From NCBI GenBank assembly GCA_964401045.1, contig CAYNXB010000001.1, positions 2,518-66,517 of the forward strand: a stretch of 64,000 nt of DNA. The letters run 5' to 3'. Positions 1-64,000 of the stretch are shown here, in pieces. This DNA is from an uncultured Sphingomonadaceae bacterium. Lineage in GTDB: Bacteria; Pseudomonadota; Alphaproteobacteria; Sphingomonadales; Sphingomonadaceae. Both the position numbers and the translations under genes were made by a program. The notes beneath the pieces were generated by a model that was not told where the DNA came from, did not search any database, and saw only the letters and a program-made list of their open reading frames with translations. Position 1 is the first letter of the stretch; every line of letters begins with the position of its first letter.

Positions 1-1704
1 ACCACCTTCGGCACCAGCGCCGGCACGCAGGATTTCGACAGCGTGATGGACGCCGACGTGATCATGGTGATCGGCGCCAACCCGACCGACGCGCACCCGG
101 TGTTCGGCAGCCGCATGAAGCGGCGGCTCCGCCAGGGCGCCAAGCTGATCGTGATCGACCCGCGGCGAATCGACCTGGTGCGCAGCCCCCACATCGAGGC
201 GGAGCATCACCTGCCGGTGCGGCCCGGTACCAATGTGGCGGTGCTCACCAGCCTCGCGCACGTGATCGTCACCGAAGGCCTCATCAACGAGCACTTCATC
301 CGCGAGCGCTGCGACTGGTCTGAATTCGAGGATTGGGCCGCCTTCGTCTCCGGGCCGCACCACAGCCCGGAAGCGATCGAAGCGCTCTGCGGTGTTCCCG
401 CCGAGGAAATCCGCGGCGCCGCTCGCCTCTATGCCACCGGCGGCAACGGCGCGATCTATTACGGCCTCGGCGTCACCGAGCATTCGCAGGGCTCCTCGGC
501 GGTCATCGCGATCGCCAACCTGGCGATGGTCACGGGCAACATCGGCCGTCCAGGCGTGGGCGTGAACCCGTTGCGCGGGCAGAACAACGTCCAGGGTTCG
601 TGCGACATGGGTTCGTTCCCGCACGAGCTGCCGGGCTACCGCCACATCAAGGACGAAGAGGTCCGCTCGCTGTTCGAGAAGGACTGGGGCGTTGCGCTCG
701 ATCCCGAGCCGGGCCTGCGCATCAACAACATGCTCGACGCGGCATGCGACGGCACGTTCCGGGCGATCTACATTCAGGGCGAGGACATTCTTCAGTCCGA
801 TCCCAACACGCAGCACGTCGCCGCCGGGCTCAAGGCGATGGAGCTGGTCGTGGTCCACGACCTGTTCCTCAACGAGACGGCCAACTACGCGCACGTGTTC
901 CTGCCGGGCTCGACCTTCCTCGAGAAGGACGGCACTTTCATCAACGCCGAACGCCGTATCCAGCCGGTGCGCAAGGTGATGGAACCCGCCAACGGTTACG
1001 CGGACTGGGAAGTCACTCAGTTGCTTGCCCAGGCGCTGGGCGCGGACTGGAACTACACCCATCCGAGCGAGATCATCGATGAGATCGCGCGCCTGACGCC
1101 GACCTTCGCCGGGTTCAACTGGGACAAGCTGCTCCGCATCGGCTCGGTGCAGTGGCCGGTTAACGAGAAGTTCCCCGACGGCTCGCCGGTCATGCACGTC
1201 GAGGGCTTCGTGCGTGGCAAGGGCAAGTTCGTCGTCACCGAATACATCCCGACAGACGAGAAGGCCGGGCCGCGCTTTCCGCTGCTGCTCACCACCGGGC
1301 GCATCCTCAGCCAGTACAACGTCGGTGCGCAGACCCGGCGCACCGGCAACGTCGCCTGGCATCCAGAGGATCTGCTCGAGATTCATCCGAGCGACGCCGA
1401 GAACCGCGGGCTCAAGTCCGGCGACTGGGCGCGCCTCGCCAGCCGCACCGGTGAGACGACGCTGCGCGTGCAGGTTACCGACCGGGTCGCGCCGGGCGTG
1501 GTCTACACCACCTTCCACCACCCTACGACGCAGGCCAACGTCGTCACCACCGACTTTTCGGACTGGGCGACCAACTGTCCCGAATACAAGGTAACCGCGG
1601 TACAGGTCGCGCCGTCCAACGGCCCGAGTGAATGGCAGCAGGACTACGACCAGCGGGCAGAACGAAGCCGCCGGATCGCGGTCGAGGCGGAGCCTGCCGA
1701 ATGA
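1..1704 (+). CDS. fdhF: formate dehydrogenase alpha subunit (molybdopterin oxidoreductase), 5' end outside window
   Basis: Frame of track ORF 43..1704 stays open back to nt 1 (TTFGTSAGTQDFDSV...). Mo-bisPGD oxidoreductase stretches are present (IMVIGANPTDAHPV, RGQNNVQGSCDMG, C-terminal VAPGVVYTTFHH). It is followed by FdsD- and FdhD-type genes. Confidence 0.9.
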   Translation, partial: TTFGTSAGTQDFDSVMDADVIMVIGANPTDAHPVFGSRMKRRLRQGAKLIVIDPRRIDLVRSPHIEAEHHLPVRPGTNVAVLTSLAHVIVTEGLINEHFIRERCDWSEFEDWAAFVSGPHHSPEAIEALCGVPAEEIRGAARLYATGGNGAIYYGLGVTEHSQGSSAVIAIANLAMVTGNIGRPGVGVNPLRGQNNVQGSCDMGSFPHELPGYRHIKDEEVRSLFEKDWGVALDPEPGLRINNMLDAACDGTFRAIYIQGEDILQSDPNTQHVAAGLKAMELVVVHDLFLNETANYAHVFLPGSTFLEKDGTFINAERRIQPVRKVMEPANGYADWEVTQLLAQALGADWNYTHPSEIIDEIARLTPTFAGFNWDKLLRIGSVQWPVNEKFPDGSPVMHVEGFVRGKGKFVVTEYIPTDEKAGPRFPLLLTTGRILSQYNVGAQTRRTGNVAWHPEDLLEIHPSDAENRGLKSGDWARLASRTGETTLRVQVTDRVAPGVVYTTFHHPTTQANVVTTDFSDWATNCPEYKVTAVQVAPSNGPSEWQQDYDQRAERSRRIAVEAEPAE

Positions 1705-1982
1705 GCTCGACCATCGAAACGCTGCGGCGGATGGCGAACGACATCGCCCGCAATCTCCAGTCGATGGGGCATGGCGAGGCGAGCCTCGCCACCGCCGACC
1801 ACATCAACCAGTTCTGGGATCCGCGCATGAAGGCGATGATCTTCGCCGACGATCGCAGCCACCTGATCGACGTCGCCGCCAAGGCGATCGATCACCTGGC
1901 TGCGGGCGGGCAGCCGGAATCCCAGACGCGGGCGACGGTCTTCGCCAGCGCGCACGAGACGGGCCATTCCGACGCGGGGTGA
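1701..1982 (+). CDS. formate dehydrogenase delta subunit (FdsD-like)
   Basis: ATG 1701 overlaps the fdhF stop (ATGA). The product is 93 aa with the RMANDIARN...INQFWDPRM stretch recalled from NAD-dependent FDH delta subunits. The first 23 codons of track ORF 1632..1982 lie inside fdhF and are rejected. Confidence 0.75.
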   Translation: MSSTIETLRRMANDIARNLQSMGHGEASLATADHINQFWDPRMKAMIFADDRSHLIDVAAKAIDHLAAGGQPESQTRATVFASAHETGHSDAG

Positions 1983-1993
1983 GCCCGCTCGCA

Positions 1994-2776
1994 ATGATGA
2001 CGCAGCCCGAACAGCCCATCGAAATCCGCTCCGACGGCACCACCCGCGCCATCGATCGCAAGTGGGTGCCCGAAGCGCCGGTGGCGCTCGAATTCAACGG
2101 TCTCGCTTATGCGGTGATGATGGCGACGCCCGCGGACCTCGAGGACTTCGCGCTCGGCTTTGCGCTCACCGAAGGGCTGGCGAAGGCGCCCGGCGATGTG
2201 GCGGAGCTCGCAATCGCGGAAACGGACAAGGGCTGGATCGTCCGCGCCCAGCTTAGCGGGCTCGGGGTCGAGCAGTTGACCGAACGCGTCCGCGCCCGTG
2301 TCGCGGAAAGTTCATGCGGGCTGTGCGGGATCGAGAACCTCGAGGCTGTGGCCAAGCCGCTGCCGCCGGTTGCCGCGCATGAGAAGCTCGAGCCACCGGC
2401 GATCTTCGCGGCGCTCGAAGGCCTGCGGGAGCATCAGCTCCTGATGCGGGCGACCGGCGCCGCGCATGCCGCCGCGTTCTGCTCGCCCGATGGAACGATC
2501 CTCCACGTGCGCGAGGATGTCGGACGGCACAACGCGCTCGACAAGCTGGTCGGTGCGCTGGCGCGCACAGGGCAGGACCCGGCCGCCGGCTTCATCCTCT
2601 CGACCGCGCGCTGTTCGTACGAGATCGTCGAAAAAGCAGTGCGCGCCGGCGCCACCCGGCTGGTCACGATTTCGCTGCCAACTTCTATGGCGGTTACTCG
2701 AGCGAAAGGTTCTAGGCTTAGCCTTTGGTGCCTCGCCCGGCCCGATTCGGTGCTCCAGGTCAACGCCGCGCGTTAA
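1994..2776 (+). CDS. fdhD: formate dehydrogenase accessory sulfurtransferase FdhD
   Basis: ATG 1994 (MMTQPEQ...) is in frame with track ORF 1628..2776 and lies 11 nt after the fdsD stop. FdhD motifs SSCGLCG and GRHNALDKL are present. Confidence 0.9.
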   Translation: MMTQPEQPIEIRSDGTTRAIDRKWVPEAPVALEFNGLAYAVMMATPADLEDFALGFALTEGLAKAPGDVAELAIAETDKGWIVRAQLSGLGVEQLTERVRARVAESSCGLCGIENLEAVAKPLPPVAAHEKLEPPAIFAALEGLREHQLLMRATGAAHAAAFCSPDGTILHVREDVGRHNALDKLVGALARTGQDPAAGFILSTARCSYEIVEKAVRAGATRLVTISLPTSMAVTRAKGSRLSLWCLARPDSVLQVNAAR

Positions 2777-2820
2777 CCGTTGCGGCGGCGCCGAAGGGCC
2801 CGCTCGAACGTTGGAAAACC

Positions 2821-3213
2821 ATGGCTAAGCGTAAACTTCCCAAGCGTGTCCTGGTGGTGGAGGACGATTTCCTCAACCGGCTGTTTTTCTGCGACGTGCT
2901 CAAGGAAGAGGGCTTCGAGGTCGAACCGGTGGCTGACGAGCGGGAGGCGCTCGCCCGGACCGTGGAGTTCCGCCCGGACCTGATCGTGATGGACATCCAC
3001 ATGCCGCACATCTCCGGCGTGGACATCATCAAGTCGCTGAAAGCCAATCCATCGCTGGCCGGAATACCCGTGCTCGCCGTGACCGGGTACGTTGGCAAAG
3101 GCGAGGAGCAGCAGGTGCGCGACGCGGGTGCGGGCGGCTATCTGCCGAAGCCGGTTTCGATCGCGCCGCTGGTCGCCGCGGTCAACAAGCTGATCGAGCT
3201 CGAAGCCGGGTGA
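2821..3213 (+). CDS. single-domain response regulator (CheY/DivK-like receiver)
   Basis: ATG 2821 (MAKRKLPKRVLVVEDD). Receiver hallmarks are present: acidic pair EDD, phospho-Asp context DLIVMDIHMP, VLAVTG and LPKP. Confidence 0.85.
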   Translation: MAKRKLPKRVLVVEDDFLNRLFFCDVLKEEGFEVEPVADEREALARTVEFRPDLIVMDIHMPHISGVDIIKSLKANPSLAGIPVLAVTGYVGKGEEQQVRDAGAGGYLPKPVSIAPLVAAVNKLIELEAG

Positions 3214-3217
3214 GCCG

Positions 3218-3805
3218 CTAGCGCGTTAGCTGGAATACCGCGTGCTCGGCGCGCAGGTTCGGGGCGAAGCCGCCCAGTTCCCTGCCGCCGGCGAAGAACC
3301 AGCACCGCTCGACCTTGACGCCCTTGACGGCGAGCAGCTCGCGAAAATCGTTCACCGTGACGTGGTGAATATTCTCCGTCTCATACCAGCTCACCGGCAA
3401 GTGCCGCGTTACCGGCATGCGGCCGTTGAACAGCAGCGCTGCGCGCATCCGCCAATGGGCGAAATTGGGGAACGAGACGAACGCCCGCCGCCCGACCCTG
3501 AGCAACTGGTCGAGCATCAGGTCCGGCCGCGCGGCGGTCTGCAGCGTCTGGCTGAGGATCGCGAAATCGAATGCGTCGTCAGGGTAATCGGCCAGGTCCT
3601 TGTCGGCGTCGCCCTGAACCACCGACAGGCCACGGCTGACTGCCTTCTCGACCTCGTCGGGATCGATCTCCATTCCGCGCGCATCGACGCCGCGCTCGTC
3701 ACGCAGCGCGGCCATCAGCGCGCCGTCGCCGCAACCGACGTCGAGCACCTTCGCGCCTTGCGGGACATGCTCGGCGATCTTGGCGAGATCTGGGCGCAGT
3801 CTCAT
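3218..3805 (-). CDS. metW: methionine biosynthesis protein MetW
   Basis: 195 aa with the SAM-methyltransferase-fold motif VLDVGCGDG and a full-length MetW-like sequence. Its ATG overlaps the stop of the upstream GNAT gene (ATGA at 3802-3805). Confidence 0.9.
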   Translation of the reverse strand: MRLRPDLAKIAEHVPQGAKVLDVGCGDGALMAALRDERGVDARGMEIDPDEVEKAVSRGLSVVQGDADKDLADYPDDAFDFAILSQTLQTAARPDLMLDQLLRVGRRAFVSFPNFAHWRMRAALLFNGRMPVTRHLPVSWYETENIHHVTVNDFRELLAVKGVKVERCWFFAGGRELGGFAPNLRAEHAVFQLTR

Positions 3806-4233
3806 GCGTAGACCTGTGGATCGTCGCGGGTCAGCATCCGCTCGGGGTAGGGATAAACCGACCAGCCATGACCGGCGTAGAGATCCTGCGCATCCTGCGT
3901 GAACAATGCCCAGCGGCGCAGCCCCTGCAGCTCCGGATGGTTGTCCAGCCAGTCGAGCATCGCGTGCGACAGGCCGTGGCCGCGGTGATCCTCGATCACG
4001 TAGACGTCGGCGAGATAAGCGAAAGTCGCGCGGTCCGAGACGACCCGTGCCATCGCCACTTGCGCGCCGTCCTTGAGTACGGCGACGCAGATCGAGTTGG
4101 CGAGCGCGCGCTTCACCGTCGGCAGCGGAATGCCAGCGGACCAGTAGCTGCGCGTGAGATAGGCGTGGGCGGCGACCGCATCGATCCGCGCCGGATCGCC
4201 GGTCAGCTCGTAGCCATCGGGAAGTGGCCTCAT
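3802..4233 (-). CDS. GNAT family N-acetyltransferase
   Basis: ATG 4233 overlaps the metX stop (ATGA at 4230-4233), giving 143 aa. The GNAT core [17 protein letters not shown] is present. The 169-codon N-terminal extension of track ORF 3802..4740 overlaps metX out of frame and is rejected. Confidence 0.75.
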
Positions 4234-5333
4234 TCGAGAAAGCCTTTCACCACCCGGTCGAGCGCGGGGATGTCGAGCAGGAAGCTGTCGTGCCCGTGGG
4301 GTGAGCGCAGCTCGACGAAGCTGACCGGGGCGGCAACGGCGTTGAGCGCATGAACGATGTGGCGCATCTCCGAGGTCGGATAGAGCCAGTCGGTGTCGAA
4401 GCTGACCAGGCAGAAGCGGGCCTTCGCGCCCGCAAAAGCATCTGCCAGCCGCCCGCCGTGCTCCTCGCCCAAATCGAAATAGTCCATCGCCCGCGAGATG
4501 TAGAGATAGCAGTTCGCGTCGAACCGGCTTGTGAAGCTGATTCCCTGATAGCGCAGGTAGCTCTCGATCTGGAAATCGGCGTCGAAGCCGAAGCTCTTGG
4601 CCTCGCGATCCTGCAGCCTCCGGCCGAACTTGTCTTCCAGCGCGGCTTCCGAGAGATACGTAATGTGCGCTGCCATCCGCGCGACCGAAAGGCCCGCGTC
4701 GGGTGGCTTGCCGTTGGCGTAGTAGTCGCCGCCGTTCCATGCCGGGTCGGCCATGATCGCCTGCCGTCCGACCTCGTGGAACGCGATGTTCTGGGCCGAC
4801 ATCCTTGCCGGCGTGGCGATGCCGAGCACCCGCTCAGCCTTCTCGGGATAGTTGGCGGCCATGCTCAGCGCGAGCATCCCGCCCATCGAGGGGCCGACCG
4901 TGGCGTGCAGCCGCTCGATCCCGAGCGTGTCGAGCAGCGCAACTTGTGCGCGGACCATGTCGCGAACGGTGAACACCGGGAAGCGCATGCCCCACGGCTT
5001 ACCATCCGGCGCCGGACTGGCCGGGCCGGTCGAGCCCATGCAGCTGCCGATGAAGTTGGCGCAGATGACGTGGAAGCGGTTGGTGTCGATCGGCTTGCCG
5101 GGCCCGATCATCCGGCTCCACCAGCCCGGCTTGCCGGTGATCGGATGCGGGCTGGCGACGTGCTGGTCCCCGGTAAGCGCGTGGAACACGAGTATTGCGT
5201 TGTCCTTCGCCGGCGCGAGCGCGCCGTACGTCTCGTAGGCGATGGTCACGCGATCGAGCACCTGGCCGCTATCGAGCGGCAGGGGCTGGGGCAGAACGAG
5301 GCTGCTGTCGGTCGAGGCAAGGACGCTGGCCAT
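4230..5333 (-). CDS. metX: homoserine O-acetyltransferase MetX
   Basis: 367 aa with the alpha/beta-hydrolase nucleophile elbow GPSMGG, a typical MetX N-terminal region ([12 protein letters not shown]) and the metW partner downstream. Confidence 0.93.
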
Positions 5334-5391
5334 TTACGCCACGCGAAGTGGGATAGGCGCTTCCCGCTGTCAATCGCGCAGCAACGCAGGT

Positions 5392-6507
5392 ATGCGCGCG
5401 CCCATGAACGGGAGCGCACCTTCACCCAAGCCATGGATCGTCGACATTCGTGCCTATGTGCCGGGCCTCGCGCGCGGCAGCGACGGGCGCGAGCTGGTCA
5501 AGCTCTCGGCTAACGAGAACCCGCTCGGCACCAGTCCGGCGGCGCTGGAAGCGCGCGCTGCCGCGGGCGCGCCCAGTCTCTATCCCGATCCCGACAGCGC
5601 CGATCTACGCGCTGCGATCGGCAAGCGGTACGGGATCGATCCGGCTCGCGTCATCTGCGGCACCGGATCGGACGAACTGCTCAACCTGGCGGCGCAAGCC
5701 TATGCCGGGCCGGGCGACGAGATCGTCCACGTGCGCTACGGCTTCGCGGTCTACGACATCGCCACCCGCCGCTGCGGCGCGAGCCCGGTGATCGCGCCCG
5801 ACCGTGACTACGGGACGGACGTGGACGCGCTGCTGGATTGCGTGGGCGAGAAGACGAGGGTGGTGTTTCTCGCCAATCCCAACAATCCCACGGGCAGCTA
5901 TCTCGACAAGGTGGAGCTCGCGCGGCTGCACGCGGGCCTTCGGGCGGACGTGCTGCTCGTGCTCGACCAGGCTTATGCCGAATACGTGGCGCCGGGCACC
6001 GACGATGGCGGGCTGGAGCTCGCGGCGAAGAATGCCAATGTGCTGGTCACCCGTACGTTCTCGAAGATCTATGGCCTCGCGGGGGAGCGGATCGGCTGGG
6101 GCACCGGCGCGCCTGAGATCGTCGGAATGCTCAACCGCATCCGCGCGCCGTTCAACGTGACGCTGGGCGGGCAGGCCGCCGCGCTCGCCGCGCTAAGCGA
6201 CGAGGCGTTCGTCGACCGCTCGCGCGAGCACAACTTCGCCGAGCGGGCGCGTTTCGTCGCGGCGATCGAGGCGCTCGGCAACCACGGGCTGCGCGCGCTC
6301 CCGAGCGAGGCGAACTTCGTGCTGGTGCTGTTCGAAGGTGCGCTGAGCGCCAAGGCTGCGCACGAGGCGCTGATCGAGGCCGGGATCGCCACCCGACACT
6401 TGCCCGGCCAGGGCCTCGGCCACGGGCTGCGCATCACCATCGGTACGCCCGAGCAGATGGACGTGGTCGCTGGCATCCTGCGCCAGCTGGCAGAGGCGGC
6501 GCAGTGA
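5392..6507 (+). CDS. hisC: histidinol-phosphate aminotransferase
   Basis: Class II aminotransferase motifs LSANENPLG and [15 protein letters not shown] (PLP lysine). The start is ATG 5392 (alternative ATG 5404). The upstream part of track ORF 5242.. overlaps metX and is rejected. Confidence 0.88.
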
Positions 6508-7424
6508 CTTTCGCACGCGTCGCGATCGTCGGCCTCGGGCTGCTGGGCGGGTCGATCGGGCTCGCTATCGCCGAGAATTTGCCGGACACCAGTACCACCG
6601 GGTTCGACAGCGATCCCGACGTGCGCCGACGCGCCGCCGAACGCGGCCTGGTCGGCACCGTGTGCGAGACAATGGCCGAAGCGGTCGCCGATGCGGACCT
6701 GGTGATCCTGTGCGTGCCGGTCGGCGCGATGGGCGGGGCGGCGCAAGCGATCGGCGGGCACCTCAAGCCCGGCGCGCTGGTCAGCGACACGGGTTCCTCG
6801 AAAGGCTCGGTGCAGACGGCGCTCGCTGAAGCCTTGCCCGGCCAGCCGGTGATCCCCGCGCACCCCGTCGCCGGGACCGAGCGCAGCGGGCCCGAGGCGG
6901 GTTTCGCCAGCCTGTTCCACAACCGCTGGTGCATCCTCACTCCGCCCGCCGACGCCGATCCGGCGCTGGTCGAGGCGCTCGGGGAGTTCTGGCGCGCCCT
7001 CGGAGCGACGGTCGATGTGATGGATGCCGCGCACCACGATCTCGTGCTCGCGATCACCAGCCACCTGCCGCACCTGATCGCCTACACCATCGTCGGCACG
7101 GCCTCAGATCTCGAGCAGGTCACGCGCAGCGAAGTGATCAAGTATTCGGCCGGCGGCTTCCGCGACTTCACCCGCATCGCCGCCTCGGACCCGACGATGT
7201 GGCGTGACGTGTTCCTCGCCAACCGCGAGGCGGTGCTCGAGATGCTGCAGCGCTTCAGCGAGGATTTGACCGCGCTTCAGCGCGCGATCCGCTGGGGTGA
7301 CGGCGAAAAGCTTTACGACCTGTTCGCCCGCACCCGCGCGATCCGCCGCTCGATCATCGAGCAGGGGCAGGATGTCGACGAGCCCGACTTCGGGCGCGAG
7401 GATCACGGCAGCTTCTCCGATTGA
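6504..7424 (+). CDS. tyrC: prephenate/arogenate (cyclohexadienyl) dehydrogenase
   Basis: GTG 6504 overlaps the hisC stop (GTGA). It has the Rossmann motif [12 protein letters not shown] and the prephenate dehydrogenase core AHPVAGTE. hisC-tyrC is a common pair. Confidence 0.87.
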
Positions 7425-8164
7425 CGCTTCGGTAACAACAGCACGACGGCCAGCAACGCCAGGTGCGCGCCAGCCGAAACGTACCGCGCCGCGTCCACCC
7501 GTCCGCCTTCCAGAGAGAGCAACGGATCGGCAAGCGTGTTGGCGAGGTTCCATCCCCAGTGGAGAGCCACGGCCCCCCACAGCGTACGCCAGCGCCACGT
7601 CGCTGCGGCGTAGGCAAGCCCGAGGCAAAACAGCCGCAGTTGCTCGCTCACACCCCAGTCGAACCGCCACACATGGTTGAGCGTGTATAACAGCGCGCTG
7701 CCCACGATGAATGCGACCGGGCCGAGCCGGAGAGGAAATGCGCGGAACAGGAAGCCTCGCGTGAGGATGTCTTCGGCTATAGACGGAATGAACGTGATGA
7801 TGGCCGCCAGCGCGATGCCCACTGCACTGAGTCGAGCGCCTGAAGCGACGAGGGCTCCGGCGCCAAGCGGCGCAGCGAGCGCCAGAGAGGCAAGCTTGGC
7901 AAGTCCGGCGAGAAGCAGCCCCGCCGCCACGAGACGGGGAATCCCCGGATGCCAGGCGAGGCCGTAAGCCGCATAGCCGCCGCCCCCGATCCACCGGCCG
8001 AGAGGCCATGCGAGCGCCAACGTCGCGCACATCAATGCCGGTCCCGCCGGGCTGGCGGGTGCCAGCATGGTCCCCAGTCCTTCGGCCGCCTGATAGCATC
8101 CAAACAGGATGACAAACGCGACCACAGGACGAATCCAGGGGCTATATGGGTGCAGCGGTTTCAC
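7403..8164 (-). CDS. CPBP family intramembrane glutamic endopeptidase
   Basis: Multi-TM protein with CPBP motifs AEDILTRGF (EExxxR-type) and LYTLNH / HWGWN. GTG 8164, 5 nt after the plsC stop, is taken as start (uncertain). The 3' end overlaps tyrC convergently by 22 nt. Confidence 0.7.
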   Translation of the reverse strand: MKPLHPYSPWIRPVVAFVILFGCYQAAEGLGTMLAPASPAGPALMCATLALAWPLGRWIGGGGYAAYGLAWHPGIPRLVAAGLLLAGLAKLASLALAAPLGAGALVASGARLSAVGIALAAIITFIPSIAEDILTRGFLFRAFPLRLGPVAFIVGSALLYTLNHVWRFDWGVSEQLRLFCLGLAYAAATWRWRTLWGAVALHWGWNLANTLADPLLSLEGGRVDAARYVSAGAHLALLAVVLLLPKRQSEKLP

Positions 8165-8169
8165 GGTCG

Positions 8170-8850
8170 TCAGCCGTTCAGCGCGTTGATCTCGCGCAGC
8201 ACACGAGCCTCGACCTCTTCGCGCGGCAGGCCCGGCGGGATCGGCTCGCCGAAACGGATCGAGATCGTGCCGCGCCGCTTCCACGTTCCGGCGTACGTCC
8301 GCCCGCTATCGATCGCCACCGGGATCACCGACAGGGCGAGCATCTTGTAAAGCCCGGCGAAACCAGAGCGCAGCGGAGCCACTTCGCCGTGTGGCACGCG
8401 GGTGCCTTCGGGAAAGATCACCAGTGGTCGACCTTCACTGGCGAAGCGCCTGGCTTCGCCGATCATCGTCCGCAGCGCCATCGCTCCCTGCTCGCGCGCG
8501 ACCGGCACCGCGCCATAGGCGCGGGCCGCGCGGCCCCAGCCGGGAATGCGGAACAGCTCGGCCTTGGCGAACACGACCGGCTGGTGAAACAGCGCGGGCG
8601 CGTCGATCGCGTCGAACATGGTCTCGTGCTTAAGCGCGTAGAGCGCCGGACCGGCCACCCGTTCGCCCTCGATCACAACCTTGATCCCGAGCACATGCAC
8701 CACGCACCAGCGGTGGAACGCCGCCCAGCCGTCCGGCACCTTGCGCGAGATGTGCGGCGGGAACACCAGTGCCGCGACCGAGCCGAGCACGAACACCACG
8801 CTCGCGCTGTAGAACAACAGGTAGAACGCGAGGCTGCGCAGGACGGTCAC
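8170..8850 (-). CDS. plsC: 1-acyl-sn-glycerol-3-phosphate acyltransferase
   Basis: 226 aa with an N-terminal TM helix, the acyltransferase motifs KHETMFD (HxxxxD-type) and FPEGTR. Confidence 0.85.
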   Translation of the reverse strand: MTVLRSLAFYLLFYSASVVFVLGSVAALVFPPHISRKVPDGWAAFHRWCVVHVLGIKVVIEGERVAGPALYALKHETMFDAIDAPALFHQPVVFAKAELFRIPGWGRAARAYGAVPVAREQGAMALRTMIGEARRFASEGRPLVIFPEGTRVPHGEVAPLRSGFAGLYKMLALSVIPVAIDSGRTYAGTWKRRGTISIRFGEPIPPGLPREEVEARVLREINALNG

Positions 8851-8857
8851 GGTCTCG

Positions 8858-9388
8858 CTATCCGCGCCAGGGGCTGGCGAGCATCGCGGCGATCAGCTTG
8901 TGATATTCGAGGAACAGGGTGTCGAACTTGGGTTTCGACCGCACCGCGTCCTCGACCACCTCGATATCGCCGGGCAGCGCGCGGCCGAGTTCGAACGCGG
9001 CGCGGCGCATGTGCCAGTCCGTGGTGACGAGGCGCAGGCGCTTGTACTTGCCCGCGGCGACCCATGCGGCCGATTCGCTGGCGTTGCTGCGGGTATCGAC
9101 CGCGGCGAAGTCGAGCGTCACGCAGCACGCCATTGTCTTACGTGAGACCTTGTATTCAGCGGCGAATTCGCCGGGCTTCACTTCCGGATCGACGCCGCTG
9201 ACGAGCAGGTGTTTCGATTGCCCCTGGCCCAGCAGCTCGAGCCCCCGTTCGATCCGCCCGGCGCCGCCGGTAGGGACGATGATCGCGTCGCTCGGCGCCG
9301 GTTCGGCCGGCTGCGGCAGGAACAGCGCGAACCACAGGAACCCGAATGCCCACAGCGTCACCAATCCCCCGAGAAAACGCCGGATCAC
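8858..9388 (-). CDS. YdcF/ElyC family protein (DUF218)
   Basis: GTG 9388 overlaps the ftsX stop (GTGA), giving 176 aa. A TM helix is followed by the DUF218 core (IIVPTGGAG, LLVSG, TTDWHMRRA). The Arg/Ala-rich extension of track ORF 8858..9967 lies inside ftsX and is rejected. Confidence 0.75.
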   Translation of the reverse strand: MIRRFLGGLVTLWAFGFLWFALFLPQPAEPAPSDAIIVPTGGAGRIERGLELLGQGQSKHLLVSGVDPEVKPGEFAAEYKVSRKTMACCVTLDFAAVDTRSNASESAAWVAAGKYKRLRLVTTDWHMRRAAFELGRALPGDIEVVEDAVRSKPKFDTLFLEYHKLIAAMLASPWRG

Positions 9389-10284
9389 AGGATATTCCTC
9401 AGCGCGGAGAGCACCGTCAGCCGCGCGGTTACCATCGCGATGATGACCCCGGCGAGCGGGATTGCGCCGATCGCCAGCCAGTCGCTCAGGCCGAGTCCGC
9501 CGCCCGCGACCATGCCCGAGCCGAGCTCGGCGAACTGTTGCCCGAGCAGCAGCACGGCGATCACGCCCAGCGCAAGTCCGGCGATCCCGCCGAGCAGCGC
9601 GTCGATCCCGACCGAACGCTGGAAGATGCGCGCGATCTGGCCGTCGGTTCCGCCGAGCAGGTGGACGATCTCGATCGTCTCGCGGTTGCCGCCGAGTGCG
9701 CTGCGCGCCGCGAGCCACACCGCGGCCGCGCTGGTGCCCGCCAGCAGCACGACCAGGCCGAGTGCGAGGAATTGCAGCGAATGGATCGCGTCGAACACCG
9801 GCGCCAGCCAGCTCGACTGCGCATCGACTTGCGCCGCCGGGGCCAGGCTGGCGAGCGCGGCGCGGATTTCCTCCAGCCGCACGTCGGTTACCGCGCCGCG
9901 CAGCTGCGCATCTATCAACGCGGGGGTCGGCACCGCATCGTTTCCGGACCCGGTTTCGCCGAGCCACGGCTCGACCAGCTGGTCGAGTTCCTTCTCACTC
10001 ACTCGTCGCACGTGCGCAACGCCCTCCATGTTCGACAGCACCGCGACCGCAGCCTGGGCCTGGCTATCCCGCGCGACCGGGCCAGCCTCGACTATCTGCA
10101 CGGTGATTCCCCCCGCCAGCTCGGCACGCGCGGCGTAGGCCAGATTGCTCAGCGCGAGCCCGCCCGAGGCGGCGATCACCGTCAGCGCGATCATGATCGC
10201 GATCACCCACGGCATCGGCCCGGCGAGCCGTGCTTGCGGCAGCAGTTGCGACGCGCGCCAGCCGCCGAGCCGCAGCCAGCGCAT
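9385..10284 (-). CDS. ftsX: cell division ABC transporter permease FtsX
   Basis: About 300 aa from ATG 10284 (alternative GTG 10305 forming a GTGA overlap with the ftsE stop). It has a four-TM FtsX-like topology and lies immediately downstream of ftsE. Confidence 0.85.
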   Translation of the reverse strand: MRWLRLGGWRASQLLPQARLAGPMPWVIAIMIALTVIAASGGLALSNLAYAARAELAGGITVQIVEAGPVARDSQAQAAVAVLSNMEGVAHVRRVSEKELDQLVEPWLGETGSGNDAVPTPALIDAQLRGAVTDVRLEEIRAALASLAPAAQVDAQSSWLAPVFDAIHSLQFLALGLVVLLAGTSAAAVWLAARSALGGNRETIEIVHLLGGTDGQIARIFQRSVGIDALLGGIAGLALGVIAVLLLGQQFAELGSGMVAGGGLGLSDWLAIGAIPLAGVIIAMVTARLTVLSALRNIL

Positions 10285-10301
10285 GATGGCGCCCCCGACG
10301 C

Positions 10302-11021
10302 TCACGGCACATCCTTGCGCGGCGGATAGCGCAGCGCGCCGGTGGGATCGCTCAGCCGGCCCTTGTCGAGCCGCATGATCAGCGAATCGGACACCTTGCG
10401 CAGCAGGTGCACGTCGTGCGTCGCCACCACCACCGTCGTGCCCAGGCGGTTGAGCGCTTCGAACAGCCGCAGCAGCTTGAGCGCCATTTCCGGATCGACG
10501 TTGCCGGTCGGCTCGTCCGCGACAAGCATCTCCGGCCGCCCGATCACCGCGCGGGCGATCGCGACGCGCTGCTGCTCGCCGCCCGAAAGCGTCGCCGGGC
10601 GCGCGTCCGCACGGTGCGCGAGGCCCACCCATTCAAGCATGTCCGCGACCGGTTTCTCGAGCTCGGCCTCGGCAACCCCCGCCACCCGCAAGGGCAGCGC
10701 CACGTTGTCGAACGCCGAGAGGTGCGGCACCAGCCGAAACTCCTGAAACACCACTCCCAGCCGCCGGCGGAAGCCCGGCAGGCGCCGGCGCGGCAGGGTG
10801 ATGACATCGGTGCCGAACATCCGGATCGCCCCGCGCGACGGGCGCTGGGCGAGGTAGAGCAGCTTGAGCAGCGAAGTCTTGCCCGCGCCGCTCGCGCCGG
10901 TGAGGAAATAGAACCGCCCGGGGTAGAGGCTGAACGAAATGTCGCTCAGCACCTCGCGCTCGGTGCCGTAGCGCAGCCCGACATTGTCGAACTGGACGAT
11001 GTCCCCCTCGCGCTCGGTCAT
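10302..11021 (-). CDS. ftsE: cell division ATP-binding protein FtsE
   Basis: ATG 11021 ([14 protein letters not shown]). Walker [13 protein letters not shown] signature LSGGEQQR and Walker B LVADEP are present. Confidence 0.92.
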
Positions 11022-11182
11022 GCCCGTGCAGGCGCTCCGCACCGGGCGGAAAAGGCAGTCGAACGATCCATCGCAACCGCTATAGCTGTTGCCTACGGTG
11101 GAAAAAAGCCACGCAACCGTGCTGTGCCCGATGTGCGAGACTTGTTGCCCCCGGCGGCACATGCGCTAGGTTCATCCGCACG

Positions 11183-12067
11183 ATGGTTATCGCCTGCCCC
11201 GCCTGCGCGACGCGTTATGTCGTACCCGATAGCGCGATCGGTCTCGAAGGGCGGCGCGTGCGCTGCGCCAAGTGCCGCCACAGCTGGTACCAGGAAGGTC
11301 CGGAAGCGCAGCAGCAGCCAGTGCCTCCCTCTGGGCACGCACCTGGCCCCGCACCGGTCGCTGCCCCATCGCCGCCTTCTCCTTCGCCGCAACGCCAGCC
11401 AGAGCCGGTAGCCGCGCCGGGCTTCAGCGCCACGGCGTTCGCCGCGCCCGAAGCGCCACCGCTGCCGCCCGACCGGTCCTACATCCGGCAACCCGATCCG
11501 GAGCCGGAGCCCACGCGCTGGGAGGAGCCGCCCGAACCAGTCGCCGCCGAGGCGGTCCCGCTGCCGCCGCTGCAGGAGGCCGAGCCCTACCGGGACGACG
11601 AGTTCTCGCAGTTCGACCACGAGCCGCCGTTCCGGCCGCGGCGCAACGTGCTCAGGCTGTTCACCTGGGCGGCGGCAATCTTCGCCCTGCTGGCGATCGG
11701 CACGGTGGTCGCGGTGTCCTACTGGGGCTTGCCCGACTGGGTGCCAGTGAGCCGGCCGACTTTCGGCCAGAGCCGCCCGGACCTGCAGCTCGATTTCCCC
11801 GCCGACCAGCAGGAACGGCGCCAGTTGCCCAATGGCACCGAGTTCTTCGGCGCCAGCGGCACGATCACCAACATCGGCCGTGAAACTCATCGCGTGCCGG
11901 CGATCCTGATCGTGCTGCGCGATGCACGTGACCGGATCGTCTATAGCTGGGAAGTCTCGCCGCCGCAGAGCAGGCTCGGCCCCGGCGAGAGCGTAACGAT
12001 CAACGAAGCGGTTACCGACGTGCCCCGCTCGGCGCGCTTCGCCGAGATCGGCTGGAAGCCGGAATAA
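11183..12067 (+). CDS. MJ0042-type zinc-ribbon domain protein with C-terminal DUF3426-like domain
   Basis: N-terminal CPACATRY...RCAKCRH zinc ribbon, a Pro-rich linker, one TM helix and a conserved C-terminal domain. It is divergent from ftsE, as commonly seen in alphaproteobacteria (recollection). Confidence 0.75.
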   Translation: MVIACPACATRYVVPDSAIGLEGRRVRCAKCRHSWYQEGPEAQQQPVPPSGHAPGPAPVAAPSPPSPSPQRQPEPVAAPGFSATAFAAPEAPPLPPDRSYIRQPDPEPEPTRWEEPPEPVAAEAVPLPPLQEAEPYRDDEFSQFDHEPPFRPRRNVLRLFTWAAAIFALLAIGTVVAVSYWGLPDWVPVSRPTFGQSRPDLQLDFPADQQERRQLPNGTEFFGASGTITNIGRETHRVPAILIVLRDARDRIVYSWEVSPPQSRLGPGESVTINEAVTDVPRSARFAEIGWKPE

Positions 12068-12173
12068 GCGAGCCTTGCGATTTCGCGGCCCGCCGCCCTT
12101 GCGGGGTCGGAACCGCTTTGCTAGTGGCGCGCTCCTACCGGCCGGCGCGCCCAACGCGCCGCCTATGCGATGT

Positions 12174-12260
12174 GCGGTCGTGGCGGAACTGGTAGACGCG
12201 CAACGTTGAGGTCGTTGTGGGCGAAAGCCCGTGGAAGTTCGAGTCTTCTCGACCGCACCA
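12174..12260 (+). tRNA. tRNA-Leu (anticodon GAG)
   Basis: 87 nt cloverleaf folded by hand. Acceptor GCGGTCG/CGACCGC; anticodon stem CAACG/CGTTG with loop TTGAGGT; long variable arm GGGC-GAAA-GCCC; T-loop TTCGAGT; encoded CCA. Confidence 0.93.
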
Positions 12261-12292
12261 CACAGTCCTGAGTGATCCGCAAGGATCTGAAA

Positions 12293-12340
12293 GGCCGCGG
12301 AACGGGCGCCAGCAATGGCGCTGTTCCGCGGCCTTTTCGC
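12293..12340 (+). terminator. rho-independent terminator after tRNA-Leu
   Basis: Imperfect GC-rich hairpin GGCCGCGGAACGGGCGCCA / TGGCGCTGTTCCGCGGCC (12293-12333) followed by TTTTCGCTTTC. Confidence 0.6.
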
Positions 12341-12600
12341 TTTCTGGTGTGAGGATCTGCAGTCAGAGACCGGCCGCGCTTGCCCGGTTTTGGCGCGGCA
12401 TATGTCCGCCGTCTCAGGTCGGAAATTTCTGGCTGCAGTTGGAATTCTCAGGTGAGACCAAGCTCTCGGCGCTGCTTCGTCCTGGATAGCGGAAGAGTCG
12501 TGCCGGTCAGCCGTGACGCCGTGAGATGCTCGGGCTGCTTCCGCGGGACAATCGCGATGACGATGTCGGGGGCCAGGCGGGAGATACGGTCAAGGTCAGG

Positions 12601-13280
<680 letters not shown>

Positions 13281-13284
<4 letters not shown>

Positions 13285-14486
13285 ATCCCGATTGCCTCGA
13301 CAGGATCGATCCGCGAAGCCCGCCGGGCGGGGAGGAGCGACGCGAACGCAGCCGCGATTGTGGTCAGCGCGATCGCCAGAAGGAACCCGCCTGCCGCCGG
13401 GTCCAGCGGAAGCCGGCCTTCGCGGAATTCAGAGAGCGGCGGGGCCGGGAGCAAGGCCAGCCAGGCCGCAACGGCGCCGATGACCGCCCCTGACAGACCG
13501 ATCAGCGTTCCCTCGATCAAAAATATGGCCATGATCAGACGTTTTGTGCCGCCCATCGCGCGAATAATGCCGATCTCCGCCGAGCGCCGTACGATCGACA
13601 AAAGCATCGCGCTGGCGATCCCGATCACGATAGTAACCAGGGCGAACCCCTTGATGATCGTTCCCGTCCGGGCCTGTGCGTCGAGGCCTTCGAGCAGCTG
13701 GGCGTTCTCCTCGGTCCAGGCAGTTGTGCGGAGCCCGGTCGCCCGTCCGAGTTCCAACGCAATCGCCGATGCGGCCTCGACCGGATCGACCTTGATCTCG
13801 ATCCGCGACAAGCCGCTGGGGAGATCGAACAGGGCGCGTGCGGTGGTGAGGTTCATGTAGACGGTTTGCCGGTCCGCGCCGGCTATGCCGAGCGTGAATA
13901 TCCCGCCGATCCGGAAGCTGCGTGTCCGGCCACGGTCGGACGTCATGCGAACCAGCTGGCCCGCGCGCAGGCCAAGATCTTCCGCCATCAGGCTCCCGAT
14001 GAGAATGCTGTCGACAGGCAGGGCATCACTGCCCGCGACAATCGCGGAGCTGATGTCGGCGATGGCCGAGAGCTTGTCGGGCTCGACCCCGATCACGCCG
14101 ACCGCGGCGACGGCCTGACCGCGAACGACGAAGCCATTGCCGCGGATTTGCGGCGACACCGCCGTTACGCCCGCCGTGCGTTGAATGGGGTCGATGAACG
14201 GCTGCCATACCGCGATCTGCTCGCGGCGGCTCAGGTCTTTCTGAACCACGGCTTGCGCCCCTGTAAGGCCCTCGAGAAGTGCCGGCTCGCGCTCGCGCAT
14301 CTCCAGCACCACGTGCGGGATGCTCCCGACCGTCCTCAGAGTGAGCACGGTCGCAAGGCCACCGATCAGCGCACTCATGAAGATGAACACGCCAACTCCC
14401 ACCGCGACGCCGCTCATGAGGAGCACCGTCTGGCCGGGATGCGCTGACAGGTGGCGCAGCGCGATCTTGATCGCATACGGCGTCAC
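13281..14486 (-). CDS. ABC transporter permease (FtsX-like/MacB-type)
   Basis: 401 aa. An N-terminal TM is followed by a large periplasmic domain and the C-terminal FtsX-like 3-TM bundle. GTG 14486 overlaps the adaptor gene stop (GTGA). Confidence 0.88.
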
Positions 14487-15520
14487 GTCCGCACCCGTTG
14501 ACCGGGTCGCGCAGAAGCGGGCGAAGCAAGTATTCGCTCACCTGCCTTAAGGCCGGACTCGACGATGACCTGCTCCGCCGGCCAGTCCGCGATCCGCACC
14601 GGCCGCTCGCGTACGATGTCCCTGTCATCGAGCAGCCTAACCCGCGTGGATGCACCAGTGCCCAGCACCGCGCTACGGGGAATGCTCAGTGCGGACTTCC
14701 GCTCGTCGACGATCAGGTTGATGGTTACCGTGAGGCCGGCCGGAGCCTGCTCCGGCGTGTCCAGCAATTGCAGGCGCATCTCGCGCGCGCCGGTCGCGGG
14801 ATCGACCAGCGGCTCGATGTGGAGGACCGTCGCCCGCAGCGGCCGGGGCGTGCCCGGAAGGCTGACCACGGCGCGGGCACCGGGGCGCACTTGCGCGGCA
14901 TAGACTTCGTCCACTTCAGCGCTGATCTGAGGCGTGCTGAGGTCGGCCAGCCGATAGATCACCACGTTGGCGGCCACGACCTGCCCGGGATCAACCGGAC
15001 GGTCGAGAATGACGCCGGCGAACGGCGCCCGGATCACCCTGCGCTCGCGTTGCTTGCTGGCTTCCTCGACTGCAGCCCGGCGCCCTTGCAGCTCCCGAAT
15101 TCCCTCGGTCACCGCCAGCCTGCGCTCCTCCACTTCGCGCCGGGCCGCGAACTGCCCAAGGCCTTCGTAGCGCGCGAGTTCGCGCCGCGCCTGGGCGAGT
15201 GTCGCTTCCTGGGCTGCGACAGCCGCAAGGGCTTGGGCGATGGCCGCGGCTTCGGGGGCGTCATCGATCCGCGCCAGCACCGTGCCGGCCGAGACCCGTG
15301 CGCCCACGTCGAACGGCAACTCCCTCAGGGCCCCCCCGACCGGAGACTGGATCTCGACCGAAAGCAGCGGCCGGATCTTTCCATTGATCGCGAGGACCCG
15401 CATCGCCGGAGCCTCGGCAAGCCGAAGGACCGCCACGCGCGGGGGCTGCGGCCACAGCAGCCAAGCGGTTGCCAGCAGCGATGCGATAAGGACGGCGATG
15501 ACCAACGAGCGTCGTTTCAT
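14483..15520 (-). CDS. efflux periplasmic adaptor subunit (HlyD/MFP family)
   Basis: ATG 15520 (MKRRSLVIAVLIASLL...), a signal-anchor, then a coiled-coil hairpin and beta-barrel regions typical of MFPs. It is first in the operon with the two ABC genes. Confidence 0.85.
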   Translation of the reverse strand: MKRRSLVIAVLIASLLATAWLLWPQPPRVAVLRLAEAPAMRVLAINGKIRPLLSVEIQSPVGGALRELPFDVGARVSAGTVLARIDDAPEAAAIAQALAAVAAQEATLAQARRELARYEGLGQFAARREVEERRLAVTEGIRELQGRRAAVEEASKQRERRVIRAPFAGVILDRPVDPGQVVAANVVIYRLADLSTPQISAEVDEVYAAQVRPGARAVVSLPGTPRPLRATVLHIEPLVDPATGAREMRLQLLDTPEQAPAGLTVTINLIVDERKSALSIPRSAVLGTGASTRVRLLDDRDIVRERPVRIADWPAEQVIVESGLKAGERILASPASARPGQRVRT

Positions 15521-15712
15521 TGTCACCTGCGGACTGGTTCTGCGCGGACACTCGCCCGAAAGAGGGATAGAGGGAAGACTCCCGCGCGATCGGTTCACTG
15601 TTGCATCGAACTGCCCGTGCGCTCAGCTCATCCTTTCCAGCAGGCGGACAGGGCGCGCGGCGGGCGCTTTCACATTTGCGCCTGCGTGCACTCACAACCG
15701 ACCGCCGGCGTT

Positions 15713-15730
15713 TCCGGATATCTGCGTAAT
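15713..15730 (+). promoter_or_regulatory. conserved 18-bp box, copy 1 (TCCGGATATCTGCGTAAT); candidate regulator-binding site
   Basis: One of 12 related intergenic copies (see findings). It ends 52 nt upstream of the proposed start of the phosphorylase operon, in the divergent region shared with the HlyD/ABC operon. Confidence 0.45.
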
Positions 15731-15782
15731 TCGAACGGGAGCTGGCCGGTGCAAGAGCGGAGGGGAGACAGAGGCCCGAACA

Positions 15783-17267
15783 TTGCCAACCATTCGCCAC
15801 ATCCCGATCGATACTTACCCGGAAAACACTGCGTTCATGCTGCGCCGGGGCGACGGATATTCAGCCGAACAGTTCCAGGCGCTGCGCAAAATCCGGGTGA
15901 CCGCGCCGAACGCTGAAATCCTTGCGACCCTCGCGCTGGTGGACGACGCGCGCATCGTCGGGCTGGGCGAAATTGGGCTCGGCGAACAGGCGTACCGCCG
16001 CCTAGCCCAGCCCGAGGGGACAGACGTCAGCGTCGCGCAGGCGCAACCGCCCGCGAGCCTCGAGTTCGTCCGCCGCAAGATCGATGGAGACTCGTTTCAG
16101 GCGGCCGAGCTCGCTGCGATCGTCGGCGATATTGCGAACCACCGGTACTCACCGATGGAAATCGGCGTCTTCCTGGTGGCGTGCGCCGGCTTCATGAGCA
16201 CCGAGGAAACACTGTTGCTCACGCGCGCAATGATCGATGTCGGTGACAGGCTGCAGTGGGATTCCCCGCTGGTCGTGGACAAGCACTGCATCGGCGGCAT
16301 TCCCGGTAATCGCACCTCCATGATCGTGGTGCCTATCGTCGCCGCTCATGGGCTGATCTGCCCGAAGACCTCCTCTCGCGCAATCACATCGCCGTCTGGC
16401 ACGGCCGACGCGATGGAGGTGCTCGCGCAGGTCGATTTCACCGAAGCGCAGATGTCGGCAATTGTCGCGAAAGAAAAGGCAGTACTGGCATGGGGCGGAC
16501 GTGTGCGCCTGTCTCCGGCCGACGATGTCCTGATCTCGGTCGAGCGGCCGCTGAGGCTCGACACGTTCGAGCAAATGGTGGCGTCGATCCTGTCGAAGAA
16601 GGCCGCCGCCGGTTCGACCCACCTGGTGATCGACATCCCGGTTGGCCCAACCGCGAAGGTGCGTTCGCAGAATGACGCCGTACGACTGCGCAAGCTGTTC
16701 GAATATGTCGCGCGCCACATCGGCATTGTCACGGACGTCGTCTTCACCGACGGCTCCCAGCCCGTGGGCCGCGGGATCGGTCCGGTGCTGGAAGCGCGCG
16801 ACGTCATGCAGGTTCTACGTGGCGCCGCAGACGCGCCGGCGGACTTGCGCGAGCGGGCGATATTCCTCGCAGGGCGAGTGCTGGAATTCGATCCTGCGTT
16901 GCGAGGGGGGGACGGGCCGCGGCGTGCGCGCGAGCTGCTTGCCTCGGGCGCTGCGCTGGTGGCGATGGAGCGGTTGATCGAAGCGCAAGGGCGCCAGACG
17001 CAAGCCCTCGTCCCGGGAGCCCATACGTTCGAGGTGACGGCGCCCACCGGCGGCCAGGTCCTGGCGATCGATTGCGAACGCCTTGCGCGCATCGCCCGGC
17101 TCGCCGGTGCGCCAATGGACAAGGGCGCGGGAATCGACCTGCGGCACAAAGTGGGCGCCCGCGTGAAGCGGGGTGCGCCGCTCTATTGCATCCACGCCAG
17201 CGCGCCGGAAGGACTGCGCTTCGCCCGCGAGCTTGCCAGCGATGGCGCCGGATACCGCATCGCATGA
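15783..17267 (+). CDS. thymidine phosphorylase family protein (archaeal-type putative thymidine/AMP phosphorylase)
   Basis: TTG 15783 is the first in-frame start that keeps the conserved N-terminus (PTIRHIPIDTYPENTAFML). The long upstream part of track ORF 15240.. overlaps the HlyD gene. Motifs DKHCIGGIPGNRTS and TSSRAITSPSGTADAMEVL match the TIGR02645-type 'putative thymidine phosphorylase' group rather than canonical DeoA (recollection). Confidence 0.85.
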   Translation: MPTIRHIPIDTYPENTAFMLRRGDGYSAEQFQALRKIRVTAPNAEILATLALVDDARIVGLGEIGLGEQAYRRLAQPEGTDVSVAQAQPPASLEFVRRKIDGDSFQAAELAAIVGDIANHRYSPMEIGVFLVACAGFMSTEETLLLTRAMIDVGDRLQWDSPLVVDKHCIGGIPGNRTSMIVVPIVAAHGLICPKTSSRAITSPSGTADAMEVLAQVDFTEAQMSAIVAKEKAVLAWGGRVRLSPADDVLISVERPLRLDTFEQMVASILSKKAAAGSTHLVIDIPVGPTAKVRSQNDAVRLRKLFEYVARHIGIVTDVVFTDGSQPVGRGIGPVLEARDVMQVLRGAADAPADLRERAIFLAGRVLEFDPALRGGDGPRRARELLASGAALVAMERLIEAQGRQTQALVPGAHTFEVTAPTGGQVLAIDCERLARIARLAGAPMDKGAGIDLRHKVGARVKRGAPLYCIHASAPEGLRFARELASDGAGYRIA

Positions 17268-18154
17268 TCGCCGCGATCTTCGCCTTTGCGGAATCCAGCG
17301 TCCAGGCCGGTCGTCTGGCCGACGAGCTCGGCCTTCCAAATCGCGCCGTCACCGTCCACCGGTTCCCCGACCGTGAGAGCCTGGTCCGGGTCGAGCGATC
17401 ACCGCCCACGGCGCTCTTGTATCGCTCGCTCGACGATCCGAACGCCAAGCTGGTTGAACTGCTGCTGGCGGTTTCCGCCCTTCGCGCCAACGGAGCGGCC
17501 CGCGTGATCCTGATCGCGCCGTACCTTGGCTATATGCGGCAGGATCGCGCGTTCCAGCCGGGCCAGGCGGTTAGCCAGCAGGTGGTAGGGCGACTATTGG
17601 CCGAGCGCATCGACGCGCTGTTGACTGTCGATCCGCACCTCCACCGAACGCATTCGCTCAGCCAGGTGGTGCCCGGAATCCCCGCAGTTGCACTGTCCGC
17701 GGCGCCTGTGCTCGCAGCCGCGCTCGGTCTTGCCGACGATCCCCTGATCGCGGGGCCGGACGACGAATCCGCAGCCTGGCTCGAGGCCGTCGCAGCTCCG
17801 CTGGGTCTCGAAACCTTGCTCGGGGCAAAACAACGACGAGGTGATCGACAGGTCGAAATCAGCTTCGCGAACATCGAGCGGTGCAAGGATCGACACGTGG
17901 TCCTGATCGACGACCTCATCTCGAGTTGCGAGACGATGAGGGAGGCCGCCCTGCAATTGCGCAAAGCCGGAGCGGCCCGTGTCGAGGTGCTCGCCACCCA
18001 TTGCCTTTCCTCGGAGGCGGACCTTGTCCGCCTGACGGGCGCAGGCGTCTTGCGGGTTCGGGCGACCGATACGGTGCCGGGTCCCGCTGCCTCCTTACCC
18101 ATCGCGGGATTGCTGGCGTCGGCCATCCGTCATCAACGCTGGGCAGGAGAATAG
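17264..18154 (+). CDS. ribose-phosphate pyrophosphokinase family protein (Prs-like, divergent PRPP loop)
   Basis: ATG 17264 overlaps the upstream stop (ATGA). Prs-family motifs PYLGYMRQDR and TVDPHLH are present. The PRPP loop reads VVLIDDLISSCETM, with SCET in place of the usual TGGT. Confidence 0.8.
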   Translation: MIAAIFAFAESSVQAGRLADELGLPNRAVTVHRFPDRESLVRVERSPPTALLYRSLDDPNAKLVELLLAVSALRANGAARVILIAPYLGYMRQDRAFQPGQAVSQQVVGRLLAERIDALLTVDPHLHRTHSLSQVVPGIPAVALSAAPVLAAALGLADDPLIAGPDDESAAWLEAVAAPLGLETLLGAKQRRGDRQVEISFANIERCKDRHVVLIDDLISSCETMREAALQLRKAGAARVEVLATHCLSSEADLVRLTGAGVLRVRATDTVPGPAASLPIAGLLASAIRHQRWAGE

Positions 18155-18155
18155 C

Positions 18156-19793
18156 GTGTCCAAATACCCGATCTCGCTGACCTTTCATGGCGCGGCACGC
18201 ACCGTCACCGGATCATGCATGGAGTTTAGCCATGAAGGTCGGTCGCTCCTGGTCGATTGCGGCCTTTTCCAGGGCTCGCGGACGCTGGAGAGTCTCAACT
18301 CGGGCGATTTTGCCTTCGACCCCGGTCGGCTCGGGGGAGTCGTGCTCACTCACGCCCACCTCGACCACAGCGGGCTCCTGCCGAAGCTCGCGGCGCAGGG
18401 ATTCAAGGGCCCGATCTGGTGCACTCAGCCAACCGCCGATCTTCTGGAATACATGCTGGCGGACGCCGGCCGAATCCAACAGAACGAGGCAGAGCGGCGC
18501 AATCGCCGGCGTGACCGGGCCGGGGAAGTCCCATTCCTCCCGATTTATACCGAGGCCGACGCTCACGACGCCTGGCGCCTGTGCAAGCCCGTTGCGCTGG
18601 AGGAATGGTTCGAGCCGGTCCCGGGCTTTCGTGCGCGGCTGTGGAACGCCGGCCATATCCTTGGGGCTGCTTCGGTCGAGCTCCAGGCGGGCGGTGTCCG
18701 CATCCTGTGCTCCGGGGACATCGGCCCCGGGCACAAGGCGTTCCAGAACGCCCCGGAAGCCCCCCAAGGCTTCGATCACGTGATTTGCGAGGGAACTTAC
18801 GGCGATCGGCAACGCGACAGAGTCACGATGGAGGAGCGGCGCAAAACCTTGGAAGCCGAGGTGCGTGGTGCGCTGACTCGCGGCGGCAACCTTGTCATTC
18901 CCGCATTCGCGCTCGAGCGGACGCAGGAGCTGCTGCTCGATCTCGATTTCCTGCTGCGCTCGGGCGCAATTCCGGAAGTCCAGGTATTCGTGGATTCGCC
19001 GCTTGCAAGCGAAGTCACGAGTGTCTTCGCCCGTTATGCGCGCGAGTTGCAAGACACCGGCGGGCAAAACATCTTCGCTCACCCCGCATTCCATTTCGTC
19101 CGCGACACCGCCGAGTCCATCCGGCTCAACTCGGTTTCGGGCGCCATCATCCTCGCCGCGTCCGGGATGTGCGAGGGAGGGCGCATCCGCCACCACCTGA
19201 TCCACAATCTAGCGCGGCGCGATTCAACCATCCTGTTCGTGGGTTTCCAGGCGCAAGGCACGCTTGGTCGGGTCCTGCTCGAAGGTGCGAAGGCCGTCCG
19301 CATCTCGGGGGCCGATGTGCGCGTTCAGGCGCAGATCCGCAGGATCGAGCACTATTCGGCGCATGCCGACAAGGATGAATTGCTCGACTGGATCGAGCGA
19401 CGCATGCCCATCTCCGGATCGGTGTTAATCGACCACGGCGAACCGGAAGCGGTGGAAGCAATCCGTCGCGAGCTGCAGCGGCGCTGGTCCAGTTTGGCGG
19501 TCATGCTACCCGAGCTGGGCGATACGTTCGGGCTCGCCGCGCGCCAAGCCGCGAAGCGGCTCGCGAAGGGCAACGTGTCCTTGCACGAAACCGTCGGCAC
19601 CGATTGGCAAAACGCTTACGCGGATTTCGCGACCTCGCTCAAAACCAGATTGAGCGCCATGCGCGATGGGCGCCAGCGCCGGGAAGCGATCGAGGAGATG
19701 CGCAAGGTTCTCGAGAGCTACAATTCAGCGCGTCAGGAGCGCACGAAGCGCCACGCTGTTCCGGCATCGCGCCATAGGCGGCGGCATGAGTGA
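18156..19793 (+). CDS. MBL-fold metallo-hydrolase with beta-CASP / RNA-specificity domain (RNase J/CPSF-like)
   Basis: GTG 18156 lies 1 nt after the Prs-like stop. The HAHLDHSG (HxHxDH) motif, beta-CASP motifs (ICEGTYG, HYSAHAD) and a C-terminal RMMBL-like region are present. Confidence 0.88.
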   Translation: MSKYPISLTFHGAARTVTGSCMEFSHEGRSLLVDCGLFQGSRTLESLNSGDFAFDPGRLGGVVLTHAHLDHSGLLPKLAAQGFKGPIWCTQPTADLLEYMLADAGRIQQNEAERRNRRRDRAGEVPFLPIYTEADAHDAWRLCKPVALEEWFEPVPGFRARLWNAGHILGAASVELQAGGVRILCSGDIGPGHKAFQNAPEAPQGFDHVICEGTYGDRQRDRVTMEERRKTLEAEVRGALTRGGNLVIPAFALERTQELLLDLDFLLRSGAIPEVQVFVDSPLASEVTSVFARYARELQDTGGQNIFAHPAFHFVRDTAESIRLNSVSGAIILAASGMCEGGRIRHHLIHNLARRDSTILFVGFQAQGTLGRVLLEGAKAVRISGADVRVQAQIRRIEHYSAHADKDELLDWIERRMPISGSVLIDHGEPEAVEAIRRELQRRWSSLAVMLPELGDTFGLAARQAAKRLAKGNVSLHETVGTDWQNAYADFATSLKTRLSAMRDGRQRREAIEEMRKVLESYNSARQERTKRHAVPASRHRRRHE

Positions 19794-19893
19794 GCTGGCG
19801 CCTGCCCTGGTGTGGTGTTCGCAATCCGAAGCGGTGCTGCTCCATGCCCTCGGCAGCTCGCAGCAAGGGCTTTCACAAGATGAATCCCGTTGA
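19786..19893 (+). pseudogene. possible remnant of a P-type ATPase N-terminus (35 codons)
   Basis: ATG 19786 overlaps the MBL stop by 8 nt. MSELAPALVWCSQSEAVLLHALGSSQQGLSQDESR* matches the Cation_ATPase_N pattern W-x4-E-x-V/L-L-x2-L-x-S/T-x3-GLS-x2-E, then hits TGA. No ATPase body follows. Confidence 0.35.
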
Positions 19894-19990
19894 GTCTCGG
19901 GAGCTTCGAAGCCACCTCGACAGGTCTGCTGCACGTGCTCGGCGTGCCGATCGCGGCAGCGCTCTCGGCAACGATGCTGCTGCGTTTTGC

Positions 19991-20596
19991 TCAGTCTTTG
20001 GTTGCCGCCGTCTCGTGAGCGCGAAGCTTATCGCGAAACTCCTCAAGCCGGGCCCGATACCCTTCGGCATCGCCATACTCGAGGAACTCAAAATACCGGT
20101 GATGCGGATCGCTTACCCGCAGCGCGTGCTTGATCGGGCACCAATACTGCTCGGTCCGGCTCGCCACCTCGCGCACGTAGGCGATCAGTCCGTTCGCATA
20201 GCCGCAATAGAGGCAGTTGAGCGCTTCGATCCAGTTCAGATAGGCGAGGTGGCCCCGGTCGAGCGCGACATAGTCCGCCCTGCGCACGCGCGGAATTCCG
20301 TACGCCCGGAAACACACGGCCTGGTAGGCGCTGATCCACATATCGAGCACCAGCAGCGGAACGATCAGCGAATAGACGACCGGCGCGGACAGGTTTGTGG
20401 CGGAGGTTGAATCGGCCAGGAATCGCGCCGTGCCGATCCTGAACCTGCGTTGCTCGAGCGCCAGACCTTTCTCGAATTTGACGAGGCCATCCTTGAACGT
20501 CCATCCGAGCGCCTTGCGACGCCGTTCGATCTCCCGATCCAGCTCCTGCTGAAGGCGCACGATCTCGTCGGCCAGTTCGTGCATCCGCCTTGTCAT
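19991..20596 (-). CDS. hypothetical membrane protein (coiled-coil N-terminus, one or two TM helices, Cys-rich C-terminus)
   Basis: ATG 20596 is preceded by GGGAGGA. The 201-aa product has HELADEIVRLQQELDREIERRRKAL, a hydrophobic LSAPVVYSLIVPLLVLDMWISAY segment, then LNCLYCGYANG...YWCPIKH. No family was recognised. Confidence 0.6.
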   Translation of the reverse strand: MTRRMHELADEIVRLQQELDREIERRRKALGWTFKDGLVKFEKGLALEQRRFRIGTARFLADSTSATNLSAPVVYSLIVPLLVLDMWISAYQAVCFRAYGIPRVRRADYVALDRGHLAYLNWIEALNCLYCGYANGLIAYVREVASRTEQYWCPIKHALRVSDPHHRYFEFLEYGDAEGYRARLEEFRDKLRAHETAATKD

Positions 20597-20659
20597 GAAT
20601 CCTCCCGCGCAGTTGGAAGCCTCGACCACGTTCGATAGCCGGGTCTCCGGAACGGCAAA

Positions 20660-21691
20660 TCAGGCCTGCTCGAAATCGATGACGACACGACCTTCGATCG
20701 CGCCCTCTCGCATGCGGCCGAAGATCTCGTTGATGTTCTCCAACCGATCGACCGCGACTGTCGCGCGAACCTTGCCGGCGGCTGCGAAATCGAGTGCTTC
20801 CTGGAGGTCCAGTCGTGTGCCCACGATCGAGCCGCGCACGGTTATCCCGTTGAGCACCGTATCGAAGATCGAAAGCGGGAAATCTCCGGGCGGCAGGCCG
20901 TTGAGCGAGATCGTGCCGCCACGACGCGCCATGCCCATCGCCTGCTGGAATGCCTTGGGGCTGACCGCGGTCACAAGAACGCCGTGTGCGCCGCCGATCT
21001 CCTTCCTGATGAAGGCCGCCGGATCGTCATGCAGCGCATTGACGCTGAGCGATGCACCGAGTTCCTCTGCCAGCCTGAGCTTCGCATCGTCGATATCGAC
21101 CGCAACGACGTTAAGCCCCATGGCCTTGGCATATTGTACGGCCATGTGCCCCAGGCCGCCGATACCCGAAATCGCCACCCAGTCGCCCGGCTTGGTGTCG
21201 GTGACCTTGAGACCCTTGTAGACGGTGACTCCGGCGCAGAGCACTGGCGCGATCTCCGCGAACCCGACATTGGCGGGCAGATGGCCGACGTAGCGGGCAT
21301 CGGCCAGGAGATATTCCGCGAAGCTTCCGTTTACCGAGTAACCGGTGTTCTGCTGAAGCTCGCACAGGGTTTCCCATCCGCCCAGGCAGTGCGCGCAGTG
21401 GCCGCATGCGGTATAGAGCCACGGCACACCGACCCGGTCCCCTTCCTTCACCCAGGTCACCCCCGCACCCACCGCAACGACGTGACCGACGCCCTCGTGA
21501 CCGGGGATGAAAGGGGGCTGCGGTTTGACTGGCCAATCCCCGTTCGCGGCGTGCAGATCGGTATGACATACGCCCGTGGCGGCGACCTTTACCAAAATTG
21601 TGCCCGGGGTGACTTCGGGCACCCTCACTTCCTCGATCACGAGCGGCTTTCCGAATTCGCGGACCACTGCGGCTTTCATTGTGTTTTCCAT
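20660..21691 (-). CDS. zinc-dependent alcohol dehydrogenase (AdhP-like)
   Basis: 343 aa. The catalytic Zn site GVCHTDLH, the structural Zn Cys cluster CGHCAHC...C and the NAD motif GIGGLGH are present. AAGAGG lies 8 nt upstream of ATG 21691. Confidence 0.92.
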
Positions 21692-21815
21692 GCCCGCGCC
21701 TCTTGGCCAAAGGGAGATTCAGTGCCGCGTCGATGCGGCGAGCCATCGCCGGAGCGCATGATGGTTTGCGGCGCTTTCAAGCGGCCTTGATGATCCTGCT
21801 GCGGGTTTGGCCCTA

Positions 21816-21833
21816 TGCGGATTGTTACGTAGC
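21816..21833 (+). promoter_or_regulatory. conserved 18-bp box, copy 2 (TGCGGATTGTTACGTAGC)
   Basis: Lies in the adh / receiver divergent region, 109 nt upstream of copy 3. It matches the box consensus at the invariant positions T1, G4 and T11. Confidence 0.35.
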
Positions 21834-21924
21834 TCGGGCCGATCCCGCGCTCCTCTTGGGCGGTTCCCTTTGCCGCACAGCGCCGAACGTTCGCGCCGGG
21901 CACGGGCGCGGACCTCGCCTCGTT

Positions 21925-21942
21925 TCCGGATATTTGCGTAAT
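21925..21942 (+). promoter_or_regulatory. conserved 18-bp box, copy 3 (TCCGGATATTTGCGTAAT)
   Basis: 17/18 identical to copy 1. It ends 47 nt upstream of ATG 21990. Confidence 0.45.
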
Positions 21943-21989
21943 GCCGGAGAGCAGGGATCCTCCGACTAAAGGCTGGCAAGGAGGAAGCC

Positions 21990-22358
21990 ATGCCCCACGC
22001 GTTGATCGTCGAGGACAACATGATAGTGAGCCGTGCGGTGGAAGATCGCCTGCTTCCGCTGGGCTTCGATTCTTTCGACCATGCATGGACCGCGCAACAG
22101 GCACTTCGGGCCGCCGAACAACGGCCGCCAGACCTGGTCATCATCAGCGATGATGTCGCCGGCTCATCGCCCGAACGGCTTGCCCGGCAAATATCCGATC
22201 GGCGTGGCTCCGCGATCGTTTTGATTACAGGAGCAAAGTGCGCTCCTTACCAACCGTCCTCCGAAGCCCCTGCGAACAGCTCGCGCTTCCCCCTCAGCGA
22301 TATCGATCAGGCCGTCGCGCTTTCTGCCCGGCAGGTCTGCAAACCGCAGGCGGCATGA
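21990..22358 (+). CDS. single-domain response-regulator-like protein (atypical receiver)
   Basis: AAGGAGGAAG RBS. 122 aa with ALIVEDN, DLVIISDD and IVLITG. The usual K-P motif position reads RFP, so the conserved Lys appears to be missing. Confidence 0.7.
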   Translation: MPHALIVEDNMIVSRAVEDRLLPLGFDSFDHAWTAQQALRAAEQRPPDLVIISDDVAGSSPERLARQISDRRGSAIVLITGAKCAPYQPSSEAPANSSRFPLSDIDQAVALSARQVCKPQAA

Positions 22359-22418
22359 TCGCGGGGCGCGGCGATGGCTGCCAATCATAGCCGCCCGGGC
22401 GAAAGGGTGGGAGTGTCG

Positions 22419-23400
22419 ATGCGGGCCATGCAACTCGATGCCCCGGGCGCATCGCTACGGTTGGTCGAAAGGTGCTTGCCTCTGCCCTCCCCCGGCGAGG
22501 TCCGCCTCGCCGTTTCAGCATGTGGGGTGTGCCGCACCGACGTCCATGTAGCCGACGGCGACATTCATGGAAATTTGCCGATCGTTCCTGGTCATGAAGT
22601 GGTCGGGCTCATCGATATGCTCGGCAAGGGCGTCCACCATCTCGCAGTCGGTGACCGGGTTGGCGTTCCGTGGCTTGGCCGAACTTGCGGCCGTTGTTTC
22701 TATTGCCGGGCGGGCAGGGAGAACCTCTGCGATCACCCGCAGTTTACGGGGTTCACCCGCGACGGAGGCTTCGCGACCCACTGCATCGCCGATGCGGATT
22801 TTTGCTTTCCATTGCCTCGTCGGCTCGATGACCTGCATGCGGCGCCCCTGCTGTGCGCAGGGCTTATCGGCTACCGGGCCTACTGCATGGCAGGAGACGC
22901 GCCCAATCTCGGCCTCTACGGATTTGGCGCGGCGGCCCACATCCTGGCCCAGCTTGCCTCGGCGCAAGGGCGAAGGGTGTTCGCCTTTACGCGCGAGGGA
23001 GATATTGCCGGCCAGAGCTTCGCCCGTGAGCTCGGTTGCGCCTGGGCGGGGGCTTCAGGGGAAGCGCCGCCGGCGCCGCTGGATGCCGCGATCATTTTCG
23101 CTCCGGTAGGGGCACTCGTGCCGATGGCGCTCAAGGCTGTCCGCAAAGGCGGGCGCGTCGTTTGTGCGGGAATCCACATGAGCGATATCCCCGCGTTTCC
23201 ATACGCCGCATTGTGGCACGAACGCTCGGTCCGCTCGGTCGCAAACCTGACGCGAAGCGATGGAAATCGAGTTCCTGCGACTCGCCGGTCAAGTGGCCAT
23301 CGACACGCTCGTGACAGCGATGCCCCTCGAGGACGCGAATGTGGCGCTCGCGCGCGTGCGCGCTGGCGAAGTTGAGGGAGCACTGGTCCTCGTCCCCTGA
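22419..23400 (+). pseudogene. zinc-binding alcohol dehydrogenase family protein with apparent +1 frameshift near 23262-23267
   Basis: ATG 22419 follows GGGTGGGAG. GVCRTDVH, GHEVVG and the CGRCFYCRAGRENLC Zn cluster are present. After ...ANLTRSDG the track frame gives an Arg-rich tail. The +1 frame reads (I)EFLRLAGQVAIDTLVTAMPLEDANVALARVRAGEVEGALVLVP*, ending at 23400, which is the expected family C-terminus. Confidence 0.6.
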
Positions 23401-23497
23401 GCCGCCTGGGACCGCGAATGGGGCCTAACTGCCATCCATGCACCATTCAGATGGGGCTACGAAAAATATAGCCTTATCAAACGCAGCCAACGGCAAC

Positions 23498-24034
23498 CTA
23501 GCTCCCGGGTTGGTCCCAGTATTTTGAATGACACGCGAGACAATTGTCGTACAGGTTTCGCGTAAGCAATTCGCTCCTGTTGATATCCCTCGACCTGGCT
23601 GCCGCCGCCAGATTGGCCGCGTGGGTTGCGGCTGCCTCCGCCAACTGTCTGAATTCATCCGGATTGGCATCTATCCGGGCCTGAACCTCGGGCCCGCTCG
23701 CGTATCCTCCAAGGCGCTCATCGTGGATGCCTACGTCGATCGCCCGGGCGTCGGCCAGGCGGCGAGAGTGGAACTCCAACTGCAGGGCCGCCGCTTCAAG
23801 CTTGGCCCAGGAGGGTTCGTCCATCACGCGCTGCCGAGATCCGCTTGCCTGGCTCATCGCGCGGCTGCCGACACTCCAGATCACAACCGCTGCCGGGTCT
23901 ATCCCCCCGACCATCGTCGCATGCACGTCGGCAGATGACGCTGGCGGACGCGCGGTCTGACAGCCCGCGAGCGTGCCGATCATGATGGCGATACTGAACA
24001 AGCGGCTCATGGGCTTCCCTTTTCGTACCTTCAT
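23498..24034 (-). CDS. cytochrome c'-like (class II c-type cytochrome) lipoprotein
   Basis: Start is ATG 24034 or ATG 24010. Lipobox LAGC is followed by a ~140-aa helical domain with a single C-terminal heme motif CLACH, as in four-helix-bundle cytochromes c'/c556. Confidence 0.65.
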   Translation of the reverse strand: MKVRKGKPMSRLFSIAIMIGTLAGCQTARPPASSADVHATMVGGIDPAAVVIWSVGSRAMSQASGSRQRVMDEPSWAKLEAAALQLEFHSRRLADARAIDVGIHDERLGGYASGPEVQARIDANPDEFRQLAEAAATHAANLAAAARSRDINRSELLTRNLYDNCLACHSKYWDQPGS

Positions 24035-24163
24035 CCGGGTAGTCTTTTGCGACTGGCAGCAGGTGCGGCGCGGCCCGCCGGCGTCGCGGCATGGCCTCAT
24101 GCCCGCCCCGGCACCAGGTGAATGCCACGCGCCTAGTGCACTCGCTGCCGGGTCCTCGTTCCA

Positions 24164-24181
24164 TCCGGTTATGTGCGTAGT
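24164..24181 (+). promoter_or_regulatory. conserved 18-bp box, copy 4 (TCCGGTTATGTGCGTAGT)
   Basis: Lies in the divergent region between the cytochrome c'-like gene and the USP/ATPase pair, 164 nt upstream of ATG 24346. Confidence 0.4.
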
Positions 24182-24345
24182 CGAAAAGCGGGCGAGCTGG
24201 GCTAGATCCTCCCATCGACCCGCACCCGGCGGGCGACACGAGACTCCTGGGGCCACCCGGACGCGCTCGATCGCGGTCAACTCCCGCGGAAGCGGTGCCG
24301 AAGCAATGAATTAAGGCCCAAGAATGTGCTGAACGAGGAGACCAT

Positions 24346-24798
24346 ATGTACTCCAGCATCCTGGTTCCGGTGGATTTGGACGAACCAGCGTCATGGCAGA
24401 GGTCGATTCCGTCGGCTCTTGCAATCGCGAGGTGCTTTGGTGCGAGGGTCGGCCTCGTTTACGTCGTATCCGACATGGTGCTGGCTGAGGAGGCCCAATG
24501 GTCCGGCCTTGCGCTCCGCCGCATCCTCGAAACAGCGCGCGCACGGCTTGCCTTGCTAGCGGAAGAATTCACGACCGATGGCGAAGTTGACGTTCATGTA
24601 GCGAGCGGCAGGGTCTATCGCGGCATACTCGACACGGCGGACCAAGTGCACGCGGACCTCGTGATCCTCGCTTCGCACAAGCCGAAAATGAAGGATTTCC
24701 TCATCGGCGAGAATGCCGAACGGGTTGTTCGCCGTGCTCGCTGCTCCGTGATGGTGGTGCGCGGTAGGCTGGAGCCCGACAGACAGGATGAGGCGTGA
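24346..24798 (+). CDS. universal stress protein (single Usp domain)
   Basis: 150 aa with MYSSILVPVDL..., an ATP-binding-type C-terminus ADLVILASH...GENAERVVRRARCSVMVV, and GAGGAGACC upstream. Confidence 0.88.
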   Translation: MYSSILVPVDLDEPASWQRSIPSALAIARCFGARVGLVYVVSDMVLAEEAQWSGLALRRILETARARLALLAEEFTTDGEVDVHVASGRVYRGILDTADQVHADLVILASHKPKMKDFLIGENAERVVRRARCSVMVVRGRLEPDRQDEA

Positions 24799-27262
24799 GC
24801 TACCCCCCGAGCGCTTGAGCCTGCTGCGTCCGAACGATCGCGGCGGCGTCAGCGGCGGTCAAGCCGAGGCGCTGCGAAGGCAATTCGGCACCAACGTGAT
24901 CGCCGAGCGTCCCGCACGGTCCTTTCGCGACGTAGCGGGTGACACGGCGACGGATCCCATGCTGTGGTTCCTCGCCGCCACAAGCGCTGGCTTTGCCGTC
25001 CTCGGCCAAACGCTCGACGCAGTTGTCCTGGTCCTGGCGATCATTCCCATCATGGGTATGGATTTCTATCTTCATCGCCGAACCGAGGCATCGCTCAAGG
25101 GATTTACAAGCGCGCTGGCCACGCACGCAACGGCGATGCGCGACGGCCACGAGTGCACGATCCCGGCTACCGACCTGGTCCCCGGCGACCTCGTGCGCGT
25201 GCGCGCGGGCGGACCCTTCCCCGCCGACGGACTCATCCTGTCCGGCCACAGCATCCAGACCGATGAGTCGTCCCTGACCGGCGAGGCATATCCCGTGCCC
25301 AAGCAGCCGCTTGCCAACGGGGGAGGGCCGACCCTGCCCGATGAGACCTGGGTGTTCGCCGGGACCCGGTCGCTGACCGGCGAGGCGCTGATGCGCGTGA
25401 TCTTCACAGGGCAGGACACCATCTATGGCAATGTCGTTTGTGCGGCGACCGCGACGCGGAAGGCGCGGACGCCGCTGCAGCGCTCGGTGGCCGGGCTGGT
25501 CCGGGTCTTGCTGGTCATCGCCGCGTGCGCGTGCGTCGTCCTCGCAGCCGTTCGGATCGTGCAAGGTTATGGAATCGTTGACGCCTTCCTGAGCGCCGCG
25601 ATTCTGGCGGTTGCCGCAATCCCCGAAGAGTTTCCCGTCGTCCTCACTTTCTTTCTCGGAGTGGGGGTGTTCCGGCTGGCGCGGGCGAATGCCCTGGTAC
25701 GGCAAGCGGTCGCGGTGGAGAACATCGGCCGGGTTTCGGTGATATGCAGCGACAAGACGGGCACGATCACCGAGGGCCGGCTGACTGTGCATCAGCTGCA
25801 CCCGGCGCAGGGGACGACCCCGGATCGCCTGCTCGAGTTGGGCCGGATGGCCTCCCGATGGGAAACGGGCGACCCTCTCGATCGGGTCCTGCTCCTGGCC
25901 GAGCCGGAACCGGGAGCGGGCCCCGTGGCCTCCTTCCCGTTCACCGAAGCGCGCCGACGAGAGGTCGCGATCTGGCCGCGCGCAGGCCGGTTGATGGCAG
26001 CGGCGAAGGGAGCGCCGGAAACGATCCTCGGAATGTGCCAGCTTGATGAGCCCCGCGCCAGCCGCGTGCGCGCCGAGACGGCAAGCATGGCCGATGCGGG
26101 GCAAAAGGTCATTGCGTGCGCCTGGCGCGAGATCGCGGATGCATCGCACGAGCCGGCGACCGGCTTTTCGTTTGCCGGGCTCATCGGCATCTCCGACCCT
26201 GTGCGTGCGGGCGTCCGCGAAGCCATAGACGCTGCCCGCGACGCGGGCATTCGTGTCGTGATGGTGACGGGCGATCACCAGCGGACCGCCGCGGCGATTG
26301 CTCGAGAAAGCGGGCTTTCCGCGGATCCGATCGTGCTTTCCGGCGACGACCTGCAGGGCCGGCTCGCGAAAGGCGAGCGGGCATTCCTCGAGGAGCTCGA
26401 CGCGGTGGCGCGCGCCACGCCCGCCCAAAAGGTCTTGCTCGTCGAAGCCATGCGCGAGGCCGGTGCCATCACCGCGGTCACCGGGGATGGAGTCAATGAC
26501 GTCCCGGCGCTCAAGGCGGCTGACGTCGGTATCGCCATGGGGTTGCGAGGAACGCAGAGCGCCCGCGAGATCGCTTCCATCGTCCTGTTGGACGACAATT
26601 TCAGCACGATCGTTCGAGCCATCGCCGAAGGACGGCAGTTGTTTCGCAACCTCGTGCGCAGCTTCGCCTTCCTGCTGATGGTGCACATCCCGCTCGTCAC
26701 CACGGCGGCAGCGGTCCCACTGCTGGGCTATCCGCTGCTATACCTGCCGATTCACATCGTGATCCTCGAATTGATGATCCATCCGAGCGCGATCCTGGGC
26801 TTTCAGCGAAGTGGCGGCAACGACCTCGGACCATCGATCGATCATGGCCGCGGCTTCTTCACCGGGCGCCAGCGGGGGGCGATTGCACTAACCGGCGCGT
26901 TGATTGCCTGCGGGATCGCGATCCTGTTCGTTACGACACTGAGGAACGGAGGAGCCGTGGAGCATGCACGGGCCATGTCCTTCGTGGCCCTTGCTAGCTC
27001 GCTGATCGTGCTCTTCGCGATCCTCACCCGATTGCACTCAACCGCGCCCAAGGTCATTGCCGCAGCGCTCGCGCTCCTGACTTTCGCGGCCAGCGGAATC
27101 CCCGAGTTCGCGGACTTGTCCCATTTGCATTCGATTGGCGCGCGTGACGGGCTTGTCGCGGTCGGCGTCGGCGCATTGTCGGCGATGCCGGGCATGCTGT
27201 TCCGCGAGGCGGTATTCCAAAAGGCGCGAGCGAGCATTGGGAAGACGCGGCGTCTAGCTTGA
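24788..27262 (+). CDS. cation-transporting P-type ATPase (P2-type, Ca/Mg-like)
   Basis: ATG 24788 overlaps the USP gene by 11 nt. 824 aa with the actuator motif SLTGEA, phosphorylation site CSDKTGTITEG, hinge TGDGVNDVPALKAADVGIAMG and about 10 TM segments. Confidence 0.92.
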   Translation: MRRELPPERLSLLRPNDRGGVSGGQAEALRRQFGTNVIAERPARSFRDVAGDTATDPMLWFLAATSAGFAVLGQTLDAVVLVLAIIPIMGMDFYLHRRTEASLKGFTSALATHATAMRDGHECTIPATDLVPGDLVRVRAGGPFPADGLILSGHSIQTDESSLTGEAYPVPKQPLANGGGPTLPDETWVFAGTRSLTGEALMRVIFTGQDTIYGNVVCAATATRKARTPLQRSVAGLVRVLLVIAACACVVLAAVRIVQGYGIVDAFLSAAILAVAAIPEEFPVVLTFFLGVGVFRLARANALVRQAVAVENIGRVSVICSDKTGTITEGRLTVHQLHPAQGTTPDRLLELGRMASRWETGDPLDRVLLLAEPEPGAGPVASFPFTEARRREVAIWPRAGRLMAAAKGAPETILGMCQLDEPRASRVRAETASMADAGQKVIACAWREIADASHEPATGFSFAGLIGISDPVRAGVREAIDAARDAGIRVVMVTGDHQRTAAAIARESGLSADPIVLSGDDLQGRLAKGERAFLEELDAVARATPAQKVLLVEAMREAGAITAVTGDGVNDVPALKAADVGIAMGLRGTQSAREIASIVLLDDNFSTIVRAIAEGRQLFRNLVRSFAFLLMVHIPLVTTAAAVPLLGYPLLYLPIHIVILELMIHPSAILGFQRSGGNDLGPSIDHGRGFFTGRQRGAIALTGALIACGIAILFVTTLRNGGAVEHARAMSFVALASSLIVLFAILTRLHSTAPKVIAAALALLTFAASGIPEFADLSHLHSIGARDGLVAVGVGALSAMPGMLFREAVFQKARASIGKTRRLA

Positions 27263-27423
27263 GTTCGTCGGCCGATGCGATGCGAAGCAGCTTGTCGCGC
27301 ATGAGGCCGTGCCCTTTGAGGTCCAGTGGGCGTATGGTAAAGGCACCCGTGGGGGCCGCGCGGCGGTCTTGCGGACGCGCCCGGCCAGTTCAGTGCGCGG
27401 GATAGAGCGAAGGGCCCAAAGCA

Positions 27424-29268
27424 ATGAGCTTGCGTCGGGTCTTGGTTGAATCGACCGCCGCGAGATACGGGCTCTCGGCAATCGCCGTCGGCGCCGCCTA
27501 TCTCGTCCGACTGGCCGCGGATCCTATCCTCGACCAGAAGGCGCAGTTCCTTCCCTATGTGTTGCCTGTCGTTCTTGCCACCGTGGTCGCGAGGCTGGGT
27601 CCGGGCCTTTTTGCCGGATTTCTCTCGCTGATCGCCGGATTCAGCATGATCGATGCAAGCAGCCGGTTTTCCTCGGCGTCGCTTATCCAGGCGGGAATGT
27701 TCGTACTGGTATCGGCCGGGGTTTGTTGGCTCGATAGTCGACGTTCGTCGCAGAGGATGCTTGCCACGAGAGCGAATCGCCAGCTCAAGCTGCTGGTCGA
27801 AGGGGCAACCCAGTATGCGATATTCATGGTCGACCCGGTGGGGCGCATTATCAGCTGGAATGCCGGGGCTGAACGAATTCTCGGCTGGGCAAGAGGCGAG
27901 GTTCTGGGCCGACATTGCTCGCTGGTATTGAGCGGGCCGGAGACCGCGGAAAGAATGGCGGCACAGCTTGACACCGCGAAGCGCGAGGGTCGCTTTACCG
28001 AAGAGACCTGGCACAGGCGCGCCGATGGCTCGGAGTTCATCGCCGACATCTCGCTCACCTCCATCACGGACGACGACGGCACACACCTGGGCTTCGCCAA
28101 AGTCATCTACGATGTGACCGCGCGCAAGGCCGAGGAACGCGCACTTCAGCGGCGTGAGGAGCACCTGAAGTCGATCCTCGCAACCGTTCCCGACGCGATG
28201 ATCGTGATCGACGAAAAGGGCATCATCCTGTCCTTCAGCCAGGCCGCCGAGCGCCTCTTCGGCTATGCGGAAGCCGAGGTTGCCGGCAAGAACGTCAGCA
28301 TCCTGATGCCCCAGCCCGATCGCGACCGGCACGACGGGTATCTGGAGCGCTATCTCGCGACCGGCGTTCCACGTATCATCGGAATCGGCCGGCTCGTAAC
28401 CGGCTTGCGCGCCGACGGCAGCACATTCCCCATGGCCCTGTCCGTCGGCGAGGCGCACGCGGCCGACCAGCGGCTGTTCACCGGTTTCATCCAGGACCTG
28501 ACCGAGCGCCGCGATTTCGAGGCTAAGCTCGAGCAACTCCAGTCCGAGCTGATACACGTCTCTCGCCTGAGCGCGATGGGCACCTTGGCGTCGACGCTGG
28601 CGCATGAACTGAACCAGCCTCTTACCGCGATCGCCAGCTTCGGTGAGGCCGCCGCGGCCGTGCTGGAGCGCCCGGGCGACCCGGACAAGGCCATGCTGCG
28701 CGACGTGATGCGCGACATGACCGAGCAATCGCTCAGGGCGGGCGCCATCGTACGGCGCCTGCGCGAGTTCGTGTCCAAGGGCGACTTTGCCAAGACGTCC
28801 GAGGATCTCGCGAAAGTGATAGAGGAGGCAAGCGCGCTCGCCCTCGTCGGCGCGAGAGAGAAAGGGATTGCGGCCCACTTCACGTTCGCGCCCGATGCCA
28901 CGCCCGTGCTGATCGACCGCGTCCAGATCCAGCAGGTCCTGATCAACCTGATGCGAAACGGACTCGAGGCCATGGAGGGTATGCCGAGCAGGCGGCTAAG
29001 CGTGACAACCTCGCTGCTCGACGAGAATACCGTGCAGGTGTCCGTCGCCGACACCGGATGCGGAATCGATCCGCAAGTGAAGGCGCATTTGTTCGAAGCC
29101 TTCAACAGCAGCAAGAAGACAGGGATGGGATTGGGCCTGTCGATCTGCAGGACCATCATCGAAGCGCACGGGGGACGTATACGAGCCCTCGATGGCATTG
29201 ATGGAGGGACGGAGTTCCAGTTCACCTTGATGCGCGCGCGAGCCGCCGGCACGGACCCGCGCACGTGA
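27424..29268 (+). CDS. fixL: oxygen-sensor histidine kinase FixL (membrane N-domain, PAS, heme-PAS, HisKA, HATPase)
   Basis: The heme-PAS block [55 protein letters not shown] aligns residue-for-residue with my recollection of Bradyrhizobium FixL, including the proximal His in DRHD. H-box LAHELNQPL and the G-boxes are present. Confidence 0.9.
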
Positions 29269-29876
29269 AACTCGTTCATGTCGTCGATGACGAAGAGCCG
29301 ATCCGCCGCGCGACGCAGATGATGCTGAATGTCATGCGCTATGAAGCTCTGACCTACCCTTCGGGATACTCGTTTCTCGATGCCCTTATGGACCTGTCGC
29401 CGGGTTGCGTGCTGCTGGACCTACGCATGCCCGAAATCGATGGCCTCGAGGTCCAGCGTAGGTTGCAGAAGAAAGGCTGCGACTTGCCAGTGGTCTTGAT
29501 GAGCGGACACGGAGATCTGACCGTGGCGGTCACGGGGATGGAGCAAGGAGCCGTGGCGTTCCTGGAAAAGCCTTTCCCGCGAGCCGCGCTCGAGCAGACT
29601 CTGGAAATAGCGTTCCTGCGGCTCGATGATAGCAACGGTTACAACCGATATCTCCAATCGGCCGCCGCCGCGGTCGGGAAGCTCGAGCCGATCGACCGGC
29701 AGGTGCTTGAGCTGATCGCGCGTGGCCAGGATGCAGATGCCATCGCTCAGCGCACCGGCTTGCCCGCGTTGTCGATCGAAATGTCCCGCTCGCGAATATT
29801 CGCGGACCTGGGGGCAACGTCGGTCACGGAAGTGCTGCGGATCGCTTTTGCCGCCGCTCGGGCCCCGACGGGTTAG
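29265..29876 (+). CDS. fixJ: FixJ-family response regulator (REC + LuxR-type HTH)
   Basis: GTG 29265 overlaps the fixL stop (GTGA). It has [29 protein letters not shown] and FLEKPF, with a C-terminal LuxR/GerE HTH. Confidence 0.88.
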
Positions 29877-29890
29877 GATGTATACGTAAC
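29873..29890 (+). promoter_or_regulatory. conserved 18-bp box, copy 5 (TTAGGATGTATACGTAAC)
   Basis: Overlaps the fixJ stop codon and ends 56 nt upstream of GTG 29947. Confidence 0.4.
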
Positions 29891-29946
29891 GACGCATCCG
29901 CTGCGTCGGCTATCCCGCAATCTGAACATTCAGGGATGGGCCCAGC

Positions 29947-30345
29947 GTGGTCGTGAGTGAACCGTCCGAGACACAGTCGCGAATTCTTCTGGTCGAGGAC
30001 GACGACGCGGTGCGGCGAAGCATTCAGCTGCTTTTGCACTCGCATGGCTTTGAAGTCCGGGCGTATCCGTCTGCCTTCGACCTCGCGAAAGACCCGGCAG
30101 CGCTCCGCTGCGCCTGTCTTGTCGCTGACCTTGTGATGCCGGACACGGACGCGGTTCAATTGCTCGCCGAGCTCAGGAAAGCCGGCTGGGCCGGCCGGTC
30201 GATCCTGATCAGCGGCTATCTGGGCAGCGAACGGGATGCAGACGTGCGGGCCGCGGGCTTCGACATGGTGCTGGCCAAGCCCATCAGCGATTCTGTCCTG
30301 GTTCGGGCCGTGGCCGAAGTGATCGGCGGTCCAGCGGCCCGCTGA
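29947..30345 (+). CDS. single-domain response regulator
   Basis: GTG 29947; 132 aa with ILLVEDDD, LVADLVMPD, ILISG and LAKP. Confidence 0.8.
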   Translation: MVVSEPSETQSRILLVEDDDAVRRSIQLLLHSHGFEVRAYPSAFDLAKDPAALRCACLVADLVMPDTDAVQLLAELRKAGWAGRSILISGYLGSERDADVRAAGFDMVLAKPISDSVLVRAVAEVIGGPAAR

Positions 30346-30443
30346 AGGCTGTGTTCGATCCGCCCTGTCCCGGTGCCGCCTGTTCCGTGTTCGTCCAGCT
30401 GGTGTTGCCCGGAGAAGGAGCAGCGGCCGCCGGGATGCTCTAC

Positions 30444-30461
30444 TCCGGATATATCCTGAGT
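30444..30461 (+). promoter_or_regulatory. conserved 18-bp box, copy 6 (TCCGGATATATCCTGAGT)
   Basis: Ends 54 nt upstream of ATG 30516. It belongs to the duplicated upstream region shared with copy 12 at 35955. Confidence 0.45.
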
Positions 30462-30515
30462 TACCGGTATTCGAGCCGCATCTAAGTCGAGCCGGGCACC
30501 TGAGGAGGTTCGGCC

Positions 30516-31325
30516 ATGCGGTCCATTCTGCTTCACATCGACGACGACGCCTGTCTCGACGCGCGCATCGCAGTCGCGCTCGATCTCGCGCGGGCCTTCG
30601 ATGGGCACGTCACCTGCGTCCAGGCGATGCCGTTCGTGATCGGCATGCCAGGCGATCTCTATGGCACGATCGCGGCGCAGATGCTGCCCGAGTTTCGCGA
30701 ACTGGCCGACAAGCTGCGTGCGCGGATCGAGGCCCATCTCATCAAGGAGGATGTCAGCTGGAGCTGGGTGCAGGACGATGGACCGGCGATCGAGCGGCTG
30801 CTGCAATACACCGGCCTCAGCGACATTGCCGTGATCGGCTGCTGCGATCCCCTTCGCAAGGGCTACGCACCGCTCACGGGAGACCTCGTCCTCCGCTCGC
30901 GCACGCCGGTCCTGATCGTTCCCCCCAAAGCGGCCGGCTTCGATACCGATAGTCCGGCGGTCGTCGCATGGGACGGCTCGCCTGAGGCCCGCCGGGCACT
31001 GCGTGCCGCGGTGCCGCTGCTCGCCCGCTCGCAGGCAGTCACTCTGGCGACCGTCCGTGAGCCGTCCGAGCGGAAGCACGATCTGCCTCCGACCGATGGC
31101 GCCGAGTATCTTTCACGCCACGGCATCTCCTGTGAGATCGTCGAGTTGCCGGCATCGGAATCGATTGCCCGAGTGCTCACCGACGCCGCGTTGGTGCGCC
31201 GTGCCGGTTACCTCGTGATGGGCGCATACGGCCATGCCCGGCTCCTCGAGACGATCTTTGGAGGGGTCACGCGCGAGTTGCTCGCTCACCCGCCGGTACC
31301 CCTGCCGATTCTGGCTTGTCACTGA
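30516..31325 (+). CDS. universal stress protein (tandem Usp domains)
   Basis: GAGGAGG RBS; 269 aa with two Usp-like halves (ILLHIDDD..., AVVAWDGSPEA..., YLVMGAYGHARLLETIFGGVTRELL). It is a paralog of 36024-36833. Confidence 0.88.
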   Translation: MRSILLHIDDDACLDARIAVALDLARAFDGHVTCVQAMPFVIGMPGDLYGTIAAQMLPEFRELADKLRARIEAHLIKEDVSWSWVQDDGPAIERLLQYTGLSDIAVIGCCDPLRKGYAPLTGDLVLRSRTPVLIVPPKAAGFDTDSPAVVAWDGSPEARRALRAAVPLLARSQAVTLATVREPSERKHDLPPTDGAEYLSRHGISCEIVELPASESIARVLTDAALVRRAGYLVMGAYGHARLLETIFGGVTRELLAHPPVPLPILACH

Positions 31326-31407
31326 GGTTGATCGGGAAGGCAGGCGATGCACGCGCGACCGCGCTCGATCTCCCGCTTGGCGAGCGGCACGCGGTCGACC
31401 GTGGTGC

Positions 31408-32070
31408 TTATTCAGGGCGCCGCTGGCCGACCTTGTACTGCTTCTTCCACGCGTCCTCCGATCCCATGCCGGCGACGAACGCCACGCGCAGGGCATCGGC
31501 GAAGTTGGTCACCTCGAGCTTGGTCATCACGTTCGCCCGATAGACTTCGACAGTGCGCGAGCTGATCCCTAGGTCGTAGGCGATCGTCTTGTTCGGATAC
31601 CCGCAGGCGAGGCCTTCGAGCACCTCGCGCTCGCGCTCGGTCAGCGCACCAATTTGCGTCCTGGCCCATTGCTCGCGCTGACGCTGCGCCGCCTTGTCGG
31701 ACAGCTGCGCATGACCAGTCTCGATCGAATCAAGCACACGTTGGCGATTGAACGGCTTCTCGAGGAAGTCGACCGCACCCCGTTGCATTGCCCTCACGGC
31801 GGTCGAGATGTCACCGTGCCCCGTGACCACGATCACCGGCAGGTTGATCCCCTGCTCGGCCATCGCCGCCTGGACTTCGAGCCCATCCATGCCGGGCATG
31901 CGCACGTCCAGCAACACGCAGGCAGGCCGCGCCCGTTCGACTCCCTTGAGGAACGCGATGCCGTCTTCCCAGCGTTCGACGGCGAAGCCGGCCGAGCGCA
32001 GCATGAAATCGAGCGAGCGCCGCACGGCGTCATCGTCGTCAACCACGTGGACCAGCTTATCCTGCGACAT
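31408..32070 (-). CDS. FixJ-family response regulator (REC + LuxR-type HTH), second copy
   Basis: ATG 32070 follows GGAGG. It has VHVVDDDD, CVLLDVRMPGMDG, VIVVTGHGD and FLEKPF, with the HTH TEREREVLEGLACGYPNKTIAYDLGISSRTVEVYR. The N-terminal extension of track ORF 31408..32601 overlaps the cupin gene region and is rejected. Confidence 0.88.
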   Translation of the reverse strand: MSQDKLVHVVDDDDAVRRSLDFMLRSAGFAVERWEDGIAFLKGVERARPACVLLDVRMPGMDGLEVQAAMAEQGINLPVIVVTGHGDISTAVRAMQRGAVDFLEKPFNRQRVLDSIETGHAQLSDKAAQRQREQWARTQIGALTEREREVLEGLACGYPNKTIAYDLGISSRTVEVYRANVMTKLEVTNFADALRVAFVAGMGSEDAWKKQYKVGQRRPE

Positions 32071-32126
32071 GGTTGCCTCCACCTGCCCTTCGCGCGCCCT
32101 ATCCCTCGCTCGACACCGGCGCATCA

Positions 32127-32144
32127 TCCGTAGATTTGCGAATG
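32127..32144 (+). promoter_or_regulatory. conserved 18-bp box, copy 7 (TCCGTAGATTTGCGAATG)
   Basis: Lies in the divergent region between the second fixJ-like gene and the cupin gene. It ends 85 nt upstream of ATG 32230. Confidence 0.35.
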
Positions 32145-32229
32145 GCGAAGATCGCCGGACGCGGCAAAGCTGGTGGACGTCACATAGCTCGCCCACACCC
32201 GGCGAGCAAACTGCGAAAGGGATAGGCCG

Positions 32230-32625
32230 ATGCGTGGTTTCGTCGGAAATATCGAAGACCTGACCGAGGAGAACGAGGATTTCCGGCGCGTGCTCTACAC
32301 CGGGCACCAGCTCCAGCTGGTGGTCATGGCCATCGGACCGGGCGAAGAGATCGGCGAGGAGGTCCATACCGACCGGGACCAGTTCTTCCGGGTCGAGGAA
32401 GGCAAGGGCGAGGTGTGGATCGACGGCGTGTGCCACGAGGTCGAGGGCGACTACGGCGTGATCGTTCCGCAGGGCGCGCGGCACAACGTGAAGTGCACCG
32501 GCCACAAGCCGCTCCGCCTGTATACGATCTACGGCCCGCCCGAGCATCTCGACGGCACCGTCCACGCCTCCCGCAAGGACGCCGCGGCGGCGCACGAGCA
32601 CTTCGACGGCGTTACGACCGAATAG
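32230..32625 (+). CDS. cupin domain-containing protein
   Basis: 131 aa. The cupin motifs are EEVHTDRDQFFRVEEG (G-x5-H-x-H-type region) and VIVPQGARHNV. Confidence 0.8.
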   Translation: MRGFVGNIEDLTEENEDFRRVLYTGHQLQLVVMAIGPGEEIGEEVHTDRDQFFRVEEGKGEVWIDGVCHEVEGDYGVIVPQGARHNVKCTGHKPLRLYTIYGPPEHLDGTVHASRKDAAAAHEHFDGVTTE

Positions 32626-32727
32626 CCCGTATTCGCGGCAGCGGTTTCCTCAAAAGGAGGATGGGTCGTAGCGGCCCGGAAGCCAGAGTTCGGTCGCAAC
32701 CTCGGACCGGGGGGCCGCGGTCAGCTG

Positions 32728-33159
32728 TCAGTCCACCGGCGGCAGGACGGGGCCGATTGCACCGTCCCATCCGTCGGTCGAGGCGATCCGCGTGACCCGG
32801 AACGGCAGCTGCTCGCCGGTGGGCTCGGTGAGGGTGACGTATTCCCCGGGCCGCAGCGGATGGGCTTCGAGGTGGAACAGGTCCTCGTCGTCATCCTCGC
32901 CGATCGCGTAGGAGAAGGCCCAGGTCGCGCCGGTACGGATCACGTAGCCCTGCTGGTCCGGCTCGTCGGGCCAGAACCGCTTGACCGTGGCCATGGCCGG
33001 ATTGCGGCCGACTTCGTCCGCGTCGATGAGACCGTCGGCGGTGAGCGGCAGCCGCAGGATGAGCGCGCGGCTCGGCGAGCCCTCGGGAAACTCGGCCGTG
33101 CGCGCCAGCTCAAGGCGAATGATCTTCCAGTCGGAATGGCGGTGCCGGTCGTAACTCAT
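32728..33159 (-). CDS. hypothetical protein
   Basis: 143 aa, with codon usage like its neighbours. It is last in a co-directional trio with the two genes upstream. No family was recognised. Confidence 0.55.
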   Translation of the reverse strand: MSYDRHRHSDWKIIRLELARTAEFPEGSPSRALILRLPLTADGLIDADEVGRNPAMATVKRFWPDEPDQQGYVIRTGATWAFSYAIGEDDDEDLFHLEAHPLRPGEYVTLTEPTGEQLPFRVTRIASTDGWDGAIGPVLPPVD

Positions 33160-33226
33160 GAAGAGTCCCTGGCCGAAGGTGAGTACCGCACGACACTGGG
33201 AAATATACGGAAGGGCCCAGCGCGCA

Positions 33227-33799
33227 TCACCTCTGGTCCTTGCGCGCGGCGATGCGTTCCCAGTCGACCTTCACGAAGGCGACAAGCAGCGCGATCATCG
33301 CAACTTGCAGCGCCACGCCCCACGGCGACGACAAGTGTTCGAGCATCACATCTCCGAGAGTGTGATCGCGCAGCGTGCGCGCCGCGCCGGCATAGATCGA
33401 GTAGGAAACCAGGCGTCCGGCGAAGAAGGCCGCCGTGAATCCCAGCAGGCGAACGCCGGTGAGCCCGGCCGCTTCGAACAGTTGCGCAGAGGGGAGGGGC
33501 GACAACGCGAAGATGCCGATTGCCATGACGCCCGCGCGCGGGCGTCGCTCGAACGCCTCGCGGGCCGCAGCGAGGTTGCGACGCAGCTTCGCGGGCACGC
33601 GCCGGCCCAGCAATCGGAACCCGTGAGCCAGCAGCAGCCGTCCAATGGCGGCCCCCAGCGCACTGACAACGATCAGCCCCGGCAAGGAAAGGTCGGTGCT
33701 GAGTCCGAAAGCGGCGATGATCGACCACGTCGGCGGGCCGAATGCGGGCATCAGGTTCACCGCCAGCACCAGCGCGAAGAGGATCAGATAGAGTTCCAA
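33227..33799 (-). CDS. membrane protein (possible DedA/VTT-like), start uncertain
   Basis: Five or six hydrophobic helices (NLMPAFGPPTWSIIAAF..., MAIGIFALSPLPSAQLF...). TTG 33799 was chosen because it is the first start after the upstream stop at 33823. Alternatives are GTG 33769 and ATG 33751. Confidence 0.5.
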   Translation of the reverse strand: MELYLILFALVLAVNLMPAFGPPTWSIIAAFGLSTDLSLPGLIVVSALGAAIGRLLLAHGFRLLGRRVPAKLRRNLAAAREAFERRPRAGVMAIGIFALSPLPSAQLFEAAGLTGVRLLGFTAAFFAGRLVSYSIYAGAARTLRDHTLGDVMLEHLSSPWGVALQVAMIALLVAFVKVDWERIAARKDQR

Positions 33800-33822
33800 G
33801 ACCCGATTCCGGCGTGTGCCGG

Positions 33823-34401
33823 TTACATGCCGGCCATGCCCAGCTCCCTCATTTCCCGCAGCCATGCTCCGCGCTTGATATCGTTCGAATCGACCAGGCC
33901 GATGATTGATTCACCGACCACGCTTATCCCAACGCCGCGCAGGATGTTGCGCTCGAGGCTCTTGAGGCTGTGCGCGCGATAGACCAGCCGGTAGAAGAAC
34001 GCCGGCATGCCCATGGTTACAACGATGCGCGCCGAGCGGCCCTTGAGCAGCTTCCGCGGCAGGCCGTTCTGGCGATAGCTCAGCGCGAAGCCCGGCCGCA
34101 TGACCTGCTCCAGGAAGCCTTTGAGCAGCGCGGGGATGTCACCGAGCCATAGCGGATAGAGGAACACGACATGCTGGGCCCAGGCGATGTCCTCCTGTGC
34201 CCTTGCGATGACCGCGGGAGGCTGACCATCCGCCCAGTCGTGCGCGCTGCGCAGCAGCGGAAAGTCGAGGTCGGCGAGCCTGATCAGCCGCGTTTGATGA
34301 TCGCTCGCGCCGTCGAGATAGGCGGCGGCGAGCGCGTGCACGAACCGCGCGGGATCAGGATCCGGATGCGCATCGATGACCAGGATTCGGTCGGTGGACA
34401 T
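33823..34401 (-). CDS. flavodoxin-like fold NAD(P)H dehydrogenase (quinone) family protein
   Basis: ATG 34401 follows GAGGAGG. 192 aa with ILVIDAHPDP..., VVFLYPLWLGDIPALLKGFLEQV, typical of the Flavodoxin_2 / KefF-MdaB-type family. The 231-codon extension of track ORF 33823..35094 is rejected. Confidence 0.8.
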   Translation of the reverse strand: MSTDRILVIDAHPDPDPARFVHALAAAYLDGASDHQTRLIRLADLDFPLLRSAHDWADGQPPAVIARAQEDIAWAQHVVFLYPLWLGDIPALLKGFLEQVMRPGFALSYRQNGLPRKLLKGRSARIVVTMGMPAFFYRLVYRAHSLKSLERNILRGVGISVVGESIIGLVDSNDIKRGAWLREMRELGMAGM

Positions 34402-34482
34402 GCGAGCCTCCTCAGAAGGGACAGCAGGCGCCTCGGTCTTGCGGGGGAAAGGGACGGCGAGGCGCCTGCCGCGCCGATGTCC

Positions 34483-34543
34483 TCCGGATCCGTCGCTCGC
34501 GGCATCGGGAATGTTACGGAGCGCCTCGGGAACATTACCGATG
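34483..34543 (+). promoter_or_regulatory. array of three phased box copies (8-10): TCCGGATCCGTCGCTCGC, TCGGGAATGTTACGGAGC, TCGGGAACATTACCGATG
   Basis: Copies start at 34483, 34505 and 34526, i.e. 22 and 21 bp apart (two helical turns). The array lies 82-142 bp upstream of the quinone reductase start on the other strand and 68 nt upstream of small ORF 34612. Confidence 0.4.
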
Positions 34544-34611
34544 CCCAACGTCGCAGCGCGGCAGCCATGATCGGACGGAACGCCGCTGCGCGGCACAAGG
34601 GAGATCGAGCC

Positions 34612-34728
34612 ATGTTCGCCGGCGGGTACAGCGATCGGAAGCTTTCCCAAGGCCGGTATCGGGTCACTTTCACCGGCAACCGGCTGACCTCGCGTGAGAT
34701 CCGCCCCGACGCCCACTATCGACCGTGA
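34612..34728 (+). CDS. possible small protein (38 aa)
   Basis: AAGGGAG lies 8 nt upstream of ATG 34612. The product is MFAGGYSDRKLSQGRYRVTFTGNRLTSREIRPDAHYRP. It may be a gene remnant (see findings). Confidence 0.3.
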   Translation: MFAGGYSDRKLSQGRYRVTFTGNRLTSREIRPDAHYRP

Positions 34729-34743
34729 TCGAAGGAGAGTCCC

Positions 34744-34911
34744 ATGGCCAGCATCCCGCCTGACAAGCCGAACCGCGTCGACCCCCAGTCGCCGCCCGAG
34801 CGGCGACAGCCACCAGAACCGGCCATCCCTCCGGCGCTTCCCGAGACAGAACCGGACGCCCCGGATGTCGACGAGCCCGGCCGTTGCCCGGACGAATGCC
34901 CTCCTGAGTGA
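34744..34911 (+). CDS. possible small Pro/Glu-rich protein (55 aa)
   Basis: GAAGGAGAG RBS and GC3-rich codons. The product is MASIPPDKPNRVDPQSPPERRQPPEPAIPPALPETEPDAPDVDEPGRCPDECPPE. It shares the reading frame of ORF 34612, separated by one TGA and five codons. Confidence 0.35.
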   Translation: MASIPPDKPNRVDPQSPPERRQPPEPAIPPALPETEPDAPDVDEPGRCPDECPPE

Positions 34912-34925
34912 AGCGCACGCGGGCC

Positions 34926-34943
34926 TCCGGATAATTCCGCATG
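34926..34943 (+). promoter_or_regulatory. conserved 18-bp box, copy 11 (TCCGGATAATTCCGCATG)
   Basis: Ends 74 nt upstream of the BON gene ATG 35018. Confidence 0.4.
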
Positions 34944-35017
34944 TCTTGCCCACCCGACACCCGGCAATCTCGATCCACCGGCGCCAGTAAAAGGCCGCGA
35001 GAACACAGGAGATACCC

Positions 35018-35668
35018 ATGGACCAGGATAGAGTGCTGCAACGCAAGGTGATCGCCGAGCTCGAGTGGGAGCCCGCGGTCGAGTCCGCCGACATTGGCGT
35101 TTCCGTCGTGGACGGCGTCGTCGCCCTGTCGGGCTACGTGAAGAGCTACGCCGAGAAGCTCGCGGCCGAGCGGGCGGTTCGCCGCGTCGCGGGCGCTAAG
35201 GCGATCGCCGAGGAGCTCAAGGTCCGGTACGACACGGACGCGAAGACTGCGGATCACGAGATCGCCAGGCGCATCCTCGACGTGTTCGGCTGGAACGTGC
35301 TGCTCCCCAAGGACAAGCTCCAGGTCAAGGTCGAGAACGGCTGGGTGACGCTCAGCGGTGAAGTCGAGTGGCAGTACCAGAACCACGAAGCCAAGCGTGT
35401 CGCCGCGCAGATCAACGGCGTCACGGGAGTCTCGAACAACATTACCATCAAGCAGCGCCTGCACCCCAGCGACGTGCGCAAGCAGATCGAAGACGCCTTC
35501 GAACGGCAGGCCGGCCTCGACGCGCGCGGCGTGATCGTGGCGGTCGACGGCCACAAGGTGACGCTGAGCGGCCAGGTGCATGCCTGGTTCGAGCGCCAGG
35601 CCGCCGAACGCGCCGCCTGGGCCGCGCCCGGCGTCACCCAGGTGGTCGACCGGATCGCGGTAAACTGA
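35018..35668 (+). CDS. BON domain-containing protein (three BON repeats, OsmY-like, no signal peptide seen)
   Basis: CAGGAGATACCC RBS; 216 aa. It has three repeats of the pattern ...V.V..G.VTLSG.V....... (VVDGVVALSGYV, VENGWVTLSGEV, VDGHKVTLSGQV). Confidence 0.88.
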   Translation: MDQDRVLQRKVIAELEWEPAVESADIGVSVVDGVVALSGYVKSYAEKLAAERAVRRVAGAKAIAEELKVRYDTDAKTADHEIARRILDVFGWNVLLPKDKLQVKVENGWVTLSGEVEWQYQNHEAKRVAAQINGVTGVSNNITIKQRLHPSDVRKQIEDAFERQAGLDARGVIVAVDGHKVTLSGQVHAWFERQAAERAAWAAPGVTQVVDRIAVN

Positions 35669-35674
35669 CGACCG

Positions 35675-35704
35675 GCGCCCGCCGGCAGCGCAGTCGGCGG
35701 GCGC
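35675..35704 (+). terminator. GC-rich hairpin downstream of BON gene (no U-tract)
   Basis: Perfect 10-bp stem GCGCCCGCCG / CGGCGGGCGC with a 10-nt loop, starting 7 nt after the stop. No T-run follows, so the terminator call is tentative. Confidence 0.4.
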
Positions 35705-35954
35705 GCACAATCGATCGGGCAATTCGCCGGCGCGTCCGGTCCGGCGTGGCGGAGCAGGCCGGCCTGCGCCTGCGCCTCGCACCGCAGCGGCATCGGTGCT
35801 CAGGCCGACGATGATCGTCGCCAATTGCGGCCGCGATGGAGGTTTGCGAAGCGGTCCGCGCTGTCCCGGTAACCTGACGGCGCCTGCTCGTCGCTCCCCC
35901 CTCAGCTGCCTCCCTGAAGATCGATAATCGCGGGGCGCTGCCTCGGCAGGCGCT

Positions 35955-35972
35955 TCCGGATATCTCCGGAGT
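35955..35972 (+). promoter_or_regulatory. conserved 18-bp box, copy 12 (TCCGGATATCTCCGGAGT)
   Basis: Ends 51 nt upstream of ATG 36024. The flanking ...GTTACCGG... is shared with copy 6. Confidence 0.45.
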
Positions 35973-36023
35973 TACCGGCTCTCGGCCGCTGCGTACCACG
36001 TAGCGAACACGAGGAGTTCGGCC

Positions 36024-36833
36024 ATGCGGTCCATTTTGCTTCATATCGACGATGATCCGTGTCTCGAGGCGCGCATTCAGGTCGCGCTTGATCTCGCGCG
36101 GTGCTTCGAAGGGCATGTCACCTGCATCCAGGTGATCCCGTACGTCGTCGGAATGCCGGGCGACTTCTACGGGTCCATGGCCGCCGATCTGGTGCCTGCG
36201 TTCCAGGAGGCGGCCGACGCGCTGAGAGCACGGATCGAAGGCAATCTCGCGAACGAGGACGTCAGTTGGAGCTGGGTGCAGGAAGACGGTCCCGCTGTCG
36301 ATCGGATGCTGAAATTCACCAGTCTGAGCGACATCGCGGTGGTCGGCTGCTGCGATCCACTCCGCAAGGATTATTCGCCGTTGCCCGGTGACCTCGCGAT
36401 CCGTTCGCGCACGCCGGTGCTGGTGGTTCCGCCCAAGTCGAACGGGCTGGACTGCGGCGGCCCCGCTCTGGTGGCCTGGGACGGATCCCCCGAAGCTTGC
36501 CGTGCATTGCGCGCTGCGTTGCCTCTGCTGGCGCGTTCCTCGAGCGTGACGCTCGCCACCGTGCGCGAAAAGGCCGAGCGCCGCTACGATCTGCCGCCGA
36601 CCGACGGGGCCGAATATCTCTCGCGCCACGGCATATCCTGCGAGATGGTCGAGTTTCCGGCCGCCACGTCGATCGCCCATGCGCTCGGCGACGCCGCGAT
36701 GGTTCGCAATGCGTCCTACCTCGTGATGGGGGTCTATGGCCACGCGCGGCTGGTCGAGACAGTCTTCGGTGGGGTCACACGCGAGGTGCTCGCGAACCCG
36801 CCGGTGCCGTTGCCGATTCTGGCTTGCCATTGA
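36024..36833 (+). CDS. universal stress protein (tandem Usp domains), paralog of 30516-31325
   Basis: GAGGAG RBS. It has the same 269-aa length and collinear similarity to the 30516 copy along the whole protein, including the C-terminal PPVPLPILACH. Confidence 0.88.
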   Translation: MRSILLHIDDDPCLEARIQVALDLARCFEGHVTCIQVIPYVVGMPGDFYGSMAADLVPAFQEAADALRARIEGNLANEDVSWSWVQEDGPAVDRMLKFTSLSDIAVVGCCDPLRKDYSPLPGDLAIRSRTPVLVVPPKSNGLDCGGPALVAWDGSPEACRALRAALPLLARSSSVTLATVREKAERRYDLPPTDGAEYLSRHGISCEMVEFPAATSIAHALGDAAMVRNASYLVMGVYGHARLVETVFGGVTREVLANPPVPLPILACH

Positions 36834-36854
36834 TTGCCACGAGGGAGAACAGCC

Positions 36855-37397
36855 ATGACCTCTTCTGCGCTCGATCGGACGGTCGCCGAGCGGCCGGACT
36901 TCCATCTCATCACCCGCTCGGGAGTTCGGCTGCGTCTGCGGCAAGTCAGAGCGGACGACGGAGCAGACCTGAAAAAACTTCTCGGCAGCCTCACGCCGGA
37001 GGATCTCCGATTCCGCTTTCTGGTCTCGCAGAATGAGCCCGATGCCGCGCAGATCGGGCGGCTGCTCACGGTCGATCACCGGCGAACGGAGCACGTCCTC
37101 GCCATTGACGAGCTCACATGCCAGCCGGTCGCGAGCCTGATGATCGTGGCCGACCCCCAGATGCAAACAGCGGAAGTGGCGATCGCCATCGCGTCCGGTG
37201 CGCGTAACCGCGGTATCGGCTGGGCCTTGCTCAGGCACGCCGCAGACCTGGCGCGAGCGCGTGGCATCAAGAAGCTGCGCTCGATCGAAAGCCGCGCGAA
37301 CCATGACGCGCTCGAAGTCGAACATACCCTTGGTTTCCGCTCTTCCACTGTCGAAGACGACCCTGCCCTGGTGATGGTGGAGGCGGACCTTGCCTGA
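36855..37397 (+). CDS. GNAT family acetyltransferase, Pat-like (protein lysine acetyltransferase-type) domain
   Basis: ATG 36855 follows GAGGGAG, 21 nt after the USP stop. VRLRLRQVRADDGADLKKLLGSLTPEDLRFRFL resembles the L-R-P-I-R-P-x-D...F...LS-x-E-x-x-Y/R-x-RFF N-terminal signature of Pat/PatZ GNAT domains (recollection). The acetyl-CoA loop is ARNRGIGWALL. Confidence 0.7.
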   Translation: MTSSALDRTVAERPDFHLITRSGVRLRLRQVRADDGADLKKLLGSLTPEDLRFRFLVSQNEPDAAQIGRLLTVDHRRTEHVLAIDELTCQPVASLMIVADPQMQTAEVAIAIASGARNRGIGWALLRHAADLARARGIKKLRSIESRANHDALEVEHTLGFRSSTVEDDPALVMVEADLA

Positions 37398-38598
37398 CCC
37401 GCGTTCCAGCTATGCGCGTGCCTGCGTTCACGGCATCGTTTGGACAATCGCATTATTCGTGGTGCTCTTTGCGACCGCGCTCATCGCCGCCGAGCCCCCG
37501 TCTTCGCGCCAGTGGGACCGCCGGTCCGCAACGGTCTTGCTTGCGTATATCGAGACGCTCGAGACGCATGGACTGGACCCGGCCGACTACGCGCCGTCCG
37601 AACTGCGCGCCGCGCTGAGCTCCGGCGAACAAGGCGAGATCGAGCGTCGTGCCACGCAAAGCTTTGCATTGGTGGCGCACGACCTCGCCTCGGGCCATCT
37701 GCGGCCAGACCAGCGCGGTCGCTATTTCATTCCCTCTGACGTGCCGGACCCGGTCCACACAGCCAATCTGATCGATCAGGCCCTGATCCATAACGATGTC
37801 GCAGGTTCGCTCGAAAGCCTTGCACCGCAGGATCACCAATATCTCGCACTGCGCGCGGCGCTTTGGAAGCTGAGGCCGGGCCAGGTCGACGAGCGGCACA
37901 AGATCGAGGCAAATCTGGAGCGCTGGCGGTGGCTGCCGCGCAATCTCGGTTCGCGCTATCTGGTGGTCAACATCCCCGAATACCAGGCGCGCCTGTTCGA
38001 CGCAGGACAGGTCGTCGCGTCGCACCGTGTCATCGTGGGAAAGACCAGCACCCCCACGCCTCGGTTTCGCGCGGAGGTCAGCGGCGTTATTCTGAATCCC
38101 TCCTGGAGCGTTCCGCAATCGATCATCGCCGAGAGCGTCGGCAAGCTGGTGCGCAATCAGCCGGCCGTCGCGCGAACACGCGGCTATACATGGAGCTTCG
38201 CCAATGGCGGCCTGCGCGTAACGCAACAGCCGGGACCGCAGAATGCGCTGGGGCAGATGAAGCTCGACATGCCAAACCCGTTCACGGTTTACATGCACGA
38301 CACCCCGACCAAGGAGCTGTTCGACAGGGACGTGCGGGCACTCAGCCACGGCTGCATCCGCACGCAGAACCCACTCGACCTCGCCGCCGTCTTGCTTGCC
38401 GGAACCGAGTGGACCGCAGCCAGGATTGCGGACACCGTCGCCACGCGGCGGACGACGCGAGCAGAGCTGTTTCGGCCGGTTCCAGTATACGTCGTTTACC
38501 TGACGGCCGTCGCCGACGACCTCGGGACAATCCGCTACCTCGACGATCCCTACGAGCTCGACCATTCGATCGCCGGGTTGCTGGCCAGGACGGGGTGA
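37390..38598 (+). CDS. L,D-transpeptidase family protein (YkuD domain, YcbB-like)
   Basis: TTG 37390 overlaps the GNAT 3' end by 8 nt. A TM anchor is followed by the catalytic region YMHDTP...LSHGCIR. Confidence 0.85.
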   Translation: MPDPRSSYARACVHGIVWTIALFVVLFATALIAAEPPSSRQWDRRSATVLLAYIETLETHGLDPADYAPSELRAALSSGEQGEIERRATQSFALVAHDLASGHLRPDQRGRYFIPSDVPDPVHTANLIDQALIHNDVAGSLESLAPQDHQYLALRAALWKLRPGQVDERHKIEANLERWRWLPRNLGSRYLVVNIPEYQARLFDAGQVVASHRVIVGKTSTPTPRFRAEVSGVILNPSWSVPQSIIAESVGKLVRNQPAVARTRGYTWSFANGGLRVTQQPGPQNALGQMKLDMPNPFTVYMHDTPTKELFDRDVRALSHGCIRTQNPLDLAAVLLAGTEWTAARIADTVATRRTTRAELFRPVPVYVVYLTAVADDLGTIRYLDDPYELDHSIAGLLARTG

Positions 38599-38743
38599 CG
38601 GGCCACAGTCGCAACAGCTGGATGCATCATGGACGCGGGGGAGCGCGCCAAATTGGCTGGGTGATAGAGCGACGGCGGGCTAAGCTATAACCCGAGGTAG
38701 CCGCCGGGCGGGATCGCAGCGAGATATCAATGATTGCTTCGAG

Positions 38744-39820
38744 GTGACGACGAATCCGCAAGGAAGCACGGGCCGCACAGCGCGCGCGCGCCAGCTTTAC
38801 CTCACCGCGGCTATCGTACTCCTTGCGTTGTGGATCGCGTTGCCGTTTCTGACGCCAATAGCGTGGGCCGCCATTCTCGCGATCGTAGAATGGCCGCTTT
38901 ATGAGCGGGCTGTCCGTCGTAGCTCGCGCCGCCCGCTCTTCGTGGCGCTGACCTTTACCGTCGCAACCGGCCTGTTGGTGGTGCTTCCCTTGTCCGTTGC
39001 AGCGGTGTCGCTCGCCCAGGAAAGCCAGAACGCGCTCAGCTGGTTGCAGCACGCACAGCGCTTCGGCGCCCCGGTTCCCGGTTGGCTCGAGGGCCTGCCG
39101 CTAATCGGTTCACGGCTTGCGAGTTGGTGGCAGGAACACCTGGCCTCACCGGAAGGCGCCAACGCGCTGCTCGGCACCATCAGCGCAGGATCGGCACTCG
39201 GCTGGACGCGTTCGATAGCGAGCGAGGTGGCGAGGGATTCGGCCCTGTTTCTGATCACGCTGGTGATGCTTGCCTCACTGCTCGATCGCGGCAGCCGGAT
39301 CGCAGGGCAGTGCAGGGTTCTCGCGGCCCGAATGTTCGGCGCCTTCGGCGAGGATTTTGTGCATCGGCTGATCGGTGCAGTTCGCTCGACTGTCATCGGC
39401 ACTGTGCTCGTATCGTTCGTCGAAGGCGCATTGATCGGCGCGGCCTATGTGGCGGCGGGCGTGCCTCAGGCGTTGTTGTTTGCCACCTTCACGATCCTGC
39501 TCGCCCTGGTGCCTTTCGGTGCCTGGGCGGCATTCGGATTGGCCAGCCTTATTCTGATCGGCAGCGGGAGCGCCCTTGCCGGCGTGCTGCTGTTTCTCTT
39601 CTCGGCGATCGTCATGACGGTCGGCGACAATGTGGTGCAACCGATTGTGGTGGGCAGCGCGGTCGAACTGCCTGTCATCCTTGCGCTGATCGGCGCGTTT
39701 GGGGGACTCGCTGCACTCGGATTGGTCGGCCTGTTCATCGGCCCCGTCATCATGGCAGCGCTCTTGCTTGTCATGCAGGAGTGGATAACGCCGTCCCAGG
39801 AGCGGTCCGGAGCAGGGTGA
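38744..39820 (+). CDS. AI-2E family transporter (PerM/UPF0118)
   Basis: GTG 38744; 358 aa with about 8 TM helices and a family-typical C-terminal half (...LLALVPFGAW..., GLFIGPVIMAALL). Confidence 0.82.
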   Translation: MTTNPQGSTGRTARARQLYLTAAIVLLALWIALPFLTPIAWAAILAIVEWPLYERAVRRSSRRPLFVALTFTVATGLLVVLPLSVAAVSLAQESQNALSWLQHAQRFGAPVPGWLEGLPLIGSRLASWWQEHLASPEGANALLGTISAGSALGWTRSIASEVARDSALFLITLVMLASLLDRGSRIAGQCRVLAARMFGAFGEDFVHRLIGAVRSTVIGTVLVSFVEGALIGAAYVAAGVPQALLFATFTILLALVPFGAWAAFGLASLILIGSGSALAGVLLFLFSAIVMTVGDNVVQPIVVGSAVELPVILALIGAFGGLAALGLVGLFIGPVIMAALLLVMQEWITPSQERSGAG

Positions 39821-40008
39821 GTTCCAGCCAGACTGCTTTGCGCCCAACCCGCGCCGTTCCAATGCCCGGCTCGCGTTCGCCGAAAGCCAACGTTGATTTA
39901 TGTTCGCGGCGCTGGCGGGCACCGGCTGCATCTGGGATTTTCCGATCGGCCCGCTTTTTGGCCATGCGTTCGCAAAAAAAGCCGCTCGCCAGGCGGACGT
40001 GCTGCGCA

Positions 40009-40905
40009 TCACTCGCGCGAAATGGACGTGCCGGCAAGAAGCGAAGCATGGGCGGCGAGCTTGCGGGATATGAACTCGGTGAAGAGCCGCACGCGCTTCG
40101 TCTTGCGTGTCTCCCCCTGTGTAAGAGTCCAGAGCGTTCCGTACATGTGCAGGTCGGTGCCCGGTACCCTCGCCAGCAGGGGGTCGGCATCTCCGACGAA
40201 GCACGGCAGTGTCGTGATCCCGAGCCCTTCGCGTACAGCCGCGATCTCCGCCGCGGCGTCCGTGACCCTGAATGGCACCCCCGCGGTACGAACCTCTCCT
40301 TCGCTGGCCCAAGCCGGAATGCCATGCATGCTGATGACGATCCACCGGATGGCATCAGGCGCGCCCGCGCGCCACGCGGCCAATAGGTCTCGAGACATGT
40401 AGACGCCGCCGAACAGATCCGGCCCCTTCAGGCCGTGAAGGTTGAGCGGTAGGGTTTTGCGGTCGTAGACGACGCGGAGCGCCACGTCGGCCTCGCGGTT
40501 GGTCAGATTTGCCAGCTCGCCGGATGACAGGATTTCCATCTCGATGTCGGGATGGAGACGCGCGAAATCAGCCAGGTCCGACATGAGGAGGTGTGTCACG
40601 AGCATCGGTGTCAACGTCATCCGCAAAAGGCCGCGCACGCTCTGGTCGCGCCCGAACACGCGCGTCTCCAGCTGGAGTGAAGAGGTTTCCATTTGGGTGG
40701 CGAGCTCGAGGACCTCCTCGCCTGCCGCCGTCAGGCGATAGCCCGAGGGCAGCTTCTCGAACAACTGCGCGCCCAGCCGCTCCTCCAATTGGGCAATGCG
40801 TCGCAGCACAGTAGCGTGGTTCACCCCGAGGCGCTTGGCGGCGGCCCGCACTGACCCGCCGCGCGCGGTGGCAAGAAAGTAGCGAACGTCATCCCAGTCG
40901 ATCAT
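40009..40905 (-). CDS. LysR family transcriptional regulator
   Basis: ATG 40905 (MIDWDDVRYFLATARGGSVRAAAKRLGVNHATVLRRI) gives the wHTH, followed by a LysR substrate-binding domain. Confidence 0.9.
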   Translation of the reverse strand: MIDWDDVRYFLATARGGSVRAAAKRLGVNHATVLRRIAQLEERLGAQLFEKLPSGYRLTAAGEEVLELATQMETSSLQLETRVFGRDQSVRGLLRMTLTPMLVTHLLMSDLADFARLHPDIEMEILSSGELANLTNREADVALRVVYDRKTLPLNLHGLKGPDLFGGVYMSRDLLAAWRAGAPDAIRWIVISMHGIPAWASEGEVRTAGVPFRVTDAAAEIAAVREGLGITTLPCFVGDADPLLARVPGTDLHMYGTLWTLTQGETRKTKRVRLFTEFISRKLAAHASLLAGTSISRE

Positions 40906-41012
40906 GGTGCATTCCCGCGCCGCCAGCCGCATGCTCCAAAGTCTGTTCTAGCACAGTGGGCTGGGCCTGCGCGACTATCGTGGCGCGCTCAGTATTCCGG
41001 CTGGATCGTTTT

Positions 41013-41029
41013 TGCACCACCGATGTGCA
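41013..41029. promoter_or_regulatory. inverted repeat TGCAC-N7-GTGCA in LysR/SDR divergent region (candidate LysR site)
   Basis: TGCACCACCGATGTGCA is a perfect 5-bp-arm palindrome lying between lysR (start 40905) and the SDR gene (start 41132). Confidence 0.3.
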
Positions 41030-41131
41030 GGGTTTCGCACTCACCGCCTGCCTTGGGCGAGCCCATGTTCAGGGCCTCCGCGGACATCCCGTCCGCAAAG
41101 AGCCGAGACGGCAAAACAAGGACGGCACACT

Positions 41132-41866
41132 ATGACCAGACTGGATGGAAAGACCGCCGTCATCACCGGTGGCGCCACCGGGATCGGGCTCGCCGCGGCA
41201 AAGCGCTTCATTGAGGAGGGCGCCTTCGTCTTCATCTTCGGCCGCCGGCAGGAAGCGCTCGACGCGGCCATGGCAGGGCTTGGACCCAATGCCCGGGCGG
41301 TGAAGGGCTCGGTTTCCGATGAGGCCGATCTCGACCGACTTTACGCCGCGGTGCAGGCCGGGCGCGGAGGCCTGGACATCGTCTTCGCCAACGCCGGCGT
41401 GGGAAGCCAGCTTAAGCTCGGCGAGATCACCGCGGCGCACATCGACGAGACCTTCGCCATCAATGTGAAGGGTACGATCTTCACGATCCAGAAGGCGTTG
41501 CCGCTGATGGGCGAAGGCGGTTCGATCATCCTGACCGGATCGAGCGCCGGCACCACGGGCGCCCCGGCGTTCACCGCCTACAGCGCGAGTAAGGCAGCCG
41601 TGCGCAATCTCGCGCGGACCTGGGCGGAGGAACTGAAGGGCACCCGCATTCGGGTGAACGTGCTGTCGCCAGGGCCGACGGCGACCGAACTAGCCAAGGC
41701 GGCGCTCGGCGATGAAGGTCAGAAGGCCTACGGCTCGATGACCGCGCTCCAGCGCATGGCCGATCCGGCGGAGATCGCTGCAGCGGCAGCCTTTCTCGCA
41801 TCATCGGACAGCAGCTTCATGACCGCCAGCGAACTCGCCGTCGACGGCGGGCTGGCGCAACTCTGA
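41132..41866 (+). CDS. SDR family oxidoreductase
   Basis: ATG 41132. It has TGGATGIG, NAG, the catalytic YSASK and the conserved PGPTAT loop. Confidence 0.9.
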   Translation: MTRLDGKTAVITGGATGIGLAAAKRFIEEGAFVFIFGRRQEALDAAMAGLGPNARAVKGSVSDEADLDRLYAAVQAGRGGLDIVFANAGVGSQLKLGEITAAHIDETFAINVKGTIFTIQKALPLMGEGGSIILTGSSAGTTGAPAFTAYSASKAAVRNLARTWAEELKGTRIRVNVLSPGPTATELAKAALGDEGQKAYGSMTALQRMADPAEIAAAAAFLASSDSSFMTASELAVDGGLAQL

Positions 41867-41888
41867 CCCGGGCGAGGTCCCGCACACA

Positions 41889-42656
41889 ATGAAGGATAAG
41901 ATTATGAAGAAGCTTGAAGACAAGGTCGCCGTCATCACGGGCGGCAGCAGCGGAATCGGATTGGCCACGGCCAAGCGCTTCGTTGAAGAAGGCGCGCACG
42001 TCGTGATCACCGGGCGACGAGAGGATGAGCTGAAGAAGGCCGCGGCCTACATTAAGGGAAACGTCACGACGGTCGTGGGCGACGTCTCGCGCTTGGAAGA
42101 CCTGGATCGGCTCTACGCCGTCGTGAAAGCGAAGCATGGTCGCGTCAACATTCTTTTCGCGAACGCAGGCGCAGGGACGATCGCTCCGCTTTCGGGAGCT
42201 ACCGAGGCCCATTTTGATCAGACTTTCGACGTAAACGTGAAGGGGCTGTTCTTCACAGTCCAGAAGGCCCTTCCCCTCTTCACAGACGGCGGATCGATTG
42301 TCCTCAACTCCTCGGTCTCAAACGTGTTGGGACTGCCAGGGTTCAGCGCCTACGCCGCGAGTAAGGCGGCAGTGCGAAACTTTGCTCGCGCTTGGACACT
42401 GGAGCTGAAAGATCGCAAAATCCGCGTGAATTCGGTGAGCCCGGGGCCAACCGAAACCCCGGCGTTAGAGACAACGACGGGACTTACCTCCGAGCAAGCA
42501 GAGCAAGCGGCCGCCCAATTCGCTTCGCAGATCCCGATGGGCCGCAGAGGCAAGCCGGAGGAAATCGCGTCCGCCGTCACGTTCCTCGCCTCCGATGAAA
42601 GTTCTTACATCACCGGCGTGGATCTCGCCGTCGATGGCGGCATGGCGCAGGTCTGA
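41889..42656 (+). CDS. SDR family oxidoreductase (paralog)
   Basis: TGGSSGIG, NAG, YAASK and PGPTET are present. It is visibly more A/T-rich in third positions at its 5' end than its neighbours. Start is ATG 41889 or ATG 41904. Confidence 0.9.
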   Translation: MKDKIMKKLEDKVAVITGGSSGIGLATAKRFVEEGAHVVITGRREDELKKAAAYIKGNVTTVVGDVSRLEDLDRLYAVVKAKHGRVNILFANAGAGTIAPLSGATEAHFDQTFDVNVKGLFFTVQKALPLFTDGGSIVLNSSVSNVLGLPGFSAYAASKAAVRNFARAWTLELKDRKIRVNSVSPGPTETPALETTTGLTSEQAEQAAAQFASQIPMGRRGKPEEIASAVTFLASDESSYITGVDLAVDGGMAQV

Positions 42657-42688
42657 CCCCTCGCATCAAACAAGATCGGAGAGACATC

Positions 42689-43288
42689 ATGAACTACGCA
42701 ATCATCGGCTTCGGCGAGATCGGCCAGACCCTGGCCAGGGCATTTGCCCGACGCGGCATCGACGTATCCGTCGCCACCACGCGCGACCCGGAGAGCTTTG
42801 CATCCGCCGCGGCAGCGATCGGACCCGGGATCACTCCCAAAACGCTCGCGGAAGCCGTCGAGGCAGACGTCATCTTCCTGGCTGTCCGGTTCCAGTCGCA
42901 CCCGGATGTCGCGAAGGCGCTGCCCAACTGGCGGGGGAAGATCATCGTCGATGTGACCAACGCATACGGCGTGCCCGATGAAGACCTGGGCGGGCAGCCT
43001 TCCGCAAGGGTCGTCGCCCAGGCCTTCGCCGGCGGCAGGCTGGTCAAGGGCTTCAACCACCTGGTCGCTGCCGTGCTCGACCAGGATCCGGCCGTCCAGG
43101 GCGGCAAGAGAGTCGTGTTCCTGGCGAGCGACGATGACGCCGCAGCCGAGGAGATCGCGACGCTCGCGGGACATCTCGGCTTCGCGCCGATCAAACTTGG
43201 CGGACTTTCGGAAGGTGGCCTGCTTGTGCAGGCGCACGGGAATAGCTGGGGCCGACTGATCTTCAAGGACCTGGTCAAGTTCGACTGA
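42689..43288 (+). CDS. NAD(P)-binding oxidoreductase (NADP oxidoreductase coenzyme F420-dependent / ProC-like family)
   Basis: 199 aa with the Rossmann motif IIGFGEIGQTLA and family-typical VIFLAV...IVDVTN. Confidence 0.78.
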   Translation: MNYAIIGFGEIGQTLARAFARRGIDVSVATTRDPESFASAAAAIGPGITPKTLAEAVEADVIFLAVRFQSHPDVAKALPNWRGKIIVDVTNAYGVPDEDLGGQPSARVVAQAFAGGRLVKGFNHLVAAVLDQDPAVQGGKRVVFLASDDDAAAEEIATLAGHLGFAPIKLGGLSEGGLLVQAHGNSWGRLIFKDLVKFD

Positions 43289-43352
43289 AACAGGTCTCCA
43301 CCGGAGAATATCTCATGGCAAACCCGACGACCGGCGAGCGAGAGAGAGCAGC

Positions 43353-44165
43353 ATGATCATCGATCTGACCGGCCGCAAGGCCATCGTTACCGGGTCCACC
43401 GCCGGCATTGGCCGTGCCACAGCGGAAGGGCTGGCGCGCGCCGGCGCCGCGGTCGTCGTCAATGGCCGCACCGACGCGCGCGTCGAGGAGGCCGTGCGAC
43501 AGATTCTCCAGGCAGCGCCCCATGCCGACATCACCGGCGTCGCGGCGGACATGGCGACGGGCGAAGGCGTGGCGGCGCTGATCGCAGCGGCGCCTGACGC
43601 TGACATTCTCGTCAACAATGTCGGGACCGCCCATATCCGGGAGTATCACAGCGTCGACGACATCGCCGCCATTCCCGACGAAGAGTGGCTGGGCCTGTTC
43701 CAGCTCAACGTCATGAGCGGCGTGCGCGCGACGCGGCACTATTTGCCCCGGATGGTAGGCCGGGGTTGGGGGCGTGTCGTATTCGTGAGCAGCGAATCCG
43801 CCGTCAACATCCCCAAGGAAATGCTCGACTACGGCATGACCAAGACCGCGCAGCTCGCGGTGTCGCGCGGGTTCGCGGAGGCCGTGGCGGGCACTGGCGT
43901 GACGGTCAACGCCGTCCTGCCCGGTCCGACTCGCTCCGAAATCCTCGGCGATTTCATGGCGCAACAGGCGGAGGCGCAGGGCATCACGCAGGATGAGGCC
44001 GAACAAGGCTTCCTCGCGGCGATGCGCCCGACCAGCCTGCTCGGCCGCTTCGCGACGACCGACGAGGTCGCCAACATGATCGTCTACGCCTGCTCCGAAC
44101 AGGCTTCGGCGACGAGCGGCGCGGCATTGCGGGTAGACGGCGGCGTGGTGCGCTTCGTCGGCTGA
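43353..44165 (+). CDS. SDR family oxidoreductase
   Basis: 270 aa with TGSTAGIG, NNVG and the catalytic Y-x3-K (YGMTK). Confidence 0.88.
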   Translation: MIIDLTGRKAIVTGSTAGIGRATAEGLARAGAAVVVNGRTDARVEEAVRQILQAAPHADITGVAADMATGEGVAALIAAAPDADILVNNVGTAHIREYHSVDDIAAIPDEEWLGLFQLNVMSGVRATRHYLPRMVGRGWGRVVFVSSESAVNIPKEMLDYGMTKTAQLAVSRGFAEAVAGTGVTVNAVLPGPTRSEILGDFMAQQAEAQGITQDEAEQGFLAAMRPTSLLGRFATTDEVANMIVYACSEQASATSGAALRVDGGVVRFVG

Positions 44166-44317
44166 TCCGTCTGCGCTACGCCGCGGCGACAAATTTTCGC
44201 AGCACGGCGAACGGCAGCTCTCGCTGAAAGCCGACGCCCCACCGGGGCGCGGCCGTGAGCAGCCGGCGGCGCTTCAGGCAAATCGGCATGGGCAGTGCTT
44301 CCCCGTTCTGCCGCCGA

Positions 44318-45067
44318 TCACAGGAGCGCCATGCCGCCGTCGACCTTCAGCTCGATTCCCGTGACAAAGCTCGCTTGGTCCGAAGCGAGAAATAGTGCCG
44401 CTTGCGCCAGTTCCGCCGGCCGGCCCAAGCGGCCAAGCGGGATCGAGGCCGCGATCCGTTTCTCGAACTCGGCCCGCTCTTCGGGCGCGACGCCCATCTT
44501 CTCGATGATCGCGGTGTCGGTCGGGCCGGGACTGAGGACATTTACCCTGACGCGACGCGCCATGAGCTCGATGGCCCAGCTGCGCGCGAACGCGGCGACT
44601 GCTGCCTTCGACCCGGCATAGACCGCATGTCCCTCGAACACCCGGCTGCTGGCCAACGAGCCGGTGAGCACGATCGCGCCGCCGTCCTGCATGATCGGGA
44701 CGATCTTCTGGACGCCGAAGAAGGTGCCGCGCGCGTTGACCGCGAAGACCATGTCGAACTCGGCGGGCGAGACCTCTGCGGAGTGCCGGACAGTGTTGAC
44801 GCCGGCATTGGCGACGTAGGCGTCCAGGCCACCGAACCGGTCGGCGATCTGCTTCGCGACGGCCTCGTGGTGCCGTGGATCGGCGACATCTCCGGGGATG
44901 ACGAGCGTGCCGGGACCTATCAGGTCCGCCGCCCGATCGAGCGCCTCGCGATTGCGGCCGGTGATCGCCACCCTGGCCCCTTCCGACGCGAACAGCGTCG
45001 CTATGGCCAGCCCGATGCCGCCGTTGCCGCCGGTGACCAGGGCCACCTTGTCCTTGAGTAGGTTCAT
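44318..45067 (-). CDS. SDR family oxidoreductase (paralog of 41132/41889)
   Basis: ATG 45067 (MNLLKDKVALVTGGNGGIG), with NAG, YAGSK and PGPTDT. The upstream extension of the track ORF is rejected. Confidence 0.9.
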   Translation of the reverse strand: MNLLKDKVALVTGGNGGIGLAIATLFASEGARVAITGRNREALDRAADLIGPGTLVIPGDVADPRHHEAVAKQIADRFGGLDAYVANAGVNTVRHSAEVSPAEFDMVFAVNARGTFFGVQKIVPIMQDGGAIVLTGSLASSRVFEGHAVYAGSKAAVAAFARSWAIELMARRVRVNVLSPGPTDTAIIEKMGVAPEERAEFEKRIAASIPLGRLGRPAELAQAALFLASDQASFVTGIELKVDGGMALL

Positions 45068-45318
45068 TCCCGCAACTCCAGTTGTTGGCGGGCCTGCGAT
45101 GGGCGAGGCCCAGGCTCGCCGCGCGACCGTCGCGGTCACGCCACTGGCTCCGAAAATGCGCGCAGGGCGAAGCCTCGGCCAGCTGACCGCAGGTATTCGC
45201 CGCGCCATGCCGACGGCGCTCGCGGCGGGGGAGCGCCATGCCCGGAGCGTGTCGTTTCCTATCCTCACGTAGAACCGACCCCCGCCCGGGGGATAGCTCG
45301 TGCCGGCGCGGTGCGCGG

Positions 45319-46317
45319 CTAGGATCGCGTCCTAATCCGGCTGGTGATCCCAAGCGAGGCCGCATGGCTCGCGGCCGCGCGCCGCAAGGCATTGGGGGAC
45401 CGCCCAAATGTTCGGATGAAGGCCCTGCGCATGCGCTCGGCATCGCCAAAGCCGACCGCGGCGGCAATCGTGTCGAGCGTTTCGCTGCCATCCTCCACCC
45501 GCGGCCGAGCCGCCTCCGCACGCAAGCGCTCCACTGCCTTGGCCGGCGGGATTCCCGTAGCTGTAGTGAAGGATCGGCTGAACTGGCGCACGCTCAGTCT
45601 CGAGACCGCGGCCAGGGTCTCGACTGAGAGCTGTTCGTGGAGATGCTCGCGGGCGAACGACAGCACGTCATGAATGCGGTCCGAACCGGGGTCGAGATCG
45701 AGCAGCGAGGAGTACTGCATCTGTCCCCCTGGACGCCTGTAATATACGACCATCATGCGGGCCACGGTCTGCGCCAGTTCACGCCCCAGATCCTCCTCGA
45801 TCAACGCGAGGGTGAGGTCGATTCCAGCCGACATTCCGGCGGACGTCCAGATCCCCCCGTCGTTGACGTAGATCCGGTCGCCCGCGACGCTGATCGCAGG
45901 AAACCTTTCCTGCATAAGCGGTGCCCAGCGCCAATGTGTCGTCGCCGTGCGCCCGTCGAGAACGCCGCATTGCGCCAGCAGGAACGCTCCCATGCACACG
46001 CTTGCCGTGCGGCGGGCGCTGGCGGAGGCGTCGCGCAGGAACTCGACGGCGGCTTGCGGTGCCGGGCCGTTCGACAGCCCGGGATCGCCGACAACGACGA
46101 ATGTGTCGAGGCCAGTGGAGGAAACCGGAATGGTCGAGACCATCAGCCCCGAGGAAGAGGCGACGGAGCTCCCTTCGATCGACATGAACGAGAAGTGATA
46201 GCTGCCCGGCGCGAGCAGGTTCGCGGTGGAGAAGGCTTCAAGCGGACCGCTGAGGTCGAGCAATACGAAGCCGGGATAGACAAAGAAGCCGACATGGCGG
46301 GAGACGTCCGAAATCAT
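45319..46317 (-). CDS. GlxA family transcriptional regulator (DJ-1/PfpI domain + AraC HTH)
   Basis: ATG 46317. The N-terminal DJ-1/PfpI-like domain (VCMGAFLLAQCGVLDGRTATTHW) is followed by C-terminal AraC-type HTHs. Confidence 0.88.
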   Translation of the reverse strand: MISDVSRHVGFFVYPGFVLLDLSGPLEAFSTANLLAPGSYHFSFMSIEGSSVASSSGLMVSTIPVSSTGLDTFVVVGDPGLSNGPAPQAAVEFLRDASASARRTASVCMGAFLLAQCGVLDGRTATTHWRWAPLMQERFPAISVAGDRIYVNDGGIWTSAGMSAGIDLTLALIEEDLGRELAQTVARMMVVYYRRPGGQMQYSSLLDLDPGSDRIHDVLSFAREHLHEQLSVETLAAVSRLSVRQFSRSFTTATGIPPAKAVERLRAEAARPRVEDGSETLDTIAAAVGFGDAERMRRAFIRTFGRSPNALRRAAASHAASLGITSRIRTRS

Positions 46318-46762
46318 CGTATCAACGTCCTTTGCGGTGATCGGAGGGAGGACTAGTCTCTTGTCCGGCGTCGCGCATCTTCCGGCCCGTCTGGTTGCCC
46401 GCCGCGACCGCACGATCCGGTACGCCTTAGGGGGCTAATCGATGAAATATCTTAGCCCGATCGCATCGCGCTTTCCATCCGACATCTATGGTCTGAATCC
46501 GGCCGACTTGCGGCCGGCGCGTTCCGACATCTGGAGTCGATAGCGTGGCGTACCCGTCGATCGAGCGCCGGCACGACTTGTCTCGACGAACGCGGAGTGC
46601 CGCGCGGTCCGCTGAGCGACCCGGTGCTGGCGGTGGCCAGGAAAGCTCCTGCGTGGTTCGGCACGGAAGTTCCGGCATGGCTCGGCGCACGTGCGCCCGG
46701 CCGTCCGCCTGCCCTCAAGGCGAAGAATCGATCTGCCCGCAATCGAGAATGGAGTTCGCGTA

Positions 46763-47407
46763 ATGACTGGCGCGGTTGCCACAGAAGCCGAACCCCTGAT
46801 TGTGGTCGTGGACGATGATACGATGGTGCGCGATTCGATCAGCGAACTCCTGCAGTCGGTGGGGATCGACGTCATCGGGTTCGGATCGACCCGTGAACTG
46901 CTCGAAGCCGACTTGCCGGCGCGGCCCGGCTGCATCGTCCTCGACGTGCGCATGCCGGGTTCCAGCGGGCTCGACCTTCAGCAACACCTCGCCGCGTCCG
47001 GTAATCCGAAGCCGCTCATATTTCTGACCGGGCACGGCGATATCCCCATGTCGGTGCAGGCAATGAAGGGCGGCGCCCTCGACTTTCTGACCAAGCCTTT
47101 TCGCGACCAGGTGCTGCTCGATGCCGTGGCTGCAGGGATCGAGCGCGACATTGAGCAACAGGCCACCGCACGCGTGGTCGCGAGCTATTCGAGCCGGCAC
47201 GCGAGCCTGACGCCGCGTGAACGCGAGGTCCTGCGCGAGGTTGTTCGCGGTCGCCTGAACAAGCAGATCGCGTTCGAACTGGGCATCAGCGAAGTCACCG
47301 TGAAGCTTCACCGCAGCAGTGTGATGAAGAAAATGGAAGCGCGAACGGTCGGAGAACTCATCCGGGCCTGGGATATGCTCCCGCCGGAGCTGCAGGCGGC
47401 GGCCTAG
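46763..47407 (+). CDS. FixJ-family response regulator (REC + LuxR-type HTH), third copy
   Basis: GGAG RBS and ATG 46763. It has IVVVDDD, CIVLDVRMPGSSG, IFLTGHGD and FLTKPF, with the HTH TPREREVLREVVRGRLNKQIAFELGISEVTVKLHR. Confidence 0.88.
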   Translation: MTGAVATEAEPLIVVVDDDTMVRDSISELLQSVGIDVIGFGSTRELLEADLPARPGCIVLDVRMPGSSGLDLQQHLAASGNPKPLIFLTGHGDIPMSVQAMKGGALDFLTKPFRDQVLLDAVAAGIERDIEQQATARVVASYSSRHASLTPREREVLREVVRGRLNKQIAFELGISEVTVKLHRSSVMKKMEARTVGELIRAWDMLPPELQAAA

Positions 47408-47489
47408 ACCATGGTATGGTTACGTTCCGGCCCGATCTCGGCGAGACTCGACCTTGGCCGACGCTGTCGGATTATCAAGGACGAGGCTG

Positions 47490-47885
47490 TTGTCGCAAAA
47501 TCAGGTGGTTGCCATCGTGGATGACGATCGGTCCGTGCGCGAGGCGCTGGCCGATCTTCTCCAGGTCGAGGGGTATCCCACGCGTCTTTACGAACACGGC
47601 GCCGCGCTGCTCGCCGATGCCGGCTTCGATGAAATCGGCTGCGTGATCACCGATGTCCGGATGCCCGGGTTGAACGGCCTGGATCTGCAACGCCGGCTGC
47701 GAGCGCGGAAGCCCTCCTTGCCGGTCATTTTTCTGACGTCGTCGGAAGATGAGGGCTTGCGCGCCAGAGCATTGGCCGACGGCGCGTTGGCGTGGTTTAC
47801 CAAGCCGGTTTCCGACGATGAGCTGTTGGAAAGCTTGAGACGGCCACTGCACGGATCTGCGCCCGCCACTCCGATGGAAAGATGA
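47490..47885 (+). CDS. single-domain response regulator
   Basis: TTG 47490 follows AAGGACGAGG (the track start TTG 47454 is the alternative). It has VAIVDDD, CVITDVRMPGLNG, IFLTSS and FTKP. Confidence 0.78.
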   Translation: MSQNQVVAIVDDDRSVREALADLLQVEGYPTRLYEHGAALLADAGFDEIGCVITDVRMPGLNGLDLQRRLRARKPSLPVIFLTSSEDEGLRARALADGALAWFTKPVSDDELLESLRRPLHGSAPATPMER

Positions 47886-47886
47886 C

Positions 47887-49614
47887 GTGAGCTCCGCGGC
47901 CCCACAGATGTTGAACGATGCCGACGGTGAAGCGCTTGCCCCGGAGCGGCACGGTCCGCTCCTGCCACGGTTCGAAGATGCGGCTCACGCCCACATGGAC
48001 CGCGACACGACCGCCTGGTGGGCGCTCGACGTTTCGGCTGCACGCGAAATCATGAAGCGAGTCGCGGGTGGCGACGCGCCCGCGGACTGGGTCTTGCCGT
48101 TTTTGCGGCAAGTCCGGATTGTCGAAGTCGACCTGAACGTCGTCCACGCAGTGGCGCCTTACGGCGGCGGCAAGCGCGACATGATCGGCCGCGCGATCTC
48201 GGAATTCTGGCCAGCCGAAAGCTGGCAGATGCTGGCGGAAGTGATCCTCGCGGCCGCTGCCGGCTTCCCCGCGGGCTCGCCGCCTTCCCGCGACATCTCT
48301 TCGCTCGCCTTCTCCCACGCGACGGTAAATGCCTCGGTCGATGAGGCCGGGGGCAAATCGGATATCGTCTTCATCTCCGCCGGGGGTGTGGTTACTGACA
48401 AGCGTTCGCTGTGGACTCTGAGGGCATCCGAACTTCGCTACAGCAACCTCATTCATCATTTGCCGTTTGCCTTGTTGCAGGTCGATTCGACCGCGATGCT
48501 GCCGATATTCGAGCGGCTTCATAGCAAGGGCGTCTCGGACGTGGTCGCTTACATCGAGTCGGCGGGCGAGCTTCCGATCCAGTCCCGCCAAATCGTGCGG
48601 GTGACCGATGCCAACATCAATGCGGTCGAGCTCTTCGGCGCCCATGGCAAGGAGGAGTTGCTCGCTCCGGTCGACTATGTGTTCGCGGCAGCGCCGGAGA
48701 CCGCGAAACGAGTCATTCGGGCCCATTTCGAAGGCCGCAGAAGTTACGCCGAAGTAATGAAATTGCGGCGGCTCGACGGACGACTCATCGATGTGGAGAT
48801 CGGCGTCACCTACCCCACACCGCCGGAGCGGCTGGAGGTGACGCTCATCACCCTGACTGATGTCTCCGAGCGCTTGCGGACCGAAGCACAGCTGCGTCAA
48901 CTGCAGGCCGATTACGCGCGTGCCGCGCGCATTTCGATGCTTGGCGAACTGGCGACCTCGATCGCGCACGAAGTCAACCAGCCACTGTCGGCCATCGTTA
49001 CCAACGCAGAAACAAGCATGCGCTGGATGAATCGGGACGTACCCAATCTCGCGAAAGTGAAGGAGCTGACCGGGCGGATTGCCGAAGGCGGGCGCCATGC
49101 CAGCGACATCATCAAGCGCATCCGCGCAATGGCTGCGCGCCGCGCGCTGGAACCCGCGCTGCTCGATCTGGGGGAAGTCGTTGCCGAAGCGCTCCACTTC
49201 GTACGCCACGATTTTGAAACGCGCTCGATTGCCCTGTCGATCGACGTTGCAGGCAACCTGCCGCGCGTCATGGGCGACCGGGTCCAGCTGCAGCAAGTGA
49301 TCGTTAACCTGCTGATCAACGCGCAGCAGGCGCTTGCGCCCCACGACGAGGACCGCCTGATCGAGATCGGCATGCGCCGAACCGAACCCGACACCGTCAC
49401 CATATCGGTCGAGGACAATGGCCCGGGCATCGCGGAAGCCGACCTCCAGCGCCTGTTCGACAGTTTCTTCACCACCAAGCACGATGGAGTCGGGATCGGC
49501 CTGGCGATATGTCAGTCGATTATTGCCGCGCACGGTGGCACCATTTCCGCGCGAAACCGGCCGCAGGGCGGGGCCGCCTTCAGCTTCACGCTGCCCATCG
49601 CTCCCGAACAGTAA
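47887..49614 (+). CDS. cytoplasmic PAS-domain sensor histidine kinase (FixL-type HisKA/HATPase core)
   Basis: GTG 47887 lies 1 nt after the receiver stop. No TM segment is present. A PAS-like N-terminal half is followed by H-box IAHEVNQPLSAI, N-box LLINAQQA and G-boxes DNGPGI / GVGIGL. Confidence 0.85.
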   Translation: MSSAAPQMLNDADGEALAPERHGPLLPRFEDAAHAHMDRDTTAWWALDVSAAREIMKRVAGGDAPADWVLPFLRQVRIVEVDLNVVHAVAPYGGGKRDMIGRAISEFWPAESWQMLAEVILAAAAGFPAGSPPSRDISSLAFSHATVNASVDEAGGKSDIVFISAGGVVTDKRSLWTLRASELRYSNLIHHLPFALLQVDSTAMLPIFERLHSKGVSDVVAYIESAGELPIQSRQIVRVTDANINAVELFGAHGKEELLAPVDYVFAAAPETAKRVIRAHFEGRRSYAEVMKLRRLDGRLIDVEIGVTYPTPPERLEVTLITLTDVSERLRTEAQLRQLQADYARAARISMLGELATSIAHEVNQPLSAIVTNAETSMRWMNRDVPNLAKVKELTGRIAEGGRHASDIIKRIRAMAARRALEPALLDLGEVVAEALHFVRHDFETRSIALSIDVAGNLPRVMGDRVQLQQVIVNLLINAQQALAPHDEDRLIEIGMRRTEPDTVTISVEDNGPGIAEADLQRLFDSFFTTKHDGVGIGLAICQSIIAAHGGTISARNRPQGGAAFSFTLPIAPEQ

Positions 49615-49838
49615 GCGGACCCGTCCCGGGGCCGGCCCCCGCGTGTCTTCAGATACCAGTGCGCTGCCGCGTGCCCCGAGCCGCGTTTTCTCCCAAACGC
49701 ACCGATCGGGAGGGCTACCCTGAACCTTGGGTGAGGATGCCCGAGCCATTCGCCAGCCTGGCCCAACCCTGAGGCTGATAGCGCCGCGCCGAACTCGGGA
49801 GGATGATCCGTCCAGTTGCCCGGCATGGAGGAACGGCG

Positions 49839-50591
49839 ATGCGAGTTGTGGTCATAGGCGGTACCGGCCTGGTCGGTGCGAAGCTTGTCGAATACCTCGA
49901 GGGTCGCGGGCATCATCCGGTTGTGGCGGCCCGTTCAACCGGTGTCGATATCTCGACCGGCAAGGGGTTGAGCGCAGCGCTCGAAGGCGCCGAGGCCGTC
50001 GTCGATGTATCCAATTCGGGTTATCACGATGCCCCGGGCATGGAAGCCTTCTTCGAGGTCGCGGGCGCGCACCTGACGGCAGCCGAGCGCGCCAGCGAGA
50101 TCCGCCACCACGTCGTGCTCTCCGCAATAGGCGCCGATCGCCTCGACAGCGGCTTCTTTCGCGCGAAGTGCCGGCAGGAGGAGATCGTCGCGGACTCGGG
50201 CGTTCCGTTCACAATCGTCCGCTCTGCGCCGCTGTTCGAATACATCTACGGCATCGTCGACACCGTTAGCGACGGCGCCGCCGTTCGGGTTCCCCCGGTG
50301 CGCATGCAGCCGATCGCCGCGGAGGATGTCGCGCGTGCGCTGGCGGGCATCGTACCGGGACGGGGTGCCGGTTCAGTGATCGAGCTGGTGGGCCCCGACA
50401 CCGTGCGCCTGCCCGATCTCGCGGCGGAGATCCTCGCCGCGAACGAGGACAATCGCCGGGTCATCGTCGATCCCGAGATTCCCTACTTCGGCGCGCGGAT
50501 TGCCGAGGAACCCCTGATCGGCGGCGCGCACCCGCGCTTCGCCTCGACCTCCTTCGACGACTGGCTGCGCAGGTCGCTGGCGGTTGTCTGA
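49839..50591 (+). CDS. NmrA-like / atypical SDR NAD(P)H-binding protein
   Basis: GGAGGAACGGCG RBS and ATG 49839. It has VVIGGTGLVGAKL and FFRAKCRQEEIV...PFTIVRSAPLFE. Confidence 0.82.
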   Translation: MRVVVIGGTGLVGAKLVEYLEGRGHHPVVAARSTGVDISTGKGLSAALEGAEAVVDVSNSGYHDAPGMEAFFEVAGAHLTAAERASEIRHHVVLSAIGADRLDSGFFRAKCRQEEIVADSGVPFTIVRSAPLFEYIYGIVDTVSDGAAVRVPPVRMQPIAAEDVARALAGIVPGRGAGSVIELVGPDTVRLPDLAAEILAANEDNRRVIVDPEIPYFGARIAEEPLIGGAHPRFASTSFDDWLRRSLAVV

Positions 50592-50626
50592 ACTTACATA
50601 ACGCAATGAGAATGAAAGGATAAGTC

Positions 50627-51391
50627 ATGTTTCAGATCGCGGTGATAGGTGGGACGGGGCTGATTGGCTCCAAGGTGGTCGATGAGTTGCGCAAGCGTGG
50701 CCACGAGGCGATCGCGGCCGCTCCCAGCACGGGTGTCGATACAATCACCGGCATGGGGCTGGACGATCTCCTGGCAAGCACCGAGATCGTCGTCGACGTC
50801 TCCAATTCGCCGTCGTTCGACGACCAGCCGGCAATGGATTTCTTCACCACCGGCGGACGCAAGATCGCCGAGGCAGAGGTCCGGGCCGGCGTGCGCCATC
50901 ACGTGGCGCTGTCGGTTGTCGGGATCGAGCAGATGCAGGCCAGCGGCTATTTCCGGGCCAAGCTGGCACAGGAACGGCTGATCGCCGAGGCCGGTGTTCC
51001 TTACACGATTGTGCGCGCCACGCAGTTTTTCGAGTTCCTGCGGGCCATCGCCAACTTCTCGACCGTTGACGGGGCCGTGCGGCTGCCGCCCGTGGGCTTT
51101 CGCCCGATGGCGGCGCAGGACATCGCGCTGGCCGTGGCCGAAGCCGCGCTCGGCAATCCCCGGAACGGTGTCGTCGAGATCGGCGGGCCGGAGATGTTCA
51201 CCCTCGACCAGCCAGTGCGCCAGGTACTCGGCCGCGACGGCGATCCCCGCGAGGTCGTGGCCGACCCTGCGGCTCCCTATTTCGGCATCGAGGTCGATCA
51301 GACCACGCTGGTGCCGCGATCCGCCGCCCATCTCGGGGCGACCACGCTCGAGTGGTGGATCGATCACGTTCCGCCACCGCCCGCGCGGTGA
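50627..51391 (+). CDS. NmrA-like / atypical SDR NAD(P)H-binding protein (tandem paralog)
   Basis: AVIGGTGLIGSKV, YFRAKLAQERLI...PYTIVRATQFFE. It is collinear with the preceding gene. Confidence 0.82.
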   Translation: MFQIAVIGGTGLIGSKVVDELRKRGHEAIAAAPSTGVDTITGMGLDDLLASTEIVVDVSNSPSFDDQPAMDFFTTGGRKIAEAEVRAGVRHHVALSVVGIEQMQASGYFRAKLAQERLIAEAGVPYTIVRATQFFEFLRAIANFSTVDGAVRLPPVGFRPMAAQDIALAVAEAALGNPRNGVVEIGGPEMFTLDQPVRQVLGRDGDPREVVADPAAPYFGIEVDQTTLVPRSAAHLGATTLEWWIDHVPPPPAR

Positions 51392-51422
51392 AATTGGGCA
51401 AGAAACGCCAGGAGTTCGAAAA

Positions 51423-51857
51423 ATGACCGAACGGCTATGCTTGTGGACGGCTGCCCTGCTGGGCGTCGGCGCGCTGGCAAATGGAATTTTCATGCTGGTT
51501 TCTCCGGCGGACTGGTACTTCGCGGTTCCCGGCGTCACCACCACGGGGCCCTTCAACCAGCACTTCCTGCGCGACATCGGGCTGATCTTCCTGTTAGCCG
51601 GGCTGGCCTTCCTGATCGGCGCCGCGCTGTCGCCGGTTCGCGTCATGCTGTGGGGTGCCGCGTCGCTCTGGCTCTCCGCGCATGCCCTGTTCCATTTCTG
51701 GGAAGTCGCGGTCGGTATTTGCGGACCATCGGCGCTGATGCGCGATTTCGCCGCGGTGACCCTGCCGGCGATCCTTGGCCTCTTGCTGACGGGATGGGCC
51801 GCACTTCGCGAGCGTGGTGAGCGCAGTGGCTTGGCACAAGGCGGGAGGCTGTCATGA
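51423..51857 (+). CDS. small integral membrane protein (4 predicted TM helices)
   Basis: CAGGAG RBS and ATG 51423; 144 aa. Its stop overlaps the start of the downstream kinase (ATGA at 51854-51857). The upstream part of track ORF 50994.. overlaps the NmrA-like gene and is rejected. Confidence 0.65.
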   Translation: MTERLCLWTAALLGVGALANGIFMLVSPADWYFAVPGVTTTGPFNQHFLRDIGLIFLLAGLAFLIGAALSPVRVMLWGAASLWLSAHALFHFWEVAVGICGPSALMRDFAAVTLPAILGLLLTGWAALRERGERSGLAQGGRLS

Positions 51858-52690
51858 CGCTGGAAGTCTACGTGACGGACCGATCGGCTGCCAATCACGC
51901 CAGCGCTCTCGATTCCGCGGGCGGGGCCGGGCGAGCGTCTGTCGAGTTCGCCGGGGTGGTCCACGACCTGGGCAACCTCATCCAGATCGCCTCCTCGGTG
52001 CTCAGCATCGTCTCGCGCAGCCCCGACATGCCGCCCGGCCGCCGCGATCCCATGCTGATCAAGGCCAGTGCGTCGCTCGATCATGCCGGCCGGCTCGTTC
52101 GCCAGACGCTGCGCGTCGCACGCAGCAGTGCGGCAGAACTGCACTTCGTCAGCGTGGCCGGCTGCCTGTTCGACATCCGCTCGCTGATCGAGGATTTGTG
52201 GGGACCGACGTTCCGGCTCGACATCTGGATCGAGGTCAACCTGCCCAAGGTGCGCTGCGATCCGCTCGCGTTGCAGAACGCCATTCTGAACCTGGTCTAC
52301 AACGCCCGCGACGCGATGGCGGATGGCGGTGCCGTCACCATTCGCGCCGCACGAAACGTGCACGGCGATGCGGGTGACATGGTCGAGATCGGCGTGGCCG
52401 ACCAGGGCGTAGGCATGTCTCCCGAGACGATCGCGCGAGCGTTCGAGCCGTTCTTCACCACCAAGAGCGGGGGCCTGGGCGGGGTCGGCCTGCCGATGGT
52501 CGAACGCTTCGTGCGCGGCGCCGGTGGCGAGATCGGCGTCGAGAGCGAACTGGGGGCCGGGACGACGGTCACCATGCGCCTGCCGGCCGTCCTGCCGGAG
52601 CCGGGAGACGACGATGCAATTCCGCAAGCCCCCGACGACGCCGGCAAACTGCCGAGCGCGCCATGGGATTCATTCGCAACGGGAGAATAG
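51854..52690 (+). CDS. histidine kinase without recognisable sensor or TM domain
   Basis: 278 aa. A ~30-aa N-terminus is followed by H-box FAGVVHDLGNLIQ, N-box LNLVYNARDAM and G-boxes DQGVGM / GGLGGVGL. Confidence 0.8.
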   Translation: MTLEVYVTDRSAANHASALDSAGGAGRASVEFAGVVHDLGNLIQIASSVLSIVSRSPDMPPGRRDPMLIKASASLDHAGRLVRQTLRVARSSAAELHFVSVAGCLFDIRSLIEDLWGPTFRLDIWIEVNLPKVRCDPLALQNAILNLVYNARDAMADGGAVTIRAARNVHGDAGDMVEIGVADQGVGMSPETIARAFEPFFTTKSGGLGGVGLPMVERFVRGAGGEIGVESELGAGTTVTMRLPAVLPEPGDDDAIPQAPDDAGKLPSAPWDSFATGE

Positions 52691-52694
52691 ACCG

Positions 52695-53285
52695 ATGAAA
52701 CTCTACTACGCGCACGGCGCCTGCAGCCTGTCCAACCGCATCTCGCTTCACGAAGCAGGCATCCCGTTCACCGACGAAAGCGTCGACCTGAAGACCGGGC
52801 TCACCCAGACCGGACGGACATTCCGCGAACTCAGCCCGAAGGGTTACGTCCCCCTCCTGGTGCTGGAAGACGGCCAGACCATCACCGAGAACATCGCCGT
52901 CCTCTCGCTGATCGCCGATCGGGCCCCGCAACTGCTGCCCGATGGCGAACTGGGGCGGGTCCGCATGCTTGAGGCGCTGTCGTTCATTTCAAGCGAGCTG
53001 CACATCGCCTTCAAGCCACTGTTTCACCGCGCGGCGGATCATGACCAGGATCTGGCGCGCGACCGCATCGCCGGACTCCTGCGCCTCGTCGCGGACGACA
53101 TGCCCGGCGAATACCTCCTCGGGGGGCGTTTCACCGCGGCGGATGCCTATCTGTTCGTGATCCTGCTCTGGGCCCGCAAGTTCGACGTTCCCCTCCCGCC
53201 GAAGCTCATCGCCTATATCGAGCGCGTCGCGGCACGGCCATCGGTCCGCCAGGCGCTGCGCGACGAGGGGCTCGTGGCGGACTAG
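52695..53285 (+). CDS. glutathione S-transferase (beta-class-like)
   Basis: ATG 52695 (MKLYYAHGACSLSNRISLHEAG) gives the thioredoxin-like N-domain, followed by a helical C-domain. Confidence 0.88.
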   Translation: MKLYYAHGACSLSNRISLHEAGIPFTDESVDLKTGLTQTGRTFRELSPKGYVPLLVLEDGQTITENIAVLSLIADRAPQLLPDGELGRVRMLEALSFISSELHIAFKPLFHRAADHDQDLARDRIAGLLRLVADDMPGEYLLGGRFTAADAYLFVILLWARKFDVPLPPKLIAYIERVAARPSVRQALRDEGLVAD

Positions 53286-53485
53286 GATCGGGCTGCCCGG
53301 CGAAGGTGGCTGTCACGCGCTTCGCCGACAGATTGCGCTGCCCGACCTGCACCTTGGAACAGGGGGCACCCGCCAATCGCGAGTTCGAATCATTCTTCCG
53401 GACAATAGCGGCGATCGCGGGCGGCGCCGATGTTGTTGGCCAACGAGGCGAAATCCGATCTTTCCGTCCCTTCATGGAGCCTGTC

Positions 53486-54271
53486 ATGCGCAAAGTCCTT
53501 ACCTTCTCGCTTGCTTTCCTGGCGCTTGCCTCATCCGGCATCGCTTCCGCACAGAGTACCGTCGAAGCGGGAGAGACGACTGTCGTGCTGGTGCATGGCG
53601 CATTTGCCGAGTCCTCGAGCTGGGGACCGGTCATCTCGCGGCTGGAAGGCGACGGCTACCGCGTCATCGCCGCGGCCAATCCATTGCGCGGTGTCGCCAG
53701 CGACGCGGCGTCGGTGGCTGCCGTCGTGAGATCGATCGAAGGGCCGGTGGTGCTGGTGGGCCATTCGTACGGCGGGCCCGTGATCACCGCGGCCGCCGCC
53801 GGCAGCGCGAACGTCAAAGCGCTGGTCTATGTGGCCGCCTTCGCGCCCGACAGCGGCGAATCCAGCTTCATGCTTTCCGCGAAGTTCCCCGGAAGCACGC
53901 TGGGGGACACCCTGGTCAGCGTGCCGCTGCCTGATGGCGCCGAGGATTTGTACATCCGCCCGGAGAGTTTCCACGCCCAGTTCGCGGCGGATGTGCCGGA
54001 GGCCGAGGCGGCGGTCATGGCGGCCACCCAGCGCCCGGTGACCATGTCGGCACTGCAGGAGGCGTCCGGCAAGCCCGCCTGGAAGACGATACCATCGTAC
54101 ATGATCTACGGTACGCTGGACCGCAACATTCCGCCTGCGGTCATGCAGTTCATGGCAGAACGCGCTGGTGCCCGAAGGACGGTCGTGGTCGAGGGCGCAT
54201 CGCATGCGCTGATGGTCTCCCATCCCGAGAGCGTCGCCAGCATCATCGAGGACGCGGTGGCCGGCAGATGA
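53486..54271 (+). CDS. secreted alpha/beta hydrolase
   Basis: GGAG RBS and ATG 53486. Signal peptide MRKVLTFSLAFLALASSGIASA, nucleophile elbow GHSYGG and a C-terminal ...GASHALM His region are present. Confidence 0.85.
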   Translation: MRKVLTFSLAFLALASSGIASAQSTVEAGETTVVLVHGAFAESSSWGPVISRLEGDGYRVIAAANPLRGVASDAASVAAVVRSIEGPVVLVGHSYGGPVITAAAAGSANVKALVYVAAFAPDSGESSFMLSAKFPGSTLGDTLVSVPLPDGAEDLYIRPESFHAQFAADVPEAEAAVMAATQRPVTMSALQEASGKPAWKTIPSYMIYGTLDRNIPPAVMQFMAERAGARRTVVVEGASHALMVSHPESVASIIEDAVAGR

Positions 54272-54294
54272 CGCCCGTGGCCGCCTTGTCGCCG

Positions 54295-54927
54295 CTAACC
54301 GCCGCCGGTGCCGGGAACGAGGCCGTGGAGGAACAGATCGACAGCCGAGCCGACGATCGCCTGCGTTTCACGGGCATCGGGCGGCGGGCGCAGTCCGAGC
54401 AGGACTTGCAGGTGAAGATTGCCGCGGATCATGCCGGCGAAGTGATCCGCTGCCGCGGCGCAATCGGTGACGCGGATGTCGCCGCGCCGTCGCGCGTCTT
54501 CCAGGAATTCGGCAAGTCGCGCGCTCGCCCGCCCCGGACCAAGTTCGTAGAATTCCCGCACGAGCTGGGGGAACCGGCTGCCCTCGGTAACTCCGGTGCG
54601 GTAGACCGTGAGCAGGGCGGGCGACATCACGATGTCCATCAGCCGGCACCCGAACGCCATCAGGGTGCCGCGCAGGTCGCGGATCTCGCAATCCTCGACG
54701 GCAAGGGCCGTCAGCGCCTGTTCGGCATGCCGGGTCACGATGGCGGCGAACAAGCCCTCCTTGCTGCCGAACTCACTGTAGATGTTGCGCTTCGATCCGC
54801 CCGCCCGCTCGATGATCGCATCGATGCTGGTCGCCGCGTAGCCCAGCTCGAAAAACAGGTCGGCTGCAGCCGCGAGCAGCGCGTCCCGCTCGACCTTCTT
54901 GCGCGCACCGCGAACTGTGTCCTGCAT
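54295..54927 (-). CDS. TetR/AcrR family transcriptional regulator
   Basis: ATG 54927. The HTH is AAAADLFFELGYAATSIDAIIERAGGSKRNIYSEF. It is divergent from the efflux operon. Confidence 0.9.
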   Translation of the reverse strand: MQDTVRGARKKVERDALLAAAADLFFELGYAATSIDAIIERAGGSKRNIYSEFGSKEGLFAAIVTRHAEQALTALAVEDCEIRDLRGTLMAFGCRLMDIVMSPALLTVYRTGVTEGSRFPQLVREFYELGPGRASARLAEFLEDARRRGDIRVTDCAAAADHFAGMIRGNLHLQVLLGLRPPPDARETQAIVGSAVDLFLHGLVPGTGGG

Positions 54928-54964
54928 GACCGGGCGCCTCGTCTTACACTTTCGGATAGTTGAC

Positions 54965-55009
54965 CGGTAACGGATATTACCGTATTCGTCAACGGTAACA
55001 AAAATTACC
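54965..55009. promoter_or_regulatory. two palindromic operators CGGTAA-N6-TTACCG and GGTAA-N6-TTACC (candidate TetR sites)
   Basis: CGGTAACGGATATTACCG (54965-54982) and GGTAACAAAAATTACC (54994-55009) lie in the 95-bp tetR / emrA-like divergent region. Confidence 0.55.
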
Positions 55010-55022
55010 ATAGGGGGCTGTC

Positions 55023-56054
55023 GTGGCTCGTTTCACCCGCAGGAAGCTCATCGGTGTGTTGCTCTGCCTCGCCGCGGCCGGTGTGTTGGTCGGGGGCTGG
55101 ACCTGGGCGCACTCCGGCTCCGCATCGACCGACAATGCCTATGTGCGCGGCGATATCACGTCGCTCGCGGCGAAAGTCGGTGGTTACGTCACCTCGGTCG
55201 AGGTGCGCGATAACCAGCCGGTCAAGGCGGGCGATGTCCTGTTCCGCATCGATGACAGTGACTACCGCGCGCGGCTGGCCCGGGCCGAAGCTGACGTCGC
55301 GGCAGCGCGCGCAAAGGCGGCGACGGTGGCGGCGGAAATCCGCCTGCAACACACGCTGGTGCGGCAAGCCCGGGCGCAGCGCGGCGCGGCGCTGGCGGAC
55401 CTCGGGCTCGCCCGCACGACGAGCGACAGGCGGCTCGAGCTCGTCAACAGCGGCGCCGTAAGCCAAGCCCTTGTCGATGAAAGCCAGGCCGGCAGGATCC
55501 GTGCCGAAGCCGGCGCCTCGGTCTCGGCCACGGCAATCGATGCCCAGCGGCAGCGGGCGGAGGTGCTTGTGGTGGAGCGCGAAGCGGCCCTCGCAGCCGT
55601 GACGCAAGCCGAGGCCGTGCGCGATCTCGCGCGGATCGATCTTGAACACACCGTCGTCCGCGCGCCGATTTCGGGCGTGGTCGGCAATCGCCAAGTTCGG
55701 GTTGGCCGGCTGGTCGCTTCCGGAACCCCTCTGCTCGACATCGTTCCTGTGGCCGACCTGTTCGTGATCGCCAATTTCAAGGAAACCCAGCTCGAGAACA
55801 TCCGCCCCGGCCAGCGAGCGAATGTCAGGGTCGATGGTTTTCCGGACCTCGTGTTCGAAGGGGTCGTCGACAGCATCGCCCCCGGCAGTGGTTCGGTGTT
55901 CAGCCTTCTTCCGTCCGATAACGCCACAGGCAACTTCGTCCGCGTTGTGCAACGCGTGCCGATCAAGATACGCCTCACGCAGAAACCCCTGCCCGCGCGC
56001 CTGGTGCCGGGCCTGTCAGCCACCGTCGAGCTCGACGACCGCAGGCCGTCGTGA
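55023..56054 (+). CDS. HlyD family secretion protein (EmrA-like adaptor)
   Basis: GTG 55023. A TM anchor is followed by TDNAYVRGDITSLAAKVGGYV, a long coiled coil and a C-terminal ...NFVRVVQRVPIKI motif typical of EmrA-type MFPs. Confidence 0.88.
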   Translation: MARFTRRKLIGVLLCLAAAGVLVGGWTWAHSGSASTDNAYVRGDITSLAAKVGGYVTSVEVRDNQPVKAGDVLFRIDDSDYRARLARAEADVAAARAKAATVAAEIRLQHTLVRQARAQRGAALADLGLARTTSDRRLELVNSGAVSQALVDESQAGRIRAEAGASVSATAIDAQRQRAEVLVVEREAALAAVTQAEAVRDLARIDLEHTVVRAPISGVVGNRQVRVGRLVASGTPLLDIVPVADLFVIANFKETQLENIRPGQRANVRVDGFPDLVFEGVVDSIAPGSGSVFSLLPSDNATGNFVRVVQRVPIKIRLTQKPLPARLVPGLSATVELDDRRPS

Positions 56055-57649
56055 CGACGCGGATCGCGGACGAGCGCGGCCTCGACGCATCGGGATGGCT
56101 GCTGGTCGCAGGCATCGTCCTGGCGAGCCTGACCGAGGCACTGGCAGGCACGGTCGTCGCGCTCGGGCGCGGCGACATCATGGGCGACACGCACGCATCG
56201 CTCGATCAGTTCGCCTCGTTCGACGTCAGCTACACGGCGCTCAAACTGGTCGGCTTCGCGCTTTCGCCCTGGCTCCTCACCCGGATCGAACCGCGCAACG
56301 CGCTCGTTGCCTCGACTCTGGCGATGGGTGTCGCCTCCGCTCTCGCGATGGTGACCGCACGGCTCGACGCGCTCAGCGGCCTGCGCGCGCTGCAGGGCCT
56401 TGCGGGCGGCATCGTCCTCGTCACCGGCCAGGCCATCCTGTTCCTGACCTTTCCTCGCCGCCGCCAGCCCCTCCTGCAAGCGCTCTTCGCGATGGGCGCG
56501 GTCGTCGCGCCTGCAACGCTCGCGCCCGCGATGCAGGGCTGGCTGATCGACAACCTGTCATGGACCTGGATCTTCTACGGCATCCTGCCCCTGGCGCTCG
56601 CCGGTGCCGGGCTCGTGATGATCGCCGACCCGCCTCCGATGCCTCCGGTTGTCGCGTGGCGGCTCGACTGGGCGGGGATGGCCCTGCTCGGCTGCGCCAT
56701 GTCCGGCGCCACCTATGTTCTTACCCAGGGGAGCCGCTGGGACTGGTTCGAGGCGGGCCGAATCTTATGGCTGAGCGGTCTTGCGGGTGGGTGTCTCGTC
56801 CTGTTCCTCCTGCACCAGCGCCGCGCCGCGCGACCGGCGCTGTTCGACCTGTCCGTGTTCCGGAACGATGACTTCACGTTTGCCTTTCTTGTAAGCTTCG
56901 TGGCCGGCGCGGCGTTGTTCGGGAGCGCGTTCCTGATACCGTCCTTCGCGGTTTCAGTGCTGGGCTTCACCCCGGCCGCCGCAGGCGGACTGCTGTTGCC
57001 GAGCGGGGCGCTGTTCGCGGGCGCGTTGCTGCTTTCGGCGTTCCTCGTGCAGACCTGCCGCACGCCGCCCCTGGCCAGCGTTCCCTTCGGCATTCTCCTG
57101 ATCATGGCCGCCATGTGGATGCTGTCGGGATCGAACGGGGACAGCGGAGCACCGGACATGATGCCCGCCATCCTCCTGCGGGGCCTCGGCCTCGGGTTCC
57201 TGTTCCTTTCCCTCACGCTGGTCGCGTTCGACCGGCTGCCGCCTGCCAATCTGGCGTCCGGGATCGGCCTCTTCAGCATCGGGAGGCAGCTGGGCGGCCT
57301 CATCGGGGTCGCGGGACTCCAGACGCTCATCGACCATCAGGCCGTCGCCAACCAGGCCGTGCTCGGTGCGGCGCTCAACCCCGGCTCGCCGCTCTTAGCC
57401 GACCGCATCGCTTCGCTGACGGCGATCCTCGTTACACGCGGGATGGATGCTGCCTCGGCGGCGAAGGCCGCGACCGGCATGCTCGGCCGTGCCACCGCGG
57501 GCCAGGCTTCGGTGATCGCATTCGACACCGCATTCAGCGTCGTCGCCCTGCTGTTCGTGTTCGCGGCGCCGGCGCTCATCGGAGTCAAGATCGGCCTTGC
57601 CAGGGCTGCCAGGCGCCGCGGCGCAGCCGACGCGGAGGTAATCTCATGA
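56051..57649 (+). CDS. MFS transporter, DHA2/EmrB family (14 TM)
   Basis: GTG 56051 overlaps the adaptor stop (GTGA). The product is 532 aa with about 14 hydrophobic segments. Confidence 0.85.
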   Translation: MTTRIADERGLDASGWLLVAGIVLASLTEALAGTVVALGRGDIMGDTHASLDQFASFDVSYTALKLVGFALSPWLLTRIEPRNALVASTLAMGVASALAMVTARLDALSGLRALQGLAGGIVLVTGQAILFLTFPRRRQPLLQALFAMGAVVAPATLAPAMQGWLIDNLSWTWIFYGILPLALAGAGLVMIADPPPMPPVVAWRLDWAGMALLGCAMSGATYVLTQGSRWDWFEAGRILWLSGLAGGCLVLFLLHQRRAARPALFDLSVFRNDDFTFAFLVSFVAGAALFGSAFLIPSFAVSVLGFTPAAAGGLLLPSGALFAGALLLSAFLVQTCRTPPLASVPFGILLIMAAMWMLSGSNGDSGAPDMMPAILLRGLGLGFLFLSLTLVAFDRLPPANLASGIGLFSIGRQLGGLIGVAGLQTLIDHQAVANQAVLGAALNPGSPLLADRIASLTAILVTRGMDAASAAKAATGMLGRATAGQASVIAFDTAFSVVALLFVFAAPALIGVKIGLARAARRRGAADAEVIS

Positions 57650-59085
57650 CCGAAAAACAATCGATGCCCGCTGCACGACTGGCGGCCGTGCTGCTGACCA
57701 CGGTCGTGGCCGGGTGCACGGTCGGGCCTGACTATCGACCGCCATCCGCATCGGTGAGCGAGGCCTGGATTGGGCCCGCCGCGAACGGCGAGGTCGACGC
57801 GGCCTGGTGGACGCGGTTCGACGATCCCCTGCTCTCACAGCTGGTTTCGTCTGCCGTGGCCGGCAACAAGGATCTGGCGGAAGCGAGCGCGCGCCTGCGT
57901 GAAGCGCGCGCCGCCCGCGATGCGACGTACGGCCGGGCCGAGCCGCAGGCGGGCGCTTCCGCAGCCGTGACCCGCAACCGCCTGAGCGAGAACGGCCTTC
58001 TGCCGGTCGGCCGCGTTCCAGGCCTCGGTCCGGACCTGTCGCTTTACGACATTGGGTTCGACGCATCGTGGGAGCTCGATCTGTGGGGCGGAACGCGGCG
58101 CGCGATCGAAGGGGCCGATGCGCGCGCGCAAGCGGCCGAGGAAGCGCACCGTGCCGTCGTCATCCAGGTCATCGCGGAGGTCGTGCGGTCCTACATCGCG
58201 CTTCGGTCCGCGCAGGGCCTGCGCGACAACGCGATCGAGAACGCCGAGATACAGACCGCACTTGCCCGCCTGGTCGCCGATCGCGCGCGCGCAGGGAGCG
58301 CCTCGCGCTTCGACGTTGCCCGGGCCGAAGCGCTGGCACGAAGCAGCGCCGCGTCGGTTCCGCGCTTCGAGAGCGATGCGACGGCTGCCGCTTTTCGTAT
58401 CGCCCTTCTGCTCGGCCAGCCTCCCGAAGCCTTGTACGATCGTCTTCGAGCGTCGGGATCACTGCCGCAGCCCGTTGTCGAGGTCGGCGCCGGACTCCGG
58501 TCCGACCTGCTGCGCAGGCGCCCCGACATCCGCCAGGCCGAACGCGAGCTCGCCGCATCGACCGCCGATATCGGGGTCGCCACGGCGGAGCTCTTTCCCC
58601 ATCTCTCCCTACTTGGCGGTAGTGGATTGCAGTCGCGCACACCGGGAGACCTGCTCTCGGCAGACAGTCTGCGATTCCAGTTCGGGCCGTCCCTGCACTG
58701 GCCGATTTTTTCAGGCGGCCGCATCAGGGCCCAGATCCGCGCGGCAGACGCGCGCGCGGACGCGGCGATGGCGCGTTACGAGCGGGCGGTTCTCGCGGCC
58801 CTGTCCGACACCGAAACGGCGCTCAATCAATACGCGTCCGCTGGCGAGGCCAGAGCCGAGCGCGACGCGGCCCGGTCGGCCGCGGCGGAGGCCGTCACCC
58901 TCGCGAGGACCAGGTATCTCGCGGGGGAGGACGACCTCACCGCCCTGCTGCTGGCGCAAGCCGAGTACAACGCCGCCGAGCAACAGAGCATCCAGGCGCT
59001 CGCCACGCAGCTCCAGAACGTGGCGGCGTTGTACAAGGCGCTTGGAGGCGGCTGGGAAGCGGTCGAGGCTTCCACCCCGTCGTAA
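57646..59085 (+). CDS. efflux outer membrane lipoprotein, NodT family
   Basis: ATG 57646 overlaps the MFS stop (ATGA). The lipobox VVAGC is followed by TVGPDYRPP, the NodT hallmark. The upstream part of track ORF 57115.. is rejected. Confidence 0.9.
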   Translation: MTEKQSMPAARLAAVLLTTVVAGCTVGPDYRPPSASVSEAWIGPAANGEVDAAWWTRFDDPLLSQLVSSAVAGNKDLAEASARLREARAARDATYGRAEPQAGASAAVTRNRLSENGLLPVGRVPGLGPDLSLYDIGFDASWELDLWGGTRRAIEGADARAQAAEEAHRAVVIQVIAEVVRSYIALRSAQGLRDNAIENAEIQTALARLVADRARAGSASRFDVARAEALARSSAASVPRFESDATAAAFRIALLLGQPPEALYDRLRASGSLPQPVVEVGAGLRSDLLRRRPDIRQAERELAASTADIGVATAELFPHLSLLGGSGLQSRTPGDLLSADSLRFQFGPSLHWPIFSGGRIRAQIRAADARADAAMARYERAVLAALSDTETALNQYASAGEARAERDAARSAAAEAVTLARTRYLAGEDDLTALLLAQAEYNAAEQQSIQALATQLQNVAALYKALGGGWEAVEASTPS

Positions 59086-59411
59086 GCCGCTGATACTCCG
59101 ACCGGTACCTCCTCCGGCATTCCCGTCCGAGACGTGTCGGCGCTGTGCGATTCGTAGCGCTTGTTCGCCTTCGAAATCGCCGCCGTTGCCACGGCGCTGG
59201 ATCGACAGGTCATCCCGTCATCAGGACCGGGTTCGCGGGCTCCGGCTCAACCTTTCGCCTAGGCGTACGCCCCATCCGGCTAGGGTGCACCAAGCCGATG
59301 GACTGGAGGAGCTGCACGTCGGTCCGATCGATCGCCGTCATGTCGCGCCCTAGAACAGGCAGGCGCCGAAGTGGCCCGCCGCGGGCTGCCGGCGCGCAAA
59401 GGAGACCTGCC

Positions 59412-60233
59412 ATGCCGACGATCAAGACCCATGACGGCCACGAGATCTACTTCAAGGACTGGGGCGAGGGACCGGTGGTGATCTTCTCCCACGGCTGGCC
59501 GCTCAACGCCGACGCGTGGGACCCGCAGCTGCTGTTCCTGGCGCAGAACGGGTTCCGCGTCGTCGCGCACGACCGTCGTGGTCATGGGCGGTCCGCCCAG
59601 ACTTCGAAGCGCAACGACATGGACGGCTATGCCGACGATCTGGCCGCCGTGATCGAGACGCTCGATCTGCGCGATGCTGTGCTGGTCGGTCACTCGACCG
59701 GGGGCGGAGAGGTCGCTCGCTATATCGGCCGCCACGGCACGGGCCGGGTGGCCAAGGCTGTTTTGCTGGCGGCAGTTCCGCCGCTCATGCTCAAGACCGG
59801 CGCGAACCCCGAAGGCCTGCCGATCGAGGTGTTCGACGGCCTGCGTCGCGATCTCGTTGCCGACCGATCGCAGTTCTACAAGACCTTCGCGCAGGCATTC
59901 TACGGCGCGAACCGCCCCGATGCCAACGTCTCGCAAGGCGTGCTCGACCACTTTTGGCTGATGAGCATGCAGGCCGGCCTCAAGAATGCCTACGACAGCA
60001 TCAAGGCCTTCTCCGAGACCGACTTTACCGAGGACCTCCGGAGGTTCGACGTGCCCACGCTCGTGGTTCACGGCGAGGACGATCAGATCGTTCCGATCAA
60101 GGATTCCGCGCACAAGTCCGCCAGGCTCGTCGAGGGTGCGCAGGAGATCTACTATCCGGGTGCCCCGCATGGCCTGACCGCGACCCACGCCGACAAGTTC
60201 AACGCCGACCTGCTCGCGTTCCTGCGCAGTTGA
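59412..60233 (+). CDS. alpha/beta hydrolase (non-heme haloperoxidase / arylesterase family)
   Basis: AAAGGAGACC RBS and ATG 59412. It has [41 protein letters not shown] and HGEDDQIVP...PHGL. Confidence 0.9.
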
Positions 60234-60240
60234 ACGGTCA

Positions 60241-60263
60241 GGCCCGGCCGGGCAAGCCGGGCC
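60241..60263 (+). terminator. GC-rich hairpin after hydrolase gene (no U-tract)
   Basis: GGCCCGGC-CGGGCAA-GCCGGGCC starts 8 nt after the stop. No T-run follows. Confidence 0.35.
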
Positions 60264-60301
60264 GTGGCACCCGATGCTGCAAGCAATCGAGGGGGCAAAC
60301 A

Positions 60302-60568
60302 ATGAGGAGCATGGCGATGACGCCTGTCGTGGCAGAGCGCGGCGAGTTCGAGCTCGCCCGATTGATCGAGGGACGGGTTCCCGGAAACCCGCAGAGTCGC
60401 ATTTCGGCCGATACGGGTTCGCCGCTCAGGATGATCGATCGGACGGCCTTGGTTGCCGATGCCGGAAACACCGTGTGGGTGGCGCGGCCCCGCAATCTCC
60501 GGTCGCCGGATCGTGGCGATATCGTTGTCGTCGACGATTTCGGTTCCTATCGCCGACCTGAGCGCTGA
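60302..60568 (+). CDS. hypothetical protein (88 aa)
   Basis: GAGGGGG lies upstream of ATG 60302 (alternative ATGs at 60311 and 60317). This is the terminal part of a long spurious track ORF. Coding status is uncertain. Confidence 0.4.
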   Translation: MRSMAMTPVVAERGEFELARLIEGRVPGNPQSRISADTGSPLRMIDRTALVADAGNTVWVARPRNLRSPDRGDIVVVDDFGSYRRPER

Positions 60569-60665
60569 GAGTCACGATGGGGCTCACCCGGTTGCATAGC
60601 GAAATGGCAGACCGGTGCTCGACGCGTTCGGCCCGAGCTTCTCAAACGCTGTGCAAGGCGCCGCG

Positions 60666-61580
60666 ATGAGCCCCGGTCCGATAAAGATTCTCCTGCAGAC
60701 CACGATCGAACCGAGGCAGGATGACTGGGCAGTCTTCAGATTTGGCAGCTTGGCCGCATTGCTTGGCGAGGCCACGGACAGGCATGGGCACCAGCAATAT
60801 CAGGTGGTGATGCGGGACCGGTCCCCGCCGGGAATGGCCGACCCTGTCCTGAGCGCTATCGACCGGAGCAAGTTCGACCAGCTTTGGCTTTTTGCGGTGG
60901 ATACCGGAGACGGGCTAACGCACCAGGAATGCGATGCCATCTCACGCTTTCGGCGCGCGGGTGGGGGGCTCCTCGTCACGCGTGATCACATGGATCTCGG
61001 ATCATCGATTTGCGGCCTGGCCGGGGTCGGCTCGGCTCACTACTTCCATTCGCGAAGCGTTCATCCGGACGCCGCGCTGCGCTGTCGGGACGATACATAT
61101 ACGACCGACATCTCCTGGCCGAATTTTCATTCCGGAGCGAATGGCGACTATCAGATCATTCAGCCGATCGACCCGGTCCATCCGCTCTTGCAGGACGTCG
61201 CCCCGACAAAACGACGCCTGTGCTTTTTGCCCGCCCATCCGCACGAGGGCGGGATACGCTTGCCGGAAGGCGAAGACGCCAGGATCATCGCGGTTGGACA
61301 TAGCAAGGTAACCGGTCGAGAGTTCAATATCGCGGTTGCCTTTGGATGCGGACCGCATGGTGGGCGCGCCGTAGCCCAGAGCACCTTCCACCATTTCGCT
61401 GATTACAACTGGGACATTCGCGCGGGCTGTCCCAGCTTCGTGTCCGAACTCCCGGGCGACAGCTTCAGCCAGAATAGGCAGGCAATCGCCGATACCCGCC
61501 GCTATGTTCTGAACATCGCGGCTTGGCTTGGTCGCCGTCGCACTCCACCGAAGCCGGACAGGGGAGCTGTCTCGCGCTGA
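60666..61580 (+). CDS. hypothetical protein (possibly class-I glutamine amidotransferase-like / ThuA-like fold)
   Basis: ATG 60666 (MSPGPIKILLQTTIEP...); 304 aa. Alternating beta-alpha N-terminal pattern, FDQLWLFAVDTGDGL, RAGGGLLVTRDHMDLG. The family assignment is only a guess. Confidence 0.55.
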   Translation: MSPGPIKILLQTTIEPRQDDWAVFRFGSLAALLGEATDRHGHQQYQVVMRDRSPPGMADPVLSAIDRSKFDQLWLFAVDTGDGLTHQECDAISRFRRAGGGLLVTRDHMDLGSSICGLAGVGSAHYFHSRSVHPDAALRCRDDTYTTDISWPNFHSGANGDYQIIQPIDPVHPLLQDVAPTKRRLCFLPAHPHEGGIRLPEGEDARIIAVGHSKVTGREFNIAVAFGCGPHGGRAVAQSTFHHFADYNWDIRAGCPSFVSELPGDSFSQNRQAIADTRRYVLNIAAWLGRRRTPPKPDRGAVSR

Positions 61581-61856
61581 GCCACTCGTCAGGGCGAACG
61601 GCGGACGCTGAACCTCTACAGCCGGCCCCAGAACGCCCCTGTTCTCAGAGACAACGACATCGACCTCAGCCACATCGAATTGATCTCTCCTGCGACGCCG
61701 GGGTGTCGGTCTGCGTGATCGATGGGCTGCATTCGAACCGCGTCCGTTCGGTGGTCGATCTCGGGGTCAAGCGCTTCGACGTCTTTGCCCGGCTGCAGAG
61801 CGATCTCGCCGAAGCGCAGGGAAAGCTCGCCGAGCGCGAGCCATCGACAAGGGCAA

Positions 61857-61885
61857 GCGCACCCTCATGCGCACCCTCATGCGCA
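61857..61885 (+). repeat. 12-bp tandem repeat GCGCACCCTCAT x2 plus partial third unit
   Basis: GCGCACCCTCAT GCGCACCCTCAT GCGCA is read directly from the sequence, in an apparently non-coding stretch. Confidence 0.7.
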
Positions 61886-61984
61886 GCCGCGGCACGGGTG
61901 AGCCCGAGGCTTGCGCCGAGCTCCGGCCGCCGCCGAGATCGCCGAAGCGATCGTAACCGCGCACGAACTGATGGGGGACGGCAC

Positions 61985-62443
61985 GTGACCGAGAGACTGG
62001 CGGGAAACGGCGACCCGGCGCGGCTCGTCCGGGCGGTTCTGCCATCCGGCGAACGGGTGGAGATCGCCGATCCTGCGCGCGGAGGCCTGCGCGTGGCGGT
62101 GCTCGACGGCGAGCGCCGGCTGGCCGCGGCGCTTTACCTCACGCGCGACGGCTCGCTGCCGGATCGCGAATGGCTGATCGCCCAGCTCGATGCCGTCACG
62201 CCGGCGCCTTCGATCGAACTCATCGCCGGGCATCCGGCGGCGCCGCAGCCGGATCCTGGACCCATCGGCTGCGTCTGCTTCGACGTCGGCCTCAAGACCA
62301 TCGTCGAGGCAATCGAGAACAGCGGCCTGATGAGCGTCGAGGCAGTCGGCCAGGCGCTGTCGGCGGGCACCACTTGCGGTTCATGCAAGCCCGCGATCCG
62401 CCGCCTGATCGGCGCTCACGGCAAGGAAGCGGCGAGCGGCTGA
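61985..62443 (+). CDS. BFD-like [2Fe-2S]-binding domain protein (resembles C-terminal module of assimilatory nitrate/nitrite reductases)
   Basis: GTG 61985, in frame with track ORF 61523..62443. The Cys pattern C-x-C...C-x2-C (GCVCFDVG...TCGSCKPAIRRL) is typical of BFD-like 2Fe-2S domains. The start is uncertain. Confidence 0.55.
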   Translation: MTERLAGNGDPARLVRAVLPSGERVEIADPARGGLRVAVLDGERRLAAALYLTRDGSLPDREWLIAQLDAVTPAPSIELIAGHPAAPQPDPGPIGCVCFDVGLKTIVEAIENSGLMSVEAVGQALSAGTTCGSCKPAIRRLIGAHGKEAASG

Positions 62444-62530
62444 TATTCTTCTGCGGAAATCGCCGCCGGTTCACGCACGATTGGGCCGCTGGCGGTGTAT
62501 GGACGTCTCCCGCACTGCATGGCTGGACCG

Positions 62531-63334
62531 ATGGACGCTCAACTTCTGGTCATCTGCCTGCTGACCGCAGGCATCAATCTGATCGGCACGCTGGCCTATG
62601 CCGCGCGCATCGCAGGCATTCGCACGCGGCGGATCGCGATGAGCTTCGCGTTGTTCAACATCCTGGTGCTGGTCTCGCGCACCGCCAACGGCTTCCTCGG
62701 CCCATTCCTCGCCAAGCGGATAGAGACCCGGCTGTCGGACGGCGGGGGCGATGCGCTGCTTGGCGATTTCCGGCTGGTGCTGGTCGCCGCCGCGATCGCG
62801 GTGGCGATCGGGATCGTGCTGGTGCCGACCGCGCAGCGGCTGTTCGTGGTCGCAATCGGATACTTCCAGCGCCATCGCTCGACCGGGAAGATGATCCTGC
62901 GCACAGCCACTCCGGCCGGGCTGCGCACGATCCGCAGCGCCACCGCGCTGCCGCAAGGCGGCCAGTTGCGTGAGCTGCTGAAGCCGCGCGGCGTGGGCTG
63001 GGGCGTGCTGCTGGCGAACTGCCTGGCGCAGGCGTTGATCACCGTCGGTGTGCTTGCCTCGCTCTACGCCGGCTACCTCAATCCCGAGTTCCGCGTCACC
63101 GCGTCGCAGCTTTCGGCGGTGATCAACGGCTTTGCCACGATCCTGCTGTTCGCGCTGATCGACCCGCAATTGTCGGTGATGACCGACGACGTGGTCGAAG
63201 GGCGGGTGTCTGAGCCGTTATTCCGGCGCACGATCGTGTGGATCTCGATCAGTCGCCTGGCCGGCACGCTGCTGGCGCAGGCGCTGCTGTTGCCGGGGGC
63301 GCTGGCAGTCGCGTGGATCGCCAACTTCGTCTGA
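62531..63334 (+). CDS. DUF2837 / lipid II flippase Amj-like membrane protein
   Basis: ATG 62531 (MDAQLLVICLLTAGINLIGTLAYAARIAGIRTRRIAMSFALFNILVLVSRTAN), as I recall for Amj family N-termini; about 6 TM helices. Confidence 0.55.
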   Translation: MDAQLLVICLLTAGINLIGTLAYAARIAGIRTRRIAMSFALFNILVLVSRTANGFLGPFLAKRIETRLSDGGGDALLGDFRLVLVAAAIAVAIGIVLVPTAQRLFVVAIGYFQRHRSTGKMILRTATPAGLRTIRSATALPQGGQLRELLKPRGVGWGVLLANCLAQALITVGVLASLYAGYLNPEFRVTASQLSAVINGFATILLFALIDPQLSVMTDDVVEGRVSEPLFRRTIVWISISRLAGTLLAQALLLPGALAVAWIANFV

Positions 63335-63769
63335 CTATTGGGCGAGGCGGTAGGTGAGGGTGCCCGAGGCGAGCGTCACGTCGAGGTAGTAGGCCGCGCC
63401 GCTTTCGCCGTCCTCGGCCACCGGCTCGCACGCGTTGCCCGTGAATGCAGCCCACGGCAGGCCGCCGGAAGTGAGCGGCAGCTTGGTTGTCCCGCCATCG
63501 ATCGAGCGCTGGACGGTGACCGTGCCGGTCCAGGTGCCCGAGAGCGAGAGCCAGATCGCGCGTCCTGGGGCCGGATCGAACGGGCCGACCACCCCGCTGG
63601 CCGAAAGCGACCCCGTGATCGGCGTGCTGGTCTCGGGCGCGGCCGGCGCAACCGTTACCGGCAGCGGATTTGCGGCGTCGACCACCAGGCCGTTGCCCTC
63701 GCCATCGGCAAAGGCGACGGCGAACGGCGGATAGTAAGCGGCGGGGGCGTGGATAGGCAGGTCTGACAT
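63335..63769 (-). CDS. hypothetical protein (144 aa, Gly/Ala/Thr/Pro-rich, predicted beta-rich)
   Basis: ATG 63769, in frame with track ORF 63335..63997. It is preceded by an unusually AT-rich 68-nt spacer. No family was recognised. Confidence 0.5.
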   Translation of the reverse strand: MSDLPIHAPAAYYPPFAVAFADGEGNGLVVDAANPLPVTVAPAAPETSTPITGSLSASGVVGPFDPAPGRAIWLSLSGTWTGTVTVQRSIDGGTTKLPLTSGGLPWAAFTGNACEPVAEDGESGAAYYLDVTLASGTLTYRLAQ

Positions 63770-63837
63770 GGTGCGATTCCCGATTCGATTGGTACGAACC
63801 AGAAAATAACCAAATAGGTTAGTGTAGGAAAGTTGAT

Positions 63838-64000
63838 TTACCGATTTGAGATAAAGTCGTCGGCCTGATCGACGAACCGGGAAAGAATTGCGCCCCTGCT
63901 CCAGCGCTGCTCGGCCCGCTCGCGCGCGGCCTTGCCGAGAGCCCGGCGGCGCGGTTCGTCGTCGATCAGAGTCTCGATCGCAACCGCCACTCCCCACGCG
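63838..64000 (-). CDS. glycosyltransferase (GT4-like) C-terminal fragment, 5' end outside window
   Basis: The reverse frame starting at 63999 reads AWGVAVAIETLIDDEPRRRALGKAARERAEQRWSRGAILSRFVDQADDFISNR* (stop at 63838-63840). This is a typical GT-B glycosyltransferase tail. It is in a different frame from the track ORF. Confidence 0.5.
   Translation of the reverse strand, partial: AWGVAVAIETLIDDEPRRRALGKAARERAEQRWSRGAILSRFVDQADDFISNR

Follow-up and report, generated by a model that had tools for sequence, protein, structure and literature searches.

Does a FixL/FixJ pair govern the stress, redox and RNA-processing genes packed around it as one low-oxygen unit, or are these unrelated transcription units? 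We analysed a 64,000-nt stretch (the window; coordinates are positions within it, forward strand) of contig CAYNXB010000001.1, assembly GCA_964401045.1, from an uncultured Sphingomonadaceae bacterium, and assigned the listed genes to families by Pfam, NCBIfam or PDB searches (Table 1). The block is chromosomal, ~23–26 kb in size, and groups with the FixL/FixJ pair a dozen operons for stress, redox and RNA-salvage functions. Our reading of the sequence is that it is probably a horizontally acquired chromosomal island beside a tRNA-Leu gene, working as a one-tier FixL-FixJ regulon.

We propose island status because a tRNA-Leu gene coincides with a shift in composition: GC3 was 0.857 left of the tRNA versus 0.78 in the genes at 12.6–50.6 kb (p = 0.0014). 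No att repeat was found. The searches recovered every item in the gene inventory of a preliminary description of the locus, although its limits and content needed amendment. The block had been started at 15521, but its first gene begins at ~15783. Both of the orphan receivers named there are present, but only one is a true receiver, the other being degenerate. An L,D-transpeptidase, a DedA-like protein and two proteins of no family lie inside the block and had gone unlisted, as had MacB-type ABC, FtsX and HlyD genes that are probably also members. The latter are divergent from the phosphorylase operon, and the box at 15711 is 124 nt from the HlyD start. Linkage of phosphorylase/MBL and HlyD/ABC genes is also seen in N. 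aromaticivorans pNL2, an Azospirillum plasmid and lxa BCAM0300-0305.

Table 1. Genes and putative FixJ boxes of the window. Box scores are PWM bits; "external" marks the PWM trained on other genomes.
Feature	Position	Strand	Evidence or score	Remarks
tRNA-Leu(GAG)	12174..12260	+	ARAGORN	Left edge of compositionally distinct region
MacB-type ABC ATPase, FtsX permease, HlyD adaptor	12601..15598	-	Pfam	
Box 1 TTTCCGGATATCTGCGTAATTC	15711..15732	+	30.6	Centre 62 nt before phosphorylase start
Phosphorylase/PRPP-synthase/beta-CASP operon	15783..19793	+	Pfam, NCBIfam	NF003338 667 bits, TIGR02645 583 bits, PRK07199 321 bits
Archaeal-type thymidine/NMP phosphorylase	15783-17267	+		Operon gene 1
PRPP synthase-like protein	17264-18154	+		Operon gene 2
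Beta-CASP MBL nuclease	18156-19793	+	Pfam Beta-Casp, RMMBL	
201-aa protein	19991-20596	-	No Pfam or NCBIfam match	Same operon as ADH1
Zn-ADH 1 (ADH1)	20660-21691	-	Pfam ADH_N, ADH_zinc_N	Operon 19991..21691
Box 2 GCTACGTAACAATCCGCATAGG	21812..21833	-	24.7 external	132 nt from ADH1 start, faces ADH1
Box 3 TTTCCGGATATTTGCGTAATGC	21923..21944	+	30.6	56 nt from degenerate receiver start
Degenerate receiver	21990-22358	+	Pfam, 20.9 bits, below cut-off	
Zn-ADH 2	22416-23400	+	Pfam	Behind degenerate receiver in 21990..23400
Cytochrome c'-like lipoprotein	23498-24034	-	PF01322 29.9 bits	LAGC lipobox and CLACH heme motif in translation
Box 4 CATCCGGTTATGTGCGTAGTCG	24162..24183	+	21.7	Divergent region; 138 nt to cytochrome c' start, 174 nt to Usp1 start
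Usp1, single domain	24346-24798	+	Pfam, NCBIfam	
P2/P3-type cation ATPase	24788-27262	+	Pfam, NCBIfam	Overlaps Usp1
FixL, membrane-anchored heme-PAS histidine kinase	27424-29268	+	Pfam, PDB	
FixJa, FixJ-family response regulator	29265-29876	+	Bj FixJ (5xso) 7.5e-33	
Box 5 GTTACGTATACATCCTAACCCG	29869..29890	-	12.6 external	68 nt from single-domain receiver start
Single-domain receiver	29947-30345	+	Pfam Response_reg 8.3e-14	
Box 6 ACTCCGGATATATCCTGAGTTA	30442..30463	+	25.4	64 nt from Usp2 start
Usp2, tandem domain	30516-31325	+	Pfam	
FixJb, canonical FixJ	31408-32070	-	Bj FixJ (5xso) 8.5e-51	
Box 7 CATCCGTAGATTTGCGAATGGC	32125..32146	+	25.8	Divergent region; 66 nt to FixJb start, 94 nt to cupin start
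Cupin	32230-32625	+	Pfam Cupin_2	Adjoins fixLJ in 9 related loci
143-aa protein	32728-33159	-	No Pfam or NCBIfam match	Homologues adjoin FixL in 2 related loci
Box 8 CTTCCGTATATTTCCCAGTGTC	33192..33213	-	27.5	44 nt from 143-aa protein start
DedA/VTT-like membrane protein	33227-33865	-	VTT_dom 28.6 bits, below cut-off	
Flavodoxin-like NAD(P)H quinone reductase	33823-34401	-	Pfam Flavodoxin_2 110 bits	
Boxes 9 and 10, adjacent	34501..34545	.	24.6 and 13.8 external	110-134 nt from flavodoxin-like start codon
Box 11 CCTCCGGATAATTCCGCATGTC	34924..34945	+	27.9	84 nt from BON start
Triple-BON protein, without signal peptide	35018-35668	+	Pfam BON, three stretches, 160 bits	OsmY-like by NCBIfam, below cut-off
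Box 12 CTTCCGGATATCTCCGGAGTTA	35953..35974	+	29.5	60 nt from Usp3 start
Usp3, tandem domain	36024-36833	+	Pfam	Operon 36024..38598 (+) with next two genes; frames abut or overlap
Pat-type GNAT	36834-37397	+	Pfam; PDB	Closest solved structures: Pat protein acetyltransferase GNAT domains (1e-7)
LdtD-type L,D-transpeptidase	37390-38598	+	Pfam	

Some gene models carry qualifications. The gap between ADH1 and the 201-aa gene is 63 nt (ATG at 20596) or 30 nt (longest ORF, to 20629), and Zn-ADH 2 is frameshifted near 23255 when its frames are compared with the Caulobacter homologue. The best partial matches of the P-type ATPase were to type IIA Ca and IIIA H+ models; the same Usp-ATPase pair is also present on a Croceibacterium plasmid.

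The intergenic DNA of the block contained a shared ~18-bp motif, TCCG(G/T)ATAT-N-T(G/C)CG-N-A(A/G)T, in 12 copies within 15.7–36.0 kb, all of them intergenic and together fitting the form T(C/A/G)CG(G/T)A-N4-T(C/G)C(G/C)NA(A/G/T)T. These boxes precede nearly every transcription unit from 15.7 to 38.6 kb, and most of their centres lie 56–68 nt before the start codon; the 161-bp gap upstream of FixL is without one. The degenerate pattern gave 8 matches versus 0.23 expected, and PWM matches of at least 12 bits numbered 10 in the 23.1-kb block versus 0 in the other 40.9 kb. The window PWM was initially derived by eye, a bias mitigated by two further analyses. An external PWM, trained solely on sites from other genomes, found the same positions again, plus those at 21812 and 29869. 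In an unbiased 8-mer count, all five window copies of TCCGGATA fell in the intergenic part of the block, 2,977 bp in total (p = 2e-7), and because of this result we do not attribute the gene clustering to chance.

The motif recurred beyond this genome. A set of 83 loci, of which 80 were FixL-centred loci in genomes and three came from plasmids, gave 31 matches of at least 17 bits, versus 2–7 in shuffles. In related loci it stood 74–82 nt upstream of 61% (Usp2 homologues) and 57% of tandem-Usp homologues, against a 5% background, and 35% of receiver genes downstream of fixJ had it, again versus 5%. Tandem-Usp genes by fixLJ were preceded by it, at a distance of ~75 nt, in other Sphingomonadales and in Caulobacter as well. 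Beside the FixLJ of Sphingobium TomMM7A, boxes precede ppsA, MBL-TP-Prs, pfkB and a CBS gene; in N. aromaticivorans, where TP-Prs occurs in the absence of fixLJ, there is no box. The window-derived PWM scored 21.1 bits in the fixJ-(receiver)-fixK intergenic promoter of Microvirga roseola, where a FixK box lies beside the match and a Crp-family gene downstream. Of 20 Hyphomicrobiales loci, 16 had their best match at this same element, which is conserved and reads TC(A/C)GGAA-N4-TCCTTAAGG. Because classical Microvirga-type loci have the motif at the intergenic promoter between fixJ-(receiver) and fixK, it is most likely the FixJ box. Its half-sites match those of published fixK promoters (CCTCCGTAGA and CCTACGTA), published FixJ SELEX sequences (GTAMGTAG and GTAGTTTCCC) and R. 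palustris PfixK (GTACGTAG). The full-length PWM scored weakly on the fixK promoter fragments published for Rhizobiales and Caulobacter (at most about the 99th percentile, often lower), the likeness lying mainly in the (C/A)CGTA half, and the spacing of the box seems to exceed that of the S. meliloti site TAAGTAATTTCCCTTA by 1 bp. The preliminary description had proposed that the genes form a single low-oxygen unit centred on FixL/FixJ and are not unrelated transcription units; the 12 copies before nearly all units, the lack of any strong copy outside the block in the 64-kb window, the coincidence of the motif with the conserved element of classical fixJ-(receiver)-fixK regions and its resemblance to published FixJ sites all favour that proposal.

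FixL comprises a DUF4118-like membrane region, two PAS domains, HisKA and HATPase (Pfam). Its heme-PAS domain matched the B. japonicum FixL heme domain (1dp6) at E = 1.6e-47, its kinase core matched the FixL kinase core in PDB at 1e-77, and the heme-pocket motif RHDGYLERY...RIIGIGR...RADGSTFP could be read directly in its sequence. The two FixJ proteins share 37% identity. FixJb carries the recognition helix ISSRTVEVYRANVMTKL, nearly identical to that of Bj FixJ, and is 41–60% identical to the FixL-adjacent FixJ of most related loci (53–60% in Sphingomonadales loci). FixJa has a divergent HTH (GerE E = 2.8e-5), and in comparison with Bj FixJ (5xso) its 14-residue recognition helix differs from ISPRTIEVYRANVM. 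The single-domain receiver keeps its phospho-acceptor residues (acidic pocket, Asp, Ser, Lys), has only two Cys, and holds the position of Bradyrhizobium ORF138 and Caulobacter FixT. Elsewhere in the window, outside the box-containing region, lies a second set of NarL/FixJ-type response regulator, receiver and kinase (46.7–49.6 kb), with a LuxR-type response regulator at 46691-47407.

The phosphotransfer partner of FixL is not certain, because FixJa, not FixJb, lies directly behind FixL and is translationally coupled to it. The shared box could co-regulate the block through another binder (FixJa, the LuxR-type regulator or a factor elsewhere), with FixL/FixJb as just one regulated cargo system. 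The coupling and differing helix of FixJa, the second regulator set and the weak full-PWM scores on published fixK promoters speak for this alternative, which we nevertheless consider unlikely. In dozens of genomes with the motif near fixLJ, no FixJ-type gene other than one of the FixJb type lies within 10 kb, whereas FixJa-like genes were confined to the closest relative among related loci; moreover, the motif marks the canonical Microvirga-type promoter, and the 46.7-kb system has no place in the box-containing region.

Granted FixL-FixJ control, the signal could be something other than oxygen limitation as such: binding of NO or CO to the heme, or a cue from redox state or energy limitation. 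The role of the island would then lie in nitrosative or redox stress, not hypoxic persistence. The cargo includes a quinone reductase, thiol/redox-type proteins and cytochrome c', a classical NO/CO binder. In S. granuli, ICE3 genes react to several stresses, and Fnr-independent anaerobic genes are strongest under blocked respiration. We regard this alternative as quite improbable: the FixL heme pocket is of the O2-sensing type (proximal His, FG-loop Arg and Ile), and homologous operons respond to microoxia (Bradyrhizobium) and 6% O2 (Burkholderia). We infer that expression of the block is oxygen-dependent.

No TTGA-N6-TCAA (FixK/FNR) boxes occurred in the 64-kb window and no Crp/FNR gene was among its annotated ORFs; FixK boxes per 20 kb averaged 2.46 in Hyphomicrobiales loci versus 0.42 in Sphingomonadales loci. 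The one-tier wiring is read from this window, and a fixK may lie elsewhere in the genome. That the genes belong to a general-stress (EcfG/PhyR) regulon or to one of FNR/FixK, or are juxtaposed without relation, with the motif as a by-product of promoter or gene duplication, is very improbable despite the evident duplication of Usp2/Usp3 (75% protein identity) and their promoters, the 20/22 positions common to the phosphorylase-operon and degenerate-receiver boxes, and Usp and BON proteins being typical general-stress cargo, for GGAAC-N15-18-CGTT gave 3 matches versus 1.6 expected (0 in block promoters), FixK/FNR boxes are absent, and local duplication does not account for a motif that precedes non-paralogous genes and keeps its distance before orthologues in other genera.

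On the preferred one-tier reading, and by the established biochemistry of the family, loss of O2 from the membrane-anchored FixL heme would trigger autophosphorylation and transfer of the phosphate to FixJb. Phospho-FixJ would sit on the boxes, near position -42 relative to the transcription start and in place of a -35 element, and would directly activate ~12 transcription units. The predicted output would cover stress and envelope functions (three Usp, the BON protein, the LdtD-type transpeptidase, DedA), redox balancing (two Zn-ADHs, quinone reductase, cytochrome c', cupin), cation pumping (P-type ATPase), protein acetylation (the Pat-type GNAT, its gene directly behind a Usp) and salvage of RNA to ribose (beta-CASP nuclease, NMP-type phosphorylase and PRPP synthase, with the adjacent ABC efflux system). 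The box 66 nt before fixJb suggests positive autoregulation, and the box before the single-domain receiver suggests a phosphate sink or FixT-like negative loop. Together, the arrangement suggests that an oxygen sensor turns on a dormancy-like survival kit directly, bypassing the usual FixK intermediary.

The parallel with DosR is an analogy, not homology of regulator or box. The output set is the same as that which other bacteria place under FixK2, Anr or DosR for growth-free low-oxygen survival. The parallel drawn earlier with the Burkholderia lxa locus held against the published lxa gene table: both have Usp, BON "phospholipid-binding" proteins, Zn-ADH, a cation ATPase, a metal-dependent RNase, an ABC transporter, cytochromes and two-component systems. 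The lxa locus is induced at 6% O2, via Anr-like boxes, and is required for anoxic survival. In Bradyrhizobium the same gene families are low-oxygen induced via FixK2 boxes; bll3117-3115 (TP-?-MBL), homologous to the phosphorylase operon, and a Usp are microoxic FixK2 targets. The view that such a block was uncharacterised in sphingomonads stands only in part: a Sphingopyxis granuli ICE presented in a 2025 preprint has USPs as part of its core and fixL/fixJ as part of its soft core, but direct FixJ wiring is described neither there nor in the Bradyrhizobium FixK2 source. If the one-tier reading is true, the block would be a DosR-like FixLJ regulon.

Real genes in this high-GC window were told from shadow ORFs by third-position GC, and products were identified by Pfam, NCBIfam and PDB sequence searches. 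The preliminary description had proposed a low-oxygen, dormancy-like block centred on FixL and FixJ. Every item of its gene inventory was present in these searches and its observation was confirmed, with a minor correction to the left limit: the first gene of the block begins at ~15783. The second PAS domain of FixL (residues 244–373) matched the heme domain of B. japonicum FixL (1dp6/1drm; 1.6e-47, PDB search). The heme-pocket string RHDGYLERY...RIIGIGR...RADGSTFP could be read directly in the protein, with the proximal His and the FG-loop Arg/Ile residues of an O2-sensor PAS in place. The transmitter consisted of Pfam HisKA and HATPase_c, and the kinase core matched that of B. japonicum FixL (1e-77). 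Two FixJ paralogues lie close by; the reading frame of FixJa overlaps the FixL stop codon, and FixJb is located 2.1 kb from FixL. By its heme PAS, its transmitter and its linkage to fixJ, FixL is predicted to be a member of the oxygen-sensor kinase family. The closest FixL among species-representative genomes was that of Sphingomonas deserti (63%).

The two regulators differ in how closely they resemble known FixJ. FixJb has a receiver and a LuxR/GerE helix-turn-helix (GerE, 5.4e-20), matched B. japonicum FixJ (5xso) at 8.5e-51 with a near-identical recognition helix, and has experimentally studied FixJ proteins as its closest relatives. FixJa, which is translationally coupled to FixL and 37% identical to FixJb, matched 5xso at 7.5e-33 and GerE at merely 2.8e-5, and its recognition helix is divergent. 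An exact-sequence look-up found the FixJb protein only in short Logan metagenome contigs, from runs SRR8931235–SRR8931242.

Features of the block and its left border, in window coordinates
Feature	Coordinates	Strand	Content
tRNA-Leu(GAG)	12174-12260		
201-aa protein	19991-20596		
Degenerate receiver	21990-22358		
FixL	27424-29268		membrane region, two PAS, HisKA, HATPase
FixJa	29265-29876		FixJ paralogue adjoining FixL
Single-domain receiver, intact	29947-30345		
FixJb	31408-32070	minus	canonical FixJ
143-aa protein	32728-33159		

The block also contains three Usp proteins, two of which are tandem paralogues (75% identical), together with a P2/P3-type ATPase, two Zn-ADHs, a cytochrome c' lipoprotein, a cupin, a Flavodoxin_2 reductase and a triple-BON protein. 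The tandem Usp proteins matched no solved Usp structure in the PDB at E ≤ 1e-3. The label 'Pat-like' given earlier to the GNAT protein was justified, its nearest solved relatives being the GNAT domains of the protein acetyltransferase Pat. A nucleotide/RNA operon encodes three products: an archaeal-type thymidine/NMP phosphorylase (NF003338, 667 bits; the AMP-phosphorylase model gave 466 bits, which is under its cut-off), a protein resembling PRPP synthase and a nuclease of the beta-CASP MBL type. Also in the block are a DedA-like protein, an L,D-transpeptidase of the LdtD type and two proteins that had no Pfam or NCBIfam match. One of these two, of 201 aa, combines an N-terminal coiled coil with a hydrophobic segment, and its C-terminal half is Cys-rich; it is co-transcribed with the first Zn-ADH and predicted to be under control of the box described below. 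The other, of 143 aa, is likewise predicted to be box-controlled, and a homologue adjoins FixL in two other genomes. The second Zn-ADH has a frameshift near 23255: within 23200–23400 the frame shifts after ...ANLTRSDG, and the conserved C-terminus (...PLEDANVALARVRAGEVEGALVLVP and stop) lies in another frame, ending at ~23400. This change of frame reflects either a pseudogene or an assembly error.

The phosphorylase, PRPP-synthase and MBL genes are recurrently linked, in varying orientations, to an HlyD adaptor and an ABC/FtsX exporter (MacB- or RbbA-type), as observed in the window (12601–19793), in N. aromaticivorans pNL2 and on an Azospirillum plasmid. In the lxa locus of Burkholderia a metal-dependent RNase likewise adjoins ABC-transporter genes. 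Because the linkage repeats across loci, lxa included, it suggests that these genes and the exporter form one conserved functional module.

On reading the intergenic regions of the block we found a recurring TCCG(G/T)ATAT-N-T(G/C)CG-N-A(A/G)T. The degenerate pattern gave 8 matches where 0.23 were expected, and a 22-nt PWM placed strong sites only between 15.7 and 36.0 kb of the window. A second PWM, built solely from sites of other genomes to reduce circularity, recovered the same positions, plus 21812 and 29869. As an unbiased test, all 8-mers common to at least four block intergenic regions were counted; the top-ranked one, TCCGGATA, had all five of its window copies within the 2,977 bp of intergenic DNA in the block (p = 2e-7). 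Sites of at least 12 bits numbered 10 in the 23 kb block and 0 in the rest of the window. Counted at that threshold there are 12 boxes in all, and almost all transcription units between the phosphorylase operon and the Usp3-GNAT-transpeptidase operon, these two included, have one. The boxes are evidence added to the earlier interpretation of the block as a FixL/FixJ unit, which was thereby supported. We concluded that the block genes are, very probably, co-regulated through the box, a reading that is well supported.

Most box centres were 56–68 nt from the start codon. Weak −10-like hexamers could be read from the box alignment ~33 nt downstream of the centres, and because of this spacing we suggest that the boxes may occupy a class-II position near −42. 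The 161-bp gap upstream of fixL-fixJa contained no box, and this pair would have to be transcribed by read-through from the Usp1-ATPase unit. The divergent ABC/FtsX/HlyD unit has no box of its own and could merely share the one starting at 15711.

Some of these promoter regions have peculiarities of their own. The divergent region at 34393–35017 is unusually long (625 bp); it holds two adjacent boxes at 34501–34545 and a further one at 34924, together with short ORFs of 38 aa (~34611–34727) and of 55 aa (~34745–34912), the latter proline-rich and preceded by a strong Shine-Dalgarno sequence. The leaders of Usp2 and Usp3 (30440–30516 and 35950–36024) are alike beyond the box, so these promoters look duplicated, and CGTTTCCGGATAT-TGCGTAAT is shared by 15705–15735 (phosphorylase operon) and 21917–21947 (degenerate receiver). 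The duplicated-looking promoters recall the FixJ targets of S. meliloti, for which an origin by promoter duplication has reportedly been proposed.

Other wiring was sought across the 64 kb window. FixK/FNR boxes (TTGA-N6-TCAA) numbered 0, and the scanned ORFs encoded no Crp-family protein (cNMP_binding/HTH_Crp); because of the missing FixK/FNR boxes, with no Crp-family gene in the window either, a two-tier FixLJ-FixK cascade was rejected for the block. EcfG general-stress promoters were not enriched in the window, and the Anr/FNR-like motif of lxa was not found upstream of the block genes. A second NarL/FixJ-type response regulator lies at 46691–49614 with a single-domain receiver and a histidine kinase that has no recognisable PAS or heme domains. 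Its layout mirrors the FixL set, and no FixJ-type boxes are found nearby.

We then considered which regulator binds the box. Microvirga roseola has the order fixL-fixJ-receiver-fixK, with the Crp-family gene confirmed, and its fixJ-receiver intergenic region scored 21.1 bits with the window-derived PWM, adjoining a FixK box. Among Hyphomicrobiales, the best match fell on a common conserved element, TC(A/C)GGAA-N4-TCCTTAAGG, in 16 of the 20 loci. This element has the same two-hexamer architecture as the window box, and its position is the known place of FixJ action in Bradyrhizobium-type loci. Motif-bearing genomes usually have just a FixJb-type regulator near FixL, and for this reason we assign the box, with moderate confidence, to FixJb as candidate regulator.

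Published FixJ sites bear on the same point, and descriptions of the FixJ DNA site disagree among themselves. The half-sites CCTCCGTAGA and CCTACGTA of aligned fixK promoters match the window box, as do the half-sites of the SELEX classes GTAMGTAG and GTAGTTTCCC and of the S. meliloti site TAAGTAATTTCCCTTA, and the half-site GTACGTAG of R. palustris PfixK. The spacing of the window box seems 1 bp longer than that of the S. meliloti site. The full 22-nt PWM gave weak scores on the published fixK promoter fragments, whose source text may have lost alignment columns. Because of these weak scores we limit the claimed similarity to half-sites and architecture; that is, the match appears to be a partial one.

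A FixL-based scan, taking one genome per species, yielded 80 loci, mainly from Sphingomonadales with some from Caulobacter and Hyphomicrobiales. Families recurring around fixLJ in these 80 loci were tandem Usp (31), ADH (14–16), ATPase (14), GNAT (14), flavodoxin-like (11), cupin (9), BON (5) and beta-CASP (5). In 1.69 Mb of related loci the window-derived PWM had 31 matches of at least 17 bits, versus 2–7 in shuffles. Homologues of the tandem Usp genes had the motif in the upstream 200 bp in 61% and 57% of cases versus a background of 5%, at a fixed distance of 74–82 nt from the gene. In Sphingomonadales loci sites of at least 12 bits had a density of 2.0 per 20 kb; in Hyphomicrobiales loci the density was 0.62. 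The dinucleotide-shuffle baseline is 0.5–0.8. The other Sphingomonadales loci had ~100 such sites, about a third of which are expected by chance. For FixK boxes the trend was the opposite: Sphingomonadales loci had 0.42 per 20 kb and Hyphomicrobiales loci 2.46, and the window had none.

A homologous island in Sphingobium sp. TomMM7A (identities: phosphorylase 75%, beta-CASP 64%, BON 60%, FixJb 59.5%) also contains ppsA and pfkB, as well as genes for a phosphoribosyltransferase and a CBS protein; FixJ-type boxes precede ppsA, the MBL-phosphorylase-PRPP synthase operon, pfkB and the CBS gene, and the island has no FixK box. The pTomMM7Aa gene at 23463–24116, annotated 'ornithine aminotransferase', encodes a protein 60% identical over its full length to the triple-BON protein of the window, and the annotation is likely an error. 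A 140-aa product of this locus, called 'inosine-5-monophosphate dehydrogenase', is, by size and annotation, probably a stand-alone CBS-pair protein. The FixL locus of Sphingopyxis granuli NBRC 100800 has 7 FixJ-type boxes around fixLJ (3300–21100), near genes for D-lactate dehydrogenase (ldhA)-, cupin-, globin-, acetate kinase/phosphotransacetylase/PHA synthase (ackA/pta/phaC)-, CBS- and GNAT-like products. The box-adjoining genes there include lxa/DosR-type functions missing from the window island. On N. aromaticivorans pNL2 the phosphorylase and PRPP-synthase genes have no fixLJ nearby and no box, and on the Azospirillum plasmid phosphorylase, MBL, HlyD and ABC genes lie behind ATGATCGGGATCAA, a box like that of bll3117 of B. 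diazoefficiens. Megablast of the block against plasmids returned short sub-modules alone, at 72–77% identity, with no syntenic copy.

The left flank of the island is chromosomal core (metXW, hisC, tyrC, ftsE). GC3 falls from 0.857 to 0.78 for genes at 12.6–50.6 kb, and the tRNA-Leu(GAG) stands exactly at this drop (~0.86 to ~0.78; 12174–12600). The adjacency to a tRNA and the GC3 shift fit an acquired island. The low-GC3 stretch continues well beyond the boxes and takes in a LysR gene, several SDRs and an AraC/DJ-1 regulator, as well as the second two-component system. The window held no att repeat of the tRNA-Leu 3' end and no integrase, relaxase or type IV secretion genes; the element could extend past the window.

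FixLJ is a textbook oxygen sensor that is generally credited with very few direct targets (fixK, nifA and some others). The best explanation of the boxes, and a probable one, is that FixJb would bind them with low oxygen as the signal. There is perhaps an even chance of the wider proposal, namely that FixLJ of Sphingomonadales has been rewired, beyond a FixK cascade alone, into a DosRS-like master switch for a mobile 'hypoxic persistence' island, in which it would bind a dozen promoters directly. A role of the island in persistence may be suggested by analogy with homologous systems. If true, the island and its relatives give enough natural sites to define the long ill-defined FixJ operator, and the 12 boxes with the conserved ones in many relatives lead to a model of two TNCGNA-type hexamers 10 bp apart. 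The rewiring could also account for the unexplained Fnr-independent anaerobic induction in Sphingopyxis granuli, for which it offers a concrete candidate regulator. The beta-CASP nuclease, the NMP-type phosphorylase, the PRPP synthase and the ABC efflux system make up a putative RNA-to-ribose salvage module, which is regulated by low oxygen in three lineages. The island points to a transferable kit, carried by 'strictly aerobic' sphingomonads, for survival when oxygen is lost; these bacteria are of importance in bioremediation and on plants.

The preliminary description had likened the block to the M. tuberculosis DosR regulon. There a heme kinase (DosS or DosT) acts on an autoregulated regulator of the NarL/FixJ superfamily, which binds many promoters directly. 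Among the cargo are several tandem Usp proteins, the P2-type ATPase CtpF and enzymes of the phosphoribosyl type. This regulatory logic and kind of cargo do correspond to the window; homology of sensor, regulator and box did not hold. DosS and DosT have GAF-heme domains and the DosR box is a 20-bp palindrome, whereas the window has a PAS-heme sensor and a box unlike that palindrome. DosR structures were not among the top PDB matches of FixJb, which is a FixJ orthologue. The likeness is convergent; that is, the DosR regulon is an analogue and not a homologue.

The FixLJ-FixK2 system of B. diazoefficiens shares with the window a heme-PAS FixL and a FixJ whose recognition helix is near-identical; in both, a receiver gene follows fixJ. 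A related FixJ box occurs in the fixJ-fixK region of Bradyrhizobium, Caulobacter and Rhizobiales cascades. Its bll3117-3116-3115 operon, whose first gene is of the thymidine phosphorylase family and whose last encodes an MBL hydrolase, is induced in microoxia and carries a FixK2 box; the microoxic targets with FixK2 boxes also include a Usp, a cytochrome c and an efflux adaptor. In Bradyrhizobium-type cascades, however, FixJ acts on very few promoters and the scattered output genes carry FixK boxes (TTGA-N6-TCAA), whereas in the window ~12 output promoters, packed in one island, carry the FixJ-type box itself, and neither a FixK box nor a gene of the Crp family occurs in the 64 kb.

The second parallel drawn earlier, with the lxa locus of Burkholderia cenocepacia, held at the level of families, as Usp, BON, Zn-ADH, cation ATPase, metal-dependent RNase and ABC-transporter genes are clustered there (Table 4, PMC3721108). 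This compact island of ~50 genes, with mobile DNA on its flanks, is needed for anoxic survival of an aerobe and has one shared motif at 17 intergenic points. More than one Usp protein is encoded in each locus, as are BON ('phospholipid-binding') proteins, Zn-ADHs, a cation ATPase, cytochromes and two-component systems, and both combine this inventory with one common intergenic motif, of a different type in the window. The lxa motif is Anr/FNR-like (TGA-N6-TCA), and its betaproteobacterial locus encodes CRP/Anr-type regulators. Hsp20, nitroreductase, class II RNR, ribokinase, AckA/Pta and PHA genes are present in lxa but absent from the window island; some of these functions adjoin fixLJ in Sphingopyxis granuli and Sphingobium.

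Sphingomonad FixLJ has so far been noted in the literature just as plasmid- or ICE-borne. ICE3 of Sphingopyxis granuli TFA is a mobile element of Sphingomonadales inserted at a tRNA. Its core includes Usp genes and its soft core fixL/fixJ, with a concentration towards the tRNA end, and its genes respond to anaerobiosis and other stresses; that study reports neither a FixJ box nor a FixJ regulon (bioRxiv 10.64898/2025.12.11.693706). Work on S. granuli described anaerobically induced, Fnr-independent genes whose regulator was left unexplained there. Regulatory rewiring is exemplified by the output genes common to three systems, which Bradyrhizobium reads through FixK boxes, Burkholderia through Anr boxes and the window, as proposed here, through FixJ boxes. 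Because of the FixK2 targets of B. diazoefficiens and the lxa locus, the output module is already known as low-oxygen regulated; what differs here is its predicted wiring, by FixJ boxes with no FixK tier, and its packing into a single island.

Follow-up and report, generated by a model that had tools for sequence, protein, structure and literature searches.

Gene content and repeated boxes of the stress block

The window, a stretch of 64 kb of sphingomonad DNA analysed over its full length, contains a block of stress and dormancy-type genes in which a haem sensor kinase gene, fixL, lies close to genes for response regulators and receiver-only proteins (Table 1). FixL matches the haem domain of Bradyrhizobium japonicum FixL (1dp6) with E = 1.6e-47 and its haem pocket is intact, with the proximal-His region RHDGYLERY and the IGIGR sequence conserved. 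The adjacent gene, fixJ1, encodes a regulator with a diverged HTH; its C-terminal domain alone matches the Sinorhizobium meliloti FixJ C-terminal domain with only E = 0.011, and an HTH of this type is present in only two (designated L001 and L002) of 68 loci. The FixJ2 C-terminal domain matches the same region of S. meliloti FixJ (1x3u) with E = 1.3e-16, and its recognition helix, RTVEVYRANVMTK, is almost the same as the S. meliloti FixJ helix, RTVEVHRANVMAK. Translation of fixJ2 starts at the ATG at 32070, with GGAGG upstream. Rec2 directly follows fixJ in 71 loci and, by analogy with the system described in PMC7078487, is a candidate FixT-like feedback component. A third regulator gene with a GerE domain, 46763-47407, is part of its own RR-receiver-kinase unit and has no boxes within 10 kb.

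The initial annotation had listed twelve copies of an 18-bp intergenic box, and all twelve 18-mers are present exactly where it had placed them. A recount gave T1, G4 and T11 in 12/12 copies and G5, A6, C13 and A16 in 11/12, as reported. All copies are intergenic, box 29873 overlapping only the stop codon of fixJ1, and the eight listed distances from box to start codon were reproduced, at 48-85 nt, with the gene map used here. The membership of the list required some revision. The copy at 34483 has a good left hexamer only, with a leave-one-out score of 0.2 bits, and does not appear among the matches to a PWM built from 39 boxes, all from other genomes (external PWM). Box 33196, upstream of a minus-strand gene, had been overlooked. 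The status of box 24164 is mixed: it has T for A at position 6 and a low external PWM score, but is a near-copy of boxes 15713 and 21925, including an upstream 'cgtt'.

Table 1. FixJ boxes and two-component regulatory genes in the window. Scores are for the external PWM except where noted; distances are from box centres to start codons, except for box 34526.
Feature	Coordinates	Strand	Sequence	Score or match	Context
FixJ box	15713..15728	.	TCCGGATATCTGCGTA	14.0 bits	62.5 nt from start 15783; predicted target downstream, phosphorylase-PRPP synthetase-beta-CASP operon
FixJ box	21816..21831	.	TGCGGATTGTTACGTA	14.7 bits	Divergent ADH1(-)/Rec1(+) region; 132.5 nt from ADH1 start 21691
FixJ box	21925..21940	.	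TCCGGATATTTGCGTA	17.5 bits	57.5 nt from start 21990; upstream of Rec1 and ADH2
FixJ box, weak/probable	24164..24179	.	TCCGGTTATGTGCGTA	5.4 bits (15.0 bits, window PWM)	Between cytochrome c'(-) and Usp1-ATPase(+); 160-175 nt from both starts
FixJ box	29873..29888	.	TTAGGATGTATACGTA	21.6 bits, top match	Overlaps fixJ1 stop codon; 66.5 nt from start 29947 of receiver-only Rec2
FixJ box	30444..30459	.	TCCGGATATATCCTGA	19.6 bits; 7/8 dyad pairs	64.5 nt from tandem-Usp gene 30516
FixJ box	32127..32142	.	TCCGTAGATTTGCGAA	13.3 bits	Divergent fixJ2(-)/cupin(+) region; 64.5 nt from fixJ2 start 32070, 95.5 nt from cupin start
FixJ box	33196..33211	.	CTGGGAAATATACGGA	14.7 bits	Intergenic; 44.5 nt from start 33159 (gene 32728-33159, minus)
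FixJ box	34505..34520	.	TCGGGAATGTTACGGA	16.5 bits	First of two tandem boxes (21 bp apart); flanked by unk192(-), at 111.5 nt, and small ORFs 34612-34911(+)
FixJ box	34526..34541	.	TCGGGAACATTACCGA	14.0 bits	Second of tandem pair; small ORF 34612 is 69 nt downstream of the 18-mer's end
FixJ box	34926..34941	.	TCCGGATAATTCCGCA	13.8 bits	84.5 nt from start 35018, triple-BON gene
FixJ box	35955..35970	.	TCCGGATATCTCCGGA	16.1 bits; 7/8 dyad pairs	61.5 nt from tandem-Usp gene 36024; GNAT and YkuD genes come next
Rec1, degenerate receiver-only protein	21990..22358	+		Pfam Response_reg 4.1e-4, under curated cutoff	Downstream of box 21925
fixL, oxygen-sensor kinase	27424..29268	+		Pfam: DUF4118-PAS-haem PAS-HisKA-HATPase	
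fixJ1, REC and diverged LuxR-type HTH	29265..29876	+		FixJ 5xso, E = 7.5e-33 overall	fixL-linked
Rec2, single-domain receiver	29947..30345	+		Pfam Response_reg 8.3e-14	Downstream of box 29873
fixJ2, canonical FixJ, REC and GerE	31408..32070	-		FixJ 5xso, E = 5e-51	

The repeated box is a FixJ box

Although originally described as non-palindromic, the box has a core that is a 16-bp imperfect palindrome, hexamer-N4-hexamer (6-4-6), in which conserved positions are dyad partners (T1/A16, G4/C13 and A6/T11). In the twelve listed copies, 59/96 core pairs are complementary where 27.6% would be expected (P = 4e-12); the best copy, at 30444, is one base short of a perfect palindrome, and, at an offset of -2, the opposite strand of most copies scores as well. 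As the box is a dyad, its assignment to a strand is meaningless and the earlier placement of all copies on the + strand is uninformative; the genes faced by boxes 32127 and 33196, and probably by 21816 and 34505/34526, are on the minus strand. The hexamers, with 4 bp between them, are of the type T-N-N-G-N-A (TCCGGA, TCGGGA, TACGTA, TGCGTA), and TCCGGA is commoner in the window boxes than in those of other genomes. NarL 7-2-7 sites similarly have a 16-bp inverted arrangement and bind a GerE-type response regulator as a dimer, but differ in their heptamer (TACYYMT), regulator and signal.

The FixJ box known from the fixK and nifA promoters in S. meliloti, Bradyrhizobium and Caulobacter is likewise a 16-18-bp imperfect palindrome with hexamers of the same type and, as in the window, is associated with a haem FixL and a REC-GerE FixJ. 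On the external PWM, the footprinted FixJ site of S. meliloti fixK, TAAGTAATTTCCCTTA (TAAGTA-ATTT-CCCTTA; Kurashima-Ito 2005, as quoted by PMC4999443), reaches 22.3 bits (P about 5e-6), but on a PWM from the window alone its score is only 9.9 bits (P about 6e-5). The only registers in which the SELEX classes GTAMGTAG and GTAGTTTCCC fit are those aligned with the box hexamers, and the R. palustris fixK promoter, which is bound by FixJ, contains GTACGTAG (PMC13327599). No Rfam family was found as a competing signal. Being a palindrome that corresponds to an already known site, the box does not represent a novel type of element but is a FixJ box, the predicted binding site of a FixJ-family dimer. 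The proposal of a DNA-binding protein, made from the phasing of copies, is thus supported by architecture and sequence like those of experimentally defined FixJ sites (PMC4999443), although the reported 21-22 bp phasing of three copies shrinks to two boxes, 34505 and 34526, that are 21 bp apart.

Distribution of the boxes in the window and in other genomes

The pattern TNCGNANNNNTNCGNA has 7 matches in the window where 1.13 are expected, a number reached in 0/100 shuffles, and the external PWM gives 16 strand-hits of at least 12 bits, versus 1.9 in shuffles, so that the motif is real. The top 11 external PWM matches include 10 of the originally listed sites, and the 12 best non-overlapping matches are 12/12 intergenic (P about 5e-12), intergenic DNA constituting 11.4% of the window. 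As claimed, the boxes are confined to the block, at 15.7-36.0 kb within the 64 kb scanned; the sole match outside, 54969, belongs to another repeat, which separates a TetR gene from an efflux operon. A crude de novo sampler found the left half-site alone, in 5 regions, with 1/6 seeds.

Phylogenetic footprinting of 80 fixL loci from other genomes identified 164 box matches, compared with 33 in shuffles, and 134/184 matches are intergenic in loci with about 25% intergenic DNA. The majority of 75 fixLJ loci, in taxa ranging from Sphingomonadales to Caulobacter, Microvirga and Bosea, have a box at the fixJ stop codon, positionally equivalent to box 29873, and in the alignment of these boxes the information content is near zero beyond positions 1-17. 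Relative to a background of 3.2%, boxes are present upstream of 51/92 homologues of Rec2, 22-23/33 of the tandem-Usp genes (about 64 nt from the start codon, with many at 63.5-67.5 nt), 6/9 of the cupin gene and 2/3 of unk192, and upstream of none of the homologues of operon-internal genes in the same survey. There is a box 82.5 nt from the fixJ2 homologue in L002 and one 62.5 nt from the ADH1 homologue in Caulobacter zeae; box 21816 probably serves ADH1.

Some features of the block might suggest that the copies have no regulatory role and arose by chance or as remnants of duplicated promoters. Boxes 30444 and 35955, which have paralogous flanks, are clearly duplicated together with paralogous Usp genes and so are not independent, the 'cgtt' flank is common to boxes 15713, 21925 and 24164, and the copy at 34483 is indeed spurious. 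This explanation is already disfavoured and we regard it as very improbable, as the sites are recovered by a PWM from other genomes with all top matches intergenic, and as box-gene pairs persist across orders at 40-70% protein identity with flanking DNA that has no information content.

Promoter context

Given that general-stress genes typically include those for Usp and BON proteins, and that GGAAC occurs inside box 34526, the box could conceivably be part of an alternative-sigma promoter, for example a general-stress EcfG or sigma-54 promoter. However, the EcfG promoter GGAAC-N15-18-CGTT is absent from the intergenic DNA of the block, matches to the sigma-54 consensus are at chance level (72 versus 66 expected), and a dyad is unlike a promoter, making this reading barely credible. 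Matches to the sigma-70 consensus in the block's intergenic DNA are also at chance level, so the original argument for a regulator site, and against a promoter of the sigma-70 or sigma-54 type, stands. A point against the FixJ reading is the lack of a recognisable -10/-35 pair after the boxes.

For six start codons preceded by strong Shine-Dalgarno sequences, the box centres are 57-67 nt away, which would put them at about -42 to -45, so that they overlap the -35 region in a class-II-like geometry; several other boxes are >100 nt from every start codon. Such an overlap might also allow repression, with FixJ, possibly unphosphorylated, silencing the block in air, and unphosphorylated FixJ does bind and repress the R. 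palustris nifH and nifA promoters (PMC13327599). We nevertheless consider repression improbable: the lack of a consensus sigma-70 promoter under or after the boxes is as would be seen for activator-dependent promoters, FixJ activates fixK and nifA in every other system studied (PMC4999443, PMC7078487), and Usp, BON and ADH genes are typical of low-oxygen-induced genes (PMC3721108).

A predicted direct FixJ regulon

All three FixJ/LuxR-type regulators encoded in the window had been named as candidates for the binding protein. A regulator of this type is supported by the haem FixL encoded nearby and by the occurrence of the box together with fixLJ in 80 further genomes. Judged from its sequence, FixJ2, which has the S. 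meliloti FixJ recognition helix, is most likely the protein that binds the boxes. As the HTH of the fixL-linked FixJ1 is diverged, the cognate partner of FixL may differ from the DNA binder. The alternative, that FixJ2 is not the effector and that FixJ1 alone or the 46763-47407 protein binds the boxes, would accommodate the physical coupling of fixJ1 to fixL, the conservation of the diverged HTH in the clade formed by the window, L001 and L002, the unusual TCCGGA-richness of the window boxes and the GerE domain of the third regulator. It appears unlikely, as the same box family is present in 66/68 loci with just a canonical fixL-linked FixJ, the L001 and L002 boxes resemble those of such canonical-only genomes, and the boxes agree with the site determined experimentally for a canonical FixJ; the 46763-47407 gene belongs to a separate two-component system remote from the boxes.

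It is likely that FixL-FixJ directly activates about 10 promoters, controlling about 25 genes, of this hypoxia/stress block. At low oxygen, FixL would autophosphorylate and transfer the phosphate to FixJ, and FixJ~P dimers would then bind the boxes and activate these promoters without a FixK intermediate. The predicted targets are the phosphorylase/PRPP-synthetase/beta-CASP operon, two alcohol-dehydrogenase units, Usp1 with the P-type ATPase, the two tandem-Usp genes, the cupin and BON genes, two minus-strand membrane/unknown units, the two receiver-only genes and fixJ2 itself, the last resulting in positive autoregulation; Rec2 would probably feed back on FixL, as does Caulobacter FixT. One haem oxygen sensor would thus probably switch on the whole stress block directly.

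Relationship to known systems

The element is known but the direct stress regulon predicted here has not previously been described. DosR/DevR of Mycobacterium tuberculosis is the regulator in a system in which haem sensor kinase(s) control a flat hypoxic-persistence regulon through a palindromic box upstream of many units; these units are Usp-rich and include P-type ATPase and phosphoribosyl-transferase-type genes. The window shares with this regulon a haem sensor, a NarL/FixJ-family regulator, predicted direct boxes and Usp-rich units, among them P-type ATPase and phosphoribosyl-transferase-type genes, in a predicted flat regulon. However, the haem domains of the mycobacterial sensors are of the GAF and not the PAS type, mycobacteria belong to another phylum, and the DosR box GGGACT-N2-AGTCCC is absent from the window (1 match at 2 mismatches versus 2.4 expected). 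The resemblance is an analogy, not membership. DosR/DevR is assigned to the NarL/FixJ family (PMC3029386).

In the FixJ systems that have been studied, fixK is the only conserved target and the response is relayed via FixK (PMC4999443). In contrast, neither a fixK gene nor a match to the FixK box TTGA-N6-TCAA is present in the 64-kb window, in which there are about 12 boxes preceding about 10 stress/dormancy-type units, and the host is a sphingomonad, a member of an order for which PMC4999443 gave no FixJ motif. The lxa locus of Burkholderia cenocepacia has similar content, with about 50 genes that include six Usp genes, alcohol dehydrogenases, nucleotide-metabolism, membrane/transport and regulator genes; it is needed for anoxic survival and has one motif at 17 intergenic points (PMC3721108). 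That motif is, however, Anr/FNR-like, TGA-N6-TCA (PMC3721108), whereas the window has a FixJ-type dyad.

Multiple USP genes, cytochromes and fixL/fixJ are also part of the cargo of the ICE3 'stress-response' element of Sphingopyxis granuli TFA, a cargo common to Sphingomonadales and Rhizobiales (bioRxiv 10.64898/2025.12.11.693706). Conjugation and integrase genes were not found in the window, and the ICE3 preprint deals with gene content and expression only, reporting neither a cis-element nor a FixJ regulon. Many of the stress genes that S. granuli TFA induces under anoxia do not depend on FnrN or FixK (PMC7713065), a gap in the literature that a direct FixJ regulon would fit, and the S. granuli locus in our sample (L039) has 8 boxes around fixLJ.

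Number and symmetry of the boxes

The twelve 18-mers of the initial annotation, here named by their start coordinates, all occur exactly where it placed them, and its column counts were reproduced, with T1, G4 and T11 present in 12/12 copies and G5, A6, C13 and A16 in 11/12. On a gene map built independently from codon-position GC, codon usage and Pfam matches (the window has 66% GC and is 11.4% intergenic), every copy is intergenic, 29873 touching the preceding gene only at its stop codon, and the eight quoted distances from box to start codon have the same values. The element had, however, been described as non-palindromic, and this is incorrect because the conserved columns T1/A16, G4/C13 and A6/T11 are exact dyad partners in a 16-bp core, with 59 of 96 core pairs complementary in the twelve copies as compared with 27.6% expected (P = 4e-12). 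For the same reason the location of all copies on the + strand is uninformative; a position weight matrix (PWM) built from the twelve also gives most of them a score on the other strand, shifted by -2. The core consists of two hexamers (TCCGGA, TCGGGA, TACGTA, TGCGTA) separated by a four-base gap, the best dyads being 30444 (TCCGGATATATCCTGA) and 35955 (TCCGGATATCTCCGGA), and the boxes have the form of a 16-18-bp imperfect palindrome, as does a FixJ box. The asymmetric half keeps its orientation relative to the downstream gene in orthologous promoters but not across promoters, and there is no general strand rule.

Eleven of the twelve copies are firm or probable boxes, one is unsupported and one further box had been overlooked (33196, see table). 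Copy 34483 was rejected: of its two hexamers only the left is good, its leave-one-out score is 0.2 bits, and a matrix derived from other genomes (the external PWM, below) does not detect it. Copy 24164 has T at position 6 and only 5.4 bits on the external PWM, and is retained as a probable box because it closely repeats 15713 and 21925. The 11 boxes and 33196 would serve ~10 transcription units with ~25 genes, and the assignment is tentative for some boxes where box and gene are more than 100 nt apart. A box-like dyad inside the beta-CASP gene (18538-18553, TCCCGATTTATACCGA) has 14.5 bits on the window PWM and was not accepted; it probably arose by chance, because it has only 7.2 bits on the external PWM, and it may be an internal site.

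Boxes, genes and other elements, in window coordinates
Feature	Position (boxes: start)	Strand	Remarks
Box	15713
Box	21816
Box	21925
Rec1	21990-22358	+	receiver-only
Box	24164		probable
fixL	27424-29268	+
fixJ1	29265-29876	+	translationally coupled to fixL
Box	29873
Rec2	29947-30345	+	receiver-only
Box	30444		tandem-Usp gene
fixJ2	31408-32070	-	ATG start, GGAGG ahead
Box	32127
Box	33196-33211		14.7 bits; faces gene 32728-33159 (-)
Unknown gene (unk192)	33823-34401	-
Box	34505		21 bp from 34526
Box	34526
Small ORF	34612-34728		38 aa
Small ORF	34744-34911		55 aa, proline-rich
Box	34926
Box	35955		tandem-Usp gene
Two-component unit	46763-49614		REC-GerE regulator (46763-47407), receiver-only protein, histidine kinase
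TetR gene	54295-54927	-
Repeats	54960-55010		AACGGTAA/TTACCGT

The degenerate core TNCGNANNNNTNCGNA occurs 7 times in the window, with 1.13 occurrences expected and 7 attained in none of 100 shuffles. Among the most enriched 6-mers are TCCGGA (8 versus 1.2 expected), TGCGTA, GGATAT, TCCGTA and TACGTA, with no single 6-mer significant after Bonferroni correction. With one of six seeds, de novo Gibbs sampling of the 34 intergenic regions found the left half, TTCCGGATAT, in 5 of them; the other seeds collapsed, and the support from this sampling is weak. An origin of the boxes as chance similarities or as relics of duplication is excluded for the set as a whole. Duplication has, nevertheless, contributed in one case: the stretches 30444-30530 and 35955-36040, which run from the box into the two tandem-Usp genes (Usp, universal-stress-type protein), agree in the flank of the box, in the Shine-Dalgarno sequence and in the first codons (gttaccgg...aggag(g)ttcggccATGcggtccatt), and here promoter and gene were duplicated together.

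The suggestion that the boxes are neither sigma-70 nor sigma-54 promoters agrees with scans for both consensus sequences. There is no sigma-70 consensus promoter after any box, and TGGCAC-N5-TTGC has 72 matches at ≤2 mismatches with 66 expected; the GG-to-GC spacing within the box is 8, and that of sigma-54 promoters is 11. The EcfG promoter GGAAC-N16/17-CGTT matches the window at 3 places, all outside the intergenic DNA of the stress-gene block (15.7-38.6 kb), and boxes acting as elements of an alternative-sigma promoter are thereby excluded. The FixK/FNR/Anr dyad TTGA-N6-TCAA is absent from the 64 kb, the DosR/DevR box GGGACT-N2-AGTCCC has one match at 2 mismatches, outside the block, with 2.43 expected, and an Rfam scan of the window returned nothing.

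Relationship to experimentally defined FixJ sites

As a guard against circularity, 80 fixL loci were taken from other genomes, the nearest from Sphingomonas deserti and Sphingosinicella (63% and 60% protein identity), which marks the source of the window as a sphingomonad-like alphaproteobacterium, and the external PWM was derived from 39 distinct boxes of the type found at the fixJ stop codon, with nothing contributed by the window. Its best 12 non-overlapping matches in the window are all intergenic, sites of the initial annotation account for 10 of the top 11, and 16 strand-hits have ≥12 bits versus 1.9 in shuffled sequence. In the S. meliloti fixK promoter the experimentally determined FixJ site is the 16-mer TAAGTAATTTCCCTTA (Tsoy et al. 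2016, PMC4999443). With the external PWM it reaches 22.3 bits (P about 5e-6 per random 16-mer), and with the window-only PWM 9.9 bits (P about 6e-5). SELEX for FixJ gave GTAGTTTCCC and GTAMGTAG (PMC4999443), and these motifs fit the boxes only in hexamer-aligned, half-site registers. An 18-bp imperfect palindrome was obtained by phylogenetic footprinting in Rhizobiales and Caulobacterales (PMC4999443), and the R. palustris fixK promoter, bound by FixJ in EMSA, contains GTACGTAG (PMC13327599). The window boxes resemble these experimentally defined sites and, judged at the sequence level from the external-PWM matches, the scores of TAAGTAATTTCCCTTA and the SELEX registers, they form one family with the fixLJ-adjacent boxes of the 80 genomes and the experimental FixJ site. 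The element itself is, on this evidence, of an already known kind, the FixJ box, and is predicted to be bound by FixJ. The FixJ DNA motif has so far been poorly defined, with fixK the only known conserved target and no motif reported for Sphingomonadales (PMC4999443).

The single match outside the block, at 54969, was rejected as a FixJ box. It lies inside repeats that separate a TetR gene from a HlyD-MFS-OEP efflux operon and are probably a TetR operator, cross-matched by the FixJ matrix by chance.

Oxygen sensor, response regulators and receivers

FixJ is a textbook oxygen-response regulator. The central kinase of the block has two PAS domains, the second matching the haem domain of B. japonicum FixL (1dp6, E = 1.6e-47; 8js5, 3.5e-53) and retaining the region of the proximal histidine (RHDGYLERY aligned with RHDSYISRY), and with Pfam HisKA and HATPase_c also present it has the full complement of an oxygen-sensor kinase. 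For both REC-GerE regulators of the block the closest solved structure is FixJ. FixJ2 (5xso, E = 5e-51; 1x3u, E = 1.3e-16) has a recognition helix, RTVEVYRANVMTK, near-identical to that of S. meliloti FixJ, RTVEVHRANVMAK, and is a canonical FixJ. FixJ1 has a FixJ-like REC domain and a strongly diverged HTH (E = 0.011 between the C-terminal domain and 1x3u) that lacks the FixJ recognition helix, a divergence shared only by the two closest relatives (loci L001 and L002); 66 of 68 other loci have a canonical FixJ linked to fixL. Unlike FixJ1, which is coupled to fixL, the canonical FixJ2 stands apart with its own box, and the pair looks like a duplication with subfunctionalisation.

Three nearby FixJ/LuxR-type regulators had been put forward as candidate binders, and of these FixJ2 fits. 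Another LuxR-type regulator, for example FixJ1, may be the binder, but this is less likely, since the 66 of 68 loci with a canonical fixL-linked FixJ have the same boxes. The third candidate, at 46763-47407, belongs to a two-component unit that has no FixJ boxes nearby and is probably unrelated to them.

The block encodes two receiver-only proteins. Rec2 consists of one REC domain and is preceded by a box, an arrangement that is conserved after fixJ in other loci. In Caulobacter the single-domain receiver FixT is induced by the FixLJ pathway and inhibits the autophosphorylation of FixL (PMC7078487) and, by analogy, the box of Rec2, kept in most genomes, suggests negative feedback of this kind.

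Conservation of box-gene pairs

The 80 fixL loci contain 164 box matches, versus 33 in shuffles, and in a second scan 134 of 184 matches fell in intergenic DNA, which makes up ~25% of the sequence. In most of the loci a box overlaps the fixJ stop codon or follows it closely, ahead of a receiver-only gene, as seen in sphingomonads, Caulobacter, Microvirga and Bosea; when the loci are aligned on the box, information content is high at positions 1-17 and near zero on either side. At a threshold with a background expectation of 3.2% per 220-nt upstream region, a box precedes 51 of 92 homologues of Rec2, 22-23 of 33 of the tandem-Usp genes (63.5-67.5 nt ahead of the start codon in many of them; 61.5 and 64.5 nt in the window), 6/9 of the cupin gene and 2/3 of the unknown gene unk192, with lower counts for BON (2/5), GNAT (4/14) and alcohol dehydrogenase (ADH, 2/17) homologues and none for operon-internal genes. 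The boxes co-occur with fixL-fixJ and are conserved in orthologous promoters. A FixJ-type dyad lies next to genes for a genuine FixL and for a FixJ of canonical type, and the box-gene pairs are conserved across orders. There are eight boxes around fixLJ in Sphingopyxis granuli and seven in Caulobacter zeae, some of the latter fronting ADH and Usp-cupin genes. A dozen boxes from each genome, and hundreds from all of them, make this locus and its relatives a set large enough for a precise definition of the 6-4-6 dyad.

Gene content and proposed regulation of the block

The block encodes thymidine-phosphorylase-like and PRPP-synthetase-like proteins, a beta-CASP hydrolase, two zinc alcohol dehydrogenases, cytochrome c', a single Usp followed by a P-type ATPase, two tandem-Usp proteins, a cupin, a triple-BON protein, a DedA-type membrane protein, a GNAT protein and a YkuD transpeptidase. 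The 56 window proteins that were scanned include no member of the CRP/FNR family (FixK), and no box of the 64-kb window lies upstream of fixK; a fixK gene may be present elsewhere in the genome. Third-position GC falls at a tRNA-Leu(GAG) gene (12174-12260) from 0.81-0.88 in the housekeeping region (1-12 kb) to 0.70-0.79 (12.3-40 kb), which suggests that the block is part of an acquired island. Neither an integrase nor tRNA-Leu-derived direct repeats marking island borders were found in the window, and the only matches in a plasmid database were PAS-domain fragments of 76% identity on plasmids of sphingomonads.

At low oxygen, FixL would phosphorylate FixJ, and FixJ~P, as a dimer, would occupy the boxes and switch on the promoters directly, with no part for FixK. 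Six box centres are 57.5-66.5 nt from start codons that have strong Shine-Dalgarno sequences. Since this distance leaves only a short leader, the box centre would be near -42 to -45, over the -35 region of start sites that are themselves predicted, and the lack of a consensus sigma-70 promoter after the boxes is as expected for activator-dependent promoters. The 21 bp separating boxes 34505 and 34526 equal two helical turns, so that two dimers could occupy one face of the helix. Because a box sits in the divergent fixJ2/cupin region, fixJ2 would be subject to positive autoregulation. Alternatively, FixJ may repress through the boxes instead of activating, for which there is a precedent in R. 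palustris (PMC13327599).

With activation as the preferred reading, the block can be pictured as a self-contained, horizontally spreading FixL-FixJ 'hypoxic persistence' module in which a haem sensor, acting through FixJ boxes and without a FixK relay, controls ~10 promoters directly. Such a module would be to Alphaproteobacteria what the DosR dormancy regulon is to mycobacteria. A duplication of FixJ would have yielded FixJ2, which is canonical, binds DNA and regulates its own gene, and FixJ1, which is coupled to fixL and has a re-tooled HTH, and the two box-controlled receivers would be phosphate sinks or kinase inhibitors. Taken jointly, these proposals are credible but rather more apt to fail in some part than to hold throughout. 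DosR is an analogue, not a relative, and its box is absent from the window. The same applies to the Burkholderia lxa locus, rejected as an explanation since its gene content is analogous but its motif is Anr/FNR-like, with no such box in the window.

The boxes suggest that in sphingomonads and Caulobacter FixJ directly controls, independently of FixK, a regulon that comprises Usp, BON, cupin, ADH and nucleotide-salvage genes. A FixLJ specialist could have expected this regulon, which is a testable prediction, not a new principle. Many stress genes of S. granuli are induced by anoxia independently of FnrN and FixK (PMC7713065), and such a regulon could explain these Fnr-independent genes. FixLJ is unmentioned in PMC6472365, and neither S. 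granuli paper (PMC6472365, PMC7713065) links it to them. A preprint on ICE3 describes USP and fixL/fixJ as shared cargo and reports no cis-element (bioRxiv 10.64898/2025.12.11.693706). The arrangement of FixJ boxes over a stress block appears to be undescribed in the open-access literature; if the prediction is true, strictly aerobic soil bacteria would have a DosR-like persistence programme.

Other elements near boxes

Two small ORFs downstream of the paired boxes 34505/34526 each have a Shine-Dalgarno sequence ahead of them and are absent from the gene-caller output; neither is conserved in the 80 loci, with no significant match for 34612-34728. At +37 to +42 downstream of the fixJ-stop box there is a second conserved element (loci L006-L075), which is TGACAT in sphingomonads; the window has GCTATC at this position. 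In five Microvirga loci (L018, L021, L024, L028, L034) its place is taken by a complete FixK-type box, TTGAC-N4-ATCAA, and because of this the receiver gene may be under dual FixJ/FixK control in Rhizobiales. In Microvirga sp. KLBC 81 (L024, 19785-21180) a box-like 16-mer, TC[AG]GCAATGTTACG[AC]A, is present in three copies at 276-bp intervals, with a fourth, similar copy 827 bp upstream and others in L021 (20241) and L034 (20830). Upstream of fixL in the Sphingosinicella locus L002 (9838-9863), three half-sites with 10-bp spacing (TAGGGActatTACGGAggtaTCCTTA) form two overlapping boxes and, from this sequence, fixL itself appears to be box-controlled there, unlike fixL of the window.

Follow-up and report, generated by a model that had tools for sequence, protein, structure and literature searches.

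A proteobacterial operon pairing an AMP-phosphorylase-like protein and a PRPP synthase paralogue with a beta-CASP RNase: a candidate module for RNA and nucleotide recycling

Why would a bacterium join a homologue of archaeal AMP phosphorylases, a Prs paralogue and an RNase in one operon? The question is raised by three adjacent genes in a 64,000-nucleotide stretch of DNA from an uncultured Sphingomonadaceae bacterium, referred to here as the window (Table 1). Inspection of the sequence and its open reading frames placed the genes on one strand, and an independent gene call on identical DNA returned the same trio. The phosphorylase gene starts with TTG, with GGAGGGGAGACAGAGG just before it, and its stop codon (17265–17267) lies within an ATGA (17264–17267) that forms a stop/start overlap with the Prs-like gene. 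The stop codon of the latter (TAG, 18152–18154) is followed by a single base, 18155, and then by the GTG start of the RNase gene, which stops at 19791–19793. A preliminary description of this DNA had reported the ATGA overlap and the 1-nt gap (18154/18156), and these coordinates were verified in the sequence; the motifs it had named, DKHCIGGIPGNRTS, TSSRAITSPSGTADAMEVL and DDLISSCETM, were all located in the window proteins. We lean modestly towards the view that the operon is a conserved, stress- and low-oxygen-regulated module that recycles RNA and nucleotides.

Table 1. Positions of the operon genes, the upstream box and the neighbouring exporter in the window.
Feature	Length	Position	Strand	Evidence or placement
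AMP-phosphorylase-type nucleoside-monophosphate phosphorylase homologue	494 aa	15783–17267	+	NCBIfam, Pfam, structure match
Prs paralogue, PRK07199 subfamily	296 aa	17264–18154	+	NCBIfam, Pfam, structure match
beta-CASP metallo-beta-lactamase RNase, TTHA0252/CPSF-73 type	545 aa	18156–19793	+	NCBIfam, Pfam, structure match
Regulatory box TTCCGGATATCTGCGTA	17 nt	15712–15728	+	55 nt 5' of TTG start
MacB-type ABC exporter, divergent transcription		12601–15598	-	Pfam on identical DNA
ABC exporter ATPase		12601–13284	-	
ABC exporter FtsX/MacB permease		13281–14486	-	
ABC exporter membrane-fusion protein		14483–15598	-	

The phosphorylase is annotated as a 'thymidine phosphorylase family protein' (TIGR02645/PRK04350), and its earlier placement in the TIGR02645-type group holds: it scores 583.5 bits against TIGR02645 (cut-off 434.6) and 667.5 against NF003338. 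Its score of 466 against TIGR03327 (AMP_phos) lies under the curated cut-off of 535. The protein contains the Pfam domains Glycos_trans_3N, Glycos_transf_3 and PYNP_C. Its top solved-structure match (E 1.6e-95; 42.9% identity) is 4GA5, which has the PDB title 'putative thymidine phosphorylase' and which we take to be the T. kodakarensis AMP phosphorylase. Archaeal AMP phosphorylases and the window protein have the motifs GG-x-PGN[RK]T and PKTSSRAITS in common; human thymidine phosphorylase lacks them. Of the 130 positions conserved to 95% or more among the bacterial phosphorylases, 89 carry the identical residue in two archaeal AMP phosphorylases. The structure match, the common motifs and these conserved positions bear out the proposed relationship; judged by its sequence, the enzyme is AMP-phosphorylase-like rather than thymidine-phosphorylase-like.

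The Prs-like protein scores 321 against NF005537/PRK07199 (cut-off 322) and 170.5 against TIGR01251 (cut-off 113), and its best structure match is 1U9Y (E 5e-31), presumably M. jannaschii Prs. In an alignment of the window protein with 120 full-length representatives (121 sequences), the catalytic residues are all kept, and R92, Q93, H125, H127, R128, E168, K189, R191, D216, D217, T224 and H246 are invariant in the family. The PRPP loop had been called divergent. DDLISSCETM is indeed present, but S-[ST]-G-x-T is the family consensus (in full, DD-x-x-S-[ST]-G-x-T), agrees with the archaeal S-T-G-G-T loop and is variable at its fourth position, which is often Glu; only the Cys is unusual. This residue, Cys222, is found only in this genome, once among 120 close homologues and once among the 121 sequences of the alignment, and stands where the phosphate-loop Gly is at least 90% conserved, with Ala there in other Prs proteins; it might reduce the activity of the enzyme. 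A close member of the Prs-like family is fused to RpiA (ribose-5-phosphate isomerase) and lies in an operon of ribulose-monophosphate-type pentose synthesis with Hps-like (OMPdecase family), Phi-like (SIS) and GPI/ROK genes. Stand-alone members of the family adjoin pyrB and pyrC-like genes. Given its family-typical loop, its intact set of catalytic residues and the RpiA fusion in a relative, the protein is most likely a genuine PRPP synthase of the archaeal type.

The third protein had been described as an RNase J/CPSF-type nuclease, and its structure match and motifs identify it as a beta-CASP RNase of the CPSF-73/TTHA0252 type. It contains the Pfam domains Lactamase_B, Beta-Casp and RMMBL, and its best structure is 2DKF, the T. 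thermophilus ribonuclease TTHA0252 (E 3e-71). The motifs are complete: HAHLDH is present, as are the beta-CASP Glu in ICEGTYG and His residues in SAHAD and IDHGE. A basic tail of ~90 residues forms the C terminus.

We surveyed conservation of the operon in 80 genomes or loci anchored on the Prs-like protein, spanning alpha-, beta-, gamma- and zetaproteobacteria and one Thermodesulfatator MAG. The phosphorylase gene lies immediately 5' of the Prs-like gene in 60 of 68 testable loci, and the median stop-to-start gap is -1 nt (≤30 nt in 67/70). A beta-CASP gene follows immediately 3' in 28 of 70 loci by clustering and in ~31 by tblastn (~40%); the RNase is missing from ~60% of loci and is therefore an accessory part. 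No further conserved neighbour of the Prs-like gene was found in the 80 loci. In a clade carried on plasmids of Sphingomonas, Ralstonia and Ruegeria, the order is RNase, phosphorylase, Prs, with 4-nt overlaps. Among metagenomic proteins, fusions occur in both orders: Prs to phosphorylase (P0354) and, with clean junctions, phosphorylase to Prs (P0392, P0395, P0396 and P0401). The gene-neighbourhood check suggested for the trio thus yields a conserved, co-oriented and translationally coupled unit, and the overlapping genes, their almost constant adjacency and the naturally fused proteins show that the phosphorylase and the Prs paralogue are a physical or kinetic pair. The MacB-type exporter is a lineage-specific companion outside the core unit. 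Most of the 80 loci lack it; an ABC ATPase homologue lies 3' of the Prs gene in two Novosphingobium loci, and on N. aromaticivorans pNL2 an FtsX permease and a membrane-fusion adaptor do so too.

The 'box copy 1' noted before the operon proved real. With up to 3 mismatches allowed, the box recurs in the window as 8 matches at 6 sites (15712, 21924, 24163, 30443, 34925 and 35954) versus 1.08 expected, and 0 of 100 shuffles reached 8. Every site is 5' of a + strand gene; the other genes with the box are the orf122/ADH operon, a USP/P-type ATPase pair, two USP genes and a BON-domain gene, and the best copy (35954–35970) is near-palindromic. The box is probably a binding site, as predicted here, for a regulator encoded in the island. 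No FNR/FixK-type box was found in the window, so low-oxygen control of this operon rests on analogy. FNR/FixK-like boxes lie 5' of 23 of 62 related operons (~5 expected), and in the Bradyrhizobium loci L039 and L075 the operon is preceded by the published FixK2 box ATGATCTGGGTCAA. At 0.5% O2, the proteins of B. diazoefficiens bll3117-bll3116-bll3115 are up by log2 2.1, 4.4 and 2.9, and the transcripts 5.1-, 7.7- and 15.4-fold (PMC6515984). Deletion of fixK2 lowers bll3117 6.6-fold and bll3115 30.6-fold, and the operon has a FixK2 box (PMC9104804). The induction of the Bradyrhizobium orthologues and the excess of boxes support the low-oxygen context suggested earlier, and by analogy stress and low-oxygen regulation is the best reading for the window operon. 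The trio had been thought uncharacterised as a unit; it is not wholly unnoticed, since in B. diazoefficiens these genes are already on record as an operon predicted to depend on FixK2.

For the recycling module, we infer all enzymatic steps. The beta-CASP RNase would cleave RNA and, like TTHA0252, trim it 5' to 3' to 5'-nucleoside monophosphates. The phosphorylase, given its 43% identity and active-site motifs, would reversibly convert a nucleoside monophosphate and phosphate to a free base and ribose-1,5-bisphosphate. The Prs paralogue would form PRPP and AMP from ribose-5-phosphate and ATP, and PRPP could allow the salvage of released bases and NAD precursors, sparing de novo synthesis when respiration is limited. 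The conservative link between the two enzymes is AMP, which Prs produces and the phosphorylase would consume; the alternative is ribose-1,5-bisphosphate, and PRPP may be a third candidate. Base release paired with base re-attachment would seem a futile cycle unless one type of base is swapped for another or the two steps run at different times. In the route proposed earlier, from RNA through nucleoside monophosphates and ribose-bisphosphate to PRPP, the RNase and AMP-type phosphorylase families fit, whereas the Prs step is weakened by the RpiA fusion and the pyrimidine-gene neighbours. In line with the reported lack of an isomerase or RuBisCO partner, a non-exhaustive Pfam scan of 33 window proteins found neither RuBisCO nor an IF-2B-type isomerase. 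A ribose-1,5-bisphosphate sink was neither visible in the window nor found as a conserved neighbour in the 80 loci.

Such a sink is required, and the Prs-like enzyme itself could provide it by phosphorylating the 1-phosphate of ribose-1,5-bisphosphate with ATP to give PRPP, in a PhnN-like reaction that pulls the unfavourable phosphorolysis forward. Strict pairing, translational coupling and fusions favour consecutive steps, and H127, R128 and E168, invariants peculiar to this Prs family, adjoin the catalytic His and Asp. We nevertheless consider this reaction unlikely: the family signature DPHLHR and PDEES is kept in the Prs-RpiA fusion, where the substrate must be ribose-5-phosphate, stand-alone members adjoin pyrimidine genes, the enzyme retains every residue for diphosphoryl transfer from ATP, and gamma-phosphate transfer to a 1-phosphate would, from Prs chemistry, require another geometry. 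Retained catalytic residues would be expected if the enzyme ran a Prs-type reaction backwards on the shorter substrate, with the same beta-phosphate attack and AMP leaving group, converting ribose-1,5-bisphosphate and AMP to ribose-5-phosphate and ADP, so that the glycosidic energy of RNA nucleotides is saved in a phosphoanhydride bond and the pentose phosphate fermented; the product would also suit the RpiA fusion. To our knowledge, no Prs has a reverse-type activity with ribose-1,5-bisphosphate. In its favour, published low-oxygen regulons contain enzymes of pentose fermentation: phosphoketolase and acetate kinase in B. diazoefficiens (PMC9104804), and acetate kinase and ribokinase, together with defects in ribose and nucleoside use, in the B. 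cenocepacia lxa mutant (PMC3721108). A rough estimate makes the two-step sum uphill under standard conditions, and the scanned window proteins include neither a phosphoketolase nor an acetate kinase, which leaves the backward reaction quite unlikely.

The pairing could also be explained if the phosphorylase homologue were a PRPP-dependent phosphoribosyltransferase, TrpD-like and of the same fold, that ribosylates a base or other acceptor: a PRPP user would naturally be supplied by a PRPP synthase fused or coupled to it, and the protein weakly matches the TrpD model (TIGR01245, E 2.8e-5). This appears decidedly unlikely, as the 89 shared positions and the phosphate-site motifs equal those of archaeal AMP phosphorylases, which use phosphate. 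In the alignment, no bacteria-specific acidic pair that would suggest a metal-pyrophosphate site was found beside these motifs; the bacteria-specific conserved acidic residues (E307, D323 and D354) lie away from them in sequence. Finally, each protein belongs to a known family with routine annotation, and the three could be ordinary housekeeping salvage and RNA-decay genes, adjacent by chance. Overlapping stop/start adjacency across proteobacterial classes, two gene orders, fusions, the placement of copies on accessory plasmids and within stress islands, and the low-oxygen induction in Bradyrhizobium (PMC6515984) make this highly improbable; we rejected chance adjacency as contradicted by the conservation data.

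The recycling module invites comparison with the archaeal AMP degradation, or pentose bisphosphate, pathway of T. kodakarensis, which comprises AMP phosphorylase, ribose-1,5-bisphosphate isomerase and type III RuBisCO (PMC5113843, PMC9700705) and is also fed by archaeal PRPP synthase via PRPP to AMP (PMC5113843). The first enzyme is homologous, with phosphate-site and 5'-phosphate-side motifs and an N-terminal extension in common. Unlike that pathway, the window has a coupled Prs paralogue and, as in many related loci, a beta-CASP RNase in place of isomerase and RuBisCO; the operon's hosts are aerobic or facultative proteobacteria, and it belongs to low-oxygen or stress regulons. A haloarchaeal AMP phosphorylase gene is likewise flanked by universal stress protein genes.

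Like class III PRPP synthases (1U9Y), the Prs paralogue has RFPDxE, PY-x-Y-x-RQD, DPH, a K-x-R loop and DD-x-x-S-T-G-x-T. Unlike them, the PRK07199 subfamily has its own invariant residues (His, Arg and Glu, as above) and is an accessory copy, often on plasmids and nearly always coupled to a phosphorylase. The operon matches bll3117-bll3116-bll3115 in its three families and their order, and the L039 and L075 proteins share 55–57%, 45% and 45–46% identity with those of the window; in contrast to bll3117-bll3115, the window box is non-FixK, near-palindromic and common to USP and BON genes. With the B. cenocepacia lxa and mycobacterial DosR-type sets, the window shares several USPs, BON ('phospholipid-binding') proteins, Zn alcohol dehydrogenases, a cation P-type ATPase, an ABC exporter, a two-component system and a metal-dependent RNase, the RNases being matched by description (PMC3721108). 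The lxa RNase is induced at low oxygen, and the published lxa table, unlike the window, has no phosphorylase or Prs gene (PMC3721108). The window RNase has all the metal-binding and beta-CASP motifs of TTHA0252/CPSF-73 and differs from these proteins in its extra C-terminal tail and in the position of its gene within an operon of nucleotide enzymes.

A phosphorylase, a paralogue of PRPP synthase (Prs) and a beta-CASP ribonuclease are encoded by a co-oriented, overlapping three-gene unit. Starts, stops and the ATGA overlap are where the preliminary description had placed them, the peptide motifs quoted there are found in the translated window, and an independent gene call on identical DNA of a public contig gave the same three genes (494, 296 and 545 aa). 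A scan for sigma-70 promoters and terminators gave no signal above chance inside the operon. The fold assignment of the proteins is unambiguous.

Features of the three-gene unit and the surrounding window
Feature	Position	Strand	Remarks
Phosphorylase gene (494 aa)	15783-17267	+	TTG start, preceded by a GGAGG-rich stretch
Prs paralogue gene (296 aa)	17264-18154	+	ATG inside ATGA 17264-17267; TAG 18152-18154
Codon of Cys222 in the Prs paralogue	17927-17929	+
RNase gene (545 aa)	18156-19793	+	GTG start
Box	15712-15728	+	TTCCGGATATCTGCGTA; 55 nt ahead of the start codon of the trio
Box	21924	+	Upstream of a small ORF (orf122) and a Zn alcohol dehydrogenase gene
Box	24163	+	Upstream of a universal stress protein (USP) gene and a P-type ATPase gene pair
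Box	30443	+	Upstream of a tandem-type USP gene
Box	34925	+	Upstream of a triple-BON-domain gene
Box	35954	+	Upstream of a tandem-type USP gene
Convergent ORF (212 aa)	19991-20629	-	Faces the RNase gene
PAS histidine kinase gene	27424-29268		Candidate box regulator
LuxR-type response regulator gene	31408-32601	-	Candidate box regulator
Tandem-type USP gene	30516-31325
Tandem-type USP gene	36024-36833

The phosphorylase belongs, as had been proposed, to the TIGR02645 group ('putative thymidine phosphorylase'; 583.5 bits, cut-off 434.6). It also passes NF003338 (667.5 bits, cut-off 434) and falls below the equivalog cut-off of TIGR03327, the archaeal AMP phosphorylase model (466 versus 535 bits). 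The closest solved structure is 4GA5/4GA4 (E 1.6e-95), which we take to be the AMP phosphorylase of T. kodakarensis, with 42.9% identity over 427 aligned residues. Two active-site motifs that distinguish AMP phosphorylases from thymidine and pyrimidine-nucleoside phosphorylases, GG-x-PGN[RK]T with its one-residue insertion and PKTSSRA[IV]TS-x-x-GTAD (PKTSSRAITS-x-x-GTAD in the window), are common to the window protein, all members of the bacterial clade and the T. kodakarensis enzyme. The AMP phosphorylase of N. magadii shares the second motif and has GGVAGNCVT as the first, whereas human thymidine phosphorylase carries GGV-GDKVS and PMISGRGLGHTGGTLD in place of the two. An N-terminal extension of about 85 residues precedes the thymidine-phosphorylase core; the profile match spans residues 3-491, the alignment to full-length 4GA5 begins at residue 47, and the Pfam helical-bundle domain begins only at residue 94. 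In the 69 bacterial members, 130 positions show at least 95% conservation; both archaeal enzymes have the identical residue at 89 of them, and the bacteria-specific changes are few and mostly conservative. The shared motifs and positions make the reaction type of archaeal AMP phosphorylase the most economical inference: the enzyme would interconvert nucleoside monophosphate and phosphate with base and ribose-1,5-bisphosphate.

The Prs paralogue passes TIGR01251 (170.5 versus 113 bits) and lies one bit short of the subfamily model NF005537/PRK07199 (321 versus 322); its nearest structure is 1U9Y, presumably the class III PRPP synthase of M. jannaschii. In an alignment of 61 diverse Prs-like members, R92, Q93, H125, K189, R191, D216, D217 and T224 never vary, and conservation is at least 90% at D166 and S220; the window protein has every one of these residues. 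Assuming the functional roles assigned from B. subtilis and M. jannaschii Prs, the window protein has the catalytic and substrate-binding elements of a PRPP synthase: RFPDxE, RQD, the DPH histidine, the PD aspartate, the flexible loop with K-x-R, the DD pair that binds ribose and, except for its glycine, the S/T-G-x-T loop for the 5-phosphate. H127, R128 and E168 are invariant residues of the subfamily's own. The preliminary description had read DDLISSCETM, standing in place of T-G-G-T, as a divergent loop, a reading that fails on comparison with relatives. Their consensus, drawn from 120 close homologues and 120 representatives of 50% clusters, is DD-x-x-S-[ST]-G-x-T, and the fourth position of the S-[ST]-G-x-T loop is free (G, A, E, H, R, T, M, V or Q, with Glu common); this consensus across 240 relatives rules out DDLISSCETM as the mark of a new substrate specificity. 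Peculiar to this genome is only Cys222, which replaces a loop glycine at least 90% conserved in the family; alanine occurs at this position in other Prs proteins. The cysteine is unlikely to be a sequencing error, because assemblies of two separate sequencing runs yield the identical protein.

The third protein matches Lactamase_B, Beta-Casp (120 bits) and RMMBL in Pfam, and its catalytic motifs are readable as HAHLDH, GH, SGD, E (ICEGTYG), H (SAHAD) and H (IDHGE). It thus has metallo-beta-lactamase motifs 1-4, beta-CASP motifs A-C and the RMMBL domain of a beta-CASP ribonuclease. The nearest structure is 2DKF, the T. thermophilus ribonuclease TTHA0252 (E 3e-71), followed by archaeal and eukaryotic CPSF-73-type enzymes; the top NCBIfam matches, Cas14 and aCPSF1, are both far under their cut-offs, and no RNase J model was among the matches. 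The earlier label 'RNase J/CPSF-type' can accordingly be narrowed to the CPSF-73/TTHA0252 type.

Starting from the alignment of 61 Prs-like members, we scanned one genome per species and kept the best 80 of at least 598 confirmed matches; these 80 loci belong to alpha-, beta-, gamma- and zetaproteobacteria, plus a single Thermodesulfatator MAG. Neighbours were compared by tblastn and by all-against-all clustering of neighbouring ORFs. The phosphorylase-Prs linkage noticed in the window is kept: of the 68 loci whose upstream DNA is long enough, 60 have a co-oriented phosphorylase gene directly upstream of Prs. The median distance from phosphorylase stop to Prs start is -1 nt, and it is at most 30 nt in 67/70 loci. 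The beta-CASP gene follows Prs directly in 28 of 70 loci by clustering and in about 31 by tblastn. No other conserved neighbour was found across the 80 loci, the next commonest being an OmpR-type regulator (12 loci), a short-chain dehydrogenase (10), Ku (9) and P-type ATPases (8). The exceptions are informative: Azospirillum has Prs and RNase without the phosphorylase, and in Roseateles and Rubrivivax a solitary Prs gene neighbours pyrB- and pyrC-like genes.

A second clade (44-49% identity), on plasmids of Sphingomonas, Ralstonia and Ruegeria, has the order RNase, phosphorylase, Prs with 4-nt overlaps, within islands that contain copper P-type ATPases, CueR, Hsp20, FtsH and DUF2933. That the genes are linked in two different orders speaks for a functional unit and not for synteny by descent. 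The Sphingomonas koreensis and Ralstonia pickettii plasmids (L084, L085) have the trio adjoining DUF2933 and an isoprenylcysteine carboxyl methyltransferase-family gene, with heavy-metal P-type ATPase and Hsp20 or FtsH genes nearby; the Ruegeria sp. plasmid (L087) has DUF2933 and a copper P-type ATPase without a nearby methyltransferase, Hsp20 or FtsH gene. The setting looks like a mobile general-stress island carrying the trio. Elsewhere, Legionella adelaidensis has the pair of phosphorylase and Prs beside a copper ATPase, and a Bradyrhizobium septentrionale plasmid has the order USP-phosphorylase-Prs-RNase.

Several further neighbours are local. In nine loci of Bradyrhizobium and related MAGs (L015, L019, L024, L030, L036, L039, L043, L066 and L075), the Ku gene, of non-homologous end-joining, lies approximately 1-2.5 kb upstream of the trio (approximately 3.5 kb between midpoints); the OmpR-type response regulator is near the trio in most of these and also at some loci outside the Ku group. 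A MacB-type ABC exporter was rejected as a member of the unit, its linkage being confined to some Sphingomonadales (the window and two further loci, L001 and L005). The 212-aa ORF that converges on the RNase gene has four conserved cysteines and a membrane-like middle segment, and gave no Pfam or PADLOC match. Its one homologue (52% identity) directly follows the Prs gene of a Thiogranum MAG (L040, 10896-11450); it is absent from the other loci compared and was dismissed as a core part.

The coupling of phosphorylase and Prs extends to fusions. Among the Prs-like representatives, P0354 (724 aa) joins Prs to a downstream phosphorylase, with the Prs signature intact and a core of the AMP-phosphorylase type; both domain sets occur in 13 clusters among the best 120 found with it. 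Four of these, P0392, P0395, P0396 and P0401, have clean junctions at which the C-terminal end of the phosphorylase passes directly into the N-terminal end of Prs. We limited the evidence to such junctions and set aside P0425, a 1193-aa RNase-phosphorylase-Prs protein, and some 800-aa fusions, whose Arg-rich junctions look like out-of-frame read-through. Fusions in both orders indicate that phosphorylase and Prs act together. In a further representative, P0336, ribose-5-phosphate isomerase A (RpiA) is fused to a Prs that shares the family signature (DPHLHR, PDEES). On three contigs (L091-L093), it is followed by OMP-decarboxylase-family (hexulose-phosphate-synthase-like), SIS (Phi-like) and GPI/ROK genes; the operon serves pentose synthesis, and its Prs must use ribose-5-phosphate. 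These metagenomic loci are laid out as a compact operon from hexose phosphate to PRPP.

In view of the RpiA fusion and the stand-alone Prs members, the subfamily most likely has ordinary PRPP synthase activity, and the case that the paralogue is specialised for ribose-1,5-bisphosphate is weakened. We rank first, and consider slightly more likely than not, a general route of RNA and nucleotide recycling with a true PRPP synthase. The RNase would cut and trim RNA to 5'-monophosphates, which the phosphorylase would split with phosphate into base and ribose-1,5-bisphosphate. PRPP made by the Prs paralogue would let bases and NAD precursors be re-attached, with no need for de novo synthesis. A candidate link within the pair is AMP, as product of Prs and substrate of the phosphorylase. 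The route proposed in the preliminary description, from RNA through nucleoside monophosphates to ribose-1,5-bisphosphate, differs in having the Prs-like enzyme convert this bisphosphate to PRPP, a step that we consider improbable given the same RpiA fusion and stand-alone members. More doubtful still is the conversion of ribose-1,5-bisphosphate and AMP to ribose-5-phosphate and ADP, that is, the Prs reaction run backwards on a substrate one phosphate shorter; it would conserve energy and would fit the RpiA fusion. Least likely is that the phosphorylase homologue is a transferase using PRPP, as its phosphate site is nearly identical to that of archaeal AMP phosphorylases.

Behind the recycling route with a true PRPP synthase, we also put forward, tentatively and as possible rather than probable, a two-step machine that would take RNA-derived nucleoside monophosphates to ribose-5-phosphate while saving the bond energy. 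Nucleoside monophosphate and phosphate would give base and ribose-1,5-bisphosphate, which would then react with AMP to give ribose-5-phosphate and ADP, or with ATP to give PRPP. If this were true, oxygen-starved bacteria could live off their own ribosomes, and the archaeal pentose bisphosphate pathway would have its bacterial equivalent in the pair, a Prs-fold enzyme replacing isomerase and RuBisCO. A role in anti-phage defence was discarded: a PADLOC search for defence-system models gave only a weak phosphoribosyltransferase-domain match to PsyrT (E 2e-5), and a TIR gene close to one of the plasmid copies appears to be a chance neighbour.

The trio and the pair belong to stress and low-oxygen gene sets. 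In the window, the box reported upstream of the operon is real: allowing up to three mismatches, its pattern matches 8 times, at six sites, where 1.08 matches are expected, and none of 100 shuffles gave more than 3. The sites lie approximately 55-185 nt upstream of six operons, and the best copy, TTCCGGATATCTCCGGA, is near-palindromic. The box ties the trio to USP, BON, alcohol dehydrogenase and P-type ATPase genes, and from its presence at all six promoters the trio may be co-regulated with the other five. The box-linked genes adjoin those for the PAS histidine kinase and the LuxR-type response regulator. The two tandem-type USP paralogues, exactly 5508 nt apart, are 77% identical over 300 nt (30508-30807 versus 36016-36315) and each is preceded by a box copy, which points to duplication within the island. 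On Natrialba magadii pNMAG02 (L088, 4095-6748), an archaeal AMP phosphorylase gene has USP genes on both sides, echoing the USP association in bacteria.

The window's box differs from the FNR/FixK box, and a scan for TTGA-N6-TCAA found none in the operon promoter of the window. Elsewhere, this motif (at most one mismatch, within 230 nt upstream of the phosphorylase gene) occurs in 23 of 62 loci against approximately 5 expected, mostly at -76 to -115. Bradyrhizobium loci L039 and L075 carry an exact FixK2 box, ATGATCTGGGTCAA, upstream of the phosphorylase gene, the same box as published for bll3117, the first gene of the predicted operon bll3117-bll3116-bll3115 of B. diazoefficiens, the orthologous trio (PMC9104804). 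Deletion of fixK2 lowered bll3117 6.6-fold and bll3115 30.6-fold at 0.5% O2 (PMC9104804). In microoxia, bll3117, bll3116 and bll3115 rose 5.1-, 7.7- and 15.4-fold as transcripts and by log2 2.1, 4.4 and 2.9 as proteins (PMC6515984). Neither expression paper discusses the function of these genes (PMC9104804, PMC6515984). The gene set of the window is very like the low-oxygen-activated (lxa) locus of B. cenocepacia, which includes a low-oxygen-induced 'metal-dependent RNase' and whose deletion impairs the use of ribose, deoxyribose, thymidine and nucleosides (PMC3721108). By analogy, the operon in the organism of the window may be under low-oxygen control.

Each of the three protein families is already known, and the trio is already in Bradyrhizobium regulon tables. 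To that extent the earlier statement that the trio is uncharacterised as a unit needs qualifying; as regards function it stands, a full-text search for functional studies of the pair or trio, or of AMP phosphorylase in proteobacteria, having returned only the two Bradyrhizobium expression papers. New relative to the searchable literature are how widely and how tightly the genes are coupled, the alternative gene order, the fusions, the conclusion that the Prs loop is not the telling feature, and the recognition of the 'thymidine phosphorylase' as AMP-phosphorylase-like. The labels 'thymidine phosphorylase' and 'PRPP synthase' mask both this archaeal type and the tight pairing. The pair is widespread, with 126 records in a plasmid protein search with the phosphorylase and 240 Prs-like clusters (50% identity, below E 1e-30) alongside the genomic matches. 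In soil-dwelling, plant-associated and pathogenic bacteria (Bradyrhizobium, Legionella, Ralstonia, Sphingomonas), the pair is found within islands related to low oxygen, dormancy, and metal or heat stress; it was strongly induced at 0.5% oxygen in the single case measured. Solving its chemistry would reveal how bacteria that are not growing manage their RNA, AMP and ribose phosphate once respiration fails, and would extend ribose-1,5-bisphosphate metabolism from archaea to common bacteria. We class the trio as a putative bacterial, Prs-coupled version of archaeal nucleoside-monophosphate phosphorolysis.
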